From: Firmicutes bacterium ADurb.Bin248
Lineage (GTDB): Bacteria; Bacillota; Clostridia; Christensenellales; CAG-138
Length of the DNA: 64,000 nt
Direction of reading: 5' to 3'
Assembly: GCA_002069725.1 (NCBI GenBank)
Contig: MWBW01000002.1
Span: 11,225-75,224, forward strand
The position numbers and the translations under genes are program-made. Shown piece by piece: positions 1 to 64,000 of this stretch; positions within the stretch are counted from its first letter, which is position 1; every line of letters begins with the position of its first letter. The notes beneath the pieces are model-generated. The model saw only the letters and a program-made list of their open reading frames with translations. It was not told the DNA's origin and searched no databases.

Positions 1-390
1 CTGACGCTGCTCCTGGGCGGCATCGCGGCGATTTCGCTGCTGGTCGGGGGCGTGGGCATCATGAACATCATGCTCGTGTCCGTGACGGAGCGCACCAAGG
101 AAATCGGCATACGCAAGGCCATCGGCGCGGGGCGGGGGAGCATCATGATGCAGTTCCTTATTGAAGCGTTGCTGTTAAGCCTGTTCGGATGCGTATTTGG
201 GCTGCTGTTCTCATGGGGTATCCTGGAGATCGTCACGCTGATCGCCGGAGGTATCTCGTTTGCCATGTCTCCGTCCACCATCGCATTGGCGGTTGGTTTC
301 TCTTCGGCCATCGGCTTGATTTTCGGGCTCTATCCCGCAAACAAGGCGGCTAAGAAACATCCGATCGAGGCGCTGCGGTACGACGGGTGA
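1..390 (+). CDS. ABC transporter permease, FtsX/MacB family (C-terminal part; 5' end lies outside the window)
   Basis: Frame 1 is open from base 1. It contains ...[19 protein letters not shown]... and the C-terminal ..[16 protein letters not shown], hallmark FtsX/MacB permease motifs, with hydrophobic helices between them. Confidence 0.85.
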
Positions 391-590
391 GATCAAGGAA
401 ACGGAAGAAGGCAAGCGCATCTCTGGAGCGCTTTGCCGGAGCTGTGCTGGGGCGTTTAGCCGGCAATATGCTCACAATAAAGCTGAACTTTGAGTATTAC
501 GGCTGCGCCAATCAGGTGTTTTATGAAGTTTATGTATCGGGTGCCGGACGCCTTGCTGTCGTAATTCATACGGTTTGCCGATGGGCTGAA

Positions 591-618
591 CGCGAAATGC
601 CTGCAAGGGCATTTCGCG
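591..618. terminator. GC hairpin between convergent genes (tentative terminator)
   Basis: Perfect 11-bp inverted repeat CGCGAAATGCC/GGCATTTCGCG with a 6-nt loop. Only a weak T-run (GGTTTGG) follows. Confidence 0.3.
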
Positions 619-677
619 GGTTTGGACATAAAAACGGCTCTCCTGCCGGTGCGCTTCCTAAGCCCGCGCGCGGAAAT

Positions 678-2084
678 TCAGCGCATCGCCGGAACAAGCA
701 GATAGGCTTCCTGCTCCAAAGAAGCGCCGGCACAGACGCAACTGAAACGGTATACCGGCTGATAGTAGCCCTTCGAGTCGAGCAGATAAGTCAACTCCAC
801 GCTTTGAAGTTCGATGGAACGGGGGACGCCCGCGAAATAGAGGGGAACGAATTTTCCCGCCCTCGCCCGCTCGTACGCCTCGGCTTCGCTTATGACTTCG
901 CAAGCCCGATAGGGGCTGCATATGACCATATTATTTCTCACGCTTTTCACGCTTCCGTCGCTGTAATACTCGCACAGCAGCGTGCCGTTCATGATTTTTT
1001 CGCCGTATGAGGCCATATCTGCGCGAAACTGATAGCCGGTATCGGTAAGCTCAAACGCGCAGGCCTCCGGCAATTCGATGTTGATTTGAGCCAAAGCCGC
1101 GCGGACGGCGGCTTCGTCGGCGTCCTGCACCCTTTTGAGGCTTTCGTCGTGCGAAAAATCGGTGTATCTGTATGTGTTCCCCAGATATGTCACCCAGACG
1201 CTGAACTTTCTCCCCTCGGCGTAAAACAGGGCGGATTCGTCGTAAAGATCCGTCTGCGTCTCGTCGAGCGTTGTGCCTTTGGAACTGAAAATCGCCTGCG
1301 CCAGCTCCCGGGCGGTCTGCTCGCTGCCGACGGCGGAGCAATAAATCATAACGCTTCCGGGCTCGTCGGAAAACGCGGCGTCGGAAGAAACCGAAACTTC
1401 GTCCATGTTTGCCTTGAGTCCGCTCAAACAAGCCATGTTTCCGAACTCCTGGAGGGAGTACGCCGTAAAAATGCCGCCGAAGACAAGAGCCATGATCAGG
1501 GCCGGGGCGGCGTATCCGATCGTTTTTCCGGCGCTCAGCTTCTTTTTTTGAACGGCGGAAAGGAACAGCATGCCGAATCCGTACCCGATCAGAACGCCGA
1601 ACGTGTTGCCCATCAGATCGTCCGTTTCAAAGACCCCGACGGAGGCCGCGAGCTGGACAAACTCTATCGCGAGCGTAAAAGCGAACCCGCACAGGACCGT
1701 GCGCCACGCCTTTTGGAACCATTCGCCCCAAAGCGGAAGCAAAAAACCGAATGGGACGAACAGCAGTATATTCAATATGATGTTGCGCCAGCCGCCGACG
1801 TGCCATTCGTTCCAGGCCTGCGCGTAGGAAGAGAACGGCGCGAGGACATACGCCCGCTCGTAACTGCCGCGGTTCAGGAACACCGCCGCGAGCACGACGA
1901 CGACGTAGCACGCGCTGAGGGCCGCAAGCAGCGCCGTTCGCGCGCCGAGCGATTTTGCGCCCTTCATCAACTTTTTGTAAACAAGAAAATATCCGGCGCA
2001 AAACAGGGCCGCCAAAATGAAAACCGCCGCGATGCCCAATGTGAAATACGTTTTTCCGAAGCTGATGATGTCGGCAAGCCTCAT
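678..2084 (-). CDS. VanZ-family membrane protein with a large C-terminal extracytoplasmic domain
   Basis: 468-aa ORF. The N-terminal multi-TM region carries VanZ-type motifs NILLFVPFGFLLP and IEFVQL....ETDDLMGNTFGVLIGY. The C-terminal ~270 aa have no recognised domain. Confidence 0.7.
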   Translation of the reverse strand: MRLADIISFGKTYFTLGIAAVFILAALFCAGYFLVYKKLMKGAKSLGARTALLAALSACYVVVVLAAVFLNRGSYERAYVLAPFSSYAQAWNEWHVGGWRNIILNILLFVPFGFLLPLWGEWFQKAWRTVLCGFAFTLAIEFVQLAASVGVFETDDLMGNTFGVLIGYGFGMLFLSAVQKKKLSAGKTIGYAAPALIMALVFGGIFTAYSLQEFGNMACLSGLKANMDEVSVSSDAAFSDEPGSVMIYCSAVGSEQTARELAQAIFSSKGTTLDETQTDLYDESALFYAEGRKFSVWVTYLGNTYRYTDFSHDESLKRVQDADEAAVRAALAQINIELPEACAFELTDTGYQFRADMASYGEKIMNGTLLCEYYSDGSVKSVRNNMVICSPYRACEVISEAEAYERARAGKFVPLYFAGVPRSIELQSVELTYLLDSKGYYQPVYRFSCVCAGASLEQEAYLLVPAMR

Positions 2085-2208
2085 GGTTTCATCCTTTGCC
2101 CGTCGAAACAGGTTATAATTTCCAATATTGTACCACGCCTTACCGGCATTATAATGAATATCCTGTAAATTCGTCCGTGTATAAGCCCTTTGACGCCTGA
2201 AATCGCTG

Positions 2209-2237
2209 TGGATTTGAAGGCGGCGTTGTGCTATGAT
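2209..2237 (+). promoter_or_regulatory. Candidate extended -10 promoter for the ABC exporter leader
   Basis: TGcTATGAT (2229-2237) with a weak -35 TGGATT placed 17 nt upstream. It lies in the divergent intergenic region. Confidence 0.3.
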
Positions 2238-2347
2238 GTCAGCGTGCCGTTCGCGGCGGCGGCCGCGGGCGGGATCGAATCGATTCTTCCGGTTATACCG
2301 CGGGAAGTGCCGCGATGTAATAAATCAAACAAGAAAGGATGTTACAT

Positions 2348-2429
2348 ATGAAAAACCCAGTTATCGCATCCGCATACAACACAAGGAGGGTGACGATAAT
2401 TTAGCCCTCCTTACAAAGGAGGATTATTC
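2348..2429 (+). promoter_or_regulatory. Candidate leader peptide (18 codons) plus SD-sequestering switch
   Basis: uORF ATG 2348..TAG 2404 (MKNPVIASAYNTRRVTII), preceded by AAGAAAGGA. AAGGAGGG (2383-2390), CCCTCCTT (2405-2412) and AAAGGAGG (2415-2422, the SD of the GTG at 2430) are mutually complementary. Confidence 0.35.
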
Positions 2430-4181
2430 GTGTCTTTCGACAAAAAACCAAGCCGGCTTCGCAGCTTTCTTTCGTATTACAAACCGTACAAGGGACTGCT
2501 GCTCGCCGATCTTCTTTGTTCTCTGTCGGTCGCCGCGCTCGCGCTTGTTCTGCCGGTCTGCGTCCGTTATATCACCAAGGATATGCTGCAATCCGGCGCA
2601 AACGATATGCTCGGCGAGATCGTCCGCATAGGCGCGATCATGATCGCGGTCATACTGGCGCAAACCGCTTTCGCGTTTTTTTACGACTATAAGGGGCACG
2701 ACATGGGCGCGAAGATCGAGCGCGACATGCGCCGCGAGCTGTTCGCGCATTACCAGAAGCTCCCGTTCAGCTTCTTCGACAACCAGAAAACCGGGCAGCT
2801 CATCTCCCGCCTGACAAACGACCTTCTCAACCTGGCGGAGCTGTACCACCACGGGCCGGAGGACCTGATCATCTACGGAACGCAGTTCGTCGGCTCGCTG
2901 ATCATACTGCTGTGCATCAATTGGAAGCTGGCGCTGGTCGTCTGCGCGTTCCTGCCCGTGATGGCCCTCTATTCCTTTGTTTTCTACCGCAAGCTCAGGG
3001 GCGTCTACCGGCAAAGCCACGAGCGCATCGCCGACGTCAACGCGCGCGCGGAAGAGAACCTCTCCGGCATCCGCGTGGTCAAGAGCTTCGCTGCGGAGGA
3101 ATTCGAAACGGCGAAGTTCGCCCGGGAGAACGACCGCTTTTACAGGAGCCGTTCGAGCATTTACAAGCACGAGGCCCTGTACTACACCGGCATCGAGCTC
3201 TTTTTCACGCAGCTCATCACCGTGGCGATTATTGTCGCGGGCGGCGTGTGGATCGCGGGCGGGACGCTCGCGCCCGCCGACCTGCTGGTCTTCATACTTT
3301 ACGCGGCGTATCTCACGGGGCCCGCGCCCAAGCTCGCTTTTATGGTGCAGCTCTATCAGGACGGGTTCGCCGGTTATCGGCGCTTTCGCGAAATCATGGA
3401 GATCACGCCCGATATACGGGATGCGCAAAACGCCGTCGAGCTGAAAGTCGCCCGGGGCCGCGTGTCTTTCGAACATGTGTCGTTCCGGTACGGCGAAGAC
3501 CAGGAATATGTCCTGCGGGATATCGATCTTGACGTCCGGCCCGGCGAAACCGTGGCAATCGTTGGGCGCTCCGGCATCGGCAAAACGACGCTGTGCTCCC
3601 TGATCCCCCGCTTTTACGACGCGAGCGAAGGGGACATCCGCATCGACGGCGCAAGCGTGCGCGACGTGACGCTGAACTCCCTGCGGCGCCAAATCGGCGT
3701 CGTGCGGCAGGAGACGTTTCTGTTCGCAGGAACCATCATGGAAAACATACTCTACGGCAGGCCGGAAGCGACGGCGGAGGAAGCCGTGGAAGCCGCCAGG
3801 CGCGCCAACGCCCACGGCTTCATCATGGAATTGCCCGACGGTTATGAAACAGACATCGGGCAGCGCGGCGTAAAGCTCTCCGGCGGGCAGCAGCAGCGCA
3901 TCAGCATCGCGCGGGCGTTTCTGAAAAATCCGCCCATACTCATCTTCGACGAGGCGACGAGCGCGCTCGACTACGAGAGCGAGCGGGCCGTTATGGACAG
4001 CCTGAAAACGCTTGCCCGGGGGCGCACGACCTTTATCATCGCCCACCGCTTGAGCACCATACGCAACGCCGACCGGATCGTCGTCCTCGCGCAAGGAGGC
4101 ATCGTCGAGCAGGGCGCGCACGATGCGCTGTACGCCATGGACGGCGCGTACGCAAAGCTGTACAACGCCAACGAGGCGTGA
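2430..4181 (+). CDS. ABC transporter ATP-binding protein/permease (type I exporter half-transporter)
   Basis: N-terminal 6-TM exporter domain. Walker A GRSGIGKTT, signature LSGGQQQR, Walker B ILIFDEATSALD, H-loop IIAHRL. GTG start 7 nt after AAAGGAGG. Confidence 0.9.
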   Translation: MSFDKKPSRLRSFLSYYKPYKGLLLADLLCSLSVAALALVLPVCVRYITKDMLQSGANDMLGEIVRIGAIMIAVILAQTAFAFFYDYKGHDMGAKIERDMRRELFAHYQKLPFSFFDNQKTGQLISRLTNDLLNLAELYHHGPEDLIIYGTQFVGSLIILLCINWKLALVVCAFLPVMALYSFVFYRKLRGVYRQSHERIADVNARAEENLSGIRVVKSFAAEEFETAKFARENDRFYRSRSSIYKHEALYYTGIELFFTQLITVAIIVAGGVWIAGGTLAPADLLVFILYAAYLTGPAPKLAFMVQLYQDGFAGYRRFREIMEITPDIRDAQNAVELKVARGRVSFEHVSFRYGEDQEYVLRDIDLDVRPGETVAIVGRSGIGKTTLCSLIPRFYDASEGDIRIDGASVRDVTLNSLRRQIGVVRQETFLFAGTIMENILYGRPEATAEEAVEAARRANAHGFIMELPDGYETDIGQRGVKLSGGQQQRISIARAFLKNPPILIFDEATSALDYESERAVMDSLKTLARGRTTFIIAHRLSTIRNADRIVVLAQGGIVEQGAHDALYAMDGAYAKLYNANEA

Positions 4182-4208
4182 GACGCGCCTGATCGGCGCA
4201 AAACCATA

Positions 4209-4236
4209 CAGGCCGGGGCATGCACGCCCCGGCCTG
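4209..4236. terminator. GC hairpin between convergent genes (possible bidirectional terminator)
   Basis: CAGGCCGGGGC / GCCCCGGCCTG, an 11-bp perfect stem with a 6-nt loop. No U-tract on either side. Confidence 0.45.
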
Positions 4237-4262
4237 ATTCCGCCCGGCCAATTCCACCCGTA

Positions 4263-5402
4263 TTACCCCACCAGCAGCAGCGCGCTGTCGTTCAGAATCA
4301 GGCTGCCGTAGAGGAACAGCGCGTCCGCGTTCGCGTCGAACTCGATCAGTTTGAACAGCGCGTCCGCCGAGATGTAGCGAAGGTCGATCAAGGTGATTTT
4401 CGCGTATTCTCCCGCGAGCAGCGGCGCGAGGCTGCTTGCGAACGAGTCGCGGAACAGATAAAGCTGCCTGTCCGTCGAAGCCGCCGGGTTTTCGATGGTC
4501 ACGATCGGCTGCGGCCCGGATAGGTAGACGCTGTAAGGATCGACGCTGAAAAAAAGGCTTTCGTCGTACATGACGCTGTCGATCATCCCGAGCGTTTTCG
4601 TGTCGAGCAGCTTCACCCGCGCGTTCGCGAGCGCGTCGTTCGTCAGGCATGCGAGCGTTTCGCCCGGAAGCGGCAGCGCGTATTGCCCGAAGTACGCGCC
4701 GTAGAACGGATAGAGCTCCTTACCCTCGAAATCTTCATCCGCGGCAAAGCCCATCGCGAAGCCGAGCGCCGCGAGCACGGGGGAAAGCGCCGTCTGTTTC
4801 CAGTGCAAATCGCCCGCGTAGTAGGAATCCCTGCCGAGCGCGTCCCCGAGGGAGATGTACGACGCGCCCGCGAGGTTTTCCCGTATGACGGCTTCGAGCG
4901 CGCCGAAACCGCCGTCCGGATAGGCCGTGCCGCGCGCGAGGTAATGCCCCTTGTCGGGGATGGCCGCCATGTAGACCTTCGCGCCGTCCGGCAGGCGCGC
5001 TATGACCTTGTTGATCTTGGCGATCGCGCGCGCGGCCGAGGCCGCGTCGAACGCGCTCAGCCTGGCGAGGCTGCCGTCCACGGCGTACAGGCCGTTGTTG
5101 TCGAGCAGGCGAAGCGCGTTGTATTGCGCGTACGCCTTGAGCGCGCGCATCGCGTCCCGCCCGACGAAGGAGTCCTGCGCGAAAGCTTCGAAATCCTCCG
5201 CGAAGCTGTCGTTGAGCCGAAGCTTGCCGCTTGAAACGGAAGCGAAGCGCGGCAGCGCCGCGAGCCTGCGGCGCTCGCTTTTGGATACCTCGGGCGGCGT
5301 ATGCACGAGGTTCGCGATGGTCAGGCCGAGCAAAACCCCGGCGAGCAGCATCGCCGTGAGCTTGGCCTGGAGCGGATTCATCCCGCGGGGTTTCGCTTCC
5401 AT
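4263..5402 (-). CDS. DHHW-family protein (AlgX/AlgJ-like SGNH-fold partner of MBOAT)
   Basis: N-terminal TM anchor. ...YYAGDLHWKQ... sits at the position of the DHHW family motif (here DLHW). Start is 9 nt after the MBOAT stop and has a GGGAGG SD. Confidence 0.65.
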   Translation of the reverse strand: MEAKPRGMNPLQAKLTAMLLAGVLLGLTIANLVHTPPEVSKSERRRLAALPRFASVSSGKLRLNDSFAEDFEAFAQDSFVGRDAMRALKAYAQYNALRLLDNNGLYAVDGSLARLSAFDAASAARAIAKINKVIARLPDGAKVYMAAIPDKGHYLARGTAYPDGGFGALEAVIRENLAGASYISLGDALGRDSYYAGDLHWKQTALSPVLAALGFAMGFAADEDFEGKELYPFYGAYFGQYALPLPGETLACLTNDALANARVKLLDTKTLGMIDSVMYDESLFFSVDPYSVYLSGPQPIVTIENPAASTDRQLYLFRDSFASSLAPLLAGEYAKITLIDLRYISADALFKLIEFDANADALFLYGSLILNDSALLLVG

Positions 5403-5411
5403 GGCGCCTCC

Positions 5412-6848
5412 CTAAAACCTGAAGTAGATGAACGGATTGAAGGACCCGTCCACAGCGTATGCGCTCGAAATTATGAGCAGCGCGGCGAGAGCGGCCGGCC
5501 GCGCGAGCGAGAGCGCGACGGCCCCCGCCTTCGAATGATGCCGCGCGAGCGCGTTCTCGAGACTTTCCATGAGCCGCTTGGGCAGGGGCGTCGCGCCGAG
5601 TATGCCGATTGTAAACAAGAAAGCGTAGCTCGAAAGATAATACCTCGACCACGCCCCCGCGGCGGCGATGCCGCCGGCGCCGACGAGTTCCCCCGCGCGC
5701 GAGAGCGCTCCGGCGAGGGTCGGGGAATCGAACAGGCACCAGCTGAACACCAGCACGAGCAGCGTGTACAGATGCGAAACCAAGCCGGGCAGCTTCTTGA
5801 GCGCGCGCAGGAGGAAGGCTTTTTCGAGCGTCATGACGAGCGCGAAGTACAGCCCCCAGAGCACGAAATTCCAGCTCGCGCCGTGCCAGAGGCCCGTGAG
5901 CGCCCACACGGCGAGTATGTTGCGGATGCGCTTGGCAGGGGAGACGCGGTTGCCGCCCAGCGGGATGTAAACATAATCCCGGAACCACGCGCCGAGCGTC
6001 ATGTGCCAGCGCCGCCAGAACTCGGTGACGCTCCTCGCGGCGTACGGGTAATCGAAATTCTCGGGGAAGCGGAAGCCCATCATGCGCCCGAGGCCTATGG
6101 CCATGTCGCTGTAGCCCGAGAAATCGTAGTAGATGCGAAGCGTATAGCCCGCTATGTACAGCCACGCGAAGAGCGCGCTGCGCTCGGTCCCGCCGGTATA
6201 AGCCGCGCACAGGTCGGCGAAGGCGTTCGCGAGCAGCGCTTTTTTGGCGAGGCCCAGCACGAAGCGCTGCGCGCCCGCCGCGAAATCTGGCAGGGTTTGC
6301 TTTCTTCGCGCGAGGTCGCCCGCGATCGAATCATAGCGCACGATGGGGCCGGAGAGGATCTGCGCGTATAGGAACGCATAAGCTGCGAAGGTCACAAGGT
6401 TCCCTTGGGCCCGCGTTTTGCCGCGATAAACATCGAAGAGATAGCTCAGAAGCTGGAACGTATAAAAGCTGATGCCCAGAGGCAGCGCGAGCGAAATCAG
6501 CGGGACCGGCCCGCTGTCCGCGCCCGGCGCGAGCAGGGAATTGACGGCTTTGATGAAGAAGTCCGCGTATTTGAACAGCGCGAGCGCGCCGACGAGCAGC
6601 CCGATTGCGAGCGCGGCGAACAGCTTCGCTTTCCCGGTGCCCCTGTGCCGGCCGATCAGCAACCCCGCGCCGAAGGCGACGAGCGTTTCGGCCGCGAGCA
6701 GGGGAAGGTATGCGGGCGCGCCCCAGGCGTAAAAAACGACGCTGCAGGCGAGCAGCGCGGCGTTCTTCCACCTGCGCGGCGCGGCGAGGCAGAGCGCCAG
6801 GGCGGCGGGCAGGAAGTAGTATAAAAATGTGACGCCGGAAAAGAGCAT
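5412..6848 (-). CDS. MBOAT-family O-acyltransferase (AlgI/DltB-like)
   Basis: Multi-TM 478-aa protein with FWRRWHMTLGAWFRDYVYIPLGGNR and GLWHGASWNF, the conserved MBOAT histidine regions. Confidence 0.9.
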   Translation of the reverse strand: MLFSGVTFLYYFLPAALALCLAAPRRWKNAALLACSVVFYAWGAPAYLPLLAAETLVAFGAGLLIGRHRGTGKAKLFAALAIGLLVGALALFKYADFFIKAVNSLLAPGADSGPVPLISLALPLGISFYTFQLLSYLFDVYRGKTRAQGNLVTFAAYAFLYAQILSGPIVRYDSIAGDLARRKQTLPDFAAGAQRFVLGLAKKALLANAFADLCAAYTGGTERSALFAWLYIAGYTLRIYYDFSGYSDMAIGLGRMMGFRFPENFDYPYAARSVTEFWRRWHMTLGAWFRDYVYIPLGGNRVSPAKRIRNILAVWALTGLWHGASWNFVLWGLYFALVMTLEKAFLLRALKKLPGLVSHLYTLLVLVFSWCLFDSPTLAGALSRAGELVGAGGIAAAGAWSRYYLSSYAFLFTIGILGATPLPKRLMESLENALARHHSKAGAVALSLARPAALAALLIISSAYAVDGSFNPFIYFRF

Positions 6849-6917
6849 GACGACCTCACGGGAGCGGGAACGAAGCGGCGGCGTCCTTTTTTCAGGGCGC
6901 CGCCTGCTTTGCCCCGG

Positions 6918-7559
6918 TTATTCGGCCTCGAAGAATACGTCCGCTTCGCCCGCGGCGTCGCCCGCGAGCGCGCGGAAAGCGTCCTCGAGGGCGGTCGCAA
7001 TTTCATCGTAGGAGGCGATGAGGAACACGTAGCTGCCCGCCTCCACGACGAGGCACCGGTCCGGGCGCACGCACACCCAGCGGCCCGAGTCGAAGCCCTT
7101 GGCAACGAGCGATTTCACCTCGGCGGCGGAAGCCGCGTCCTTGCACTTGACAAGCGCCGTTAAATGCGCGGATACGTTCATGGCGGCCATGGAAACGTAC
7201 GCGTCCTCGGCGTACTCGCTAAGCTGCTCCGGCGTGAGGCCGAGGTAGCTCTGGCAGGTTTCGGCGGTGATCTGCTCGTCGAAGGTCTCAAAGTCGATGT
7301 TCGCGCCCTCGTTGACGGCGGCGAGTATGTCCTTCGTGTCGCCGGCAAGGCCGCTCTGGACGGGCGTCGGCGAGGGGGTCGCCGGCGCAAGCGTCTCCAT
7401 GGGCGGGGCCGTCGTGACGGCGGGCGGCGTCGCGGTGGGGGCGGGCGACGCCGGCTTGCAGCCGGAAACGAGCGCCGCGAAGGCCGCGAGCAGCGCGAGG
7501 GCAATCAGGATCTGTCTTTTCATGTTCGGTCTCCTTTGGGTTCCGTTTGTATTGCGCAT
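6918..7559 (-). CDS. Lipoprotein, DUF4358-like
   Basis: Signal peptide with lipobox LVSGC, a Pro/Thr/Ala-rich linker, and a C-terminal domain resembling DUF4358. It is the first gene of the DUF4358-MBOAT-DHHW string. Confidence 0.55.
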   Translation of the reverse strand: MRNTNGTQRRPNMKRQILIALALLAAFAALVSGCKPASPAPTATPPAVTTAPPMETLAPATPSPTPVQSGLAGDTKDILAAVNEGANIDFETFDEQITAETCQSYLGLTPEQLSEYAEDAYVSMAAMNVSAHLTALVKCKDAASAAEVKSLVAKGFDSGRWVCVRPDRCLVVEAGSYVFLIASYDEIATALEDAFRALAGDAAGEADVFFEAE

Positions 7560-7698
7560 TTGCCATGCATTGATTATACGGACAACATGCGCGAAAGGTT
7601 CGCTTTGCGGCGGAATCCGTCCGGATTTTCAACAGGCAGGCGAGGAACGCTTTTCCATCGCTGCGGCCGCGCGCAAATGTTAAGTTAAATTTCGCCGG

Positions 7699-7744
7699 TT
7701 CAATTTCACCGCCCGTTGTGGTATGATTCATATATTGACAATAT
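7699..7744 (+). promoter_or_regulatory. Candidate MATE promoter with an overlapping palindrome
   Basis: -35 TTCAAT (7699-7704), a 17-nt spacer ending in TGg, and -10 TATGAT (7722-7727). The 13-bp perfect palindrome ATATTGACAATAT (7732-7744) follows immediately. Confidence 0.4.
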
Positions 7745-7793
7745 TTACGGGAGATTATGAGCTACGAAACGATTTAAGCGCGGCGACGCGGAC

Positions 7794-9200
7794 ATGACGC
7801 AGGGCGTCGTCTGGAAACAGCTCCTCGGATTTGCGATCCCGATGAGCGTGGGCCTGCTCTTTCAGCAGATGTACAACACGTTCGACGCGGTCGTGGTGGG
7901 ACAGTTCGTGGGCAAGGAAGCGCTCGCCGCGGTGGGCAGCACGGGCAGCATCGTGAACATGCTCGTGGGGCTCTGCGCGGGGCTTTCAACGGGGGCGAGC
8001 GTCGTCATCTCGCAGGCCTACGGCGCGAAGGAATATAAAAAGCTCAGCGACGCCGTGCACACGACCATACTCGTCACGTTCATACTGAGCATCGTCGCGA
8101 CCGTCTCGGGCATATTGCTCGTGCCGCCCATGCTCAGGCTGATGAACGCACCGGAAGACGTGTTTCCGCAGGCGAAGCTGTATCTGACGATCTACTTTTC
8201 GGGGGTCGCGGGTCTTCTCATGTACAACATGGGCGCGGGCATACTGCGCGCGGTGGGCGACTCGAGGCGGCCGCTGTATTTCCTGATTTTTTCGGCGACG
8301 CTCGACATCGGCATGAACTTCCTGTTCGTGGTCGTGTTCCATTGGGATATCAAGGGCGTCGCCTATTCGACCGTCATCGCGCAGGTGCTCTCGGCGGCGC
8401 TGGTGCTCTATACGCTCACCCGAACGGACGCGCCCTACGCGATCCGCTGGGGCGGCCTTCGCATCAAGCCGGAAATTCTGAAAAAAATACTCTCCATAGG
8501 CCTGCCCGCGAGCATACAGCAGGCTGTGACCTCGTTCACCAACGTGTTCGTCCAGTCCTACATCAACTCCTTCGGCTCGGGCGCCATGGCGGGCTGGTCG
8601 AGCTACAACAAGATCGACTCCTACGCGCTCGTGCCCGTGCAGAGCATTTCGCTCGCTTCGACCACTTTCGTCGGCCAGAACTACGGCGCGGGGCAGATCG
8701 GCCGCGCGCGCAAGGGCGTGCGGCAGGCGCTGACGATGTCCCTCGTCATCACGGCCGTGCTCTGCGCGCTGATGGTGGTTTTCCGCCGCCCGCTCGTGTC
8801 GATCTTTACCAACGATCCGGAGGTGCTCGACTTCGGCGGACGCTTCCTCGCGATCATATCGCCCTTCTACGTGCTGATCTGCTTCAACCAGATCTTTTCG
8901 GGCGCGCTTCGCGGCACGGGCCGCGCCAAAACGCCCATGATCGTGATGATCTCCTCTTTTGTCGTGTTCCGGCAGATCTATCTGTTCGTGTCTAAGCTCC
9001 TCGGCGGCGGTTTTTTGGCCGTCGCGCTCGCATATCCGGCGGGCTGGGTCGTGTGCAGCCTCGTCATGGCCGTCGTCTATTTAAGAAGCCCGCTTTGCCG
9101 TGAGCGCGACGGGGAAGGCGCCGCTTCCCGCGCCGGCGCGAGCGCGGCCGCGGAGGCTCTGGAGGAGGCGCTCTCGGCGGGCGAGGGCATCGAGGGGTGA
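7794..9200 (+). CDS. MATE-family efflux transporter
   Basis: 468 aa, about 12 TM helices. The N-terminus ..VWKQLLGFAIPMSVGLLFQQMYNTFDAVVVGQFVGKEALAAVG.. is typical of MATE proteins. ATG 7794 is the only in-frame start after the stop at 7758-7760. Confidence 0.9.
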   Translation: MTQGVVWKQLLGFAIPMSVGLLFQQMYNTFDAVVVGQFVGKEALAAVGSTGSIVNMLVGLCAGLSTGASVVISQAYGAKEYKKLSDAVHTTILVTFILSIVATVSGILLVPPMLRLMNAPEDVFPQAKLYLTIYFSGVAGLLMYNMGAGILRAVGDSRRPLYFLIFSATLDIGMNFLFVVVFHWDIKGVAYSTVIAQVLSAALVLYTLTRTDAPYAIRWGGLRIKPEILKKILSIGLPASIQQAVTSFTNVFVQSYINSFGSGAMAGWSSYNKIDSYALVPVQSISLASTTFVGQNYGAGQIGRARKGVRQALTMSLVITAVLCALMVVFRRPLVSIFTNDPEVLDFGGRFLAIISPFYVLICFNQIFSGALRGTGRAKTPMIVMISSFVVFRQIYLFVSKLLGGGFLAVALAYPAGWVVCSLVMAVVYLRSPLCRERDGEGAASRAGASAAAEALEEALSAGEGIEG

Positions 9201-9201
9201 T

Positions 9202-9810
9202 TCACCCTTCGAGCCGGCCGGCGAGCGTTTCGAGGCAGATTCGTATTCCCTGGATCATGTCCTCAAGCTCCATCGAAAAGGCGGTTTCGCTCTGCCCCTT
9301 CATGTAGGGGACGTGCACGAATCCCGCGCGCATTTTGGGCAGGTCGGTTCTCGCGCGATGCAATGCCACGTACATCGCGTCGTTGCACAGGTACGGCCCG
9401 GCGCTGTAGGAAAACGCGGCGGGAAGGCCCGCGGCGTTCAGCGCGTCGAGCATGGCCCGGCAGGGCAGGTTCGAGAACAGCCCGTCCGGCGCGCCGGGCA
9501 CGACGGGCTCGCCGCGCGCGATTTCGCCCAGATTGTCCGCAAGCTCGCTCTCGCGCAGGTTCATGGCGATGCGCTCTATGGTGATGGCGCACCTTCCGCC
9601 CGCCTGCCCGAGAAGCAGCGCCGCGTCCGGGCGCAGTTCGTCGAGAAGCAGGTTCACCTTCCCGTTCACGCGCACCCAGGCCACGGGCAGCTGCGCCTTG
9701 ACGACGCGCGCGCCCGGCAGTTCGTCCGGCATGGCTTTGGCGCATTCCCACGAGGGATTGACCTGCGCTCCGCCGAAGGGCTCGAAACCCGTGACGAGCA
9801 AGGTTTTCAT
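9202..9810 (-). CDS. pcp: Pyroglutamyl-peptidase I (peptidase C15)
   Basis: MKTLLVTGFEPFGG..NPSWE, LGQAGGR, SAGPYLCN (catalytic Cys region), FVHVPY. Start placed at ATG 9810 (GGGAGA SD) rather than the ORF-track start at 9855. Confidence 0.9.
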   Translation of the reverse strand: MKTLLVTGFEPFGGAQVNPSWECAKAMPDELPGARVVKAQLPVAWVRVNGKVNLLLDELRPDAALLLGQAGGRCAITIERIAMNLRESELADNLGEIARGEPVVPGAPDGLFSNLPCRAMLDALNAAGLPAAFSYSAGPYLCNDAMYVALHRARTDLPKMRAGFVHVPYMKGQSETAFSMELEDMIQGIRICLETLAGRLEG

Positions 9811-9937
9811 CCGTTCATTCTCCCATCCGTTCAACTGCAAAGGATTATACCACAATCCGCGCCGCGCGGCGATGCGCGCATGGCTTGATAGAGCGCGCTC
9901 CGGAGTGATATATTAATAGGGAAGGGAGGTGCTTCCC

Positions 9938-10291
9938 ATGAAGGAAAAGCTGCTTTTCAACGCGCCCAGCCCGCCCGAGGCGGGCATCCTCTGCGGCATT
10001 CTCGACGAGAACGGCATCCCGTACTACACCGTGACGCCCGGCCCCGGCGCGATCTACGCCGCATCGGTCAACATGGGCGTGCGTATCTTCGTTTCGGAGG
10101 AGGATTACGAGCGCGCTTTCCAATTGACCGACGGCTGCCTCGACGCGGGCGTCGAGCTCGTCGATTTCCCCGGTGACGTCGAGGCCGAACCCGGCAAGGC
10201 CGAACCCGTCGAGGCCGAACCCGGCAAGGCCGAACCCGGCAAGGACGCGCCCGGCGTGGGCGAACCCGCCGAAGACGGCGAAGAACCGTGA
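9938..10291 (+). CDS. Small protein with a DUF2007-like N-terminal domain and a repetitive acidic Pro-rich tail
   Basis: ATG 9938 lies 9 nt after GGGAGG. The N-terminal ~70 aa resemble the DUF2007 (putative signal-transducing) fold family. The tail is (VEAEPGKAEP)2. Confidence 0.45.
   Translation: MKEKLLFNAPSPPEAGILCGILDENGIPYYTVTPGPGAIYAASVNMGVRIFVSEEDYERAFQLTDGCLDAGVELVDFPGDVEAEPGKAEPVEAEPGKAEPGKDAPGVGEPAEDGEEP
10178..10244 (+). repeat. Tandem 30-bp coding repeat (2 full copies plus a partial copy)
   Basis: GTCGAGGCCGAACCCGGCAAGGCCGAACCC occurs at 10178-10207 and again at 10208-10237. Confidence 0.9.
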
Positions 10292-11112
10292 CCGCGCGGC
10301 GCATACTCGCCTGTTTCCTCGCGCTGGTTCTGCCCGCGCTTCTTCCCGGTTGCGGCAAAGCGCCGCGCGAGAGCGCGCCCGTGGAGGTCACGCGCGCGCC
10401 GAGCGCCATGGCGACGCCGCGCGCGACCCTCGCGCCCGCGCCGGGCGCGGAGCCGACGCCTTCTCCGACACCGGAGCCGACCATAGACGACGGCCGCGTG
10501 CAGCTCGCCGAGGGCTTCTATTACATTGAGCTCGACGGGCAAATCAAGGAGCGCATCACGGGATACAGCTATCCCGAGGACGATTCGGATATTGCCGTCC
10601 ATTACGACGACCTCCGATACATCCATCTGCTCTACTATGATTTCGACGGCGTTGAGCGCGAGGGCGAGCTGATCGTCCACGCACGGCTCGCCGACGAGGT
10701 CATGGAGATCTTTTACGAGCTGTATCAGGCGAAGTACCCGTTCACCTCGATCAAGCTCGTGGACGATTACGGCCAGGCCGCGGACGACGAGCTTTCCATG
10801 CGGGCCAACAACACCTCGGCCTTCAACTACCGTCCCGTGGCGGGCACGAAGAAGCTCTCGCTGCACAGCTTCGGCGCGGCCATCGACGTCAACCCCCTGT
10901 TCAATCCCTACATCAAGGCGGACGGCAGCTTTTACCCCGCGAACAGCGCGGAATACCGCGACCGCAGCCGCGATTTCCCGGGAAAGATCGACCATGACGA
11001 CCTCGCCTACGAGCTCTTCACCGCGCGCGGCTGGGATTGGGGCGGGGACTGGACGAGTTCCAAGGACTATCAGCATTTCGATAAGGATTTGGGCTTCGAC
11101 AGAACGCCGTGA
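10288..11112 (+). CDS. M15-family metallopeptidase (VanY / D-Ala-D-Ala carboxypeptidase-like) lipoprotein
   Basis: Lipobox LLPGC. Zn-ligand motifs SLHSFGAAIDVN and DYQHF. The GTG start overlaps the upstream stop (GTGA). Confidence 0.8.
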   Translation: MTARRILACFLALVLPALLPGCGKAPRESAPVEVTRAPSAMATPRATLAPAPGAEPTPSPTPEPTIDDGRVQLAEGFYYIELDGQIKERITGYSYPEDDSDIAVHYDDLRYIHLLYYDFDGVEREGELIVHARLADEVMEIFYELYQAKYPFTSIKLVDDYGQAADDELSMRANNTSAFNYRPVAGTKKLSLHSFGAAIDVNPLFNPYIKADGSFYPANSAEYRDRSRDFPGKIDHDDLAYELFTARGWDWGGDWTSSKDYQHFDKDLGFDRTP

Positions 11113-11121
11113 GGCGAGGGG

Positions 11122-11155
11122 CAATTGACAATGGAAAATTAACAATCGACAATCG
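11122..11155 (+). repeat. CAATTGACAA-family AT-rich motif (2 copies) just after the M15 stop
   Basis: CAATTGACAATGGA (11122-11135) is identical to the reverse complement of 27294-27307. AACAATCGACAATCG lies at 11141-11155. Confidence 0.85.
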
Positions 11156-11166
11156 GGTTTGATTCA

Positions 11167-11194
11167 GGCGGCCTCCGCTTCAAGCGAAGGCCGC
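11167..11194. terminator. GC hairpin between convergent genes
   Basis: GGCGGCCT..CGC-ttcaa-GCG..AGGCCGCC. No U-tract. Confidence 0.4.
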
Positions 11195-11242
11195 CCCGAG
11201 CCGGATCGTTATTCACTCTTAACCATTGGTTATTAGCTGAAT

Positions 11243-11270
11243 AATTGACAACTGTCAATTCTCAATTGCC
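11243..11270. repeat. CAATTGACAA-family motif as a palindrome straddling the stop of the anti-sigma-like gene
   Basis: AATTGACAACTGTCAATT (8-bp arms, 2-nt spacer) followed by CTCAATTGCC. The minus-strand gene ends GAG AAT TGA inside it. Confidence 0.85.
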
Positions 11271-11995
11271 CTGACGCCGATCCTCATTTCGCCGTCCGAA
11301 AGCGTGACGATGACGCGGTATTGACCGCCCACGATCTTGAGCGTGTTGGAGAGGCAGCAGCTTTGGACCGCTTCATCCTGGGCTTCGGCGTCGGGATACA
11401 TTTCCATGATGAGCGCGACGTAGGCGTCGAAATCCTCCTCGGTGCAGCCGGTCACGACCAAGAGGTAATGCTTCCCGTCGGACTCGACCTCGCTGCTCTT
11501 GCCGAAGCTCACCGCGGGAAGCTCGAGCGCCCGCTCCGCCCAATAGAGCGAGGCCGAGTCCAAACCGCAGCAGCCCGGCGGTTCAACCGCCGGCGCTCCG
11601 GTCGCCGCCGGCGTGGAGGGCGCGGCCGCGTCGCCCCTGTCGTCGCCGCCGTTCGCGCGCTCCGTGGGCGCGCTGCCGCCCGTGGCCGACTCGCTCCCGA
11701 ATAATTGCTCCTCGCTCTCGGGCACGGCCGGGTCCTGCACGGCGAAATACGCATTGTCGGGCGCTTCGGATTTTGCGCTCATCCCGAAGAATCCGCCGCT
11801 GAGCGCGCCGATTCCAAAGCTCGCGAGCAGCACGGCCGCCGCGGCCACGGAGCCGTAGCGGATGATGTTTTTCCTCAGCGCGAGCTCTTTCGCCTGCGCC
11901 TTTTTGAGCGTTCCCGAGCGCATGGCGGCATAATCCACGCCCGCGTTTGCCCTGTCGGCCACGGCGCGCAGAATTTCATCCATTTTTTCAGCCAT
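11255..11995 (-). CDS. Membrane protein, putative anti-sigma factor
   Basis: Translationally coupled to the ECF sigma gene (ATGGCTGA overlap; GGAGGTG lies 6 nt upstream of ATG 11995). Short cytoplasmic N-terminus, one TM helix, extracytoplasmic C-terminal domain. No zf-HC2 motif, so the function is inferred from context. Confidence 0.5.
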   Translation of the reverse strand: MAEKMDEILRAVADRANAGVDYAAMRSGTLKKAQAKELALRKNIIRYGSVAAAAVLLASFGIGALSGGFFGMSAKSEAPDNAYFAVQDPAVPESEEQLFGSESATGGSAPTERANGGDDRGDAAAPSTPAATGAPAVEPPGCCGLDSASLYWAERALELPAVSFGKSSEVESDGKHYLLVVTGCTEEDFDAYVALIMEMYPDAEAQDEAVQSCCLSNTLKIVGGQYRVIVTLSDGEMRIGVRAIEN

Positions 11996-12509
11996 GCAGC
12001 TCACCTCCTTTTAGCAGTTCGCCGAGCCTTCCCTTGGCGCGGGACATGCGCGATTTTATCGTTCCCTCGCTCACGCCCTGCAGCGCGGCGATTTCCTCAT
12101 ATTGCAAGCCCGAAAAGTAATGCAGCGTCACCGTTTCGCGGTAAATGTCCGGCAGCGAGTCGACCGCCCCGCGGACCAGGCGAACGGTTTCCGCGTTCAT
12201 CGCGGCGGGCTCGAGCAGCTCGCATTCGCTCGATACGGGCGTTTCGGGCAGCTCGTCCGCGAGCACTTCGCGCTTCAGGCGCCGCTTCCCGTCCACGCAA
12301 AGGTTGACGGTCACGCGGTAGAGCCAGCTTTTGAGCTGCGCTTCGCTCATATCCTCGAGCTTTTTCATGTGTCGGAGCACGCGGATGAACACCTCCTGTG
12401 AAACATCCAGCGCGTCGCTTTCGCTTTTGAGCGCGCCGTACGCCGTCCAGTACACCATGCGCGAAAAGCTCTCGTAGACGGAATCGAATTCCCACGCGGG
12501 CAATCTCAT
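11988..12509 (-). CDS. ECF-type RNA polymerase sigma-70 family factor
   Basis: Region 2 (DVSQEVFIRVLRHM..., WLYRVTVN) and region 4 HTH (YEEIAALQGVSEGTIKSRMSRAK). Start moved to ATG 12509, directly after AGGAGGG. Confidence 0.9.
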   Translation of the reverse strand: MRLPAWEFDSVYESFSRMVYWTAYGALKSESDALDVSQEVFIRVLRHMKKLEDMSEAQLKSWLYRVTVNLCVDGKRRLKREVLADELPETPVSSECELLEPAAMNAETVRLVRGAVDSLPDIYRETVTLHYFSGLQYEEIAALQGVSEGTIKSRMSRAKGRLGELLKGGELHG

Positions 12510-12591
12510 CCCTCCTGTCCATAATACGTTCGAACCAAAGCCGCGGTTCCCTGCGATTATATCATGAAAGCCGAATTTTTTGGATAGGTTC

Positions 12592-12674
12592 TTGCTTTCG
12601 CCGTCAAAAAGGAATAAAATAAATGAGGCGCCAATCGAAGGAACCGGGCATGTCCCGGTTCGTTCTTTGTTTTT
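12592..12674 (+). promoter_or_regulatory. Candidate promoter followed by an intrinsic terminator (attenuator) upstream of the DUF1846 gene
   Basis: -35 TTGCTT (12592-12597), 17-nt spacer, -10 TAAAAT (12615-12620). Then hairpin GAACCGGG-catgt-CCCGGTTC (12641-12661) followed by GTTCTTTGTTTTT. Confidence 0.45.
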
Positions 12675-12703
12675 ATGGAAATTATTGATTTGCGGAGGCA
12701 CTT

Positions 12704-14182
12704 ATGAAAAACGGCTTCGACAACGAGAAATACCTTTCGCTGCAATCCGAAAAGATACGCGAGCGCATCGGGCAGTTCGGCAAGCTCTACCTCGAGTTCG
12801 GCGGCAAGCTTTTTGACGATTACCACGCCGCGCGCGTGCTGCCGGGCTTTGCGCCGGACGGCAAGGTGAAGCTCCTCTTGCAGCTCGCGGATCAGGCGGA
12901 GATCGTCATCGCCATCAACGCGGCCGACATCGAAAAGAACAAGGTGCGCGGCGACATCGGCATCACCTACGATCTCGACGTGCTGCGTTTGATCGACGCG
13001 TTTCGCGCCACCGATCTTTACGTGGGCAGCGTCGTGCTCACGCAGTTCTGCGGCCAGTCCGCCGCCGTCGCATTCCAATCAAGGCTCGAGGCGCTGGGCG
13101 TCACGGTCTACCGGCATTATCCCATCGAGGGCTATCCTTCGGACGTCGAGCGCATCGTAAGCGACGATGGCTACGGCAAGAACGATTTCATCGAAACCGC
13201 GCGGCCGCTCGTCGTCGTGACCGCACCCGGCCCCGGCAGCGGCAAAATGGCCACCTGCCTTTCCCAGCTCTACCACGAGCACAAACGCGGCGTGGACGCG
13301 GGCTACGCCAAATTCGAGACCTTCCCCATCTGGAACCTCCCCCTCAAGCATCCGGTCAACATCGCCTACGAGGCCGCCACCGCGGACCTCAAGGACGTCA
13401 ACATGATAGATCCCTTCCACCTCGAGGCATACGGCGTGACCGCCGTCAACTACAACCGCGACGTCGAGGTGTTCCCCGTGCTCACGGCCATCTTCACGGA
13501 AATTTACGGGAGTTGCTCCTACAAATCCCCCACGGACATGGGCGTCAACATGGCGGGCTACTGCATCGTGGACGACGAGGCCTGCCGCGCCGCCGCCAGG
13601 CAGGAGATCATACGCCGCTATTACGGCGAGAGCTGCGCCAACCGGCAGGGCCTGACGGATGGCTCGAGCACCTACAAGTGCAGGCTTTTGATGAACCAGG
13701 CCGGCGTATCCGAGGCGGACAGGTTCGTCGTCGCGCACGCGCTCGAGAAGGCGACGGCCACCGGCCAGCCCGCCGCGGCGCTCGAGCTTCCGAACGGCGC
13801 CATCGTCACGGGCAAGACCACGCCTCTGCTGGGCGCTTCCGCAGCGCTGCTGTTGAACGCGCTCAAGGCGCTCGGCGGCATACACGACGACATGCACCTG
13901 ATCTCTCCCATCGTCATCGAGCCGATCCAGGCTCTCAAGCTCAAGCATCTGGGCAACCATAACCCGCGCCTGCACTCGGACGAAATCCTCATCGCGCTCT
14001 CCATCTGCGCCGCCACGAACCCCACGGCGGAGCTCGCGCTCCGCCAGCTTCCCAAGCTGCGCGGATGCGAGGCGCATTCCTCGGTGATACTCTCCTCGGT
14101 GGACAGCGCGACGTACCGCAAGCTCGGCATCAATTTGACCTGCGAGCCGCAGTACCAGACCAAGAAGCTGTTCCACAGGTAA
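12704..14182 (+). CDS. DUF1846 (UPF0371) family protein
   Basis: 492 aa. The N-terminus MKNGFDNEKYLSLQSEKIRERI..LYLEFGGKLFDDYHAARVLPGF is characteristic of the family. SD GCGGAGG. Confidence 0.8.
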   Translation: MKNGFDNEKYLSLQSEKIRERIGQFGKLYLEFGGKLFDDYHAARVLPGFAPDGKVKLLLQLADQAEIVIAINAADIEKNKVRGDIGITYDLDVLRLIDAFRATDLYVGSVVLTQFCGQSAAVAFQSRLEALGVTVYRHYPIEGYPSDVERIVSDDGYGKNDFIETARPLVVVTAPGPGSGKMATCLSQLYHEHKRGVDAGYAKFETFPIWNLPLKHPVNIAYEAATADLKDVNMIDPFHLEAYGVTAVNYNRDVEVFPVLTAIFTEIYGSCSYKSPTDMGVNMAGYCIVDDEACRAAARQEIIRRYYGESCANRQGLTDGSSTYKCRLLMNQAGVSEADRFVVAHALEKATATGQPAAALELPNGAIVTGKTTPLLGASAALLLNALKALGGIHDDMHLISPIVIEPIQALKLKHLGNHNPRLHSDEILIALSICAATNPTAELALRQLPKLRGCEAHSSVILSSVDSATYRKLGINLTCEPQYQTKKLFHR

Positions 14183-14191
14183 ATCGTGAAG

Positions 14192-14220
14192 AAAAAAAGG
14201 GAGCCGCGCGGCTCCCCTTG
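14192..14220 (-). terminator. Rho-independent terminator (good for the minus strand, weaker for the plus strand)
   Basis: GGGAGCCGCGCGGCTCCC hairpin. On the minus strand it is followed by TTTTTTT. Confidence 0.65.
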
Positions 14221-15159
14221 TTATATACGAAATCCGATCTGTCCGTCCCGGAACGGGCGCATCTCCCGTTCCGTCACGCCGTCTCCCGGCCCGATGTGTC
14301 CGCAGAGCAGGGGGGAGGCCGGGTCGTGCGCGGCGATGTTGCGTGCGACGGCGGCCGCGTTGTGGTTCGCGTAGCAGTAGGCGCAGCCGTTCGGGCAGGT
14401 GTCGTACATGCCGATGTCCACGCTTTCCATGCAGCCGCATTCCTTCCTCTGGTTCATATCGCGCCCGGCGTCGAGGCGGCAGCCGAGCAGCCGTTCGAAC
14501 AGCGCCTTGTCCACGCAATGCGTCCGCGCCACGCCGCATTCCGAAAGATCGAGCGCCTCCGCGCAGGCTTCGAGGGCGATATGATGCTTCGCGGCAGTCT
14601 CGGCGAGGCGCTTCGCGAGACGCCGCATTTCATCTTCCTCCGGCGCGCGCATGCCCAGCTCCCGCATAACGCCCCGTATGCTGCGGTATGGGTCGAGGAA
14701 GCTAATCACGCAGCGCCCGGTATATCCCTCCAGCGCCTTGGCGAGCGAAGCGAAGGCTTCGAGGTGGAAGTCGATCGTATACCGCTCCGTCAGCAGGATC
14801 GGGTCATAGCGCCAGACGACGCGCTCCCGCCCGATTTCGCGGGAAAGCTCCCGGAACGCGGGTATCACGGCGTTCTCCTTCGAGGGGATGTTTCCCTCGA
14901 TGTCCTTTCCGTACGGCGTCAGCGTGAACTGGAAATAGTATGTATACGGCCGCAATTCAGAGAGACGGGGGAGCATGGGCGCGGGGTTTTTCGTCCAGAA
15001 CACGATGCCGTCCACGACTTCGGGCGAAAGGCTGATTCTGCCGATCTTCGCGGGATCGAACGGGCTGCGCGTGCACGCGTAGCCTTCGCGCAGCCGGTTG
15101 AACAGCCATTCGGAATAGCGGGCGGGGATGTCCGTCCGCCTGCTCGCGCTGACGATCAT
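14221..15159 (-). CDS. DUF1848 family protein (Cys-rich, probable Fe-S)
   Basis: MIVSASRRTDIPA..YSEW N-terminus and a C-terminal Cys cluster, CGCMESVDIGMYDTCPNGCAYCYAN. GGAAGGAGG SD. Lies 34 nt downstream of the ABC-F gene. Confidence 0.75.
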   Translation of the reverse strand: MIVSASRRTDIPARYSEWLFNRLREGYACTRSPFDPAKIGRISLSPEVVDGIVFWTKNPAPMLPRLSELRPYTYYFQFTLTPYGKDIEGNIPSKENAVIPAFRELSREIGRERVVWRYDPILLTERYTIDFHLEAFASLAKALEGYTGRCVISFLDPYRSIRGVMRELGMRAPEEDEMRRLAKRLAETAAKHHIALEACAEALDLSECGVARTHCVDKALFERLLGCRLDAGRDMNQRKECGCMESVDIGMYDTCPNGCAYCYANHNAAAVARNIAAHDPASPLLCGHIGPGDGVTEREMRPFRDGQIGFRI

Positions 15160-15193
15160 AACGTTTCGACCTCCTTCCCGGTTGCCGTTTCGC

Positions 15194-16660
15194 TCACAGC
15201 TCGATCACCCGCGTCGCCGCGTTCTCGAGGAACGCGCGGTCGTGCTCGACAAAGAGCATGGTCGGTTGTCCCTCGCGGATCAGCGCCTCGATCTGCATCC
15301 TTGAAAGGACGTCCACGTAGTTGAGCGGTTCGTCCCACAGGTACAGATGCGCGCGCTGGCACAGGCTCTTTGCGAGCAGCACCTTCTTGCGCTGCCCGGC
15401 CGAGAAGGAGCGCATGTCCTTCTCAAACTGCACGCGCGGGAAGTCTAGCTTGCGAAGGATCGTGAGGAACAGGCTCGCGTCGACGCCCTCGTAGTTCGCG
15501 AATTCCATCAGGTCGCCTTTGAGCAAGGACGTATCCTGCGGCACGTAGGAGATCACAAGCCCGCTCGCCAAACGCACGGTGCCGCTGTGGGGGATGTCCT
15601 CGCCCGCGACGAGCTTGACGACGCTCGACTTGCCGCAGCCGTTGGGCCCCGCGAGGGCGACGCGCTCGCCGCGCCTGAGCTCGAACGAAAAGCCGGATAA
15701 TACGTCCCGCCCGGGATAAGCGACGGCAAGGTCGCGTATCTCCAACAATCTTTCGTTCCTGTGGACGAGCGGATGCACCGCGAGGTTCTCGTTGCGCTCG
15801 ATGTTCTTCAAGAGCTTGGATTTTTCCTCGACGGCGCCCTCGCGCCGCTTCTCGATGGCCTTGGCGCGCTTCATCATCTTGGCGGCCTTGTGGCCGATCG
15901 CGCCCCGGTCGGCGGCGTGGGAGCCGATCTTCGTCGCCTCGACCGCGTCCGACCAGCCGGAGGTGCGCCGCGCCGCCTCGGTCAGGTGGCGGATTTCGCC
16001 CATCAGCTTTTCGTTCTCGTCGAGCTCGAAGGCGTCTTGCCGCCGCTTGTTCTCCCACCATTGCGAGAAGTTGCCCTTGTTGAGCGTGATGTTCGCCCTG
16101 TTGATCGAGAGTATGTGGTCGACGCAGCCGTCGAGGAACGCGCGGTCGTGGCTCACGAGTATGAAGCCCTTCTTTGAATTGAGGTAATCCCGCACGATGT
16201 CGCGCGCGCGCATGTCGAGGTGGTTGGTCGGCTCGTCGATGAGAAGGAAATTGTTTTCCTTGAGGAACAGCGCCGCGAGCAGCGCTTTGGTGCGCTCCCC
16301 GTGGCTCAGGGTCGAAAACGGGCGATACAGCGTTCCCTCGTCCATGCCAAGCAGGTTGATCTCGCGGATGAGCTGCCAGGGCGCGTGGCGCGGACTGATC
16401 TCATCGAGTATTTCCATGGTGTCCCGCCCCGAGTCGGGTATGTCGAACGGGAAGTAATCGAAGTGTACGGAAGCGGAAATGCTCCCCTGATATTCGTATT
16501 TGCCCATGAGCAGGTTGAGGAACGTGGTCTTGCCGCGCCCGTTCCTGCCGGTGAAGCCGAGTTTCCAGTCCGTGTCGAGCTGGAAGGACACGTGTTCGAA
16601 TATGTTGTCGTAGCTGCCCTCGTAGCAGAACGTCAGATCGTTGACGGATATCAAAGACAT
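15194..16660 (-). CDS. ABC-F type ribosomal protection protein (Lsa/antibiotic-resistance ARE-like)
   Basis: Two ABC ATPase domains with no TM region. N-terminus MSLISVNDLTFCYEGSYDNIFEHVSFQLDTDWKLGFTGRNGRGKTTFLNLL, an interdomain linker, and a second Walker A GPNGCGKSS. Start placed at ATG 16660. Confidence 0.85.
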   Translation of the reverse strand: MSLISVNDLTFCYEGSYDNIFEHVSFQLDTDWKLGFTGRNGRGKTTFLNLLMGKYEYQGSISASVHFDYFPFDIPDSGRDTMEILDEISPRHAPWQLIREINLLGMDEGTLYRPFSTLSHGERTKALLAALFLKENNFLLIDEPTNHLDMRARDIVRDYLNSKKGFILVSHDRAFLDGCVDHILSINRANITLNKGNFSQWWENKRRQDAFELDENEKLMGEIRHLTEAARRTSGWSDAVEATKIGSHAADRGAIGHKAAKMMKRAKAIEKRREGAVEEKSKLLKNIERNENLAVHPLVHRNERLLEIRDLAVAYPGRDVLSGFSFELRRGERVALAGPNGCGKSSVVKLVAGEDIPHSGTVRLASGLVISYVPQDTSLLKGDLMEFANYEGVDASLFLTILRKLDFPRVQFEKDMRSFSAGQRKKVLLAKSLCQRAHLYLWDEPLNYVDVLSRMQIEALIREGQPTMLFVEHDRAFLENAATRVIEL

Positions 16661-16830
16661 AACAAAAGACCCCCTTGGGATGCCGGAATGCGCGCGACGG
16701 AAACGACGAACGCGGGCGCGGCATCTGCCGAACCTCAATCACGCCGAAACAACCATCGCTTAGTTGCGCACTCCTGTAGCTCCTTTGGACGATCTTTTGT
16801 CTATGATATATTAAGCCTTAGTCGGCGTCA
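16661..16830 (-). promoter_or_regulatory. 5' leader of the ABC-F gene with a candidate promoter, a mini-uORF and GC-rich structure
   Basis: Minus strand reads TTGACG..TATCAT promoter-like hexamers, then AAAGGAG-8nt-GTG CGC AAC TAA (16771-16760), then the long-range pairing GATGCCG...CGGCATC just before the SD GGGGG. Confidence 0.3.
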
Positions 16831-16868
16831 ACTATAAAGCAATAAACTTTGTTGAGGGTTATCTACAA

Positions 16869-17528
16869 TTAGTAAGCTGGCAGATAAAAATCTATAACGT
16901 CAGCACTAAACGAATGGAGAAAAGTTATAGTTAACAATGAGTATTGTACTTCAAAAAAACAAACTGCTATTGGATTGGTAGTTGCACAATTGGTGCCATT
17001 CCCCTCGGCATTAATGCTGCCACCTAACAGGGACATTGAACCACTATAACTACCTACAACATAGCAACCCGTTATTGCACCAGATAAATATACTTTGCCA
17101 TTTGTTGTTGTTTTATTAACGTTCCATGTCATATATAGAGTGCCGGTAACATTAAAACCATATCTTCCATCATCAGACGAAACATGCTCATCAACTGGCC
17201 GGTTCCAAGAACAATTATAAAGTCCATCTCTCATAGTGCCCCTTGCCTGGGCTGTGCGAGATACCAAACATACTTTATATGAATCTACGGTTGTAGTTAG
17301 TTCAGATAGGAAATCTTCCAGCTCTTTAACATCGTCATTGCTTAAAACTGTATTCTCATCATTTAGCGTAATTTTAACACCGTATTTATCTTCTAATTCT
17401 TGCAGTCTTGAATCCTGTGACTCGGCATTAGAAACATCTGAGATGTTCAGACCATTAAGCGCAAACGCACTATTGTAAACGGTCAAGCAAAGAACAAAAG
17501 AAATCGCAAGCGCTATAATTTTTTTCAC
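16869..17528 (-). CDS. Secreted protein of unknown function (AT-rich islet gene 2)
   Basis: GTG start 6 nt after GGAGG. Signal peptide MKKIIALAISFVLCLTVYNSAFA. Acidic N-terminal region followed by a Cys-containing, beta-rich C-terminal region. A/T-ending codons. Confidence 0.55.
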   Translation of the reverse strand: MKKIIALAISFVLCLTVYNSAFALNGLNISDVSNAESQDSRLQELEDKYGVKITLNDENTVLSNDDVKELEDFLSELTTTVDSYKVCLVSRTAQARGTMRDGLYNCSWNRPVDEHVSSDDGRYGFNVTGTLYMTWNVNKTTTNGKVYLSGAITGCYVVGSYSGSMSLLGGSINAEGNGTNCATTNPIAVCFFEVQYSLLTITFLHSFSADVIDFYLPAY

Positions 17529-17543
17529 AATTAGCCTCCATAA

Positions 17544-18158
17544 CTAAATTTCATTTGATGTGTGAGTAGCTGTATCAATACCATACTTGAAAACACTTGA
17601 CAGAAAAAGAAAAACTAAACCTATAATACCTCCTTTTATACTATTTGTAATGTCATATCCAACGCCCATAAAATCTACCGTTTGCATATTCACAATAGCT
17701 GGTATAACGATGATGCTTAACAAAGGCATCACAATAGCATACGCAATCATTATAATGCTGCAAAAGATGAGAATTTTAAAGTTATTGGTGACGAAAACCC
17801 TTCTGCGTGCAATGTTAAAGCAGAAAAAGGAAAGAATTACAGCACATAGCGATGCTGGGATCATATGCAATAAACCAATTGAAATCACGCCTAGCTGTGC
17901 TGCTTTCGAAATTCCATCATCCGTTGTTATATATATTTGCTCGGGTAATATAATCTTAATACTACCATCATTATCCCCAGAGACATATATGTCTGCGGAA
18001 GCATTATTTTGGCGGGAAATACGAGTAATTCGTATATTGCCCTGGATCATGGAGATGCTTTGATTTAGAATAGAAACCAAGAATACATAACAGAGAATTT
18101 GCATCAAATAGGCTGTAATGGTTCGCCATAACTTCCTGTCTTTCATATTAACCAACAA
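17544..18158 (-). CDS. Membrane protein, DUF2975-like (AT-rich islet gene 1)
   Basis: One N-terminal TM helix, an extracytoplasmic segment, then 3 TM helices. ..FNIARRRVFVTNNFKILIF.. resembles the DUF2975 core. GAGGTG SD. Start uncertain (TTG 18158/18155 or ATG 18146). Confidence 0.5.
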   Translation of the reverse strand: MLVNMKDRKLWRTITAYLMQILCYVFLVSILNQSISMIQGNIRITRISRQNNASADIYVSGDNDGSIKIILPEQIYITTDDGISKAAQLGVISIGLLHMIPASLCAVILSFFCFNIARRRVFVTNNFKILIFCSIIMIAYAIVMPLLSIIVIPAIVNMQTVDFMGVGYDITNSIKGGIIGLVFLFLSSVFKYGIDTATHTSNEI

Positions 18159-18441
18159 AATACACCTCGCTATTCGTGTAATTAGTGATTTCTATTGAAC
18201 AACAGCATCTGTATCTTCGCCTCATGTTTTTGTTATCATTATGTTGGATTGTTAACGATAAGTTTGATGTCTATTAGTTAAGGCGGCATATTGATACCTC
18301 CGATTCATTACAGTCGAATCGTTTATATATTGAAAAATTTTTATAAAATCATTATACTAAAAATTATAAATATGTCAATTTGTTATTTCCATAGAATTTC
18401 ACAGTTCATAAATTATTCAAAATGTTTTAACGCTCTCTCCG

Positions 18442-18509
18442 TTGTGCAAGGGACAATCCGTGGTAAAATATTGAATGCAAAAATGAGAACATTGGTTCTC
18501 ATGGGGAGG
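18442..18509 (+). promoter_or_regulatory. Candidate clpB promoter plus a 20-bp palindrome abutting the SD
   Basis: -35 TTGTGC (18442-18447), 16-nt spacer ending in TGg, -10 TAAAAT (18464-18469). ATGAGAAC-ATTG-GTTCTCAT at 18483-18502, then GGGGAGG. Confidence 0.4.
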
Positions 18510-18517
18510 TAAGTACG

Positions 18518-21104
<2,587 letters not shown>

Positions 21105-21115
<11 letters not shown>

Positions 21116-21135
21116 CAACTGATAATTGACAATAA
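21105..21135 (+). repeat. Three overlapping CAATTGACAA-family motifs containing the clpB stop codon
   Basis: TTGACAATTGACAACTGATAATTGACAATAA. clpB ends GTT GAC AAT TGA inside it. Confidence 0.9.
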
Positions 21136-21194
21136 AGGAACGGCCGCCGCGGGCGGGGAATTGCGGGGGGCGGCCCTGTGCGGCCGCCGTTCCT
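21136..21194 (+). other. Long GC-rich hairpin between clpB and the next gene
   Basis: AGGAACGGCCGCCGCG ... TGCGGCCGCCGTTCCT. 14 Watson-Crick pairs plus one G-T wobble out of 16 positions. No U-tract follows. Confidence 0.5.
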
Positions 21195-21211
21195 AGGGGC
21201 GGAGAGGCAAA

Positions 21212-21625
21212 ATGCTCAGGGAAAGGGCTGAAAAATACTACCTCGAAGGCGATTACAACTGCGCGGAGGCGATCCTGCGCGCGGCCAACGACGCCTGCGC
21301 GCTCGGCCTTCGCGAGGACGCGCTGCGGCTCGCGGGCGGCTTCGGCGGCGGCATGGGCCGCGGGGAAGCCTGCGGCGCGCTGTGCGGCGCGATGGCTGTC
21401 ATCAGCGCCGTTCTGATCGAAACGCGCGCGCACGCGACGCCCGGCTTCAAGCAGAAGTGCGCGGACTACGTCGCGCGCTTTGAGGGAAGGCTCGGCGGCA
21501 TAGACTGCCGCGACCTCAAGCCGAAATATGCCCGCGACGGCCGCCGCTGCGCCGACGCCGTGGCGCTGGGCGCGGAACTCTTGGAAGAATTCCTGCGGGA
21601 ATGCCATGTCGTTGTTCAACGGTAA
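21212..21625 (+). CDS. C_GCAxxG_C_C family protein
   Basis: 137 aa. YNCAEAIL.., GEACGALCGAMAV, and later conserved Cys residues. GGAGAGG SD. The last codons and the stop lie in the first REP unit. Confidence 0.8.
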   Translation: MLRERAEKYYLEGDYNCAEAILRAANDACALGLREDALRLAGGFGGGMGRGEACGALCGAMAVISAVLIETRAHATPGFKQKCADYVARFEGRLGGIDCRDLKPKYARDGRRCADAVALGAELLEEFLRECHVVVQR

Positions 21626-21820
21626 TAGGCGGCAAAGCAGGGGCCGATTCCATATCGGCCCCTGGTTCAACGACAATAGGCGACAAAGTAGGGGCCGATT
21701 CCATATCGGCCCCTGATTCAACGACAATAGGCGACAAAGCAGGGGCCGATTCCATATCGGCCCCTGATTCAACGACAATAGGCGACAAAGTAGGGGGCCG
21801 ATTCCATATCGGCCCTTTGA
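21615..21820 (+). repeat. Tandem array of four 51-bp REP-like stem-loop units
   Basis: Units start at 21615, 21666, 21717 and 21768. Each holds GGGGCCGAT-TCCAT-ATCGGCCCC (hairpins at 21640-21662, 21691-21713, 21742-21764; the fourth is slightly degenerate at 21795-21815). Confidence 0.95.
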
Positions 21821-21866
21821 CGTTTTCAAACGATCACGCGGGCGGATGATATCCGCCCCTGCGGCG

Positions 21867-24767
21867 TTAATTTTCCTCCGCCCGGATCAGCGCGCCGAAC
21901 AAATCCCGATTCGCCTTTAATTTCTCCGCGTTCCCGAACACGCACACGCAGTTTTTCGCGACGACGGCGTCGAACATCTCGCCCGCGGCGCGGAAATCCG
22001 CGACGCCCGTCGAGAGCAGTTCGTCGCGCTCTTTCTGGCGATCCTCGTGCGTGATGCCCGCGATGTGCCTTTTGACGGCCTCCTGCCCCTGCATGAAGGG
22101 CGGCAGAGGCGCGTCGAGGTCGGCGATGCCGCTGATGACGTTGTTCTCCACGTCGCTTTGCGTGAAGCCGGCCGCGCGCAGGTAATCCCCGACGCCCCTG
22201 TAGACGGCGAAGGTTTCCTTCAGGTTCGGGTCGCGGTAGCTCAGAAGCTCGAGTATGCCGTCCTCCGAGATGCGAAGCATCGCGCCGTACGCGCCGCCCT
22301 GCACGCGGATGGCGTTCCAGAGGTAACCGCTGCGGAGGAAGTTGCGCAGCGCGATCAGCTTTCCGCTGTAGGGGAAGCCCAGCTTCACGAAGTCGTAGGA
22401 CTGCGAAACATACTGCACCATCGACGCCGAGAGTATGCCCTCGTTGCGGATGCGCTCGGCAAACCCCGTTGCGCGCGCTTGTGCGCTCTCTTCCGGGAGG
22501 TTTTGCGTGAGTCTGTCCGCGTTGGCCGCGAACGCATCGAGCTGCTCCCTCTGCCCCGTGAGCGCGAGGGTAAGCTTTGCGCCTGCGAACAGCTTCCGGG
22601 CGAGCAGGCCGAGCCTTTGCGCGAGCGCGTCCGCGCCGCCGGGCAGGGATTTCGCCGCGCGCGCGACGTGCTCGTAGAACCCGAGCCCCGCCGCCGCGTC
22701 CATGACCGCGGCCTCCTCGTGATAATAGGAACGGTTGCGATAAGCCGCGTACTGGTAGGCGTTGTCCTGCAACTCGAGCTGCAGCGCGGCATTCAGGGTG
22801 CGCACGAGCTGCGCAAGGCGCGTCCGGTCGTCCGTATTCGCGCCCGTGAGGATGTCCTCCATGAGCGCAAGACCCTCGGGCAGTTTATCCGTCACGCAGC
22901 GCAGCGTTACGCCGAGGTAGGGATATACGTTTTGGTCCTTCCTGCGGATCGCCCTGCACTCCGAAACGATGCCGCCCGTGGATACGTCGATGTCCTTGGC
23001 GAGCTCCTCGAAGGAGCGGTTCTTCGTGCCGAGCTTGTCGAGAAGGTAGGCGAGAAGCGCCGCGTCCTTCCATTCCTCCTGAGAGAAACCGCCAAGATCG
23101 AACATCGCCGTCACATACGCGATGCCCGCCGTGAACGCGTCGTGCCAGAGAAGCTTGACTTTTCCGCATTCGCTCTCCTCGACGGGGAAGGGCGTCGCCT
23201 TCCTCTCGACGTCGGCGAGCGTCAGCCGCGGTATCGCCGCGAGCGCCTCGGGCGAATCCGGCGTCTGCTGCCATGCGCGAAGCTTTTCGGCGGCGTCCTT
23301 CACGCGCGCGAGCTCGGCCCCGCTCATTCCGGCCTTCACCTTTGCGAGGCGTTCGCGCTCCGCGGCCTCCTGCCGCGCGAGCAGGCCCTTTTCGGGCTTG
23401 AGCGTAACGAAGGCCGCGTTGTCGTTGTCCAGCAGATATTTTTCGATGAGGCCTTCGAAATAGCGCTTTCCCGCCTTCTCGCGTATGGCTTCGATCTCCC
23501 GCTCGTAGCTGAGGCCCGCGCCGATCTTCGCGCCGTAGTTCCAGTCCTGCAGCACGTAGATCGCGCTCATGATGCGCGCGTATACGCCGGAGAAGGAGGC
23601 CTCGCGCAGCGCGAAGTCCAGGCGGTTGACCGCGCCCTCGACGAGCCTGGGATCGAGTCCTTCCGCGACGAGCTTGCGCAGCGTTTCGTCCATGACGCAG
23701 CGGAACTTCGCCATGCCGTCCGCCTCCGCGCCGCTGAGCGTGATTTGCAGCATGCCCCAGAGCGCGCGCTCGGGCCGCGCCGTGACCTCGCGGCCGACGC
23801 CCGCCTCGAGCAGCGCCTTTCGCACGGGCGCGGCCTCGCCGCCGAAGAGCATCTGCGCGAGCATCATCACGCCCAGTTCCTCCTCGCGCTCGTTCGGGGG
23901 AAACACAAGGTAATTCGCCGACAGGTACGTCATGCCCGCGTCGTCCTGCTCCTCGGGGATGGCGTAGTCGAAAACGGCTTCGCGCGGCGCGGCGTGCGGC
24001 GCCTGCGGCTCGAGCAAGATCCGCTCCACGGGCTTTTCGTAATGCGAAAAATATTTTTCGTCTATGCAGTCCAACACGGGCTCTATGGGCATGTCGCCCG
24101 CGATCACGGTGAGGGAATTGCCGGGATGGTAGTATTTTTTATGGAAGGCGGCGAACTGCTCCTGCGTGAGGCCCGGTATGGCGTTTGGCGCGCCGCCCGC
24201 GTTGAAGCGGTAGAAGTTCGTGAAGAGCGTGCGCTGCACCGCCTCGGCGAGCTGCCTGTCGGGCGAGGACATCGCGCCCTTCATCTCGTTGTACACCACG
24301 CCGTTCAGTATGAGCTCCCCCGCGTCGTCCAACTCGTAGTGCCAGCCTTCCTGCATGAGTATCTCGGGCTTTTCGCGGATGCGCGGGTTCAAAACCGCGT
24401 CGAGATAGACGTCCATGAGGTTGTAGTAATCCCGAAGGTTGGGCGTCATGACGGGATAGGTCGTGAAATCCGTGCTGGTCATGGCGTTGAGGAAGGTGTT
24501 GAGCGAACCCTTCATCAATTCGACGAACGGCTCCTTCACGGGATATTTTCCCGAGCCGCACAGTACGCTGTGCTCCATGATGTGCGCCAGTCCCGTGTCG
24601 TCCGAGGGCATCGTGCGAAAGCCGATCATAAACAGTTTTTGCGGGTTGTCGTCCCCGATGTGGACGAGGGTCGCCCCCGTGCCGACGTGCTCGTATACGC
24701 TGAGTATCCCGTTGAGCTCCGCGATGTTTTCCCGGGAAATCAGCCTGAACGCCCCTTGCTCCGACAT
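21867..24767 (-). CDS. Insulinase-family metallopeptidase (M16C, PreP/CYM1-like)
   Basis: About 966 aa. The inverted zinc motif HIMEH sits in ..[14 protein letters not shown]... Start placed at ATG 24767 after GGGGGA. Confidence 0.9.
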
Positions 24768-25193
24768 AAAAAAGTCCCCCTTTGTTTCAGTAAGCCTTTT
24801 GCGGCGTTCCACAAAACGCGATTTTCAATATTTTACCACGCGCGCGGCTTTCTGGAAAGCGGCCGCCGAACGTACGACAAAAGTCGTGGATCGCTTCGCC
24901 GCGCCGGGGCGGGAGAACCGCGAAAAAACGCCGTTTATGCGCCGTTTTGCCGGCAGGGCGGCGTTCCCGCGGCCTTTGCGACGAATGCGCGCCGTTCAAA
25001 TACTATTTGCCCGCGCGGCGAAAACAATTCATCCCGGCACAGCGCGCGTTCGGACAAAAATACCTGTTTTGGCGCGTTTCTTTGCTTCCTTTTCACAATT
25101 ATTCCTTTGCCATTGGCGGCGTTTGTGGTAATATTATTAGGATTGCATTATGGATTAGTATGCGGCCGAAGGCTTGCATACGGGAGGGAAAGT

Positions 25194-27218
25194 TTGAGCA
25201 AAAAGATCAGAACGCCGCTTATCTACTTTGCTATCGTGCTGGTCATCATCATACTGATCACGCAGCTTCAGCAGCAGGACACCGAGGACAAGCTCATCGA
25301 ATACGCCGAATTCATAGAGCTCGTCCAGCAAAAGCAGGTCGAGGCGGTCGAATTTATGGACGGGCAAATCGTAGGCATAAAGGTCGGCTCCGAGAACAAG
25401 GAATCCTTCCCCAAGCGGTTCGACTTCTATTTCTATGCTTCCTCGGAGGAAGCCTTCCTGAAGGACATGAACGTCATCGCCGCTGCGGAAACCGGCAAGA
25501 GCGTCGAAGAGGTGACCCAGCGGGAATACAGCTTCAAATACACCTACAACCCGCCCAGGGAGCCCTCGGTTTTCGAGGCAATGCTGCCGTACCTGCTGCT
25601 TTTCGCGGCGGTCGGCGTGCTGTATTACTTCATGCTGCGCTCGCAGAACGGCGGCAACAAGGTAATGAGCTTCGGCAAGAGCCACGCGCGCACGCAGCTT
25701 GATCCGAACAACAAGACCACATTCGACGACGTCGCCGGCGCGGACGAGGAAAAGGAAGAGCTCCGCGAGGTCGTGGAGTTCATGCGCTCCCCGCGCCGCT
25801 TCACCGAAATGGGCGCGCGCATACCTAAGGGCGTGCTGCTCGTCGGCCCTCCGGGCACGGGCAAGACCCTGCTCGCAAAGGCCGTCGCGGGCGAGGCGAA
25901 GGTGCCGTTCTTCTCGATTTCCGGCTCCGACTTCGTCGAAATGTTCGTGGGCGTGGGCGCGAGCCGCGTGCGCGACCTGTTCAACACCGCAAAGAAGAGC
26001 GCGCCCGCGGTCATCTTCATCGACGAGATAGACGCGGTCGGCCGCCAGCGCGGCGCAGGCCTCGGCGGCGGGCACGACGAGCGCGAGCAGACGCTCAACC
26101 AGCTTCTCGTCGAAATGGACGGCTTCGCGGTCAACGAGGGCATCATCGTGCTCGCGGCGACCAACCGGCCGGACATACTCGACCCCGCGCTGCTGCGTCC
26201 CGGCAGGTTCGACAGGCAGATCACCGTCAACTATCCCGACGTGAAGGGCCGCGAGGAGATACTCAAGGTGCACGCGAAGGGCAAGCCCTTCGGGCCGGAC
26301 GTCAGCCTCGGCGTGCTGGCCAAGCGCACCGTGGGCTTCACGGGCGCGGACCTTGAAAACGTATTGAACGAGGCGGCGATACTCGCCGCGCGCTTTAAGA
26401 AGAAACACATCACCATGATCGAGCTTGAGGAGGCCATCACGCGCACCATCGTCGGCCCCGAGAAGCGCAGCCGCGTCATCACCGCGGAGGATAAGCGGAA
26501 CACCGCTTACCACGAGGCGGGGCACGCCATCGTCGCGCGGGTTCTTCCCAACTGCGATCCGGTGCACGAAATTTCCGTGATTCCGCGCGGCATGGCCGCG
26601 GGCTACACCATGACTATGCCCGACAAGGACGAGCACCACATGACGCGCGGCAAGCTGCTCGACCGCATCGCGGAGCTCATGGGCGGCCGCGTCGCCGAGA
26701 GCGTGATGCTCAGCGACATTTCGACGGGCGCCTACAACGACCTGCAGCGCGCGAGCGAGATCGCCCGGAAGATGGTGGTCGAATACGGCATGAGCGACGT
26801 GATAGGCCCCGTGTTCCTCGGCGGGCAGACGGAGGTATTCATCGCCAAGGACTGGGGCCACCAGCGCAACTATTCCGAGGAGGTCGCCGCCCGCGTGGAC
26901 GAGGAGATCCGCCGCATACTCGACGAGCAGTTCGAGCGCGCGCGCAAGGCGATCCTCGACAACAGGGAGGCGCTCGAGCGCGTCGTTAAGGCGCTGCTCG
27001 AATACGAACGCATAGACGGCGACGAGTTCGAGAAGATATTCAACGGCGAGGAGGTCCAGATCGAGACCTTCACCGAGCGCCGCACCCGTCTGCAGGCCGC
27101 CGATCCCGAGGTCGAAGCCCGCCTGAAGGAGCAGGAGGCCGAGGAAAAGGCCGACGGGAATGCCGCCGACGAGGATGCGCCGGAATTTCAGGAAGAGGAA
27201 ACAGAGGACGAGGAATAA
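25194..27218 (+). CDS. ftsH: ATP-dependent zinc metalloprotease FtsH
   Basis: TTG start 5 nt after GGGAGGG. N-terminal TM helices, AAA module [18 protein letters not shown], zinc motif HEAGHAI. The upstream part of ORF 22047..27218 is antisense read-through. Confidence 0.93.
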
Positions 27219-27226
27219 CGAACAGC

Positions 27227-27293
27227 GGGCGGCCGCATAGGGCCGCCCTTACTGCATGAGGGGATTCCGCGATGCGGGATCCCCCTTCTTTTG
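27227..27293 (+). terminator. Two hairpins after ftsH; the second is a Rho-independent terminator
   Basis: GGGCGGCC-gcatag-GGCCGCCC (27227-27248). GGGGATTCCGC-gat-GCGGGATCCCC (27260-27284) followed by TTCTTTTG. Confidence 0.7.
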
Positions 27294-27307
27294 TCCATTG
27301 TCAATTG
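27294..27307 (-). repeat. CAATTGACAATGGA motif 4 nt after the ileS stop
   Basis: The minus strand reads TAA tcgg CAATTGACAATGGA. This 14-mer is identical to 11122-11135. Confidence 0.9.
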
Positions 27308-27311
27308 CCGA

Positions 27312-30449
<3,138 letters not shown>

Positions 30450-30451
30450 AC

Positions 30452-30700
30452 TTCCTCCCCAAAACAAAAAATAGCGCGCCCCTGCACGGGACGCGGATTC
30501 GCGCGGTACCACCCGAGTTGGCATAAACATGCCCTCTCACGCGCTGTAACGTGCGCGCACGGCGGGGCTTACGCAGCGAAAATCGCCTTCGGCCTCCGCG
30601 CTTGCGGGCGATGCGTGTTTTCCGTTTCCCGCCGCGCTTGCACCCTCCGCGGCTCGCTGTGGGGCGTTGAAAAACCGTGTGTCCCGCTCAAAGCTTTACT
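30452..30700 (-). ncRNA. T-box riboswitch leader (probable Ile specifier AUC)
   Basis: The minus strand contains the T-box sequence AACTCGGGTGGTACCGCG (30519-30502). It is followed by terminator GCGTCCC-gtgca-GGGGCGC TATTTTTTG. Stem I elements AGCGAG...GGGTGCAAG and an ATC triplet lie in ..CACGCATCGCC... A TTGACA/TATAAT-like promoter is upstream (30739-30700). Confidence 0.8.
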
Positions 30701-30938
30701 GAATTATCATTATATTATGCACCAGGCGGGAATGTCAACATCGGCCGGCGCGCTCAGAACAGCTCGTCCAGTAATATATAATACCGGATCTTCTCCCAGT
30801 CCGGCCCGATGCCCATCTCCTCGAACAGCATACGCACGTCGACGCCGCCGTAGACCCTCCCGCCGTACGCCCTAGCGCCGTAATCGTAGCCCGACCCTAA
30901 ATCGGCCTGCGATTCCGACGGTCGCAGTAGGCCCGACC

Positions 30939-31619
30939 CTAAATCGGCCCGCGAATAATCGATTCCATATTGGTGAATTCATAGCCGTTCTTTAGAATTC
31001 TGAAGCCGGTCGGATCATTTCGCCAGTTCGCGGGATTATCGTCTATGTAGCGCCATATCTTCCGGTATTCCTGCTCATCGCGGATGATGTGATCGTAGTA
31101 AGAGCGTTGCCAGATTTTTTCATAAAAAGGCGGCGCAATTCCCTCATTAACTAATTTGATATATTCGATTGTTGAATGCCGTTTGAACGCCTGTATGATG
31201 TTCGGAATTGTCGCCGTAGCCGTAGGGACCGATTCTATATCGGCCCGTGATTCCTTATGGATTACGATGATTGCGTGCAGATGATTTGGCATGATTACAT
31301 ATTTCGGGCATTCAACGTCAGGGTATTGACGAAGGGTTTCCAAAAAGATGGTTTCGATCATGCGTGCGGGTATTGTATCCGTCATGCGAGAAGACCCGGT
31401 CTCGCCACAAACGTCATCTGCGCCGGGCGATATGGAATCGCGGGCCAATATGGAATCGCGGGCCGATATGGAATCGCGGGCCGATATGGAATCGGCCCCT
31501 ACGAGGGGATTGCCGAACAACGGTTCGCGATGATTGGTGCATATCGTGATAAAGTACGCGCCTTTTTTGCTGTAATCGTACTTGCGCATCCGATTTCGTT
31601 TTCGACGAGGGAAATCCAT
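30939..31619 (-). CDS. REP-associated tyrosine transposase (RAYT; IS200/IS605-like Y1 HUH family)
   Basis: KYDYSKKGAYFITICT N-terminus, HUH motif MPNHLHAIIV, C-terminal IWQRSYYDHIIRDEQEYRKIWRYIDDNP (catalytic Tyr region). Start uncertain (ATG 31619 or 31589). Confidence 0.8.
   Translation of the reverse strand: MDFPRRKRNRMRKYDYSKKGAYFITICTNHREPLFGNPLVGADSISARDSISARDSILARDSISPGADDVCGETGSSRMTDTIPARMIETIFLETLRQYPDVECPKYVIMPNHLHAIIVIHKESRADIESVPTATATIPNIIQAFKRHSTIEYIKLVNEGIAPPFYEKIWQRSYYDHIIRDEQEYRKIWRYIDDNPANWRNDPTGFRILKNGYEFTNMESIIRGPI
31221..31252 (+). repeat. REP copy inside the RAYT CDS (same orientation as the 21.6-kb array)
   Basis: GTAGGGaCCGATTCtATATCGGCCCgTGATTC compared with array unit GTAGGGGCCGATTCCATATCGGCCCCTGATTC. 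Encodes ESRADIESVPT on the minus strand. Confidence 0.85.
31428..31499 (-). repeat. Four tandem 18-bp REP half-units inside the RAYT CDS (opposite orientation)
   Basis: The unit CGATATGGAATCGCGGGC occurs three times, then CGATATGGAATCGGCCCC. The full hairpin GGGCCGAT-ATGGA-ATCGGCCC lies at 31478-31498. Encodes GADSIS(ARDSIS)ARDSILARDSIS in frame. Confidence 0.9.
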
Positions 31620-31668
31620 ACTGCCACCGCCTGCTTATTCGGTTCCATATCGGCCTGCAACTCTTTCT

Positions 31669-32343
31669 TCACGCCCGCGCCTCCACGTTTTGCTGTATTC
31701 CCTTCAGCGCCCGGGCAAACGCGCGTATTTCCTCCGGCCGGTACGGCGCGAGCTCCCCGAGGTACGCGCGGTCGTCCGGCTGCTCGCGGTAGAGCTGCAG
31801 CGCCCAGCGGGGCAGGGGAGGGACGGCCTCGGCCATCCCCGTCAGTTCCCGTATCGTGAGCTGCGGCACGACGGTCGTGCGCAGTTCGAACGCGACGCCC
31901 GAGGCAAGCAGCAAATCTATGCTCTCCCTTACGCCCTTGGGCGGCGCGAGGCAGAGCGGGGCGTATTTCTCAAAAGGCGCCTTGTAATCCATCGCGACGT
32001 AATCGAGAAGACCCGCGCACAGGAGGTTCGAGAGCACATCCGGCCGCGAGCCGTTGGTGTCGAGCTTCGTGGCGTAGCCGAGCTTTTTCGCGCGGTTGAG
32101 CCACCAGGCGAGATCCTTTTGGAGCGTCGGTTCCCCGCCGGAAAACACGACGCCCTCGATGAGCCCCGCGCGCCGCTCGAGGAAGGCCGAAACCTCCGCT
32201 TCGGGCAGAAGCGGAGGATGGTCGAGTATGGTTCGGTTGTGGCAGTAGAAGCAGCGGTAGTTGCAGCCCGCCGCGAAGATCACGGCCGATAGCTTTTTCG
32301 GGAAATCGAGGGTGCTGCTCCTCTGAAGTCCGGCGATGTTCAA
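31669..32343 (-). CDS. nrdG: Anaerobic ribonucleoside-triphosphate reductase activating protein
   Basis: Radical SAM motif CNYRCFYCHN. The TTG start (32343) overlaps the nrdD TGA stop (ATTTGAAC). The rest of ORF 31669..33147 overlaps nrdD out of frame. Confidence 0.85.
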   Translation of the reverse strand: MNIAGLQRSSTLDFPKKLSAVIFAAGCNYRCFYCHNRTILDHPPLLPEAEVSAFLERRAGLIEGVVFSGGEPTLQKDLAWWLNRAKKLGYATKLDTNGSRPDVLSNLLCAGLLDYVAMDYKAPFEKYAPLCLAPPKGVRESIDLLLASGVAFELRTTVVPQLTIRELTGMAEAVPPLPRWALQLYREQPDDRAYLGELAPYRPEEIRAFARALKGIQQNVEARA

Positions 32344-34439
32344 ATCTCGGCTTCCTTTACGACGTACTTGACGCGCTCGGCGTATTCCTGCTGCTTGCCG
32401 CGGTGGAAATTCTGCACCGGGCGAAGGTAGCCTACGACGCGGCTCCACACCTCGGCTTCGGCGCCGCAGTCCGGGCAGGCGAAATGCTCGCCCGCGATGT
32501 AGCCGTGATTGGGGCACACGGAGAACGTCGGCGTCAGCGACACGTAAGGCAGCTTGTAGTTCGTGAAGATCTTTTTGATCAGCGACTTGGCGATCTCCTT
32601 GTCCGGTACGCGCTCGCCCAAATACAGGTGCAGCACCGTGCCGCCTGTGTAGCGGGTCTGCAGCTCGTCCTGCAGTTCGAGCGTTTCGAAGATGTCGTCC
32701 GTGAAACCCACGGGCAAATGGGTGGAGTTCGTGTAATACGGCGTTTCCTTCGTGCCCGCGCAGACGATGTCCGGATACTGCATGCGGTCGAGCTTGGCGA
32801 GGCGGTAGCTCGTGCCCTCGGCGGGCGTGGCCTCGAGGTTGTAGAAGTGGTTCGTTTCCTCCTGGATGATGGTCATCTGGCCGCGCAGGTAGTCCATGAT
32901 CTCCACGGCGAACTTCTGGCCTTTTTCGCTCGTGAGATCGCTTCCGTCCCGGAACAGGTTTAGGCAGGCCTCGTTCATGCCGATGATGCCTATGGTGTTG
33001 AAATGGTTGAACCAATACTGGCCCGTGCGCGCGCGGATGTTCCTCAAATAGTGCGCGGAATAGGGATAGAGGCCGCGCTCGGTCTGCGTTTCCACGACCT
33101 TGCGCTTGATTTCCAGGGAGCTTTTGGCGATCTGCACCATGCGCCACAGCCTCGCGAAGAATTCCTCGCGGCTCTTTGATTTATAGGCGATGCGCGGCAA
33201 ATTGATCGTCACCACGCCGACTGAGCCCGTGAGCGGGTTCGAGCCGAACAGGCCGCCGCCGCGCTTTCTCAATTCCTTCGTATCGAGCCTGAGGCGGCAG
33301 CACATCGAGAGCGCGTCCTCGGGCGAGAGGTCGGAGTTGATGTAGTTCGAGAAGTATGGGATGCCGTACTTGCACGTGATCTCCATGAAGCTGTCTACGA
33401 CGGGGGAATCCCAGTCGAAATCGGCCGTCACGTTGATCGTGGGGATCGGGAAGGTGAACACGCGGCCCTTGGCGTCGCCCTCGAGCATGACCTCGCAGAA
33501 CGCCGCGTTGAACATATCCATTTCCTTCTGGAACTCGCCGTACTTCTCCTTCATCAGCTTGCCGCCGATGATGACGTTCTCATCCTTCAACGTGCGCGGC
33601 GCCTTGATGTCGAAGGTCAGGTTCGAGAACGGGCACTGGAAGCCCACGCGCGTGGGCACGTTGATGTTGAAGATGAATTCCTGCAGCGCCTGCTTGACCT
33701 GATGCGGGCTCAGGCCGTCGTAACGGATGAACGGGGCGCAGTAGGTGTCGATGGAGCTCCACGCCTGCGCGCCGGCGGTTTCGCCCTGCGTGGTGAAGGT
33801 GGAGTTGACGATCTGCCCGAGGAAGCTTCTAAGGTGCTTGGGCGGGGAGGATTCCACCTTGCCGCCCACGCCGCCGAAACCGTCCGTGAGAAGCTGCCTG
33901 AGGTCCCACCCCGCGCAGTACGGCCCGAAGAAGCCCAGGTCGTGCAGATGCATGTCTCCCTCGACGTGCGCCTGGCGGACATCCTCGGGATAGATCTCGT
34001 GCAGCCAGTATTGTTTGGTGAAGGTCTCCCGCACGTAGTTGTTCATGCCGTTGATGGACTTCTGCGTGTTGGCGTTCTCCTGGATCTGCCAGTCCTTGTC
34101 GTCGAGGTAGTCGGAGAACATGTTGATGGTCGCGCCGATGAGGGCGTTGTTCTCGCGCGCGCCGCGCCGCTTCTCGCGGTAGAGTATGAACGCCTTGGCG
34201 GTTTTGGCGTGTCCGTTTTCGATGAGTATCTTCTCCGCGGCGTCCTGTATGCTCTCGACGTCCGCGATGCCGCCTTCGGTGCGGGCGCTTATGTATTCGA
34301 CCACCTCGTCGGAAAGGCGCTGGGCGCGCGCGAAATCGTCGCCCCCGACGGCGGCCGCGGCCTTGTAGATGGCCCAGGTGATTTTCTCCTGCCGGAAGGG
34401 GACAAGCTGCCCGTCGCGCTTGCGGACTCGTTGAATCAT
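32340..34439 (-). CDS. nrdD: Anaerobic ribonucleoside-triphosphate reductase (class III)
   Basis: 699 aa. N-terminal ATP-cone, C-terminal Zn site CPNHG..CPDCG and glycyl-radical motif RVVGYLRP. Confidence 0.97.
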   Translation of the reverse strand: MIQRVRKRDGQLVPFRQEKITWAIYKAAAAVGGDDFARAQRLSDEVVEYISARTEGGIADVESIQDAAEKILIENGHAKTAKAFILYREKRRGARENNALIGATINMFSDYLDDKDWQIQENANTQKSINGMNNYVRETFTKQYWLHEIYPEDVRQAHVEGDMHLHDLGFFGPYCAGWDLRQLLTDGFGGVGGKVESSPPKHLRSFLGQIVNSTFTTQGETAGAQAWSSIDTYCAPFIRYDGLSPHQVKQALQEFIFNINVPTRVGFQCPFSNLTFDIKAPRTLKDENVIIGGKLMKEKYGEFQKEMDMFNAAFCEVMLEGDAKGRVFTFPIPTINVTADFDWDSPVVDSFMEITCKYGIPYFSNYINSDLSPEDALSMCCRLRLDTKELRKRGGGLFGSNPLTGSVGVVTINLPRIAYKSKSREEFFARLWRMVQIAKSSLEIKRKVVETQTERGLYPYSAHYLRNIRARTGQYWFNHFNTIGIIGMNEACLNLFRDGSDLTSEKGQKFAVEIMDYLRGQMTIIQEETNHFYNLEATPAEGTSYRLAKLDRMQYPDIVCAGTKETPYYTNSTHLPVGFTDDIFETLELQDELQTRYTGGTVLHLYLGERVPDKEIAKSLIKKIFTNYKLPYVSLTPTFSVCPNHGYIAGEHFACPDCGAEAEVWSRVVGYLRPVQNFHRGKQQEYAERVKYVVKEAEI

Positions 34440-34472
34440 AAAGTTACCTCGTAATGATAAATATTGGATTTT

Positions 34473-34541
34473 ATACTAGATTTTGTATGTGAAGTAAAAT
34501 CCGGTACTACATATCGTAGCGCCGGATTCATGTTTTGTCAA
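34473..34541 (-). promoter_or_regulatory. Candidate nrdD promoter with two NrdR-box-like palindromes
   Basis: -35 TTGACA (34541-34536). 16-bp boxes at 34504-34519 (..CTACATATCGTAG) and 34473-34488 (ATACTAGATTTTGTAT). Their centres are 31 bp apart, the classical NrdR tandem spacing. Confidence 0.45.
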
Positions 34542-34565
34542 TCGTTATTTGTCTGTATTTGGAAA

Positions 34566-35447
34566 TTATTTAATGCGCCGCGCCTGCACGGCGAAGCGGG
34601 AGTTGTCGTATTCGTAGGTGCAGGTCGAGAGGGTCAACACCTGGTCCGCCGCGGTGACGGCGACGGACTCGTCCACGAGCGAGGGCGAAACGGTGTTGGC
34701 GTAGGCGGCCATCTCGGCCATATAGCTGACGAAGTTGTTGTCGTCCAAAAAGCGCGTGGCGATGTAGTTGATCGTAAAGCCGTCGGTGTTGGGTATGATC
34801 GTGGCGAGGTAGATCTCCCACACGGTTTCGGTGCCGTCCCAGAGGAAGTAGATGAACCTGTTCTCTTTGAAGAAATCCTTCTGCTTGTAGTTCATCAGGT
34901 CGTGGAACATGGTGCCGTTCTTCATGTTGTGGCCGTAGAGTATGATGTGCTTCTGCTGCTCGGCGTCGGCGTTGCGGAAATCCATGAAGACCGTGCCGTA
35001 GCGGCTCTTCTGCTTCTCCACGTTGCGGCCGAGGTAATACTCGTTGTCGTCGCAGCGGACCACGGGGTAATCTATGGATGTGCCGGGTATGCTGATCCAG
35101 CCGACCACGTCGGGATTCAGTTTGCGCGCGTCCTCATATTTGAGCGTGGGCAACACGTCGTCCGCCTGGGCGATGCCGTTGAGCTCGTCCGCCGTGAACT
35201 CGCGCTCGGCGAGTATGGGTTCGGCTCCGCCGTCCGTTTGGCCGGGGAGCGCGTGCGTCGTTTCGGGCGTGACGGCGGGGCTCGCGCTTGGGGGCGCGGT
35301 GGGCGCCATGGTCGCCTTGGCCTGTATGGGCGTGTTCGTCGGGCTCGCGCTCACAGCGCCGCCGCAGGCGGCAAGCAGGCATACGGCCCCGCACAGCAGC
35401 AGCGCCGAAAGCTTTTTTGCGTATCCCGCCGCGCGCGCGCGAAGCAT
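34566..35447 (-). CDS. srtB: Class B sortase (paralogue 1)
   Basis: Catalytic His (LYGHNM) and Cys (TLSTC), with the ..VGWISIPGTSIDYPVV.. motif. The N-terminus has a lipobox-like LLAAC and a Pro/Thr/Ala linker. Confidence 0.85.
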   Translation of the reverse strand: MLRARAAGYAKKLSALLLCGAVCLLAACGGAVSASPTNTPIQAKATMAPTAPPSASPAVTPETTHALPGQTDGGAEPILAEREFTADELNGIAQADDVLPTLKYEDARKLNPDVVGWISIPGTSIDYPVVRCDDNEYYLGRNVEKQKSRYGTVFMDFRNADAEQQKHIILYGHNMKNGTMFHDLMNYKQKDFFKENRFIYFLWDGTETVWEIYLATIIPNTDGFTINYIATRFLDDNNFVSYMAEMAAYANTVSPSLVDESVAVTAADQVLTLSTCTYEYDNSRFAVQARRIK

Positions 35448-35449
35448 GG

Positions 35450-36313
35450 CTAGCTCACCCGCACGGCGTGGACGACGAACCTGCCGTTGGCGTAGTTGGT
35501 GTGCGTGCAGGTGGAAAGCGTGACCACATGGTCGCCCGCCTGTATGGTTACATCCACGGGGAAGATGGACTGCGCGGCGATGGTGCTGTTCATATAGTTG
35601 ACGAAGGCCTCGTCGCTCGGTATGTCCTCGTCGACGGCCATATAATCCGCGTCGCTCACGTCGACGGAGTAGACGGAGAACACCCTGTAGGTATACGTCT
35701 TATCCCCGAAGGTGAGCTCGAACGTGCGGTTCGCGTCGTAGAAGGAACGGTTGGCGTAATTGGTCATCTGCGCGAACATGATCTTCGACTTGCTCATATT
35801 GTGGCCGTAGATGATGACGTGGCTGTCGTTCACGCCGCAGCGGTAATCCATGAAGATCGCGCCGGCTTTCGAGGCTTCCTTCTTGGCGTTCTGCGTGAGG
35901 TAGTCTATGTTGTCGCGGCTCTTCACGACGGGATAGTCCACGTTTGTGTTGCCGATTTTGATCCAGCCGACCACGTCGGAGTTTATGGCGCGGTATTCGG
36001 CGTAGCTGAGCTTTTCCTCCTCGTCGACGATGTCCGTGCCGTCGAGCTCGTTCGGGTCGATGGTGTTGGAGGGATCGACGTTGTTCGACAACGGAATCGG
36101 CGTCGCCGTCACATCCGGGCTGTCCGTGCCGGGAATCGTTTCCTGCGGGGAATCGGTTTGGCCGTTCGTTCCGTCGGGCGACTGCGTCCTGCCCGGCACG
36201 TCGATGTCGACGTCGTAGCCGTCCTGCGAATCGCAGGCGGCGGCGGGCAAAAGCAGCGCCGCGAGCGCGATAATCAACAATTTTCGGGCAAAACCCTTTT
36301 TCATCAAGCGCAA
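35450..36313 (-). CDS. srtB: Class B sortase (paralogue 2)
   Basis: IYGHNM, TLSTC, VGWIKIGNTNVDYPVV. Lipobox-like PAAAC and an acidic Asp/Pro/Thr linker. Lies 2 nt upstream of paralogue 1. The start could be ATG 36304. Confidence 0.85.
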   Translation of the reverse strand: MRLMKKGFARKLLIIALAALLLPAAACDSQDGYDVDIDVPGRTQSPDGTNGQTDSPQETIPGTDSPDVTATPIPLSNNVDPSNTIDPNELDGTDIVDEEEKLSYAEYRAINSDVVGWIKIGNTNVDYPVVKSRDNIDYLTQNAKKEASKAGAIFMDYRCGVNDSHVIIYGHNMSKSKIMFAQMTNYANRSFYDANRTFELTFGDKTYTYRVFSVYSVDVSDADYMAVDEDIPSDEAFVNYMNSTIAAQSIFPVDVTIQAGDHVVTLSTCTHTNYANGRFVVHAVRVS

Positions 36314-36339
36314 TACCTCGGTTTCCGGATCGTTTTTTC

Positions 36340-36368
36340 ATTATATCCTATCCGTGCGCAATTCACAA
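36340..36368 (-). promoter_or_regulatory. Candidate promoter of the sortase pair
   Basis: Minus strand: TTGTGA, 17-nt spacer, TATAAT. Confidence 0.5.
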
Positions 36369-36428
36369 GAATCGCCAAAGGCGCGGCCCGATTTTTGCAA
36401 TTTGTTCAAATTTGCCTTCCAAGAAGGC

Positions 36429-36457
36429 TTGTTCATCGATATGAGAAATGATAGAAT
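36429..36457 (+). promoter_or_regulatory. Candidate mreB promoter
   Basis: TTGTTC, 17-nt spacer, TAGAAT. It is followed by hairpin AAACGGGA..TCCCGTTT abutting the SD GGAGGAG. Confidence 0.45.
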
Positions 36458-36520
36458 GATTCGGAAAGACGGACGAAACGGGAAGTTTGACGGTATCTCC
36501 CGTTTGGAGGAGTTTAGGAT

Positions 36521-37570
36521 ATGGGACTTTTCGAGTTCAACGACGTCGGCATCGACCTTGGCACCGCGAGCATACTCGTGTATGTGCGCGGCAAGGGCAT
36601 CGTGCTGCGCGAGCCCTCCGTGGTCGCGGTCGAGAAGGTTTCCGGCCGCATTCTCGCCATCGGCGAGGAGGCGCGCAGGATGCTCGGCCGCACGCCCGGC
36701 ACCATCACGGCCGTGAGGCCGCTTCGCGACGGCGTGATTTCCAACTACGACATCACCGAGCGCATCCTCCATTATTTCCTCAAGAAGGTCGTCGGCACGC
36801 ACGTGTTCTTCAAGCCGCGCGTGGTCGTGTGCGTCCCCTCGGGCGTGACCGAGGTTGAGAAGCGCTCCGTCATAGACGCCACGGAGGAGGCCGGCGCGCG
36901 CCATACCTACCTCATCGAGGAACCCATCGCCGCGGCCATAGGCGCGGGCATCGACATCGCCGAGCCGCGCGGCCATATGGTCATCGACGTCGGCGGCGGC
37001 ACGACGGACATCGCGCTCATCTCGCTGGGCGGTGCCGTGCTCTCCGATTCCATCAAGATCGCAGGCGACAAATTCGACGATTCCATCGTGCGCTACATGA
37101 GAAAGAAGCACAACCTGCTCATCGGCGAGCGCACGGCCGAGGAAATGAAGATCCGCATCGGCTCCGCGTACCCGAGGAAGGAGCAGCTTTTCATCGACGT
37201 CAAGGGCAGGAACCTGATTTCCGGTTTGCCGCAGGCCATCGTCGTGGGCAGCAACGAGATGATCGACGCGCTCGAGGAGCCGCTGCAGGCCATACTCGAG
37301 AGCGTGCGCGCCATGTTCGAAAAGACCCCGCCGGAGCTCGCCAGCGACGTCGCCGAGGACGGCCTGTGCCTCACGGGCGGCGGCGCGCTGCTTTTTGGGG
37401 TGGACAAGTTCATCGCCGAGCACACGAAGGTGCCCTGCTTCGTGGCGGAGGACCCGATTTCCTGCGTGGCCATAGGCACGGGCAAGGTGCTCGATAACAT
37501 CGACAAGTTCACGCGCGGCGCCATTTACGACTACCGCCGCGGCGAGTATTACCTCGACAGCAGCACATAA
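36521..37570 (+). CDS. mreB: Rod shape-determining protein MreB/Mbl (actin-like ATPase)
   Basis: GIDLGTASILVY, DVGGGTTDIA, 349 aa. No mreC or mreD genes are adjacent. Confidence 0.93.
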   Translation: MGLFEFNDVGIDLGTASILVYVRGKGIVLREPSVVAVEKVSGRILAIGEEARRMLGRTPGTITAVRPLRDGVISNYDITERILHYFLKKVVGTHVFFKPRVVVCVPSGVTEVEKRSVIDATEEAGARHTYLIEEPIAAAIGAGIDIAEPRGHMVIDVGGGTTDIALISLGGAVLSDSIKIAGDKFDDSIVRYMRKKHNLLIGERTAEEMKIRIGSAYPRKEQLFIDVKGRNLISGLPQAIVVGSNEMIDALEEPLQAILESVRAMFEKTPPELASDVAEDGLCLTGGGALLFGVDKFIAEHTKVPCFVAEDPISCVAIGTGKVLDNIDKFTRGAIYDYRRGEYYLDSST

Positions 37571-37725
37571 CCGGTCTGTCGGCGGGCCGGCTCATAGGGC
37601 TTTCGCGAAAGCGGGGGCCCTTGATTTATGGAAATAAAAATGGCCGCAATATTTTACATTGAGGCCACCATTTCCGACTCGCGTTGTGTTATGATGAAAC
37701 AAACAACATACAAGGATGTGTGGGA

Positions 37726-38184
37726 ATGAACGTGCTCTTTTTCCTCAAGCCCAAAGCGACGGTCGCGTACGTGTTCCACGACAATACCCTGCGCCAGGCG
37801 CTCGAGAAGATGCGGTTCTACGGCTATCAGGCCATCCCCGTGATCGACCGCGAGGGGAAGTACATGGGCACCGTCACCGAAGGCGACTTCCTCTGGAAAC
37901 TCGCGGACTCCTCCTCGTGGGAAAACCGCGCGCAGGAACGGCTCTATGTGCGCGACATCATGCGCGCGGGGCACAACCCTTCGGTCAACATCAACGCCTC
38001 CATAGAGGATCTCCTGCTCATGGCGATGAACCAGAACTTCGTGCCCGTGGTGGATGATCTCGGCTCCTTCATCGGCATCGTCACGCGGCGCGACATCATG
38101 CAGTACTACTACAAGGCCACGCACGGCGAGCGCCCCGAAACTCCGTTAAAGCTTGTAGACCAGTCCCTCGTACGGCAGCAGTAG
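37726..38184 (+). CDS. CBS domain pair protein
   Basis: 152 aa with two CBS repeats (..YQAIPVIDREGKYMGTVTEGD.., ..NFVPVVDDLGSFIGIVTRRD..). The 3' end overlaps the convergent GH13 gene by 39 bp. Confidence 0.8.
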   Translation: MNVLFFLKPKATVAYVFHDNTLRQALEKMRFYGYQAIPVIDREGKYMGTVTEGDFLWKLADSSSWENRAQERLYVRDIMRAGHNPSVNINASIEDLLLMAMNQNFVPVVDDLGSFIGIVTRRDIMQYYYKATHGERPETPLKLVDQSLVRQQ

Positions 38185-39816
38185 CACCTCGGCGGCGAGA
38201 GGCCGCGAGGAATGCGTATACAGCAGGCACTCGGCTCCCTTCTTTTCGGGGAGCCTTGCTTTCGCGCTTTTACCCGTCAGGTTGATGACGACGAGCAGCC
38301 TTTCGCCCCCCGCCTGCGCGCGCGTATAGGCGATGACGCGCGGATTGTCCCGGTCGACGGGCGCGTACTCGCCCCAGACGAGCGCGGAATGCTCTTTCCG
38401 AAGGGCGATGGCGCGCTTGTAGAAGCCCACGATGGAGTCCATGTGGGTCATGTCGTCCTGTATGTTGACGGTCGTATGGTTGGGGTTGACGCGAAGCCAC
38501 GGCGTGCCCGTCGTGAAGCCCGCGTTGCGGCCGCCGTCCCACTGCACGGGGGTGCGCGCGTTGTCGCGCGTTGCGCGCTTGACGATCTTCGTCGCGAGCG
38601 CTTTTGGCACATGCATCATCGACTGGAGCAGCTTGAAGCTGTTGAGCGCCTCGAAATCCTTCCACTCGTGCGGCTCGAGCGCGAGGTTGGTCATGCCGCA
38701 CTCCTCGCCCTGGTAGATGAAGGGCGTTCCGCGCAGCGTCATGTTGTAGAGGCAAAGCGCCTTCGCGCTCGCGCGGCGGAAGCGTTCGTCCACGCTGCCG
38801 AAGCGGTCGAGCTGGCGCGGCTGGTCGTGGTTGGAGAGGTAGTTGCCCACCCAGCCGTTCGCGCGCTGCATCTCAAGCTGCCACGCGTCGCTCACGCGCT
38901 TGAACTCGAGCGTCGTAAAGCGGTAGAGCTTGCGGAAGTCGTACTTGCCGAGGGGCCCGCAGCCGAGCGTAGCGAGGTCGAAGTGGAACATCATCGTGAG
39001 CTCCCGGCGCTCGGGCGAAGTGAAATCCGGCACATCCTCTATGCCCACGAGGCACCCTTCGCCCACCGTGAGGCAGTCCGGGTATTTTGAAAAGACCTCC
39101 TCGTTCATCTCGCGGAGTATCTCGTGTATGCCGGGCTGGGCGGTCGTGAGCTTGCCGGGGAACTGGAGGCCGCGCTTGTGCGGGTCTTTGTCGGGCAGGC
39201 CCTCGGGCTTCTTCAGCAGGTTCACGACGTCTATGCGAAAGCCGCCTATGCCCTTGTCCATCCAGAAGCGCATCATGTCGTACATTTCCGCCCGAAGCCC
39301 GGCGTTCTCCCAATTGAGGTCGCACTGCTGCGGCGTGAACGAGGTCAGGTAGTATTCGCCGCTCTTCTCATCCTTCGTCCAGGCGCTGCCGCCGAAGAAA
39401 CTCATCCAGTTGTTCGGCGGCCCGTCGTTTTTCCCCTTGCGGAAGATGTAATAGTCGCGGTATTTGGATTCCGGATCGGCGAGCGCCGCCTGAAACCACG
39501 CGTGCCGGTCGGATGTATGGTTGGGCACGAGGTCGAGGAGTATTTTTATTTTGCGCTCCCCGGCCCTGGCCACGAGCGCCTCGAAATCCTCCATGGTGCC
39601 GAACTCGGGACTGACGGCGCGGTAATCCGAAATGTCGTAGCCGTAATCGTTGTTCGGCGAGGGGAAGATGGGCGAGAGCCAGACGGTGTCCACGCCCAGC
39701 TCGTGCAAATAGTCGAGCTTGGCGGCGACGCCCGGAAGGTCGCCTATGCCGTCCCCATTGGAATCGTAGAACGAGCGCGGCCAGATCTGGTAAACGATGC
39801 TTTCCCTCGGATCCAT
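38146..39816 (-). CDS. GH13 alpha-glucosidase / oligo-1,6-glucosidase-like
   Basis: IYQIWPRSFYDSNGDGIGDL, DLVPNHTS, GGFRIDVV, YLSNHDQPR. 556 aa. Confidence 0.9.
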   Translation of the reverse strand: MDPRESIVYQIWPRSFYDSNGDGIGDLPGVAAKLDYLHELGVDTVWLSPIFPSPNNDYGYDISDYRAVSPEFGTMEDFEALVARAGERKIKILLDLVPNHTSDRHAWFQAALADPESKYRDYYIFRKGKNDGPPNNWMSFFGGSAWTKDEKSGEYYLTSFTPQQCDLNWENAGLRAEMYDMMRFWMDKGIGGFRIDVVNLLKKPEGLPDKDPHKRGLQFPGKLTTAQPGIHEILREMNEEVFSKYPDCLTVGEGCLVGIEDVPDFTSPERRELTMMFHFDLATLGCGPLGKYDFRKLYRFTTLEFKRVSDAWQLEMQRANGWVGNYLSNHDQPRQLDRFGSVDERFRRASAKALCLYNMTLRGTPFIYQGEECGMTNLALEPHEWKDFEALNSFKLLQSMMHVPKALATKIVKRATRDNARTPVQWDGGRNAGFTTGTPWLRVNPNHTTVNIQDDMTHMDSIVGFYKRAIALRKEHSALVWGEYAPVDRDNPRVIAYTRAQAGGERLLVVINLTGKSAKARLPEKKGAECLLYTHSSRPLAAEVLLLPYEGLVYKL

Positions 39817-39846
39817 AGAATGACCTCCCCGATTTTATCCGTTATA

Positions 39847-40629
39847 TTAGAAAAAGATGTGCGCGACGTATTGATCCCCGAGCACGGCGAGGCCGAGGAT
39901 GAGCGTGTAGAGCGCGAAGCCCGCGAAGCCCTTTCTGACGATGAGCCTGAGCATCCAGCGGATGGCGAAATACCCGCTCGCGGCGGCGACGAGCGCGCCC
40001 ACGGCGACGCAGAGCCACGACGCGTCGCCCGGCCCCGTGCGGATGGCGTCGGGAAGCTGCAGCCCGGCGGCGCCGAGTATCACGGGGATCGAGAGCAGGA
40101 AGGAATACTGCGCGGCTTCCTCCTTGGAGAGGCCGAACACGCGCGCCCCCGCGATGGTCGAGCCGGAGCGCGACACGCCCGGCAGTATCGCCACGCCCTG
40201 CATGAGGCCGACCGCCAGCGCGTCCGGAACCTTCATCCGCTCGACGGCGTGGCCTTTTTTGGCGATCTTCTCGCTCGCAAAAAGGATGGCCGCGGTGAGC
40301 ACGAAGCCGAAGCCGAGGAAAGTTCCCTCGAATGCGCCGGTGAAGAAATCCTCGAGCAGAAAATAGATGGCCGCGGTCACGACGCTCGAGAGCGCGAGCA
40401 TATACACGCGCTTCTGGAGCGGCTTTTTGACGAGCGCCCACAGTTCGCGCCAGAATACGGCGACGACGGCGACGAGCGTGCCGATGTGCAGCATTGTGTC
40501 GAAAAACAGCGCGCCTTCCTCTATGCCGAAGATCCGCTGCATCAAAATCAGGTGGCCGGAGCTTGAGACGGGCAGGAATTCCGTGAGCCCCTGCACGAGG
40601 CCGAGCAGCGCCGCGATCAGAACATTCAT
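39847..40629 (-). CDS. uppP: Undecaprenyl-diphosphate phosphatase
   Basis: MNVLIAALLGLVQGLTEFLPVSSSGHL.., multi-TM. Start ATG 40629 after GAGGAG. Confidence 0.93.
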   Translation of the reverse strand: MNVLIAALLGLVQGLTEFLPVSSSGHLILMQRIFGIEEGALFFDTMLHIGTLVAVVAVFWRELWALVKKPLQKRVYMLALSSVVTAAIYFLLEDFFTGAFEGTFLGFGFVLTAAILFASEKIAKKGHAVERMKVPDALAVGLMQGVAILPGVSRSGSTIAGARVFGLSKEEAAQYSFLLSIPVILGAAGLQLPDAIRTGPGDASWLCVAVGALVAAASGYFAIRWMLRLIVRKGFAGFALYTLILGLAVLGDQYVAHIFF

Positions 40630-40798
40630 GAAAAAATTCTCCTCTATGACCGAGGGGCGGCCGCAGATAAGCAACAGGCGCGCCCGGTTTTTGCTTCGAT
40701 TTATTTTATGCTTTCGCCGCCAATATAGCAAGCGGAGATTGAAAAGCCGTCCCGGTTGCGGTATGCTGATGGAGCATACAAAAAAATGGAGGTCGCAT

Positions 40799-42181
40799 AT
40801 GGATCAACGCGTCGATCGCTGGATAGACGAGCATGGGGAACAGATGGTACGGGGCCTGCAAAAGTGCCTCTCCTACAGGACGGTGAAGGATTCCGCCGCC
40901 GCGAAGCCGGGCGCGCCCTTCGGGCCCGAGATCGCGGACTGCCTCGAGGACGCGCTCGCGCAGGCGCAGGCGCTCGGCTTTGAAACGAAGAACCTCGACG
41001 GATATTGCGGTTGCGTCGATTTCGGCGAGGGAGAGGAGCAGTTGGGCATACTCTGCCACCTCGACGTCGTGCCCGAGGGGGCGGGGTGGAAGCATCCCCC
41101 CTATGCGGCGGAGATCCACGACGGCATGCTCTACGCGCGCGGCGTGATGGACGACAAGGGGCCCGCCTTCGCCGCGCTCTACGCCATGGCCGCGATCAAG
41201 GCGCTGGATTTACCCATGAAGCGCCGCGTGCGGCTCATACTCGGCTGCGACGAGGAGAGCGGCATGGAGTGCCTCGCGCACTACAACAAGGTCGAACCCG
41301 CTCCGGACATGGCCTTCTCGCCCGACGCCGAATACCCTGTGGTCAATTCGGAAAAGATGATCTTCCGCAGCGAATATAAAAAGGAATATCCCTCCGCGAT
41401 CCGCATCAGATCCGGCACCGTGCCCAACGCCGTGCCCGGCGAGGCGGAGGCGGAGCTTTCGCTTTCGCTCAACCGGATACTGCCCATCGTGGAAGCCTTC
41501 ATGGAAAGGAGCGAATACGCCTGCGCCGCCGAGGCGGCGGACGGCGGCTGCCGCATCAAAGTGACGGGCGTCGCCGCGCACGCCTCCATGCCGGAGCAGG
41601 GCAAAAACGCCTTCCTGGCGCTGCTTCAGCTCCTCGATAAACTGCCGCTCGAAAAACAGGACGCGGCGACCGTTTCCGCCCTCGCGGACGTTCTTCGCCT
41701 CGATTACTACGGGCAGCGGTTCGGCCTCGATATGGCGGACGCCTCGGGCAGGCTCACGCTCAACGTCGGCGTGGTCGATTGGGACGAAACGGGCCTCAGG
41801 CGCCTCACCGTGGACATCCGCGCGCCCATCTCCGCTGACGGCAACGTGATCCGCCGAAAGCTCGCCGAAGGCTTCGCGCCCGCCGGCCTCGCCGAAATCA
41901 AAGCGAGCTGGAGCGAGGGCTATTACATGCCGCCCGAGAGCGAGCTTGTGAAGTCCCTGCTCGACGTGTACGCCGCGCGCTCGGGCAAGTATCTGCCCCC
42001 GCTCGCCATCGGCGGCGGCACCTACGCGCGCCACCTCAAAAACGCGGTGGCCTTTGGCATAGAGCGCCCGGGCGAGCCTTCCCCGGTCCACATGGCCAAC
42101 GAGCGCATGCCCGTCGCCCACCTCGTCGAGGACGCCAAGATGATCGCCGACGCCATAATCGCGCTCGCGGTGGAAAAATAA
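40799..42181 (+). CDS. M20-family dipeptidase (PepV/Sapep-like)
   Basis: ILCHLDVVPEG, ARGVMDDKGP, C-terminal ..GGGTYAR... ATG 40799 lies 5 nt after TGGAGGT. Confidence 0.85.
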   Translation: MDQRVDRWIDEHGEQMVRGLQKCLSYRTVKDSAAAKPGAPFGPEIADCLEDALAQAQALGFETKNLDGYCGCVDFGEGEEQLGILCHLDVVPEGAGWKHPPYAAEIHDGMLYARGVMDDKGPAFAALYAMAAIKALDLPMKRRVRLILGCDEESGMECLAHYNKVEPAPDMAFSPDAEYPVVNSEKMIFRSEYKKEYPSAIRIRSGTVPNAVPGEAEAELSLSLNRILPIVEAFMERSEYACAAEAADGGCRIKVTGVAAHASMPEQGKNAFLALLQLLDKLPLEKQDAATVSALADVLRLDYYGQRFGLDMADASGRLTLNVGVVDWDETGLRRLTVDIRAPISADGNVIRRKLAEGFAPAGLAEIKASWSEGYYMPPESELVKSLLDVYAARSGKYLPPLAIGGGTYARHLKNAVAFGIERPGEPSPVHMANERMPVAHLVEDAKMIADAIIALAVEK

Positions 42182-42204
42182 TTGACATGGACAATTGACA
42201 ATCG
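42180..42204 (+). repeat. Two CAATTGACAA-family motifs overlapping the stop of the dipeptidase gene
   Basis: AAA TAA TTGACATGGACAATTGACAATCG. Confidence 0.9.
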
Positions 42205-42215
42205 CATGGACGCAA

Positions 42216-42256
42216 ACGCCCTTCGCTTCAATGGCGAAGGGCGTTTTTCGTTTTGT
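42216..42256 (+). terminator. Rho-independent terminator
   Basis: ACGCCCTTCGC-ttcaatg-GCGAAGGGCGT followed by TTTTCGTTTTG. Confidence 0.8.
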
Positions 42257-42417
42257 TCATCGTTTCTCCCGCAGTACGGTTTTCGATGCATGAGGGCAAT
42301 GAGGGTGGCGGCAGCCGCCGCCGCCCTGCGGAAGACGGCCCGCCGGAAACAACGGAGAACCGTCCCCTGCGATGCTTCGTATAGCGATTTACGGTTAACC
42401 GGATTACCGTCCTCTCC

Positions 42418-44823
42418 TTAACCCTTGAGGACCTTTCCCAGCCCTTTGAAGAACCTTCCGTTGAGCAATTCCACGATGCCTTCGAGGCGCCCGGGCGTGA
42501 CGGCGCCGCCCGCCATGAGCAGCATGCGAAGCGGCGCTTCCCTGATCATGCCCTCCATCATCAGGCGTTCGTCCTCGTCGTCGCCGGTCATTTCGCCCGC
42601 CTTCCTGACGATCATCTTCGCGAGCGCGCGGCCGAGCGCCTTTTCACGGATGTCGACCAACGTGGAGTTTTGCGTGAAGGCTTCGCCGGGCGCGCGCTCG
42701 CGCGCGGGGGGCCTGCCGCCGTACACGGCCTCGAACGAAGCGTCCGGCACGTTCCCGATGCCGTTTGAAAGGTCGTAGTAGCACGGCGCGCTCGCCCGGA
42801 AGTCCGGCGCGGGGCTTTCCGCGTTCTCCGCCTCGACCCGAACGAAGGCCCTGAGACGCGCGTCCCTGCTCGAGGCGGATACGCGCAGCTCGTATTCGCC
42901 CGCGTCCACGCGCCAGGCGTGTTGGTTCGCATCCCAATAGGCGAAGTCGCGCGAAGCCAGCGCGAACGCCGCCGTGCCGGTTTCCCCGGCCCTGAGAAAG
43001 AGCTTCTCAAAGCCCCTGAGCTCCTGCTCGGCCTTGTAGACGGCCGATTCCGGCGGCGCGACGTAGAGCTGCACGATCTCCGCGCCGTCGCGCGCGCCCG
43101 TGTTCCTCACGTCCGCGCGCACGGTAAAGGAGTTGCCTTCGCCTTTCTCCACGCGAAGATTGGAATACTCGAATTGCGTATACGAGAGGCCGTGGCCGAA
43201 CGGATAGCGCACGCTTTTTTTCGCCGTGTCGTAATAGCGGTAACCGACGTAGATGCTCTCGCGGTATTCGACCGACTTGGTGGAACCCGGAAAATAGCCG
43301 TAAGAAGGATTGTCCTCGAGCTTTTCGCACCAGCTTTCCGCGAGTTTGCCGGAGGGGTTGACGCGCCCGAGCAGGATTTCCGCAAGCGCGCCCGCGCCCG
43401 CCTGCCCGCCGAGGCCGCCCAGCAGTATCGCCTTGGCGCTTGCCTCCCACGAAAGATCCATCACGGAGCCGCCCGAGAGGATCACGGCGAGGTTGGGGTT
43501 CGCCTCGCGCACGCGCTCGATGAGCGCGGCGTGCGACGCGGGCAAGGTCAGCTTCTCGCGATCGAACCCCTCGGATTCGTAGCGGTCGGGAAGCCCCGCG
43601 AACAGGTAAACGATGTCCTTGCCCTTCGCCGCCTCGCACGCCTCTTGGATCAGCGCCTCGTCCGGCGCGTCCGCCGCGAGGCCGTAGCCCGGCGCATAGT
43701 CGAACGCGAGGCCGAGCGCCGCAAGCTCGTCACAGGCGCAGTCGACGCGCGTGGGGTTGATCTTCGAGCTGCCCGCCCCCTGGTAGCGCGGCGTTTTGGC
43801 GAACGCGCCGATCACGGCGGCGGATTGCGCGGGCTTCCCCGGCAAAAGACTGCCCTCGTTCTTGAGCAGCACCGCGCTTTCGGCCTCGGCGCGGCGGGCG
43901 AGCGCGTGATGCGCCTGATTCGTGCCGGAGAGCGGCGCGCGCTCTTTTGCCTTGAGCATCAGCGCGACCAAACGCGCGGCGCACCTGTCCACGTCCGCCT
44001 CGGAGAGCTTTCCTTCCCGCACGGCCTTGACGACGAGCCTGTCGTTCGCGTCGGATACGCCGGGCATCTCGAGGTCGCATCCGGCCGACACCGCCCTGAC
44101 GCGCTCGTTCATCGCGCCCCAGTCGGTCATCACGACGCCCTCGAAGCCCCACTCGTCGCGCAGGATGTCGTTGAGCAGAAGCTTGCTTTCGCAGGCGTAC
44201 TCGCCGTATAGCCTGTTGTAGGAGCACATGACGGTCCAGGGCTTGGCCTGTTTGACCGCGCGCTCGAAGCCCGCGAGGTAAATTTCGCGAAACGCCCGCT
44301 CGTCGCAGACGGATTCGCTCGTCATGCGGCGGCGCTCCTGGTTGTTGAGCGCGAAATGCTTGAGGGACACGCCCACGCCCTCGCCCTGCACGCCCTCGAC
44401 GTAGGCCGCGGCGAGCTCTCCGGTCAGATACGGGTCCTCGCTGACGTACTCGAAGTTCCTGCCGCACAGGGGGCTGCGCTTGATGTTCAGGCCCGGCCCG
44501 AGTATCACGGCGACGTTCTGCTCGCGGCATTCCTCGCCGATGGCGCGCCCGATCTCGCGCATGAGCCCCCGGTCGAAGGAGCACGCGGTCGCGCTCGCCG
44601 TGGGGAAGCACGTCGCGGGCACGCTTTTGTTGAGGCCGAGGTGGTCCGTCTCCTCGGGCTGCTTGCGAAGGCCATGCGGGCCGTCCGCCACCATGACGCC
44701 CTCAAGCCCCAGCCGCTCCACGCCTTTGAGATGCCAGAAGTTGCGCCCCGAGAGAAGCGACGCCTTCTCCTCGAGGGTCATCCGGGAAACGAGTTCCATC
44801 GCCCGTTGATTCGCATGATCCAT
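42418..44823 (-). CDS. GH3 beta-glucosidase (BglX-like)
   Basis: About 801 aa. ..LLSGRNFWHLKG.., GFEGVVMTDWGA (nucleophile region), C-terminal Fn3-like region. ATG 44823 lies 6 nt after GGAGGA. The upstream part of ORF 42418..46293 is antisense to guaB. Confidence 0.9.
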   Translation of the reverse strand: MDHANQRAMELVSRMTLEEKASLLSGRNFWHLKGVERLGLEGVMVADGPHGLRKQPEETDHLGLNKSVPATCFPTASATACSFDRGLMREIGRAIGEECREQNVAVILGPGLNIKRSPLCGRNFEYVSEDPYLTGELAAAYVEGVQGEGVGVSLKHFALNNQERRRMTSESVCDERAFREIYLAGFERAVKQAKPWTVMCSYNRLYGEYACESKLLLNDILRDEWGFEGVVMTDWGAMNERVRAVSAGCDLEMPGVSDANDRLVVKAVREGKLSEADVDRCAARLVALMLKAKERAPLSGTNQAHHALARRAEAESAVLLKNEGSLLPGKPAQSAAVIGAFAKTPRYQGAGSSKINPTRVDCACDELAALGLAFDYAPGYGLAADAPDEALIQEACEAAKGKDIVYLFAGLPDRYESEGFDREKLTLPASHAALIERVREANPNLAVILSGGSVMDLSWEASAKAILLGGLGGQAGAGALAEILLGRVNPSGKLAESWCEKLEDNPSYGYFPGSTKSVEYRESIYVGYRYYDTAKKSVRYPFGHGLSYTQFEYSNLRVEKGEGNSFTVRADVRNTGARDGAEIVQLYVAPPESAVYKAEQELRGFEKLFLRAGETGTAAFALASRDFAYWDANQHAWRVDAGEYELRVSASSRDARLRAFVRVEAENAESPAPDFRASAPCYYDLSNGIGNVPDASFEAVYGGRPPARERAPGEAFTQNSTLVDIREKALGRALAKMIVRKAGEMTGDDEDERLMMEGMIREAPLRMLLMAGGAVTPGRLEGIVELLNGRFFKGLGKVLKG

Positions 44824-44961
44824 GACGCGTCCTCCGAATATGAAAGGTATGTACATATCATATAACGAAAAGGCGCCTTCCGCCATACTTTCGTCTTGCG
44901 CGCGGGGATACTTTTTACTATGATAATGAAAACATCCGAACCTGCGACGAAAGGAATCCCT

Positions 44962-46473
44962 ATGGCCTATTATTTCGAGGAACCCTCGCATACCTTCGCG
45001 GAATACCTGCTCGTGCCCGGCTATTCGGGCGCGGACTGCGCGCCCGCGAACGTGTCGCTCAAAACCCCCGTGTGCAAGTTCCGCCGCGGGGAGGAAAGCC
45101 CGCTTACGATGAACATACCGCTCGTGTCGGCCGTCATGCAGTCCGTCTCGGGCGAAAAGCTCGCCGTCGCGCTCGCCAAGGAGGGCGGCGTGTCGTTCGT
45201 GTTCGTGTCGCAGTCCGTCGAGAGCCAGGCGGATATGGTGCGCCGCGTCAAAAAGTATAAATCCGGCTTCGCCAACAGCGACAGCAACGTGACGCCGAGG
45301 CATACCATGCGCGACGTGATGGAGTTGAAGCAGAGGACGGGGCACTCGACCGTCGCCGTCACCGACGACGGCGGCCCGAACGGCAAGCTCCTGGGCATGG
45401 TCACGAGCCGCGATTACCGCCCGAGCCGCATGGACCCCGAAACGAAGGTCGAAACGTTCATGACGCCCGTCGAGCGGCTCGTGTTCGCGCACGAGGGCGT
45501 CACGCTCAAGGAAGCCAACGACATCATCTGGGAGCACAAGCTCAACGCCCTGCCCATCGTCACCAGGGAGGGCAACATGGCCGCGTTCGTGTTCCGCAAG
45601 GATTACGACACGCACAAGGAGAATCCCCACGAGCTGCTCGACACGAACAAGCGCTACGTCGTGGGCGCGGGCGTCAACACGCGCGATTACGAGGAGCGCG
45701 TGCCCGCTCTCGTCGGCGCGGGCGCGGACGTGCTGTGCGTCGATTCCTCCGAGGGCTTCACAGAATGGCAGCAGAGGACGCTTTCCTTCGTCCGCGGGTG
45801 CTACGGGGATACCGTCAAGATCGGCGCGGGCAACGTGGTGGACCGCGAGGGCTTCCGCTTCCTCGCGAACTGCGGCGCGGATTTCGTCAAGGTCGGCATC
45901 GGCGGCGGCTCCATCTGCATCACGCGCGAAACCAAGGGCATCGGCCGCGGTCAGGCGAGCGCCGTGCAGGAGGTCGCCAAGGCGCGGGACGAGTATTTCA
46001 AAGAAACGGGCGTCTATGTTCCCATCTGCGCGGACGGCGGCATCGTCATGGATTACCACATCACGCTCGCGCTCGCCATGGGCGCGGATTTCTGCATGCT
46101 CGGCAGGTACTTCGCGCGCTTCGACGAGAGCCCCACGAGCAAGGTGCTCATCAACGGCAGCTACATGAAGGAATACTGGGGCGAGGGCAGCGCGCGCGCG
46201 CGCAACTGGCAGCGCTACGACAGCGGCGGGGACGCCAAGCTTTCCTTCGAGGAGGGCGTGGACTCCTACGTGCCCTACGCGGGCAGCTTGCACAACAACG
46301 TCGAGACGACGCTCGCCAAGGTGCGCTCCACCATGTGCAACTGCGGCGCGCTCACGATACCCGAGCTGCGCGAGAAGGCGCGGCTCACGCTCGTCTCACC
46401 CGCGAGCATCGCCGAGGGCGGCGCGCACGACGTGCTCCTGAAGGACAGCCGTTTGTTCGACGGGAAAAATTGA
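44962..46473 (+). CDS. guaB: IMP dehydrogenase (variant with [12 protein letters not shown] active-site loop)
   Basis: 503 aa. TIM barrel with an inserted CBS pair. Catalytic Cys loop [20 protein letters not shown]. Confidence 0.88.
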
Positions 46474-46514
46474 CAGTTGAATTTGGATCAATCGCCTTTC
46501 GCTTCAGCGGCGGA
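46467..46514 (+). repeat. CAATTGACA-family motif containing the guaB stop, followed by a GC hairpin
   Basis: AAA AAT TGA CAG TTG AATTTGG. AATTGACAGTTG is identical to the minus-strand sequence at 11247-11258. Then CGCCTTTCGC-ttca-GCGGAGGGCG (the stem needs two G-U pairs). Confidence 0.8.
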
Positions 46515-46607
46515 GGGCGTTCTCGCCTTTGCTCGCAGCCGACCTAAAAATTCTTTTTACCACCAAAAAAATTTTCATAAAAACGATCGATTATCGACGC
46601 TCTCCCG

Positions 46608-46669
46608 TTGACACGGAATAGGCCGGTCGATATACTAATAGCGCATGTGCATATTCGGTTACATATGCA
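46608..46669 (+). promoter_or_regulatory. Candidate arcC promoter with a downstream inverted repeat
   Basis: TTGACA (46608-46613), 17-nt spacer, TATACT (46631-46636). TGCATAT-N8-ATATGCA at 46648-46669. Confidence 0.5.
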
Positions 46670-46706
46670 GGGAAAGCTTCATAAAGGCTTAAAAAGGAGA
46701 CAGCAA

Positions 46707-47648
46707 ATGAGTAAGATCGTCATCGCGCTCGGGGGCAACGCCCTGCAGGAGGCGGGCAAGCCCGCAACGGCCCAGGCGCAGCTCGCGGTCGTCGAAAGCA
46801 CCAGCGAGCACATCGCCGACATCATCGAAAAAGGTTACGAAGTATGCATCGCGCACGGCAACGGCCCGCAGGTCGGCCGCATCGTTCTGCAGAACGAGGG
46901 GTCGGACAGCGAGGCCACGCCCGCCATGCCCTTCGACGTATGCGGCGCCATGAGCCAGGGCATGATCGGCTACCACATCCAGCAGGGGCTTTCGAAGGTC
47001 CTCCGCCGGCGCGGGATCGAAAAGGAGGTCGTCACCGTCGTCACGCAGGTCGTCGTCGATGCGGAGGACCCCAAGTTCAAGAATCCCTCGAAGCCCATCG
47101 GCCCCTTCTACAGCGAGGAGCAGGCAAAGCGCATCGCCCGGGAGAAGGGCTACGTCATGAAGGAGGACGCGGGCCGCGGCTGGCGGCGCGTCGTCGCCTC
47201 GCCCATGCCCGTGGAGATCGTGGAGCTCAACGCGGTCAAGGCGCTGAGCGCCGCGGGCTTCATCGTGGTGACCGTCGGCGGCGGCGGCATACCGGTCGTG
47301 AAGGATGAAAACGGAAACCTCGCCGGCACTGCGGCCGTCATCGACAAGGACCTCGCGAGCGAGCGCCTCGCCGAGGATACGGACGCGGACGCCCTGGTGA
47401 TACTCACGGCGGTCGAAAAGGTCAGCGTCAACTATAAGAAGCCCGACCAGAAGGATCTCGACATTCTCAGCGTTGCGGACGCGAAGCGCTATATCGGGGA
47501 AGGCCACTTCGCGCCGGGCTCCATGCTCCCCAAGATCGAGGCCGCGCTCATGTTCGTTGAGAGCAAGCCCGGCAGGCGGGCCATCATCACCTCGCTCGAC
47601 AAGGCGGTGGACGCGCTCGAGGGCCGCGCGGGCACGACGCTTCAATAA
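46707..47648 (+). CDS. arcC: Carbamate kinase
   Basis: MSKIVIALGGNAL.., IAHGNGPQVG, 313 aa. AAGGAGA SD. Confidence 0.9.
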   Translation: MSKIVIALGGNALQEAGKPATAQAQLAVVESTSEHIADIIEKGYEVCIAHGNGPQVGRIVLQNEGSDSEATPAMPFDVCGAMSQGMIGYHIQQGLSKVLRRRGIEKEVVTVVTQVVVDAEDPKFKNPSKPIGPFYSEEQAKRIAREKGYVMKEDAGRGWRRVVASPMPVEIVELNAVKALSAAGFIVVTVGGGGIPVVKDENGNLAGTAAVIDKDLASERLAEDTDADALVILTAVEKVSVNYKKPDQKDLDILSVADAKRYIGEGHFAPGSMLPKIEAALMFVESKPGRRAIITSLDKAVDALEGRAGTTLQ

Positions 47649-47667
47649 AAAATATATCCGGTGTTCA

Positions 47668-47702
47668 GGGGGCTTCGGCCCCTTGACAATTGCCGGATTT
47701 TT
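47668..47702 (+). terminator. Hairpin, TTGACAATTGCC motif and T-run after arcC
   Basis: GGGGC-ttcg-GCCCC (47669-47682), TTGACAATTGCC (47683-47694), then GGATTTTTTG. Confidence 0.55.
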
Positions 47703-47746
47703 TGTCAGTCTAAATAAGATCGACAGCCGTATAAGGGAGGCCGGAT

Positions 47747-49093
47747 ATGAGCGATTATCGCAACAGCGCGGGCGTGAAGGTGCCCGAAGTGCTCCTGCCC
47801 CGCGCGGGCACGGATATGACCAGATGGGCGGTCGTGGCGTGCGACCAGTTCACCTCGCAGCCCGATTATTGGGAAGAGACGGAGCGCATCGCGGGGGACG
47901 CCCCCTCGACGCTCCGGCTGATGCTGCCCGAAATGTATTTGGACAAGCCCGGCGAAGCCGAGCGGATCGTGGCCATCAACGCCACGATGAAAAAGTATCT
48001 CGACACGGGCGTGCTCGAGAACCGGGGGGAGGGCTTCGTGTTCGTGCGCCGCACGGTCGCGGGAAGGAGCCGTCTTGGCCTCGTGCTCGCGCTCGACCTC
48101 GAGCGCTACGATTTTTCAAAGGACTCCGCCTCGCTCATCCGCGCGAGCGAGGGCACCATCGTGGAGCGCATACCGCCGCGCCTTCGCATCAGGAAGGACG
48201 CGCCGCTCGAATTGCCGCACATACTCGTGCTGATCGACGATCCCGGCCGCACGGTCATAGAGCCCGTCGCGGAATCCGTGTGCCCCGGCTGCAAGGCGTA
48301 TGACTTCGAGCTCATGCAGGGCGGCGGCCATGTCGAGGGCTGGTTCATCGGGGACGAGGCGCGCATCGGCGCCGTGCTGCGCGCGCTCGAAAAGCTCGCG
48401 GAGCCCGTCGCATTCAAAGAAAAGTACGGCTGCGACCAGCCTCCGCTGCTCTTTGCGATGGGGGACGGCAACCATTCCCTCGCGACCGCCAAAACCAACT
48501 GGGAGAACCTCAAGGCGAACCTTTCCGACGCGGAACGGGAGGATCATCCCGCGCGCTTCGCGCTCGTTGAAATCGAGAACGTGCACGACGCGGGCATCGT
48601 ATTCGAGCCCATCCACCGCGTGCTCTTCAACCTCGACGCGGGCGCCGCAGTATCGTGGCTGCAAAAAAAGCTCGCCCTGGACAACGGGGGCTGCGAGGTC
48701 GCCCAGTTCGCCTCGCGGGAGGAGTGCGAGAAAAACCTCGCCAAGGCCGCGGGCTCCGGCGCGCACATGCTGCCCTTCGTGACGGCCGACGCGTACGGCT
48801 ATTTCAGGGTCGAACAGCCCGCCGCGCAGCTCGAGGTCGGCACGCTGCAGAACGCGCTCGACGCGATGCTATGCGAGATGAAGGGCGCGGCCATAGACTA
48901 CATACACGGCGCGGACGTCGTGAACGAGCTCGGGCGCAAGCCGGGAAGCATGGGCTTCCTGCTGCCGCCGATGGAAAAGAGCGCGTTCTTCCGCACGGTC
49001 ATCTTCGACGGCGCGCTGCCGCGAAAGACATTCTCCATGGGCGAAGCCAACGAAAAGCGGTACTATCTCGAGTGCCGTAAAATCCAAAAGTAA
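47747..49093 (+). CDS. DUF1015 family protein
   Basis: 448 aa. ..WAVVACDQFTSQPDYWE.. near the N-terminus is typical of DUF1015. GGGAGG SD. Confidence 0.8.
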   Translation: MSDYRNSAGVKVPEVLLPRAGTDMTRWAVVACDQFTSQPDYWEETERIAGDAPSTLRLMLPEMYLDKPGEAERIVAINATMKKYLDTGVLENRGEGFVFVRRTVAGRSRLGLVLALDLERYDFSKDSASLIRASEGTIVERIPPRLRIRKDAPLELPHILVLIDDPGRTVIEPVAESVCPGCKAYDFELMQGGGHVEGWFIGDEARIGAVLRALEKLAEPVAFKEKYGCDQPPLLFAMGDGNHSLATAKTNWENLKANLSDAEREDHPARFALVEIENVHDAGIVFEPIHRVLFNLDAGAAVSWLQKKLALDNGGCEVAQFASREECEKNLAKAAGSGAHMLPFVTADAYGYFRVEQPAAQLEVGTLQNALDAMLCEMKGAAIDYIHGADVVNELGRKPGSMGFLLPPMEKSAFFRTVIFDGALPRKTFSMGEANEKRYYLECRKIQK

Positions 49094-49194
49094 AGCCGGT
49101 TGCGGGGCGGACGGCGTCCGCCCCGATGAATTTTATTCAGGGAGGGGCGCGCGCGGGCCTTCTGCTTTCGCGCGCGGCGGGTATTTCAGGCGAC

Positions 49195-50133
49195 ATGACG
49201 GGGATATGGAACTCCATTTCTGCGGTGCTGCTGGTGCTCCTGATGGTGGGCGTCGGGTATCTGTTCGGCTTGTTCGGCTGGATGAAGGCCGAGCATAAGC
49301 CGCTCGTGATCAGGTTTCTCATCTACATGGCCGTGCCATGCATGTGCGTCAAGAACGTGTTCGAATATTTCACGCGGCAGATGCTCGCCCAGGCGGGCGT
49401 ACTGCTGCTGGTTCCCATACTCTTCAACCTCGTGACCTTCGCCGCGGCGCTGGGCATCGGCAGGCTCGCCCGCATCCCCAGGAAGCGCTTCGGCGGCTTC
49501 GCGGTGATGTGCGCCTTCTCCAACTCGCTCTTCGTCGGCTTCCCCATCACGCACGAGCTGTTCGGGGACGCGGGCATACCGTACCTGATGTTCTACTACA
49601 TCGTCAACACGGCGGCGTTCTGGACGCTCGGGAGCCTGATCATCTACCGCTGCGGGGACGCGGGGAAGGCGTTTTCCCTCAAGGCCTCGCTTAAGCAGCT
49701 TGTGTCCCCGCCGCTGGTCGCGCTCCTGGGCGCGATCGCGCTGCTGCTCGCCGGCGTGACGCTCCCGCACCTCGTTTTGACCTTCACCTCGTACATGAGC
49801 GCCACGGTGACGCCGCTCGCGCTCTTGTACATCGGCTTTTTGATCTATGAAACCGGCCTTCGCAACCTCAAGCCCGACCGCGGCATCTGGATTGCGAGCG
49901 CCGTGCGCTTTATCGGCGCGCCGGCGCTGATGCTTTTGATGTGCCGCATTTTCGGCATCACGGGCCTTGCGCGCAGCGTATTCTTCATAGAGGCCGCGAT
50001 GCCCGTGATGATACAATCCGTGGTCGTGTCCGGCCTGGCCGGGGCGGATGAAAAATACAACGCGCTGGGCATGAGCTTCACGACGCTGCTCTGCCTCGTG
50101 GCGATACCGGTGCTGATGCTGATACTCGGCTGA
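49195..50133 (+). CDS. AEC (auxin efflux carrier) family transporter
   Basis: About 10 TM helices with a two-repeat architecture typical of AEC permeases. Start uncertain (ATG 49195 chosen; the ORF-track ATG 49126 sits inside a hairpin and has no SD). Confidence 0.75.
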   Translation: MTGIWNSISAVLLVLLMVGVGYLFGLFGWMKAEHKPLVIRFLIYMAVPCMCVKNVFEYFTRQMLAQAGVLLLVPILFNLVTFAAALGIGRLARIPRKRFGGFAVMCAFSNSLFVGFPITHELFGDAGIPYLMFYYIVNTAAFWTLGSLIIYRCGDAGKAFSLKASLKQLVSPPLVALLGAIALLLAGVTLPHLVLTFTSYMSATVTPLALLYIGFLIYETGLRNLKPDRGIWIASAVRFIGAPALMLLMCRIFGITGLARSVFFIEAAMPVMIQSVVVSGLAGADEKYNALGMSFTTLLCLVAIPVLMLILG

Positions 50134-50148
50134 AGGGAGGATGGGAGC

Positions 50149-51375
50149 ATGCGCAAACGCGCGAGCACGAAAAAGCACAATCCGTTCCTGTACGCGCTCG
50201 TCTGCGCGCTGCTGCGGCCCTATCTCAGGCTGATGTACAACTTCTCCCCGCCGCGGCAAATCCCCGCGCTGCCGGCGGGGCCGATACTGCTGCTGGGCTC
50301 GCACTCCTCCAACCTCGATTTTCTCTTCGCGCTGCCCCTTCTTCGAAAAAAGCGCTTCAACGCCGTCGTCACGAGCTATTATTTCAACAACGAGCGCCTC
50401 GCCAAACTCCTCCGCTTTTTCCACTGCATCGCCAAGGAGCAGTTCCGCGCGGACGTTTCGGCCATACGCGATATACGCGCCTGCGTCAAAAACGGCGCGA
50501 GCGTGCTGATCTATCCCGAGGGGGAGGTCAACGGCACGGGCCGGTGCGAGAAACCGGACCGCAGCATCGTCAAGCTCTGCCGCATGCTCGACGTGCCGGT
50601 TTACGCCGTGCGCACGCACGGCAGCTACTTTACGCGGCCCAAGTGGGGCCCCGTCGTGCGGCGCGGCAAGGTGACGGCGGAGGCCGCCGAAATCGCGGAC
50701 GCGCAGACGCTCCGCGCCTTAAGCGACGCGGAGCTGTACGGCCGTATCTGCGAAGCGCTCGAGAGCAACGACTACGCCTGGCAGGAAACGGCCATGGTCC
50801 CCTTCCCGCACAGGCGCTGCGCCGAAGGCTTGCACAACATGCTCTATCTCTGCCCGCGCTGCGGCCGGGAGTTCACCATGGATACGCTTGAGGACGAGAT
50901 CTTCTGCGGGACTTGCGGCAACCGCGGCTTCATGGATAAATACGGCTTCCTGCACCCCGCGGGCGGGGACGACGTCATCCCCCGCACCGCGCCGGAATGG
51001 ATCGATTTGCAGCGCGGCCGCATCCGGCAGGAGCTCGCCGAGGCGGGGGAGGACTTTGCGCTTCGCGAGAAGGCGTATTTGCAGTTCCACAACAGGCGCA
51101 ATTCCGTGCTGCTCGAGGATGTCGGCGAGGGCGTCGTGACGCTCGGGCGGAACGCGCTCACCTACGAGGGGACCTGCAACGGCGAGCATGTGACGCTCGT
51201 CTACCCGCTCTCGACCTTCTCCAAACTGCCCTTCACCATGGGCAGCCAGTTCGACGTGCCCAACCCCGTACGCTACACGAGCATACGTCCGAGGAACCCG
51301 CGCGCCGTGGAGAAATTCGTGCTCGCCGTGCCGGTCATCAAGGAAAGAGCGAACAAGGGGATTCCCGTTCGATAA
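50149..51375 (+). CDS. Lysophospholipid (PlsC-like) acyltransferase family protein with a C-terminal extension
   Basis: HX4D motif GSHSSNLD and IYPEGE motif. CxxC..CxxC (CPRCG..CGTCG) in the extension. Confidence 0.7.
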   Translation: MRKRASTKKHNPFLYALVCALLRPYLRLMYNFSPPRQIPALPAGPILLLGSHSSNLDFLFALPLLRKKRFNAVVTSYYFNNERLAKLLRFFHCIAKEQFRADVSAIRDIRACVKNGASVLIYPEGEVNGTGRCEKPDRSIVKLCRMLDVPVYAVRTHGSYFTRPKWGPVVRRGKVTAEAAEIADAQTLRALSDAELYGRICEALESNDYAWQETAMVPFPHRRCAEGLHNMLYLCPRCGREFTMDTLEDEIFCGTCGNRGFMDKYGFLHPAGGDDVIPRTAPEWIDLQRGRIRQELAEAGEDFALREKAYLQFHNRRNSVLLEDVGEGVVTLGRNALTYEGTCNGEHVTLVYPLSTFSKLPFTMGSQFDVPNPVRYTSIRPRNPRAVEKFVLAVPVIKERANKGIPVR

Positions 51376-51380
51376 GCCAA

Positions 51381-51430
51381 GGGCGGCCGTCGTCGGCCGC
51401 CCGCGCTATTTCAGTTCGTTTTCGTTGTTT
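51381..51430 (+). terminator. Rho-independent terminator
   Basis: GGGCGGCCG-tcgt-CGGCCGCCC followed by a T-rich tract (TTTCAGTTCGTTTTCGTTGTTTT). Confidence 0.6.
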
Positions 51431-51434
51431 TATA

Positions 51435-52403
51435 TTACCGCGCGAACGCCGCGTAAAGCGTCCGCGCAGCGGCGGCGGCCTCCGCCCCGGGCAGCATCAC
51501 GCTCACGGCGTCTCCCTCGGCGCCGACCGGCGCGCCGGGGAACAGCTCCGCGACCCTGCCCGCGACGCGCGCGGCGTCCCGGTAGACCATGCTCACGGCG
51601 TCGGATTCGCCCCGGCGCTTCATCGCGATGCCCACGAAACCTTCGGGCTTGTTCCCAAGGGCCGATATCTTCGTGCCTTGCGTCGATTCGAACGTGGAGC
51701 GCACCCACACGGGCATCGAGAAGCGCTTGCCCGCCTCGATGGCGCGCGGATGCACGACGCCCGCGCCGAGCCGCGCGAGCAGGAGCATGTCGTCGCAGTC
51801 GATTTCCCCGAGGAAGCGCGCCTCGGGCACGACGCGCGGGTCGCACTCCGCCACGCCGGGCACGTCCGTGTAGATGACCGTTTCGTCCGCCCCGAGATAG
51901 CCCGCGACGCATACGGCGGAGGTGTCGCTGCCGCCGCGCCCGAGCGTCGTGACCGCGCCCGTCTCCGATATGCCCTGGAAACCCGTGATCACGGCAACAT
52001 TGCCCGCCGCGAGCGCCTGGAGCACGCGCCTCGTATCCATGCCCGTGACCTCGGCCGCAAGGTGTATCCCGTCGGTCTGAATGCCCGCGGTCGCGCCCGT
52101 GAACGGCACGGCGGGGACGCCCTCTTTACACAGCGCGTCCGCGAACACGCACGCGGAGATCGTCTCCCCGCAGCTCATGATCAGGTCGCGCGTTTCGGGA
52201 AGCGTGTCTTCCCCCCGCACGAGCGAGAGCAGCGTGTCCGTGGCGTAGGGCGCGCCCATGCGCCCCATGGCGCTCACGATCACGGCGAGGGAATAGCCCG
52301 CCCGCCGGTATTCGCTGATGCGCGCGATGGCGCAGGTCCGCGCGCGCTCGTCCGCGACGGAGGTGCCGCCGAATTTTACGACGGCGATTTTGTTTGCGTC
52401 CAT
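51435..52403 (-). CDS. Aspartate kinase (short form)
   Basis: IAVVKFGGTSV.., amino-acid kinase fold. 322 aa, so the regulatory ACT region is reduced. GGAG SD. Confidence 0.75.
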   Translation of the reverse strand: MDANKIAVVKFGGTSVADERARTCAIARISEYRRAGYSLAVIVSAMGRMGAPYATDTLLSLVRGEDTLPETRDLIMSCGETISACVFADALCKEGVPAVPFTGATAGIQTDGIHLAAEVTGMDTRRVLQALAAGNVAVITGFQGISETGAVTTLGRGGSDTSAVCVAGYLGADETVIYTDVPGVAECDPRVVPEARFLGEIDCDDMLLLARLGAGVVHPRAIEAGKRFSMPVWVRSTFESTQGTKISALGNKPEGFVGIAMKRRGESDAVSMVYRDAARVAGRVAELFPGAPVGAEGDAVSVMLPGAEAAAAARTLYAAFAR

Positions 52404-52441
52404 AATCCAAACTCCATTCTAAAAGCTTTATTCGGCGTTGT

Positions 52442-52885
52442 TCATCGCTCAACTCGAAGCAGCCCGTCGATCTCCGATTCCCCGCAGACGCGGTATCCCG
52501 CCCCTTTGAGCGCGGCGGCCGCGAAGCCGTCCCCCTCGACGAGGCGGCCGGTGAACGTGCCGTCGTAGATTTTGCCCGCGCCGCAGGAAGGGCTTTTCTC
52601 CTTGAGCAGCGCGCAGTCGCATCGAAGAAGCCGCGCGAGCGCGAGCGCCTCCTCCGCGCCCCTTTGGAAATTTTCCGTCACGTCCCGCCCGCCGCGCGAC
52701 CAGACCCGCCCGTCCCGGATTTCCGAGGGCTCGCGCGGCGTCGTCAGGCCGCCGTACGCTTCCGGGCAGAAGGGGATAAGCTCATGCTTTTCCATGAGCC
52801 TCGCGACGGCTTCGTTTATGGGAATCCGCTTTGCGTCGTAGCGGCAGTTGACGCCCAGCAGGCAGGCGCTCACGAGTATGCGCAT
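52442..52885 (-). CDS. DUF523 family protein
   Basis: MRILVSACLLGVNCRYD.. with conserved Cys residues typical of DUF523 (YbbK-like). Confidence 0.8.
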   Translation of the reverse strand: MRILVSACLLGVNCRYDAKRIPINEAVARLMEKHELIPFCPEAYGGLTTPREPSEIRDGRVWSRGGRDVTENFQRGAEEALALARLLRCDCALLKEKSPSCGAGKIYDGTFTGRLVEGDGFAAAALKGAGYRVCGESEIDGLLRVER

Positions 52886-53029
52886 CGCATTTCCTCCGTA
52901 TCGAGATCGCGGTATTTAACCAAAATAATACCATGTCCGCGCGCGCCGGTAAACCCCGGAAAGCTTTACTTTTCGGCGTTCCCGGTCCATAATGGAGCCG
53001 AAAAGCATCCGCAGGAGGGAGGCGAGGTC

Positions 53030-54415
53030 ATGCCCATGCTCGCGGCGTTTGCCGTGCCGCACCCGCCCGTCATATTGCCCGGCGTCGGGCGGGGCGAGGA
53101 GAACAAGATACGCAAAACCGCCGAAGCCTACCGCAGGGCCATGCGGCGCGCGGCGGAGCTCAAGCCCGATATCGTCGTGCTCGCGAGCCCGCACGCGACG
53201 CTCTACGCGGACTACTTCCACGTATCCCCCGGCGCGAAGGCCGAGGGGAGCTTCGCGCGCTTCGGCGCGCCGCAGGTGAAGGTCGAGGCGGCGTACGACG
53301 AGGAATTCGCGCGCGCGCTCACGGCCGCATGCGCGCGGGAAGGCTTTCCCGCCGGGACGCTCGGCGAGCGCGAGAAGAAGCTCGACCACGGCACGATGAT
53401 CCCGCTCGTGTTTCTCGGCGAGTTCGCGGCGGATTACCGGCTCGTGCGCGTCGGCCTCTCGGGACTCTCCGCGACGGAGCACTACCGCTTCGGGCAAATC
53501 ATCGCCGGGACCGCGGACGCGCTTTCGCGAAGCGTTGTGTTCATCGCGAGCGGGGATCTCTCCCATAAGCTCGCCGAAGACGGGCCCTACGGCTTCGCGC
53601 CCGAAGGGCCGGAGTTCGACCGCCTCGTGACGCGGGCCATGGCGAACGGCGATTTCGAGGCGCTGCTCACGCTCGATCCCGAGCTGTGCGAGGAGGCGGG
53701 GGAGTGCGGGTTGCGTTCGCTCTGGATCATGGCGGGCGCGCTCGACCGGCAAAAGGTCGAAAGCGAGCTGCTCTGCTACGAGGGGCCCTTCGGCGTGGGC
53801 TACGCCGTGGCGGCCTTCATCCCCGCGGGCGCGGACGAAGCGCGCGACATCGGCGGGCGGGCTGCGCGCAAGGAAGCCGAAAAGCGCGCGGCGCGAAGGG
53901 CCGCGGAGGACGAATACGTCCGCCTCGCGCGGCGCGGCGTGGAAACCTTCGTCAAAACCGGCGAACGCGCGCGGTTGCCCGGGGGATTGCCCGGGGAATT
54001 ATCCGATGTCCGCGCGGGCGCGTTTGTGTCCATTAAAAAGGACGGCAGGCTCCGCGGCTGCATCGGCACCATAGAGCCCGTGCGCGAAAGCCTCGCCGAG
54101 GAGATACTGCGCAACGCCGTGTCCGCCGCGAGCGAGGACCCGCGCTTCGAGCCCGTCGGGGAAGATGAGCTCGATTCCCTCGTTTACAGCGTGGACGTGC
54201 TCGGCTCGCCCGAGCCGATTGCGAGCGAAGCCGAGCTCGACCCGAAACGCTACGGCGTCATCGTCGAGCGCGGGGCGCGGCGCGGGCTGCTGCTGCCGGA
54301 TCTCGCGGGCGTGGACACCGCGCGCGAGCAGGTGCGCATCGCAAAGCAGAAAGCCGGCATAGGCGAGGGCGAGAACGTGCGGCTCTACCGCTTCGAGGTG
54401 GTGAGGCATACTTGA
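53030..54415 (+). CDS. Fusion of a LigB-type (class III extradiol dioxygenase-like) domain with AMMECR1 (AmmeMemoRadiSam system protein A)
   Basis: N-terminus AFAVPHPPVILPG.., ..KLDHGTMIPLVFL (LigB-like). C-terminus ..GAFVSIKKDGRLRGCIGTIEP.. and ..RRGLLLPD.. (AMMECR1). ATG 53030 follows GGAGGGAGG. Confidence 0.8.
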   Translation: MPMLAAFAVPHPPVILPGVGRGEENKIRKTAEAYRRAMRRAAELKPDIVVLASPHATLYADYFHVSPGAKAEGSFARFGAPQVKVEAAYDEEFARALTAACAREGFPAGTLGEREKKLDHGTMIPLVFLGEFAADYRLVRVGLSGLSATEHYRFGQIIAGTADALSRSVVFIASGDLSHKLAEDGPYGFAPEGPEFDRLVTRAMANGDFEALLTLDPELCEEAGECGLRSLWIMAGALDRQKVESELLCYEGPFGVGYAVAAFIPAGADEARDIGGRAARKEAEKRAARRAAEDEYVRLARRGVETFVKTGERARLPGGLPGELSDVRAGAFVSIKKDGRLRGCIGTIEPVRESLAEEILRNAVSAASEDPRFEPVGEDELDSLVYSVDVLGSPEPIASEAELDPKRYGVIVERGARRGLLLPDLAGVDTAREQVRIAKQKAGIGEGENVRLYRFEVVRHT

Positions 54416-55236
54416 AGGCCGTGTGTCCCGTCTGCCCGCGCCGCTGCGCGCTCGGGGAAGGGCAGCCGGGCTTCTGCCGCGCGCGGAAAAACGAGGGCGG
54501 AGCCGTTGTGTGCGCGAACTACGGGCGCGTCACCTCGCTCGCGCTCGATCCCATCGAGAAGAAGCCCCTCGCGCGCTTCCATCCGGGCAGCTTTATCCTC
54601 TCCGCGGGCAGCTACGGCTGCAACCTTCGCTGTTCCTTCTGCCAGAACAGCGATATCTCCATGGCGGGCGGCGATGTCGGCTCGACCTATGTTTCGCCCG
54701 AGGCGCTCGTCGCCGCGGCCGCGCGCGAAAAGGCGCGCGGCAACATCGGCCTCGCGTTCACCTACAACGAGCCGCTCATCGGCTATGAATACGTTTACGA
54801 CTGCGCCCTGCTCGCGCACGAAGAAGGGCTCAAAATCGTGCTCGTGACCAACGGGACGGTCTGCGAGGAGCCTTTGTTAAAGCTGCTGCCCTTCGTGGAC
54901 GCGATGAACATTGACCTCAAGGCGTTCACGGAGGAAGCGTATCAAAAGCTCGGCGGCTGGCTCGACGTCGTGAAGCGGACGATTGAACGATCCGCGCAAG
55001 CCTGCCACGTCGAGGTCACGACGCTCGTCGTGCCGGGTTTCAACGATTCCGAGCGGGAAATGGAACGGGAGGCCGCGTGGCTCGCCTCTCTCGACCCGAA
55101 TATCCCGCTCCACATCAGCCGCTTTTTCCCGTGCTACAGGATGCGGGACGCGTCGCCCACGCCCGTGCCGGCCGTATACCGCCTGCGCGACATCGCGGCA
55201 AAAAAGCTGAATTACATTTATACGGGGAACTGTTGA
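54412..55236 (+). CDS. AmmeMemoRadiSam system radical SAM enzyme
   Basis: CPRRC...FC N-terminal Cys motif, radical SAM CNLRCSFCQN. The start overlaps the upstream stop (4-nt overlap). Confidence 0.85.
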   Translation: MKAVCPVCPRRCALGEGQPGFCRARKNEGGAVVCANYGRVTSLALDPIEKKPLARFHPGSFILSAGSYGCNLRCSFCQNSDISMAGGDVGSTYVSPEALVAAAAREKARGNIGLAFTYNEPLIGYEYVYDCALLAHEEGLKIVLVTNGTVCEEPLLKLLPFVDAMNIDLKAFTEEAYQKLGGWLDVVKRTIERSAQACHVEVTTLVVPGFNDSEREMEREAAWLASLDPNIPLHISRFFPCYRMRDASPTPVPAVYRLRDIAAKKLNYIYTGNC

Positions 55237-55350
55237 ATTTTGCGTTTCCGCTTGAAATCTCTCATTTGCCGCGCTATCTTATTATAGTATATATTATGTC
55301 GTCCATCGCCGCGCGCGCGGCGCGAGGTTCGCTTGATACGGAGGTTCTTG

Positions 55351-56502
55351 ATGACGAGAAGCATCGATCAGATCAACGAGAGGATCAGGTCCGGCGACGC
55401 CGTCGTGATGACGGCCGAGGAGGTCGTTTCCCTCGCGCGGGAAACGGGCGTGAAGGAAGCGGCAAAGCGCGTGGACGTCGTGACGACGGGCACTTTCGCC
55501 CCGATGTGCTCGAGCGGCGCGTTTTTGAACTTCGGCCACGCGGAACCGCTCATGCGCATGAGCCGCGTTTTGCTCAACGATGTTTTGGCCTACGCGGGGC
55601 TCGCCGCGGTGGACTGCTACATCGGCGCGACGGAGCTGAGCGAAAAGCAGGGCATGGCCTACGGCGGCGCGCATGTCATCGAGGATCTGATCGCCGGCAG
55701 ATCCGTGAAGCTCCGGGCCACGAGCTACGGCACGGACTGCTATCCGCGCCGCGAGATCGAAACCGAGGTCGCGCTCGAAGGGATGAACCAATGCTTCATG
55801 TTCAACCCGAGGAACGCCTACCAGAACTATTCCTGCGCGGCCAACACGTCGGGGCGCGTGATCAAAACCTATATGGGGACGCTGCTTCCGGGCTGCGCCA
55901 ACGCGACCTACTCGACCTCCGGCGAACTGAGCCCGCTTTTGAAGGACCCGGAGCTTCGCACCATAGGCATAGGCACGCGCGTGTTCTTCGGTGGCGCGCA
56001 AGGCTACGTCGCGTGGGAAGGGACGCAGTGCTTCCCCTCGATCATAAAGGATGCGGACGGCTTCGAGCACATCGGCGGCGCGACGCTCGCGCTCGTGGGC
56101 GACATGAAGAAAATGTCCCCGGCGTTCATCCGCGCCGCGGTCATGGACGGCTACGGCGTTTCGCTCTACGTCGGCGTGGGCATCCCCTTTCCCGTGCTCG
56201 ACGAGGACATGATGGCGCGCCTGGCCGCTTCCAACGAGGAACTGTATACCGAGGTTTACGATTATTCCGTGCCCGTGCGAAGCCGCCCCGTGCTCCGTTC
56301 CCGCGTGAGCTACGCGGAGCTTCGAAGCGGCTCCATGGAGCTTTTCGGCAAAAAGGTTCCCGCCGCGCCGCTCTCGAGCCTCAAAAAGGCGCGCGAGATC
56401 GCGGAGCTGCTCAAGGCGCGCGTGCGATCGGGCGAGTTCCTGCTGACGAGCCCCGTTTCCCCGCTGCCGCTGGATACCGCCAAGCGCAAACTGGAGGGCT
56501 GA
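55351..56502 (+). CDS. COG1900/DUF39 homocysteine biosynthesis protein
   Basis: ..DVVTTGTFAPMCSSGAFLNFGH.. is typical of DUF39. ATG 55351 lies 6 nt after GGAGG. Confidence 0.85.
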   Translation: MTRSIDQINERIRSGDAVVMTAEEVVSLARETGVKEAAKRVDVVTTGTFAPMCSSGAFLNFGHAEPLMRMSRVLLNDVLAYAGLAAVDCYIGATELSEKQGMAYGGAHVIEDLIAGRSVKLRATSYGTDCYPRREIETEVALEGMNQCFMFNPRNAYQNYSCAANTSGRVIKTYMGTLLPGCANATYSTSGELSPLLKDPELRTIGIGTRVFFGGAQGYVAWEGTQCFPSIIKDADGFEHIGGATLALVGDMKKMSPAFIRAAVMDGYGVSLYVGVGIPFPVLDEDMMARLAASNEELYTEVYDYSVPVRSRPVLRSRVSYAELRSGSMELFGKKVPAAPLSSLKKAREIAELLKARVRSGEFLLTSPVSPLPLDTAKRKLEG

Positions 56503-56503
56503 C

Positions 56504-56920
56504 ATGCAAAAATCGATCAAGGTGCGGCTCAGGTTCGACGCGCTTTCCGCGTCAAAGCCGATGATCTACTATCTCGCCAAGGATTACGGCATCGTCTTTT
56601 CGATCCTCCAGGCGGACATACGGCCCGGCGTGGGCGGGCGCACCATCATGGAGATGACGGGCGAGGAGGCGGACATCGAGCGCAGCCTCGCGTTCGCCAA
56701 AGATCAGGGCGTGGATGTGAAGATCCTCTCCAAGGCCGTCGTTTGGAACAACGAAACTTGCGTCCACTGCGGCGCGTGCACGGCGGTGTGCGTGCCCAAG
56801 GCGCTCTCGCTCGACCCCGGCACGGCGGAGCTGTGCTTCGACAACGCGGCCTGCGTCGTGTGCGAGATGTGCATAGGCGCCTGCCCGACCGGCTCCATAC
56901 GCGTGGACCTATACGAATGA
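56504..56920 (+). CDS. NIL domain / 4Fe-4S ferredoxin protein
   Basis: N-terminal NIL-like domain followed by two CxxCxxC..CP motifs (CVHCGACTAVCVP, CVVCEMCIGACP). Starts 1 nt after the upstream stop. Confidence 0.85.
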   Translation: MQKSIKVRLRFDALSASKPMIYYLAKDYGIVFSILQADIRPGVGGRTIMEMTGEEADIERSLAFAKDQGVDVKILSKAVVWNNETCVHCGACTAVCVPKALSLDPGTAELCFDNAACVVCEMCIGACPTGSIRVDLYE

Positions 56921-57651
56921 AAAGCGACCCTTACCTGGACAGGCGCGCCTACCGCGCGCTCCATCACGCGGCGGATCTCGCCTATTTCCGGGTCACTCTG
57001 CTGGAGAGCGACCTGCACATAGGCGCGTTTTGCCCGCTGCGGGGGCAGGCGCTGTCCGCGCTCGCCCAGGCGCGCACGGAAGTTGAGGCGGCGATCCGCG
57101 CGAACCCCGCGTTTCTCACCTCGCTCGAACCCGTTCCGCCGCGCGGCGGCGAAGCGCCGCTCGTGCGCGCTATGCTCAAGGCCGCCAAACGCGCCGGGGT
57201 CGGCCCCATGGCCGCCGTCGCGGGCGCGATCGCGGGCGCGGTCGGCCGCGCGCTTCTCGCGCACTCCTCCGAGGTCATCGTCGAAAACGGCGGCGATCTC
57301 TTTTTATGCGGCGTCCGGGAGCGCGTCGTGGCGGTGTTCGCAGGCGACAGCCCGCTTTCGGGTAAGCTCGGCGTCAGGCTGCGTCCGGGAAAGGGGCTCG
57401 GCGTGTGCACCTCCTCGGGCACGTTCGGCCACTCGCTCAGCCTTGGCCGCGCGGACGCCGCGCTCGTGGTTTCCCCCGACCCCGCGCTCGCGGACGCGGC
57501 GGCGACCAGGCTCGGCAACGCCATCCAGTCGGAGAACGACATCGCCCCCGCGCTCGAGGACGTGCTGCGCGTGCCCGGCGTGATCGGCGCGCTCGCAGTC
57601 GCGGGCGGAAAGGTCGGCGCCAAGGGCGAAATCGAGCTGACGGCGCTGTGA
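56917..57651 (+). CDS. UPF0280 / COG2122 (ApbE-like) family protein
   Basis: ATG 56917 overlaps the upstream TGA (ATGA). ..GPMAAVAGAIA.., ..IVENGGD.., ..GVCTSSGT.GHS.S.G.AD motifs. Confidence 0.7.
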   Translation: MKSDPYLDRRAYRALHHAADLAYFRVTLLESDLHIGAFCPLRGQALSALAQARTEVEAAIRANPAFLTSLEPVPPRGGEAPLVRAMLKAAKRAGVGPMAAVAGAIAGAVGRALLAHSSEVIVENGGDLFLCGVRERVVAVFAGDSPLSGKLGVRLRPGKGLGVCTSSGTFGHSLSLGRADAALVVSPDPALADAAATRLGNAIQSENDIAPALEDVLRVPGVIGALAVAGGKVGAKGEIELTAL

Positions 57652-57652
57652 A

Positions 57653-58789
57653 TCATCGATCCCCAATCAGTTTCAAAACAAGATATCCGAGCGGCAGCAG
57701 CAGCGCGAGCAGCGCGGCGTTCAGCGCCGTGAACAAGCGAAGGTATTTCCCGGTTTGCGCGCCCTCCGCGCGGGCATAGAGCTTGAGGGAGATGAGGCTC
57801 GCCAGCGACGCCACGGGCGTGCCGAGGCCGCCGATGTCCGCGCCAAGCAGCAGCGCGCGCCAGTTTTGCGTAAATCCCGAGAGCAATACGGCGGCCGGAA
57901 CGTTGCTTACGATCTGACTCGCTGCTGCGGAGGTCAAAAGCGCGTCCGCCTCGAGCGCGCCCGTGAGAAGATCGCGCACGGCGCTTATACGCGCGATGTT
58001 GCCGGAGAAGACGAAGAAGAAAACGAACGTCATCAGCAGACAATAATCGACCTTCGCGAGCGTTTTTCTTGAAAAGAGCAGGCAGTACAGCGCCGCCGCG
58101 GCCGTGGGCACGAGGTAATGCACCGCGCGGAACACCGCCAGCAAGCTCAGCGCGAACAGCGCGAGGAACATGAAAAGATGCTTTGGCGCGCGAAGATGCG
58201 CCTTTTGCTCAAAGACGACCTCGGCGGTTCCCCGGTCTGAAACGAGCGCGGCCGCGCCCACGGCCGCAAGGGAAACGAGCGTCACGGGCAGCACGAGGGC
58301 AAAAAAGCTCCCCGCGTCCGGCGCGTATTTGGCGAAGATGAACAGGTTCTGCGGGTTGCCTACGGGCGTCGCCATGCTGCCGAGGTTAGCGGCGACGGTC
58401 TGCAGCGCGACGATCCATGCCAGCAGCCTCTCGCGCCGCGTAAGCTTGAGCACGAGTATCGCGAACGGGACGAACGCGATGAGCGCCACGTCGTTCGTGA
58501 CGAACATCGAGGTGAAGAAAGGAAGCAGCACAAGCGTGAGCATGAGCGCGCGAAGGTTCATTTTGCCCGCGAGCAGCCTGTTGGCGACCACCCAGAACAG
58601 GTTGCATTCCTGCAGCCCGGCGACGATCGCCATCAGGCAGAAAAGCAGGCACAGCACGCGAAAATCAAGATAGGCGAGATATTCCCCGTCCGGCGGGACG
58701 AAGCACATCGAAATCGCGGCGCAAGCCGCCGCGACGCAGAGCACGGTTTCGCTCCGAAAGAAACCGCCGATCTTTCGTAACAAGTCCAT
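57653..58789 (-). CDS. ArsB/NhaD-superfamily anion permease (CitMHS/SLC13-like)
   Basis: 378 aa, about 10-11 TM helices. ..FFTSMFVTNDVALIAFVP.. motif. Confidence 0.7.
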   Translation of the reverse strand: MDLLRKIGGFFRSETVLCVAAACAAISMCFVPPDGEYLAYLDFRVLCLLFCLMAIVAGLQECNLFWVVANRLLAGKMNLRALMLTLVLLPFFTSMFVTNDVALIAFVPFAILVLKLTRRERLLAWIVALQTVAANLGSMATPVGNPQNLFIFAKYAPDAGSFFALVLPVTLVSLAAVGAAALVSDRGTAEVVFEQKAHLRAPKHLFMFLALFALSLLAVFRAVHYLVPTAAAALYCLLFSRKTLAKVDYCLLMTFVFFFVFSGNIARISAVRDLLTGALEADALLTSAAASQIVSNVPAAVLLSGFTQNWRALLLGADIGGLGTPVASLASLISLKLYARAEGAQTGKYLRLFTALNAALLALLLPLGYLVLKLIGDR

Positions 58790-58826
58790 CGTATCAAAAC
58801 CTCTGCCGGTTCAAATTGATCATCCG

Positions 58827-59681
58827 TCATTCCGCCTGCCCCGCGTAATCGCGCGGGGAAACGCCGTATTCGGCAACGAACGCCTTGTAGAAGCCCGAAT
58901 AATCCGAAAAGCCGCACAGCGAGGATACCTGCGCGAGCGGCATGCCCTCGAATATCAGGTTGCGCGCGCGGATCATGCGCTTTTGCATGAGCATCTGGAA
59001 TATGGTGACGCCCGTTTCCTTGCGGAATGTCCGCGCGAGGTAGTATTTCGAGAGATATACGCGCGCGGCGAGGTCGTCGAGGCAGACGGTCTCGGCGATG
59101 TGTTCGTCGAGGTAGGCCGAAACGCTTTCCACCAGCGCGCCGACGCTCGCGCCCGCGCGCGCGGGCAGGTGCCGCGCCTCGAGAAAATCCCGGTTGAGCT
59201 CGACGAGCAGGTCCGCAAGCTTCGCGCGGCAGAGCACGTCGCGGCCGAAGCCCCCGCCGTTGGTCGCCTCGAGCAGCGCGAAGAGTTTGCGCTCGAGCGC
59301 GGCGCGGCGCAGCTTCGCCGGACGGCTTAAATTATACTGCTCGCTCGTAAAGCAGCTTGAAAGGTCCGTTTCCGGCGTGGAGAGGCGCTCGACACAGCGG
59401 CGCGAAATCCAAAGCACGATCCGCTCGTAGGGCAGCTTCGCGGAGCTGATGAGCGGGCGGTGGAGCTGGTTGGGGCTGATGAGCAAAAGGTCGCCCGGGG
59501 TCACGGTGTAAGCCTGGTTGTCGATCTGATACGACACGCGGCCCGAGAGCAAGAAGTAGCACTCGAAGAAGTCGTGGAAGTGCAGCGAAACATGCAGCTC
59601 GCTGCTGTCCAGATAGTGATAGATCTCGTAATCCTCCCGCAGCATGTGCTGCCGGAGCTGGAATTCGTCCCGTCCGAGCAT
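58827..59681 (-). CDS. AraC-family transcriptional regulator (cupin plus HTH)
   Basis: N-terminal cupin-like sensor. C-terminal dual HTH ..YLARTFRKETGVTIFQMLMQKRMIRARNLI..CGFSDYSGFYKAFVAEYG. Confidence 0.9.
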   Translation of the reverse strand: MLGRDEFQLRQHMLREDYEIYHYLDSSELHVSLHFHDFFECYFLLSGRVSYQIDNQAYTVTPGDLLLISPNQLHRPLISSAKLPYERIVLWISRRCVERLSTPETDLSSCFTSEQYNLSRPAKLRRAALERKLFALLEATNGGGFGRDVLCRAKLADLLVELNRDFLEARHLPARAGASVGALVESVSAYLDEHIAETVCLDDLAARVYLSKYYLARTFRKETGVTIFQMLMQKRMIRARNLIFEGMPLAQVSSLCGFSDYSGFYKAFVAEYGVSPRDYAGQAE

Positions 59682-59717
59682 GGCCGCATACCCCCGCGCA
59701 CCATCATAGCACGACAG

Positions 59718-59752
59718 GGCAATCCTGGCAATGTCATCGGCAATTTCGGCAT
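59718..59752 (+). promoter_or_regulatory. Phased GGCAAT direct repeats (candidate AraC-type operator) upstream of a TATACT -10
   Basis: GGCAAT at 59718, 59727 and 59739, and GGCAT at 59748. The pairs are spaced 9 bp apart and the two pairs are offset by 21 bp. TATACT lies about 25 nt downstream. Confidence 0.4.
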
Positions 59753-59835
59753 GGAAGATTTACGCGATTTCATTTATACTGAAGTTGGGAAAAGCTGTAT
59801 GCGCGCGACTACACATCGATACGAGGTATGAAATC

Positions 59836-60903
59836 ATGGAAGGAAAAAAGAGATACGCCATCGCGAGCCCCACGAGCATGGGCGTGCGCATCACGCCGGA
59901 AAACCGGCAGGGCGTGCACACGTCGAGCCTCTACATGCTCCAGGCGACCAGCGCGGAAACCAACGTGCTCAACATCGCCTCCTCGCTCGGCCACGAGTGC
60001 CTCGCGCTCACCAAGTTCGTCGAGGGCAGCCCCGTGGCGCAGTTCATACAGAGCGCGCTTCGGGCGAGGAACATCCGCTGCGAAGGCAAATCCGTGCCGC
60101 AGGGCGGGCCGTGGGGCTACCGGCACCAGTTCAACATCGCGGATTCGGGCTTTGGCCTTCGCGGCCCGCGCGTGTGGAACGACCGCGCGGGCGAGGTCGG
60201 CCGCACGCTCTCGATCGGGGAGTTCGACATTCCCCGCATCTTCGGGGAGGAGGGCGTTTCAATCCTGCACATCTCGGGACTCATCGCCGCGCTCTCGCCC
60301 GAAACGGGCGAATTCTGCGCCGCGCTCGCCGGGGCCGCCAGGGAATACGGCACCGTCGTGAGCTTCGATCTCAACTATCGCGCCTCGTTCTGGAAGGGGC
60401 GCGAGGCGGAGCTCCGCCGCATTTTCGACGGCATCGCCTCCCTCGCGGACGTGCTCGTGGGCAACGAGGAGGATTTCCAGCTCGCGCTCGATCTTTCCGG
60501 CCCCGAGGCGGGCGGGGAGGGCCTCGGCGCGAAGATCGAAGGCTTCAAGGGCATGATCGCCGAGGCGAAGAAGCAATATCCGAACGCCAAATACTTCGCG
60601 ACGACGCTTCGCGAGGTGAAATCCGCAAACGAGCATCTCTGGGGCGCGCTGCTGCACGCGGACGGCCGGTGGTTCGTCGAGGACGCGCGGGAAATACCGG
60701 TGCTCGACCGCATCGGCGGCGGGGACGGCTTCACGGGCGGGCTGCTCTACGGCGTCTATCGCGGCTGGGAGCCCGAAAAATGCCTGCAGTTCGGCTGGGC
60801 GTGCGGCGCGCTGGCGGTGACGGAGCTCGCGGACTACGCGACTCCCGCCGACGAGGAACAGGTCTGGAGCATCCATAAAGGCAACGCGAGGGTTAAAAGA
60901 TAG
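59836..60903 (+). CDS. PfkB-family sugar(-acid) kinase (KdgK-like)
   Basis: 355 aa. ..DRIGGGDGFTGGLLYG.. (PfkB signature 2). ATG 59836 follows GAGGT. Confidence 0.8.
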   Translation: MEGKKRYAIASPTSMGVRITPENRQGVHTSSLYMLQATSAETNVLNIASSLGHECLALTKFVEGSPVAQFIQSALRARNIRCEGKSVPQGGPWGYRHQFNIADSGFGLRGPRVWNDRAGEVGRTLSIGEFDIPRIFGEEGVSILHISGLIAALSPETGEFCAALAGAAREYGTVVSFDLNYRASFWKGREAELRRIFDGIASLADVLVGNEEDFQLALDLSGPEAGGEGLGAKIEGFKGMIAEAKKQYPNAKYFATTLREVKSANEHLWGALLHADGRWFVEDAREIPVLDRIGGGDGFTGGLLYGVYRGWEPEKCLQFGWACGALAVTELADYATPADEEQVWSIHKGNARVKR

Positions 60904-60913
60904 GAGAAGTTCT

Positions 60914-62365
60914 ATGAAAAAAGCGGACATCGGCATCGTCGGCCTCGCCGTCATGGGCGAAAACCTCGCCATGAACATGGAGTCGAAGGGCTTCACCGTC
61001 GCGGTCTACAACCGTACCGTCGAGAAGGCGGAGCGTTTCATTGAAGGCCGCGCGAAGGGGAAAAACGTCGTGGGCTGCCATACGCTCGAGGAACTGCGCG
61101 ACGCGCTCGAGAAGCCGCGCAAGGTCATGCTCATGGTCAAGGCCGGGCAGCCCGTGGACGATTACATCGAAGCGCTGCTCGGGGTGCTCGAGCCGGGCGA
61201 CGTCGTCATCGACGGCGGCAACAGCCATTTCCCGGATACCATACGCCGCGCGAAGTATGTCGAGGGCAAGGGGCTTCTCTACGTCGGCACGGGCGTGTCC
61301 GGCGGCGAGGAGGGCGCGCTCAAGGGGCCCTCGATGATGCCGGGCGGCTCTCCGGCGGCGTGGCCCATCGTGAAGCCAATCTTCCAGGCCATCTGCGCCA
61401 AAGTGGAGGACGGCTCCCCCTGCTGCGACTGGGTGGGCGAGAACGGCGCGGGCCATTTCGTCAAGATGGTGCACAACGGCATAGAATACGGCGACATGCA
61501 GCTCATCTGCGAGGCGTACCAGCTCATGCGCGATCTTCTCGGCATGAGCGCCCCCGAGATGAGCGCGGTGTTCGCCGAATGGAACAAAGGCGAGCTGGAC
61601 AGCTATCTCATCGAGATCACGCGGGACATACTCGCCTATCGGGACGAGGACGGTTCCCCCATCGTCGACAAGATACTCGACACGGCGGGGCAGAAGGGCA
61701 CGGGCAAGTGGACGGGCATCGCCGCGCTCGACGAGGGCGTGCCGCTCACGCTCATCGGCGAGGCCGTGTTCGCGCGCTGCCTGAGCGCCATGAAGGAGGA
61801 GCGGCTCGAGGCCGCGGCCGCCTTCGGCAAGGAAAAGCCCGCGTTCGCGGGCGACAAAGCCGCCTTTATCGAGGACATCCGAAAGGCGCTCTACGCCTCG
61901 AAGATGATCTCCTACGCGCAGGGCTACACGCTCATGCGCGCGGCGGCGAAAACCTACGGCTGGAAGCTCAATTACGGCGGCATTGCGCTGATGTGGCGCG
62001 GCGGCTGCATCATACGCAGCGTGTTCCTCGGCAAAATCAAGGAGGCGTTCGACAGGAATCCGGAGCTTTCGAACCTGCTGCTCGACCCGTATTTTTCAGA
62101 AGCCATACGGGGGTTGATCCCCGCGTGGCGGCGCGTGGCCGCGGCGGCGGCCACGCACGGCGTGCCCGCGCCCGCGTTCGCTTCGGCGCTCTCGTATTTC
62201 GACGGCTATACCTCGGCGAAGCTCCCGGCAAATCTCCTTCAGGCGCAGCGCGATTACTTCGGCGCGCACACCTACGAGCGGCTCGACGCGCCGCGCGGCA
62301 CATACTTCCACACGAACTGGACGGGCGAGGGCGGGGACACCGCCGCCTCGACCTACACGGCCTGA
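60914..62365 (+). CDS. gnd: 6-phosphogluconate dehydrogenase, decarboxylating
   Basis: GIVGLAVMGENLAMN, GAGHFVKMVHNGIEYGDMQ. 483 aa. Confidence 0.95.
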   Translation: MKKADIGIVGLAVMGENLAMNMESKGFTVAVYNRTVEKAERFIEGRAKGKNVVGCHTLEELRDALEKPRKVMLMVKAGQPVDDYIEALLGVLEPGDVVIDGGNSHFPDTIRRAKYVEGKGLLYVGTGVSGGEEGALKGPSMMPGGSPAAWPIVKPIFQAICAKVEDGSPCCDWVGENGAGHFVKMVHNGIEYGDMQLICEAYQLMRDLLGMSAPEMSAVFAEWNKGELDSYLIEITRDILAYRDEDGSPIVDKILDTAGQKGTGKWTGIAALDEGVPLTLIGEAVFARCLSAMKEERLEAAAAFGKEKPAFAGDKAAFIEDIRKALYASKMISYAQGYTLMRAAAKTYGWKLNYGGIALMWRGGCIIRSVFLGKIKEAFDRNPELSNLLLDPYFSEAIRGLIPAWRRVAAAAATHGVPAPAFASALSYFDGYTSAKLPANLLQAQRDYFGAHTYERLDAPRGTYFHTNWTGEGGDTAASTYTA

Positions 62366-62381
62366 AAAGGGAGGCGCTTGT

Positions 62382-63671
62382 ATGGAGCTTTGCCTTCGCG
62401 CCAAAGACGAACAGGGGCTTTCCGACGACGCGCTCCGCGCGGGGCTCGAAGGGCTCCTCGCGGCGCACCCCGCGAAAAAGGTGCTGATCGTCCCGCCGGA
62501 CTACACGCGCTATCACAGCAAGGCGGGGTTCATCACGAACGTCTGCTATCATCACTACGCCGCTCAAGGCGCGCAGGTGGATATCCTGCCCGCCCTGGGC
62601 ACGCACGTGCCCGTGACGGAGAGCGAGGCCGCGGACATGTTCGGCGATATCCCGTACGCCCGCTTCCTGCGCCATAACTGGCGCGCGGACGTCGTGAAGC
62701 TCGGCGAGGTGCCGGGGGAGTATCTCGGGCAGATCACCGAAGGGCTCTGGAAGGAGCCCATATCGGTCGAGATCAACCGCCGCGTCATGGATGAAAGCTA
62801 CGACCTCATACTCTCGCCGGGGCAGGTCGTGCCGCACGAGGTCATCGGCATGGCAAACCAGGCCAAGAACCTCTTCGTCGGCGTCGGCGGGGCGGAAATG
62901 ATCAACGCTTCGCACATGGTCGGCGCGATTTACGGTATGGAGCGCATGATGGGGCGCGACCATACGCCCGTGCGCAAAATATTCGACTACGCGCTCGGAC
63001 GCTTCCTCAAAGACCGGCCGATCCTGTTCCTGCTGACCGTCACGACCGCGCCGGGCGGGAACATCCGCACGCACGGCCTGTTCTGCGGCGGCGGGCGGGA
63101 CGCGCTCGAAGCCGCGATCGCCCTCTCGCAGCAAAAGAACATCGACTTCGTAGAACGCGGCCTGAAGAAATGCGTCGTCTACCTTGATCCCAGGGAGTTC
63201 AAAAGCACCTGGCTCGGCAACAAGGCGGTCTACCGCACGCGCATGGCCATCGCCGACGGCGGGGAGCTCGTGATACTCGCGCCCGGCGTCGCGCGCTTCG
63301 GCGAGGATGAGGCTGTGGACGCGCTCATCCGCAAGTACGGTTACTGCGGCAGGAAAAAGGTGCTCGAGCTGTTCCGATCGCCCGCGTGCGAAGACCTCCG
63401 CGCCAACATGGGCGCGGCGGCGCACCTGATCCACGGCTCGTCGGACGGGCGCTTTTCCATCACCTACGCCGTGAAGAACATCTCCCGCGCCGAGATCGAG
63501 GGCGTGCATTTCAAGAGCGCGGACTGCGGCGAACTGATGCGCCGCTACGACCCGGAGAAGCTCGCATACGGTTATAACACGCTGCCGGACGGGGAGGAGA
63601 TCTACTTCATACCGAACCCCGCGCTCGGGCTGTGGATCGACCGCGGGCGGTTCGAGGGAGGCGTAGAATGA
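62382..63671 (+). CDS. LarA-family (lactate racemase-like, DUF2088) protein; candidate sugar-acid 2-epimerase
   Basis: 429 aa. ..KVLIVPPDYTRYHS.., ..PGQVVPHEVIGMANQAKNLFVGVGG.., ..NASHMVG.. align by eye with the LarA catalytic His / cofactor-Lys / Ni-His regions. Confidence 0.75.
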   Translation: MELCLRAKDEQGLSDDALRAGLEGLLAAHPAKKVLIVPPDYTRYHSKAGFITNVCYHHYAAQGAQVDILPALGTHVPVTESEAADMFGDIPYARFLRHNWRADVVKLGEVPGEYLGQITEGLWKEPISVEINRRVMDESYDLILSPGQVVPHEVIGMANQAKNLFVGVGGAEMINASHMVGAIYGMERMMGRDHTPVRKIFDYALGRFLKDRPILFLLTVTTAPGGNIRTHGLFCGGGRDALEAAIALSQQKNIDFVERGLKKCVVYLDPREFKSTWLGNKAVYRTRMAIADGGELVILAPGVARFGEDEAVDALIRKYGYCGRKKVLELFRSPACEDLRANMGAAAHLIHGSSDGRFSITYAVKNISRAEIEGVHFKSADCGELMRRYDPEKLAYGYNTLPDGEEIYFIPNPALGLWIDRGRFEGGVE

Positions 63672-64000
63672 CGCCCGTCTTCGACGAAAGCTTCCTGCTC
63701 GGCAACGACGCCGCGCGCGCTTTGTACGCGCGCGCTTCGCGCATCCCGATTTTCGATTACCACAACCACCTCAACGCGAAGGACATACTTGACAACGCGC
63801 CGTTTTATGACCTCGCCGCGCTCTTTCTCGGCGACGACCATTACAAATGGCGGCTTACGCGCGCGAACGGCGCGCCGGAACGGTTCGTTTCCGGCGACGC
63901 GAGCGGTTATGAAAAGTTCCTCGCTTACGCGAGCGCGCTGCCCTTGGCCGCGGGGAGCCCGCTCCCGGTCTGGAACCGGCTCGAGCTCAAGCGCTATTTC
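63668..64000 (+). CDS. uxaC: Glucuronate isomerase (N-terminal part; 3' end outside the window)
   Basis: ..FLLGNDAARALY....PIFDYHNHL... The start overlaps the upstream stop (ATGA). Confidence 0.9.
   Translation, partial: MTPVFDESFLLGNDAARALYARASRIPIFDYHNHLNAKDILDNAPFYDLAALFLGDDHYKWRLTRANGAPERFVSGDASGYEKFLAYASALPLAAGSPLPVWNRLELKRYF

Follow-up and report, generated by a model that had tools for sequence, protein, structure and literature searches.

Why should one short AT-rich motif recur at the ends of unrelated genes? The first-pass annotation of a 64-kb stretch of bacterial DNA (the window) described the motif TTGACAAT, with close variants, at or near the stop codons of genes as different as clpB, ileS and guaB, usually ahead of a GC hairpin. 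We reanalysed this pattern in the window, in relatives and in phage contigs (Table 1).

The motif marks where tandem heptads meet

TTGACAAT is the junction between tandem 7-nt units with the consensus N-A-A-T-(T/G)-G-A, typically CAATTGA. Exact copies lie at 7735, 11125, 21105, 21126, 27297 (reverse strand), 42195 and 47683, so that 7 are observed in the window against 0.70 expected, a count reached in 0 of 100 shuffles. Enrichment persists under a stricter null, an order-2 Markov model of the 5.8 kb of non-coding DNA in the window, with 8 observed copies of ATTGACA (0.76 expected) and 8 of TTGACAA (1.08 expected). All of the motif positions given previously were correct on rechecking, as were the near-variants at 11147, 11245/11253, 21112, 42183 and 46469; the 14-mer CAATTGACAATGGA does occur unchanged at 11122 and, in reverse, at 27294, as does the 12-mer AATTGACAGTTG at 46468 and, in reverse, at 11258. 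The accompanying census of TTGACA overlooked four copies: three serve good promoters as −35 boxes (18378(−), 30738(−) and 46608(+)) and the fourth, 34541(−), lies inside a weak array.

The window holds six heptad arrays of 3–5 units and this one weak array; Tandem Repeats Finder (TRF) reports period 7 at 11122, 21105 and 42180 only. Conservation reaches 85–98% at five of the seven unit positions and is highest at A2-A3-T4 (91–98%). The stop-forming T5 is not among these: 23% of units carry a G there, which abolishes the TGA. The stop codons themselves are not the conserved feature of the arrays.

Table 1. Heptad arrays, hairpins and single motif copies in the window
Feature	Position	Strand	Units or remarks
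Single TTGACAAT, no array	7735–7742	+	Divergent region upstream of MatE gene; not at a stop codon
M15_4 heptad array, 5 units	11122–11156	+	CAATTGA CAATGGA AAATTAA CAATCGA CAATCGG
GC hairpin GGCGGCCTCCGCTTCAAGCGAAGGCCGCC	11167–11195		Common to two convergent genes (M15_4, anti-sigma-like)
Anti-sigma-like heptad array, 4 units	11241–11268	−	CAATTGA GAATTGA CAGTTGT CAATTAT
clpB heptad array	21102–21136	+	TAGTTGA CAATTGA CAACTGA TAATTGA CAATAAA
clpB long GC hairpin, 3′ of array	21136–21194	+	Core CCGCCGCGGGCGG kept in L202, L203
ileS GC hairpin, 3′ of array	27260–27284	−	No T-tract in ileS direction
ileS heptad array	27287–27314	−	TAATCGG CAATTGA CAATGGA CAAAAGA
Weak, degenerate array-like stretch	34531–34551	−	CAAATAA CGATTGA CAAAACA
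M20 dipeptidase heptad array	42179–42205	+	TAATTGA CATGGA CAATTGA CAATCGC
M20 14-bp hairpin + T-tract	42214–42256	+	CCCTTCGCTTCAA..GCGAAGGG subfamily
guaB heptad array	46467–46487	+	AAATTGA CAGTTGA ATTTGGA
guaB hairpin CGCCTTTCGCTTCAGCGGCGGAGGGCG	46493–46519	+	Same subfamily as M20 hairpin; weak T-tract
Single TTGACAATTG, no array	47683–47692	+	Within 3′ arm of arcC terminator hairpin; conserved in L091

Arrays are anchored on stop codons

All six arrays run in the same orientation as their upstream gene and lie on or near its stop, confirming the proposed tie to gene 3′ ends. Relative to array start, the stops fall at offsets of −12, 11, 4, 0, 0 and 4; that is, arrays begin anywhere from 12 nt after to 11 nt before the stop. 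The M15_4 array starts 9 nt past the TGA (11110–11112) of the peptidase gene 10288–11112, and at least four of the six provide a stop codon from within. The anti-sigma-like gene 11255–12004(−) ends on the TGA of the second unit of its array (11257–11255), and the clpB array encodes the final residues ..IVDN and the stop TGA at 21113–21115. First units supply the stops of ileS (TAA, 27314–27312), the M20 dipeptidase gene (TAA, 42179–42181) and guaB (TGA, 46471–46473). The weak stretch begins 15 nt past the stop of gene 34566–35447(−) and has a hairpin and T-tract behind it. Random, strand-specific intergenic placement matches this anchoring 10.5% of the time, giving P(6/6) = 1.4e-6, and among the 28 gene ends in the window that have a non-coding tail, 6–7 carry arrays.

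Phage contigs, an independent set, repeat the pattern. Across 102 arrays in 31 viral loci, stops of co-oriented open reading frames (ORFs) peak at offsets 0, 4, 11 and 18, whereas the ends of opposite-strand ORFs show no peak; the in-array offsets 4, 11 and 18 are used about equally (9, 6 and 7 cases). Intergenic gaps in these contigs are filled by the identical array type, likewise anchored on stops, and 47 of the 102 arrays belong to composites that pair a forward with an inverted array. Arrays also occur in contigs of 33–45% GC. Anchoring this sharp is more than random insertion and selection alone can account for.

Arrays and hairpins form a composite module

A GC hairpin follows each of the six arrays, so the layout of stop codon, AT motif and hairpin described earlier is upheld. 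In RNA folds, the hairpins are predicted to be stable and the adjacent arrays to be unpaired. The hairpins had been said to lack a U-tract. Three of the six do; the M20 hairpin proper (42214–42246) has a clear T-tract and reads, by its sequence, as an intrinsic-terminator-like site, and guaB has a weak one. Because three of six have none, terminator function is not general. On the + strand, CTTCTTTTGT comes next after the ileS hairpin.

One hairpin subfamily accounts for 8 copies, spread over 3 genomes and 4 gene ends, with 73% column identity in alignment, a 13-bp stem with compensatory change in 3 pairs and a T-tract in 6 of the 8 copies. It was found only beside arrays, and the hairpin at 11167–11195 matches it on both strands (CGSCCTTCGCTTSAA...GCGRRGGSCG). 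Given that four gene ends have one paralogous hairpin type, array and hairpin together constitute a dispersed composite repeat. For the M20 module, 4–7 further matching assembly contigs were found in each of four metagenomes, with heptads adjoining upstream in several. The full module is an array, a linker of ~10 nt, a GC hairpin and sometimes an inverted array beyond, placed in sense orientation at a gene 3′ end. The two parts may be separable, because the clpB and ileS hairpins are unlike the M15/M20/guaB subtype and because the window and the relative L086 have different hairpins at ileS.

Relatives gain, lose and retain the module

Relatives vary both in which gene ends bear the module and in unit number. 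The window and L091 carry the M20 and guaB arrays (2 versus 4 units), which L086, L087, L093 and L095 lack; at these array-free ends, the stop codon is at the window position in L086 and within 1–2 codons in the others. L202 has the M15 array, as a homologous copy, and the anti-sigma array, both of which L203 lacks. The clpB array is shared by the window, L202 and L203 and is missing from L204. The clpB and ileS arrays are retained at ~90% protein identity. Over the clpB array and hairpin start, L202 and L203 match the window at 46–47 of 60 nt, compared with fourfold-site identity of 0.68–0.73 and ~0.62 over the next 51 nt. At ileS, the array is kept and the hairpin replaced (window versus L086), and in L202, 13 codons read through a CAATGGA array that is free of stops.

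For the module, the window and the compared relatives yielded neither a transposase nor a target-site duplication, nor any clean boundary of an empty site; the 3′ edge of an insertion cannot be defined because the intergenic DNA of these relatives is too diverged.

A mobile-like gene-end module is the favoured reading

The heptad array, a small dispersed repeat found in an uncultured Clostridia lineage and in many phages, is related to the bacterial "heptamer repeats", long known yet unexplained. What the array–hairpin module does and how it spreads we infer. Our favoured reading, to which we assign a probability of roughly 60%, is a gene-end module resembling repetitive extragenic palindromes (REPs) or miniature inverted-repeat elements (MITEs), combining an unstructured, stop-rich spacer with a terminator or stabiliser hairpin. 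Such a module would be copied to further gene ends by some route. It would be tolerated and perhaps useful: a forward array would halt translation in every frame within three units and hold the ribosome release site 20–35 nt from the hairpin, which would end transcription or shield the mRNA 3′ end. The conserved AAT.GA core suggests that the units are recognised in a sequence-specific way, by whatever copies the module or by a factor that binds single strands. Against this reading count the failure to find a transposase, a target-site duplication or an empty-site boundary, the differing hairpins at clpB and ileS, the three hairpins that have no T-tract, and an anchoring sharper than random insertion and selection alone would give. 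The family matches no known insertion sequence or MITE end; it is nevertheless a dispersed REP/MITE-like repeat, which touches on the annotation's own proviso that the motif might prove to be the terminal repeat of a known element. The first-pass annotation was right about the 3′-end tie, the layout and the non-promoter character, but missed the 7-nt tandem structure, the in-array stop codons and the dispersed-repeat nature.

A role as a termination-factor or RNA-binding signal is distinctly less probable. The heptads would then be a cis signal in 7-nt register, read by a trans-acting single-strand RNA-binding factor (a HutP/TRAP-type ring protein, an RNase, for example RNase Y, or a protein with a cold-shock or S1 domain). 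By binding immediately beyond the stop, this factor would adjust termination at the next hairpin or mRNA decay, and spread would reflect usefulness, not mobility. This view is favoured by conservation at five unit positions that omit T5, by unpaired arrays directly upstream of hairpins, by clpB array conservation above fourfold sites and by retention of the ileS array with a replaced hairpin. HutP offers an analogy: it binds UAG-N4 repeats, likewise of period 7, upstream of a terminator. For TAACTGA repeats, S1, Csp or CsrA has been proposed (MacGregor 2015, PMC4679880). Against this stand a factor that has no named candidate protein, the absence of arrays from ~21 of 28 gene ends, their free gain and loss among close relatives, and paralogous hairpin copies, which favour copy-and-paste spread.

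It is improbable that the arrays were selected purely as multi-frame stop cassettes, catching read-through or frameshifted ribosomes where high GC makes off-frame stops rare. Within three units, a forward CAATTGA array does offer a TGA in each of the three frames, to which TAATTGA adds a TAA; the reverse strand is stop-free, at least four of six arrays provide the stop, and the near-equal phage offsets imply that any frame is caught. This much of the earlier suggestion holds. A pure cassette is not supported: 23% of units have G5, CAATGGA is stop-free and read through in L202, A2, A3 and T4 are best conserved though irrelevant to TGA, arrays persist at 33–45% GC, where off-frame stops are plentiful, and backup stops would need no identical heptamer everywhere.

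Quite improbable, too, are double-stranded DNA sites, be they ribbon-helix-helix or nucleoid boxes, an RNA polymerase roadblock, a CAATTG restriction-modification target or an uptake or recombination signal. CAATTG is palindromic, forward and inverted arrays are often paired, and paired arrays fold more strongly on the antisense than on the sense strand in all 10 co-directional phage contexts compared, a redundant set and a tentative result. The omega repressor of pSM19035 binds direct or inverted arrays of WATCACW heptads. Yet strict co-orientation and stop phasing are unexpected for a symmetric DNA site or an uptake signal, and coding DNA has no arrays. An uptake signal, as once suggested, is not supported, the arrays being strictly gene-oriented and confined to gene ends. 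Nor is the proposed CAATTG restriction or methylation target: outside arrays, CAATTG shows no avoidance or enrichment, with 6 sites against 5–12 expected.

That the motif is an ordinary −35 box or mere AT-rich intergenic composition is scarcely credible: TTGACA is the sigma-70 −35 consensus and serves the three promoter-like sites above, but arrays are placed between convergent genes, heading into terminators, and have no '−10' matches other than the next heptads (GACAAT), and enrichment is 7–10 fold even against intergenic-only composition.

Comparison with known systems

The HutP site on Bacillus subtilis hut mRNA consists of triplets with a 7-nt period in single-stranded RNA immediately ahead of a terminator hairpin. 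It serves one dedicated operon leader through UAG triplets and a known protein, whereas the window arrays occupy many gene ends, conserve five positions in each unit and have no known protein; the likeness is an analogy of working principle, not membership. The STRR heptanucleotide tandem repeats of heterocystous cyanobacteria are intergenic, genome-wide and lineage-specific, with a suspected regulatory role; in Nostoc, heptamer repeats reportedly lie near start codons (bioRxiv 10.1101/2022.06.06.494920). They share tandem intergenic heptamers with the window arrays but have other unit sequences and lie near promoters or start codons, and we know of no report of stop-codon phasing or a coupled hairpin in them.

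REP/BIME elements and the REPINs mobilised by RAYT (Y1/HUH) transposases resemble the favoured gene-end module: they are short extragenic hairpin-forming repeats dispersed at gene 3′ ends and frequently between convergent pairs, variable among close relatives and able to work as terminators or mRNA stabilisers. Array-linked hairpins differ in having a heptad array in place of the 5′ GTAG/GTGG tag and in being phased onto stop codons. The repeat that accompanies the RAYT-like gene of the window (30939–31619) is another, GTAG-tagged REP, GGGGCCGATTCCATATCGGCCCC, rather than the heptads.

The nearest relatives are the intergenic TAACTGA heptamer direct repeats of marine Beggiatoaceae, some Cyanobacteria and Bacteroidetes (MacGregor 2015, PMC4679880). 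These too are 7-nt tandem direct repeats of 2–6 units, nearly always intergenic, fixed in orientation relative to genes, free of predicted RNA structure of their own, phylogenetically patchy and unexplained in function. Forward stops in three frames limit overlap to the last ORF codons in both, leaving C-terminal tails of ..ITDN there and ..IVDN/..IIDN here, and units of the related form YAAYTGA (CAACTGA, TAATTGA) occur in the clpB array. Most TAACTGA sets, however, point at a downstream start codon and end no more than a few nucleotides from it, with only 13–14 of 170 overlapping an upstream stop (PMC4679880). The window arrays are all anchored on the upstream stop and then followed by a GC hairpin; their consensus is CAATTGA or CAATGGA, their hosts are Clostridia and the phages of these, and in them a paralogous array-plus-hairpin composite is evident.

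Tandem heptads at gene ends

The window (63% GC) is part of the genome of an uncultured Clostridia bacterium found in wastewater and anaerobic digesters. Its sequence is present in many sludge metagenomes, identical copies of its ClpB occur in ENA and JGI digester metagenome contigs and in the MAG GCA_035367135.1, and the closest named relative by GuaB is Beduinella massiliensis (79% identity). We built the gene map from codon-usage scores, and it agrees with external gene calls.

The first-pass annotation had described an AT-rich motif that recurs at stop codons ahead of GC hairpins. Its enrichment is real: TTGACAAT occurs in 7 copies versus 0.70 expected from whole-window shuffles, and CAATTGACA, with at most one mismatch, occurs 21 times versus 6.6 expected. 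Because the GC content of intergenic DNA is only 51%, we repeated the test against the 5.8 kb of non-coding sequence in the window. In this background, ATTGACA (8 versus 0.76 expected) and TTGACAA (8 versus 1.08 expected) were the top enriched words among frequent non-coding 7-mers, beside words of an unrelated REP family. The identical 14-mer pair and 12-mer pair reported in the annotation were both recovered. Its survey of TTGACA was incomplete: the copies that it listed are present, but it had missed four others. Three of these are −35 boxes of near-consensus promoters at 18378(−), 30738(−), which precedes the ileS T-box leader, and 46608(+), which precedes arcC; the fourth lies inside a weak array, at 34541(−). 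The T-box leader (30484–30700, −) scores 86.9 bits against an Rfam gathering score of 93, and its consensus promoter reads TTGACA-18-TATAAT.

Read in register, the motif sites resolve into tandem 7-nt units. A register scan of the window identified six arrays of 3–5 units each, best conserved at the gene-proximal end. The dominant heptads are CAATTGA, CAATGGA and TAATTGA, and one CAACTGA unit occurs in the clpB array. Tandem Repeats Finder reported period 7 in the window at 11122, 21105 and 42180 only. No Rfam family matched at the heptad arrays, and a literature search with the array 14-mers found no paper containing the array sequence.

Heptad arrays and single heptad units in the window
Feature	Coordinates	Strand	Basis
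Heptad array	11122–11156	+	register scan
Heptad array	11268–11241	−	register scan
Heptad array	21102–21136	+	register scan
Heptad array	27314–27287	−	register scan
Heptad array	42179–42205	+	register scan
Heptad array	46467–46487	+	register scan
Weak seventh array	34551–34531	−	
Single units, not arrays	7735 and 47683		

Arrays are anchored to stop codons

All six window arrays are co-oriented with the upstream gene, as are those in the viral set. Relative to the array start, the first base of the stop codon lies at −12, 11, 4, 0, 0 and 4. The stops of clpB, guaB and the anti-sigma-like gene are the TGA of a unit, and the ileS and M20 peptidase genes end on the TAA of a unit, TAATTGA or TAATCGG. 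Strand-specific placement at random positions of the non-coding DNA would match this arrangement in 10.5% of cases, which for six of six arrays gives P ~1.4e-6. Of the 28 gene ends followed by a non-coding tail, 6–7 carry an array; no array was found inside an operon junction or in coding DNA of the window, and every one is followed by a hairpin, not a start codon. Random insertion followed by selection does not account for such sharp anchoring, which may reflect microhomology with TAA/TGA or a function that depends on a neighbouring stop.

Arrays and hairpins form a composite repeat

A stable GC hairpin follows each array at a distance of 0–20 nt, and in RNA folds the arrays are unpaired or weakly paired through the CAAUUG palindrome. 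The M20 hairpin (42214–42256) has a T-tract and resembles an intrinsic terminator; the tract is weak at guaB and absent in the sense direction after the clpB, M15 and ileS hairpins. Metatranscriptome runs yielded only scattered contigs of the organism, with no coverage at 21052–21145, around the clpB array.

The hairpins behind the M15/anti-sigma, M20 and guaB ends are paralogues, both in the window and in the relatives L091 and L202. They take the form CGSCCTTCGCTTSAA(N0-4)GCGRRGGSCG with a 13-bp stem, and the eight aligned copies have 73% column identity, three pairs with compensatory change and, in 6/8, a T-tract. A 10-nt TGAaTTCA-like linker follows the terminal CAATCNN unit in six of seven copies, and this hairpin subfamily was seen solely beside arrays. 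Mapping the M20 module to assembly contigs from four metagenomes recovered, in each, the cognate contig and 4–7 others at similar depth, several of which have heptads in the adjoining upstream sequence; a collapsed contig of 61–65 nt was also matched, at about threefold depth. Taken together, the paralogous hairpins and the further metagenome contigs indicate that array and hairpin make up a dispersed composite repeat. A forward and an inverted array flank the hairpin at 11122–11268, a layout that might correspond to MITE-like terminal inverted repeats; the other window arrays are partnerless, no target-site duplication was seen at the junctions, and the empty sites are too diverged to align. 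As a search pattern, the hairpin subfamily matched metagenome contigs 17 times, all by chance in unrelated GC-rich DNA without heptads, and a heptad–gap–hairpin pattern matched viral contigs 75 times, about the chance number as estimated rather than computed.

Gain, loss and retention in relatives

Orthologous gene ends were retrieved through GuaB and ClpB homologues. At the M20 and guaB ends, L091 (92% GuaB identity) has homologous hairpins with two units versus four in the window; four other relatives (L086, L087, L093 and L095; 88–90%) have no array there; their stop codon coincides with that of the window in L086 and lies within 1–2 codons of it in the other three. The M15/anti-sigma arrays are present in the window and in L202 (96% ClpB identity), absent from L203 (90%) and shrunk to a two-unit relic in L222. 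The anti-sigma array of L202 consists of stop-free CAATGGA units, through which the open reading frame continues for 13 codons. At clpB, an array with the same hairpin core is shared by the window, L202 and L203, and L204 (94%) has a REP hairpin in its place. More distant relatives have plain terminators there and the ancestral ..KLVVK end, with almost no arrays in those at ≤82% ClpB identity. The ileS arrays of the window and L086 are homologous (~20/25 positions, judged by eye), with different hairpins behind them.

Across the clpB array and the start of its hairpin, the window shares 46–47 of 60 nt with L202 or L203, compared with an identity of 0.68–0.73 at fourfold sites of clpB and about 0.62 in the next 51 nt. 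These identities and the presence/absence pattern point to turnover combined with better-than-neutral retention at some sites, for which selection or concerted evolution could each account. At about 1% divergence, the four DNA metagenomes contained no unit-number indels. The sole strain variant, 11147 C>T in three of the four, converts CAATCGA to the consensus CAATTGA.

Separately, we noted other heptad variants in three unrelated MAGs: GAATTGA units followed by a hairpin in one from Clostridia (L016, 18710–18751), AATGGAG units in one from Mageeibacillus sp. (L017, 10869–10889) and CTTGACA units in one from Verrucomicrobiia (L054, 8963–8936). The arcC terminator (47655–47700) is a long hairpin with TTGACAATTG in its 3′ arm. 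This terminator is conserved in L091, and in L086, L093 and L095 the next gene directly follows arcC.

Arrays in phage genomes

Runs of three perfect units (21 nt) were found in 31 IMG/VR loci, whose GC content is 33–65%; our uncomputed chance estimate is far below 1. The array-rich loci correspond to ordinary phage operons for terminase and structural proteins. They contribute 102 distinct arrays; the median array has 4 units and the longest 13. Among co-oriented open reading frames of at least 80 codons, stops peak at offset 0 (TAA, 9 cases) and at offsets 4, 11 and 18 (TGA; 9, 6 and 7 cases), 13 stops fall at −7 to −2, and the ends of opposite-strand frames show no peak. The offset peaks indicate that stop anchoring in any frame is a property of the family.

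The arrays give the unit logo C76-A95-A91-T98-T76/G23-G85-A98, which is somewhat biased because units had to match at 5/7 positions and position 7 was constrained in the search. T5, which forms the stop, ranks among the most weakly conserved positions, and this argues against the stop codons being the selected feature. An inverted array lies within 110 nt of 47 of the 102 viral arrays, often across a hairpin, and 33/102 have a start codon within 60 nt. The sense fold of inverted pairs was weaker than the antisense fold in 10/10 co-directional contexts; because the set is redundant, we treat this as a lead only. In a siphophage-like family (L176, L184, L191 and L201), at least six near-identical modules of ~117 nt lie between structural genes, each running from TAATTGA(CAATTGA)3CAATGAA through the hairpin GTCGCCTTCGGCGAC, with a T-tract, to an inverted CAATGGA array; every locus has two neighbouring modules 659 nt apart.

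Alternative readings

The arrays are unlikely to be a pure stop cassette, given the weak conservation of T5 and the 13-codon read-through of the CAATGGA array in L202. A RAYT as heptad mobiliser was rejected because the hairpins within and beside the gene at 30939–31619 are of the GGCCGAT type rather than heptads, and the array-rich phage loci yielded no RAYT. Absence from coding DNA, uniform gene orientation and stop anchoring led us to reject a DNA uptake sequence; a sigma-70 promoter is dismissed because the only '−10' partners are the GACAAT of the next unit and arrays lie between convergent genes. A composition artefact is rejected because the enrichment persists in the non-coding-only background. 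Avoidance of CAATTG as a restriction target was considered and rejected.

Neighbouring elements

Two profiles match the RAYT-like gene (30939–31619, −): NCBIfam NF047646 (REP-associated tyrosine transposase; E = 3.6e-18, short of the curated cut-off) and Pfam Y1_Tnp (E = 3.7e-4). HLH (HUH-type) and YYDH motifs are visible. Its N-terminal part contains an in-frame 18-nt tandem repeat (31424–31494, 4 copies), which corresponds to the hairpin GGGCCGAT..ATCGGCCC and encodes ARDSIS repeats, and copies of GGCCGATTTAGGGTCGGGC lie just downstream of the gene. Between the C_GCAxxG and PreP peptidase genes, a tandem array with a 51-nt period (21615–21815, 3.9 copies, 94% matches) carries in each unit a GTAG/GCAG-tagged REP hairpin, GGGGCCGATTCCATATCGGCCCC, which also occurs after clpB in L202 and L204 and after DUF1846 in L203. 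This hairpin represents a classical REP/BIME family that is separate from the heptads.

A low-GC island (16655–18517, 45% GC) between an ABC-ATPase gene and clpB encodes two small genes with no family match (16869–17528 and 17544–18158, both −). It is present in the same-species contigs L001 and L002 and absent at this position in L202, L203 and L222, and it looks like a recent insertion. A DUF2007-like gene (9929–10291) contains a 15-nt in-frame tandem repeat, AGGCCGAACCCGGCA (10182–10268, 5.8 copies).

Interpretation and relation to known systems

The data show a REP/MITE-like composite repeat that is sense-oriented, stop-phased, paralogous, variable between relatives and widespread in phages. 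A forward array would end translation in any frame within three units, and its transcript would form an unstructured AU-rich spacer of 20–35 nt between the site of ribosome release and the hairpin, which may terminate transcription or protect the 3′ end. With translation stop, spacer and hairpin combined, a copy that inserts at a gene end would do no harm or even be of use, and the conserved AAT.GA core suggests that it is read sequence-specifically by the copying machinery or by a single-strand binding factor.

A broader reading, to which we give a probability of only about 15% as a whole, is that (C/T)AAT(T/G)GA heptads and their sister form TAACTGA are a cross-lineage signal for transcript gene boundaries. 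Under this reading, a conserved single-strand factor with a 7-nt footprint would load on the array as the ribosome leaves the stop codon and would decide the outcome of the next hairpin: termination, antitermination or 3′-end protection. By bearing the same signal, phages would exploit or hijack the factor. The UGA-CAA-UUG context resembles CAR-YYA, the read-through context known from plant viruses, and might make termination leaky in a programmed way, backed up by an in-frame stop 7 codons after the leaky UGA.

Tandem heptamers have been recorded for decades, unexplained, in cyanobacteria, Beggiatoaceae, Bacteroidetes and Geobacter; the Clostridia and phage variant adds exact stop phasing, a coupled paralogous hairpin and measurable gain, loss and change in unit number. 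If read by a factor, the heptads would be a new layer of control where translation termination meets transcription termination; if selfish, they would be a mobile element rendered harmless by its own three-frame stop and terminator. They also matter for annotation, because arrays rewrite the last 1–13 residues of housekeeping proteins and break metagenome assemblies.

Like REP/BIME elements, the hairpins are extragenic, multi-copy imperfect palindromes of 20–40 nt and share their ecology. Unlike them, the array-linked hairpins follow a TGAaTTCA-like linker rather than a GTAG/GTGG tag; here, GTAG precedes a different repeat type, GGGGCCGAT.. Of the systems described so far, the TAACTGA heptamers of Beggiatoaceae, cyanobacteria and Bacteroidetes (PMC4679880) come nearest: the arrays resemble them in unit family, period and number of units, in orientation, in having stops in all three frames and in the ..I-x-D-N protein tail. 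Of the features typical of such tandem heptamers, the window arrays have the 7-nt period, at least two units, an intergenic position and a fixed gene orientation, but neither the unit TAACTGA nor an array end near a downstream start codon. TAACTGA arrays mostly abut downstream start codons without a coupled hairpin (PMC4679880), whereas the window arrays precede hairpins.

Follow-up and report, generated by a model that had tools for sequence, protein, structure and literature searches.

The biology of REPs has been worked out mostly in Proteobacteria. GTAG-tagged REPs are short G+C-rich palindromes with an unpaired 5' GTAG tag, dispersed through extragenic DNA (Di Nocera, De Gregorio and Rocco 2013, BMC Genomics 14:522, PMC3733652). 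[quoted passage not shown] A second point of comparison is subclass 2.4 of TnpA_REP, or RAYT group 4 (Quentin et al. 2018, BMC Genomics 19:475, PMC6006769; Bertels et al. 2017, PMC5581495), which is reported to be abundant among Cyanobacteria and Bacteroidetes and goes with canonical long REPs whose stem has GT[AG]G at its foot and begins with three G-C pairs. A trait of this subclass is that the transposase gene contains REP copies, inserted in frame at a point between the HUH and Tyr motifs (PMC6006769).

REPs also occur in composite forms. The BIMEs of Escherichia coli, for example REP325 with its 12 alternating Y/Z2 units, are multi-hairpin arrays in 3' UTRs or intergenic gaps, with a copy number that varies between strains; successive units point in opposite directions and are bound by IHF or gyrase, and a dual role has been proposed for them, as mRNA stabilizer and partial terminator. 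E. coli REP arrays stabilize upstream mRNA and bring about partial, partly Rho-dependent termination, and where REPs lie between two converging genes, both of these tend to be more highly expressed (bioRxiv 10.64898/2026.03.23.713779). REPINs are non-autonomous REP-derived repeats, inherited within a lineage along with a single-copy RAYT, in which an inverted REP doublet forms one larger hairpin (Bertels and Rainey 2011, PMC3116915).

The array considered here (21615-21816) lies in a window of 64,000 nucleotides, which is the whole stretch of DNA that was analyzed. It is a cluster of a GTAG-type REP arranged head-to-tail, ordinary in kind and in a layout already described in other bacteria, and it reveals no new mechanism. 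It differs in its host, an uncultured high-GC member of the Clostridia; the words Firmicutes and Clostridia are absent from the text of PMC3733652. Taken as a whole, the reading of the array as a cluster of one GTAG-type REP (family F1), with the local duplication history and the 3'-UTR role proposed below, is held with high confidence.

Upstream of the array, on the plus strand, is a gene of the C_GCAxxG_C_C family (21212..21625, 137 aa; Pfam PF09719, 81.8 bits over residues 15-126; TIGR01909, 80 bits). TRF reports a tandem repeat at 21615..21815, with a period of 51, 3.9 copies, 94% matches and a score of 351, and every unit contains the hairpin GGGGCCGAT-TCCAT-ATCGGCCCC, so that the tandem REP-type stem-loop array proposed in an earlier note, made from the letters of this DNA, is confirmed. 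Matches to the 23-nt hairpin are exact at 21640, 21691 and 21742 and have one mismatch at 21794, against a chance expectation of 0 in the window (100 shuffles). All units are on the plus strand. Unit 1 (21615..21665) comprises a 25-nt locus-specific spacer, a GCAG tag and a hairpin (21640-21662) whose stem begins 14 nt past the stop codon of the C_GCAxxG_C_C gene. Unit 2 (21666..21716) has a GTAG tag and its hairpin at 21691-21713; unit 3 (21717..21767) has a GCAG tag and its hairpin at 21742-21764, and differs from unit 2 at a single position out of 51. Unit 1 is unlike both at 4-5 positions, which gives pairwise identities of 46-50/51 among units 1-3. Unit 4 (21768..21816; GTAG tag at 21790-21793, hairpin at 21794-21816) departs from them mainly by a 1-nt insertion, an extra G that brings the spacing to 52 nt; its 3' arm ends in CCCT, leaving 8 Watson-Crick pairs and one G.T, and T-rich TTTGACGTTTT comes next. 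Half of the units thus carry GCAG rather than GTAG, unlike the GTAG-tagged REPs.

The earlier description of a 9-bp perfect stem in each unit and a 51-bp head-to-tail period holds for units 1-3, where the stem can be extended to 10-11 bp. It fails for unit 4 on both the stem and the spacing, and the head-to-tail layout itself stands. The absence of a CRISPR array, also claimed at that stage, is upheld: the segments between the hairpins are themselves repeated rather than unique. All four hairpins lie on the same strand, sense with respect to the C_GCAxxG_C_C gene, which rules out a BIME. The likeness to BIMEs and REP325 lies in a multi-hairpin array within a 3' UTR or intergenic gap, in a copy number that may vary between strains and, by analogy, in the dual role that could be proposed; the difference is that the present units stand head-to-tail, with a linker of local unique DNA. 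A REPIN is ruled out as well, the array being without inversion and mixed orientation being found at only one of the 16 F1 loci, which is not the present one. What is shared with REPINs is the presence of non-autonomous, REP-derived repeats alongside a single-copy RAYT, inherited within a lineage.

The gap between the C_GCAxxG_C_C gene and the converging gene of an M16C/PreP-type peptidase (21867..24812, minus strand) is 241 nt long and contains the four units and one further hairpin. The latter (21840..21862, minus strand) is a single REP of a second family, F2, with the sequence GCAG-GGGCGGAT-ATC-ATCCGCCC on the minus strand; it is located 4 nt past the stop of the M16 gene, in the sense orientation of that gene. 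Between unit 4 and this REP, TTTCAAACGA (21824..21833, plus strand) is similar to the unit start TTCAACGA, and the same bases are found in an independent assembly (L050) and on a related contig (G013:C95), both discussed below. It may be a degenerate partial fifth unit, or a short direct repeat that seeded the duplication.

Open frames run across the array on both strands, and it could be asked whether the repeat is coding, that is, whether a minus-strand ORF of 90 codons (..ESGADMESAPA..) or a plus-strand ORF of 82 codons represents a real repeat protein. The only thing that keeps these frames open is a unit length of 51 nt, equal to 17 codons. On the minus strand, the ORF continues antisense into the C_GCAxxG_C_C gene, the extra G of unit 4 shifts the frame, no such ORF exists in the REP-free orthologue, and the hairpin is elsewhere extragenic and accompanied by other spacers. 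On this ORF evidence a coding repeat was rejected, its probability being practically negligible.

The same hairpin is dispersed through the assembly to which the window belongs (G000; 2.64 Mb, 144 contigs, 62% GC), as a member of a GTAG/GCAG-tagged REP family. The genome-wide count suggested in the earlier note gives about 25 F1 copies at about 16 loci, almost all of them extragenic and downstream of genes, near gene ends (crude GC3-filtered ORFs serving as gene calls). This number is modest compared with the GTAG-tagged REPs. The F1 signature consists of a G[T/C]AG tag, a G+C-rich stem of 8-9 bp and the loop TCCAT; the 5' tag is GTAG in 17 of the 25 copies, GCAG in five and another sequence in three. 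Variant copies retain the stem by double changes, as in GGGGACGAT..ATCGTCCCC and GGGGCGGAT..ATCCGCCCC. In the 25-copy alignment, 95.6% of stem cells are paired and 13 cells are compensatory (C-G to A-T or G-C), a result reached by 0 of 500 shuffles, with slid controls giving 35-53% paired cells. Pooling F1 and F2 (53 loci), 22 loci are convergent, 18 tandem and one divergent, according to the same crude ORF calls. A short G+C-rich palindrome with an unpaired 5' tag, dispersed and extragenic location, a bias to convergent or same-direction gaps, tandem clusters of REP plus flank, and stop-codon overlap are all features held in common with the GTAG-tagged REPs of PMC3733652. Among 61 genomes of the same order, the F1 hairpin is present in eight of the 16 from the genus and in none of the 45 from other genera; one relative (G007, 3 contigs) has 53 copies.

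By the standard of classical REP families, about 25 copies is a low count.

As in the described GTAG-tagged systems, where the same REPs flank a RAYT gene, F1 is tied to a RAYT. The gene for this REP-associated Y1 HUH transposase (30939..31619, minus strand, 226 aa) lies 9.4 kb from the array. It scores 65.9 bits with NF047646, below the cut-off of 80 bits, and 21 bits with PF01797, both of them generic models. E. coli TnpA_REP (PDB 4ER8) can be aligned with it at the HUH motif (H113-L-H115) and at the C-terminal Tyr helix, and the GC content of the gene is 48%, compared with 62% for the window. The hairpin link to a RAYT gene some 9 kb away, drawn in the earlier note, is substantiated by two F1 copies within the RAYT reading frame, at 31477-31499 (1 mismatch) and 31225-31247 (3 mismatches). 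The first belongs to a segment of the N-terminal part (31424..31499, minus strand) made of a full REP hairpin and an in-frame half-hairpin repeat of 18 bp x 4 (GADSISARDSIS..). The second (31225..31247, plus strand) is an in-frame REP copy, inverted relative to the gene, that codes for the loop SRADIESVPT past the HUH motif. It also accounts for the peptide resemblance reported earlier between the array and a loop of the RAYT. Both peptides are real (..ESGADMESAPA/T.. in the minus-strand frame across the array, ESRADIESVPT in the RAYT loop), but they have no separate meaning, because the same DNA hairpin is read in the same frame, the RAYT having an inverted in-frame REP.

The RAYT orthologue of G007 (71% identity) has an exact internal F1 copy at the same loop position, is flanked on both sides by F1 arrays with a 57-bp period, and is without the N-terminal half-hairpin expansion. 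No RAYT homologues were detected in four incomplete genomes that contain F1 hairpins. The internal copies, the flanking arrays in G007 and the restriction to the genus together indicate, at the level of sequence, that the F1 family belongs with this RAYT.

A RAYT paralogue is encoded on another contig of the window's genome (G000:C13; 33.5-38% identity), with its own REP family, F2, around and inside it. F2 hairpins (GTAGGGGCGGAT-ATC-ATCCGCCCG) number about 63, at 37 loci. Nine of them form a head-to-tail array with a period of about 44 bp that begins in the paralogue's stop codon, which lies within the GTAG tag of the first F2 REP; more F2 hairpins are found upstream of the gene, and an internal copy occupies the same loop past the HUH motif. 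The window's RAYT and its paralogue therefore both have the in-frame REP copies between the HUH and Tyr motifs that mark subclass 2.4, to which the canonical long REPs, the GT[AG]G foot and the three G-C pairs at the stem base also point; this likeness is one of motifs. The host lies outside the Cyanobacteria and Bacteroidetes in which that subclass is described as abundant, and the window's RAYT adds the N-terminal expansion of 18 bp x 4 half-REPs. As internal REP copies are already published for subclass 2.4 (PMC6006769), their presence in the RAYT was dropped as a novelty.

The relation of the array to the upstream gene needs more care. As the earlier note had it, unit 1 starts inside the C_GCAxxG_C_C gene: the final codons and stop, that is the last 11 nt of the gene, TTCAACGGTAA, reading (GT)T CAA CGG TAA, are the first 11 nt of unit 1, and the TAA stop is at 21623-21625. 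It does not follow from this overlap alone that an insertion or expansion remodelled the 3' end of the gene, and that part of the claim is not supported: when a segment is duplicated head-to-tail from a left boundary inside a gene, the first copy stays as it was, and the gene with it. The simpler reading is that the repeat took up a copy of the gene's own end instead of supplying that end, because the 28-nt non-hairpin part of the unit is found nowhere else in the genome. Three GC3-rich ORFs elsewhere in the genome do have an in-frame stop formed by the TAG of a REP's GTAG tag; unlike such stops, also known from GTAG-tagged REPs, the present one is a TAA in the copied flank.

The tail of the protein is unconserved. 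Of the 137 residues, the Pfam domain is already complete by residue 126, and the tails of seven C_GCAxxG_C_C orthologues are all unlike, with 10-15 unrelated residues after a conserved ..LLE.. motif. The closest REP-free syntenic orthologue (L049) has 82% identity and the same converging M16 gene, only 82 nt off. Its gene ends in ..REHGIMGN, with the stop inside a different repeat, an AATTGAC heptad element, which a GC hairpin follows; its DNA departs from that of the window after CTGCGGGAA, at a point 13 nt before the array begins. In this lineage the gene end is thus plastic, and it lies within a repeat in both lineages compared.

The origin of the unit can be read from its spacer. The 28-nt non-hairpin part has no other match in the genome. 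Scans with a 21-nt spacer pattern returned the same array on JAPXSN010000095.1, among 185,579 species-representative genomes, and four other matches (one in a genome contig, three in metagenome contigs), which were set aside as chance, with no hairpin nearby. The part is thus unique to the locus, so that each unit consists of one REP joined to DNA of this locus, the two having been reiterated together in situ. The architecture recurs: head-to-tail arrays with locus-specific spacers are found at three of the 16 F1 loci and eight of the 37 F2 loci, with periods of 40-99 nt, so that at least ten other REP loci in the genome share the architecture of the present array.

From this anatomy, the following history may be proposed. 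One REP would have settled about 14 nt downstream of the C_GCAxxG_C_C stop, between the two converging genes, possibly seeded by the family's RAYT, a Y1 HUH enzyme acting on single-stranded hairpin DNA. A 51-bp segment, running from the final 11 nt of the gene through a spacer of 14 nt to the tagged hairpin, would then have been duplicated head-to-tail in place, up to four copies, the C_GCAxxG_C_C gene being left intact. Replication slippage or unequal recombination is the likely cause. A short direct repeat, TTCAACG at 21615 and TTCAAACG at 21825, flanks the array and may have primed the duplication. Half-hairpin duplications of 18 nt, found in the RAYT gene and in an array on another contig (C12), point to slippage at REP hairpins.

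A different origin would have the RAYT itself build the array, by cleaving the foot of a REP and joining the strand to a neighboring REP during replication, a local peel-and-paste that would amplify the REP together with its linker. Such a process would fit the occurrence of head-to-tail arrays at 11 of the 53 REP loci, in both families and flanking both RAYT genes, the termination of several arrays at the 3' foot of a hairpin, and the behavior of REP sites as hot spots, orthologous intergenic sites in a sister species differing in REP family or copy number. Against it, the boundaries are not consistently at a hairpin foot (the C12 array stops about 30 nt beyond it), they are rotationally ambiguous given a whole number of units, and the 18-nt half-hairpin duplications in the RAYT gene and the C12 array resemble plain slippage. 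Construction by the RAYT is for these reasons regarded as quite unlikely, and slippage or unequal recombination at a single founding REP remains the preferred origin.

Comparison with related genomes, a check already called for in the earlier note, gave four units in three assemblies, three units on one further contig, and a REP-free site in L049. An independent ENA assembly (L050) contains the identical 4-unit array, letter for letter, with the protein one residue different, and the four hairpins are present in a third, error-rich assembly (L051); the array is therefore not an assembly artefact of one genome. The three units are at the same site on JAPXSN010000095.1 (G013:C95), a contig of 4.6 kb that is 98.4% identical to the window. 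G013 was considered as a sister species with the same array, and this was rejected: twelve other G013 loci are only 78-91% identical to the window, and G013 has its clpB end on a separate contig, where the downstream region is not the same. Probably, then, C95 comes from a strain of the window's species and was mis-binned; its assembly has 1x coverage. The difference of three against four units between near-identical strains is suggestive only, as the 3-copy allele could be a collapsed assembly of this 1x contig.

Orthologous sites of G013 and of the window's genome differ in their REP content: a single F1 REP faces a whole REPtron with the second RAYT (RAYT-2) at one site, a single F1 REP faces an array of F2 x 4 at another, and an inverted pair faces one REP at a third. 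Judged by these sequence comparisons, REP sites turn over fast in the genus.

As the F1 units are sense to the C_GCAxxG_C_C gene and the F2 REP is sense to the M16 gene, both converging mRNAs would end in stable hairpins. By analogy with E. coli REPs, the hairpins would be transcribed into the 3' UTRs of both mRNAs, where they may block 3'-to-5' exonucleases and act as partial terminators or roadblocks. A 3'-UTR barrier or terminator role of the array can be inferred from this analogy; alternatively, the array may be near-neutral selfish DNA. No intrinsic terminator was called on the plus strand of the array, and no U-tract was found after units 1-3, where CTGATTCAACG stands instead; the T-rich tail of unit 4 is weak, and a marginal terminator-like site was seen on the minus strand only. 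In a crude genome scan, a terminator-like site occurs within 150 nt downstream in 27% of REP-followed genes, compared with 19% of others (p = 0.15), and in eight of the 14 positive REP-followed genes the terminator-like hairpin called is the REP itself. With no depletion in this crude scan, nothing indicates that REPs replace canonical terminators. A known Rfam RNA and a canonical terminator were both rejected as identities for the array, with no match reaching a gathering score and no plus-strand site.

It may be asked whether the array is instead a selected regulatory RNA, such as a multi-hairpin terminator, an attenuator or a small RNA for the converging genes, with its copy number under selection. 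The array RNA folds far better than shuffles (z = -8.5), a GC hairpin is present at the same place in REP-free orthologues, and the four copies are identical in two independent assemblies. The first stem, at 14 nt past the stop codon, is also within the range of about 15 nt at which E. coli REPs reportedly lower translation via ribosome stalling, an effect that Liang, Rudd and Deutscher are said to have described in 2015. Nevertheless, no Rfam family was matched (the best hits reached 17-21 bits, E = 0.38-0.53, where the gathering scores are 35-100), units 1-3 have no U-tract, and the same hairpin follows unrelated genes throughout the genome. Furthermore, copy number may vary among near-identical strains, and no depletion of canonical terminators behind REP-followed genes was seen in the crude scan. 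A selected regulatory RNA is thus considered very improbable. The dispersed REP, reiterated at this site and possibly acting as a 3'-UTR barrier, is retained as the reading of the array.

One further interpretation is broader and more speculative. Arrays of a REP and its local linker might be the footprint of in-place amplification by subclass-2.4 RAYTs; they would then record recent RAYT activity in a Clostridia lineage, and could double as tunable multi-hairpin 3'-UTR barriers between converging genes. This interpretation is tentative and, on present evidence, unlikely. It draws on the recurrence of arrays at about one fifth of REP loci, in two families and at both RAYT genes, and on the possible copy-number difference.

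For the lineage itself, the locus adds a REP/RAYT system to an uncultured high-GC Clostridia genus of digester or gut-type metagenomes, where REPs are little described. The system comprises two families of hairpin, two paralogous RAYTs and numerous head-to-tail arrays. Annotators should treat the array, and the open frames that cross it, as repeat DNA, neither genes nor CRISPR. In this lineage, the repeat that happens to occupy the gene end often decides the final codons of small genes.

The gene for the REP-associated Y1 HUH transposase (RAYT; window 30939-31619, minus strand) is flanked by degenerate REP-like pieces at 30880-30960 and 31620-31665, with two copies of GTAG(G)CCCGACCCTAAATCGGCC downstream and a half hairpin, TTCCATATCGGCC, upstream. 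The last ~22 codons of the ORF (..TNMESIIRGPI) extend into these pieces and are without match in the orthologue of G007, another genome of the genus, for which the alignment stops at residue 204. Within the gene, an 18-nt half-hairpin duplication (loop and 3' arm; 31424-31494) lies in frame. The same kind of 18-nt duplication is found in the C12 array, a REP array elsewhere in the window's own assembly, G000 (G000:C12:18182-18402), where every unit of 99 bp contains it, and the two cases together suggest slippage at the hairpin.

G000 holds a second REPtron (G000:C13:45560-46620), composed of a RAYT paralogue and its own REP family (GTAGGGGCGGATATCATCCGCCCG), here family 2. The stop codon of the paralogue is the start of a head-to-tail array of nine hairpins with a ~44-bp period, hairpins of the same family are also present upstream, and an internal REP copy occupies the loop past the HUH motif.

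The stretch that separates clpB from the C_GCAxxG_C_C gene contains another repeated element (window 21100-21190), which consists of a run of AATTGAC heptads and, after it, a GC hairpin with the arms CGCCGCC/GGCGG. The heptads provide the last codons and stop of clpB (..GTT GAC AAT TGA). Further heptad sites occur in the window at 11122-11155 and 42180-42202. Genome-wide, ~98 such runs were counted, versus 2 in the reversed-genome control, and they frequently adjoin REPs.

The syntenic orthologous locus on a Logan contig (SRR29870302; L049, 520-625), 82% identical, has no REP in the gap between the C_GCAxxG_C_C and M16 peptidase genes. There, the C_GCAxxG_C_C gene ends inside a heptad element (GGCAATTGACAATC), which is followed by the hairpin GGGGATTCCGCCGCGGCGGAATCCC, and a gap of only 82 nt separates that gene end from the M16 gene. 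JAPXSN010000095.1 (L044, G013:C95), a 4.6-kb contig at 1x coverage in which the C_GCAxxG_C_C gene bears a 1-nt deletion, is 98.4% identical to the window, whereas identity to G000 is 78-91% for the other contigs of the G013 MAG; the contig was probably mis-binned from a strain of the window's species.

At the convergent gap orthologous to the second REPtron, G013 (L053, 740-880) carries only a single REP of family 1, the family of the window's 51-bp array. The intergenic site G000:C46:7445-7740 contains an array of four family-2 units, and its orthologue in G013 (L058, 770-915) contains a degenerate family-2 hairpin together with a single family-1 REP. At fixed sites, REP families take one another's place.
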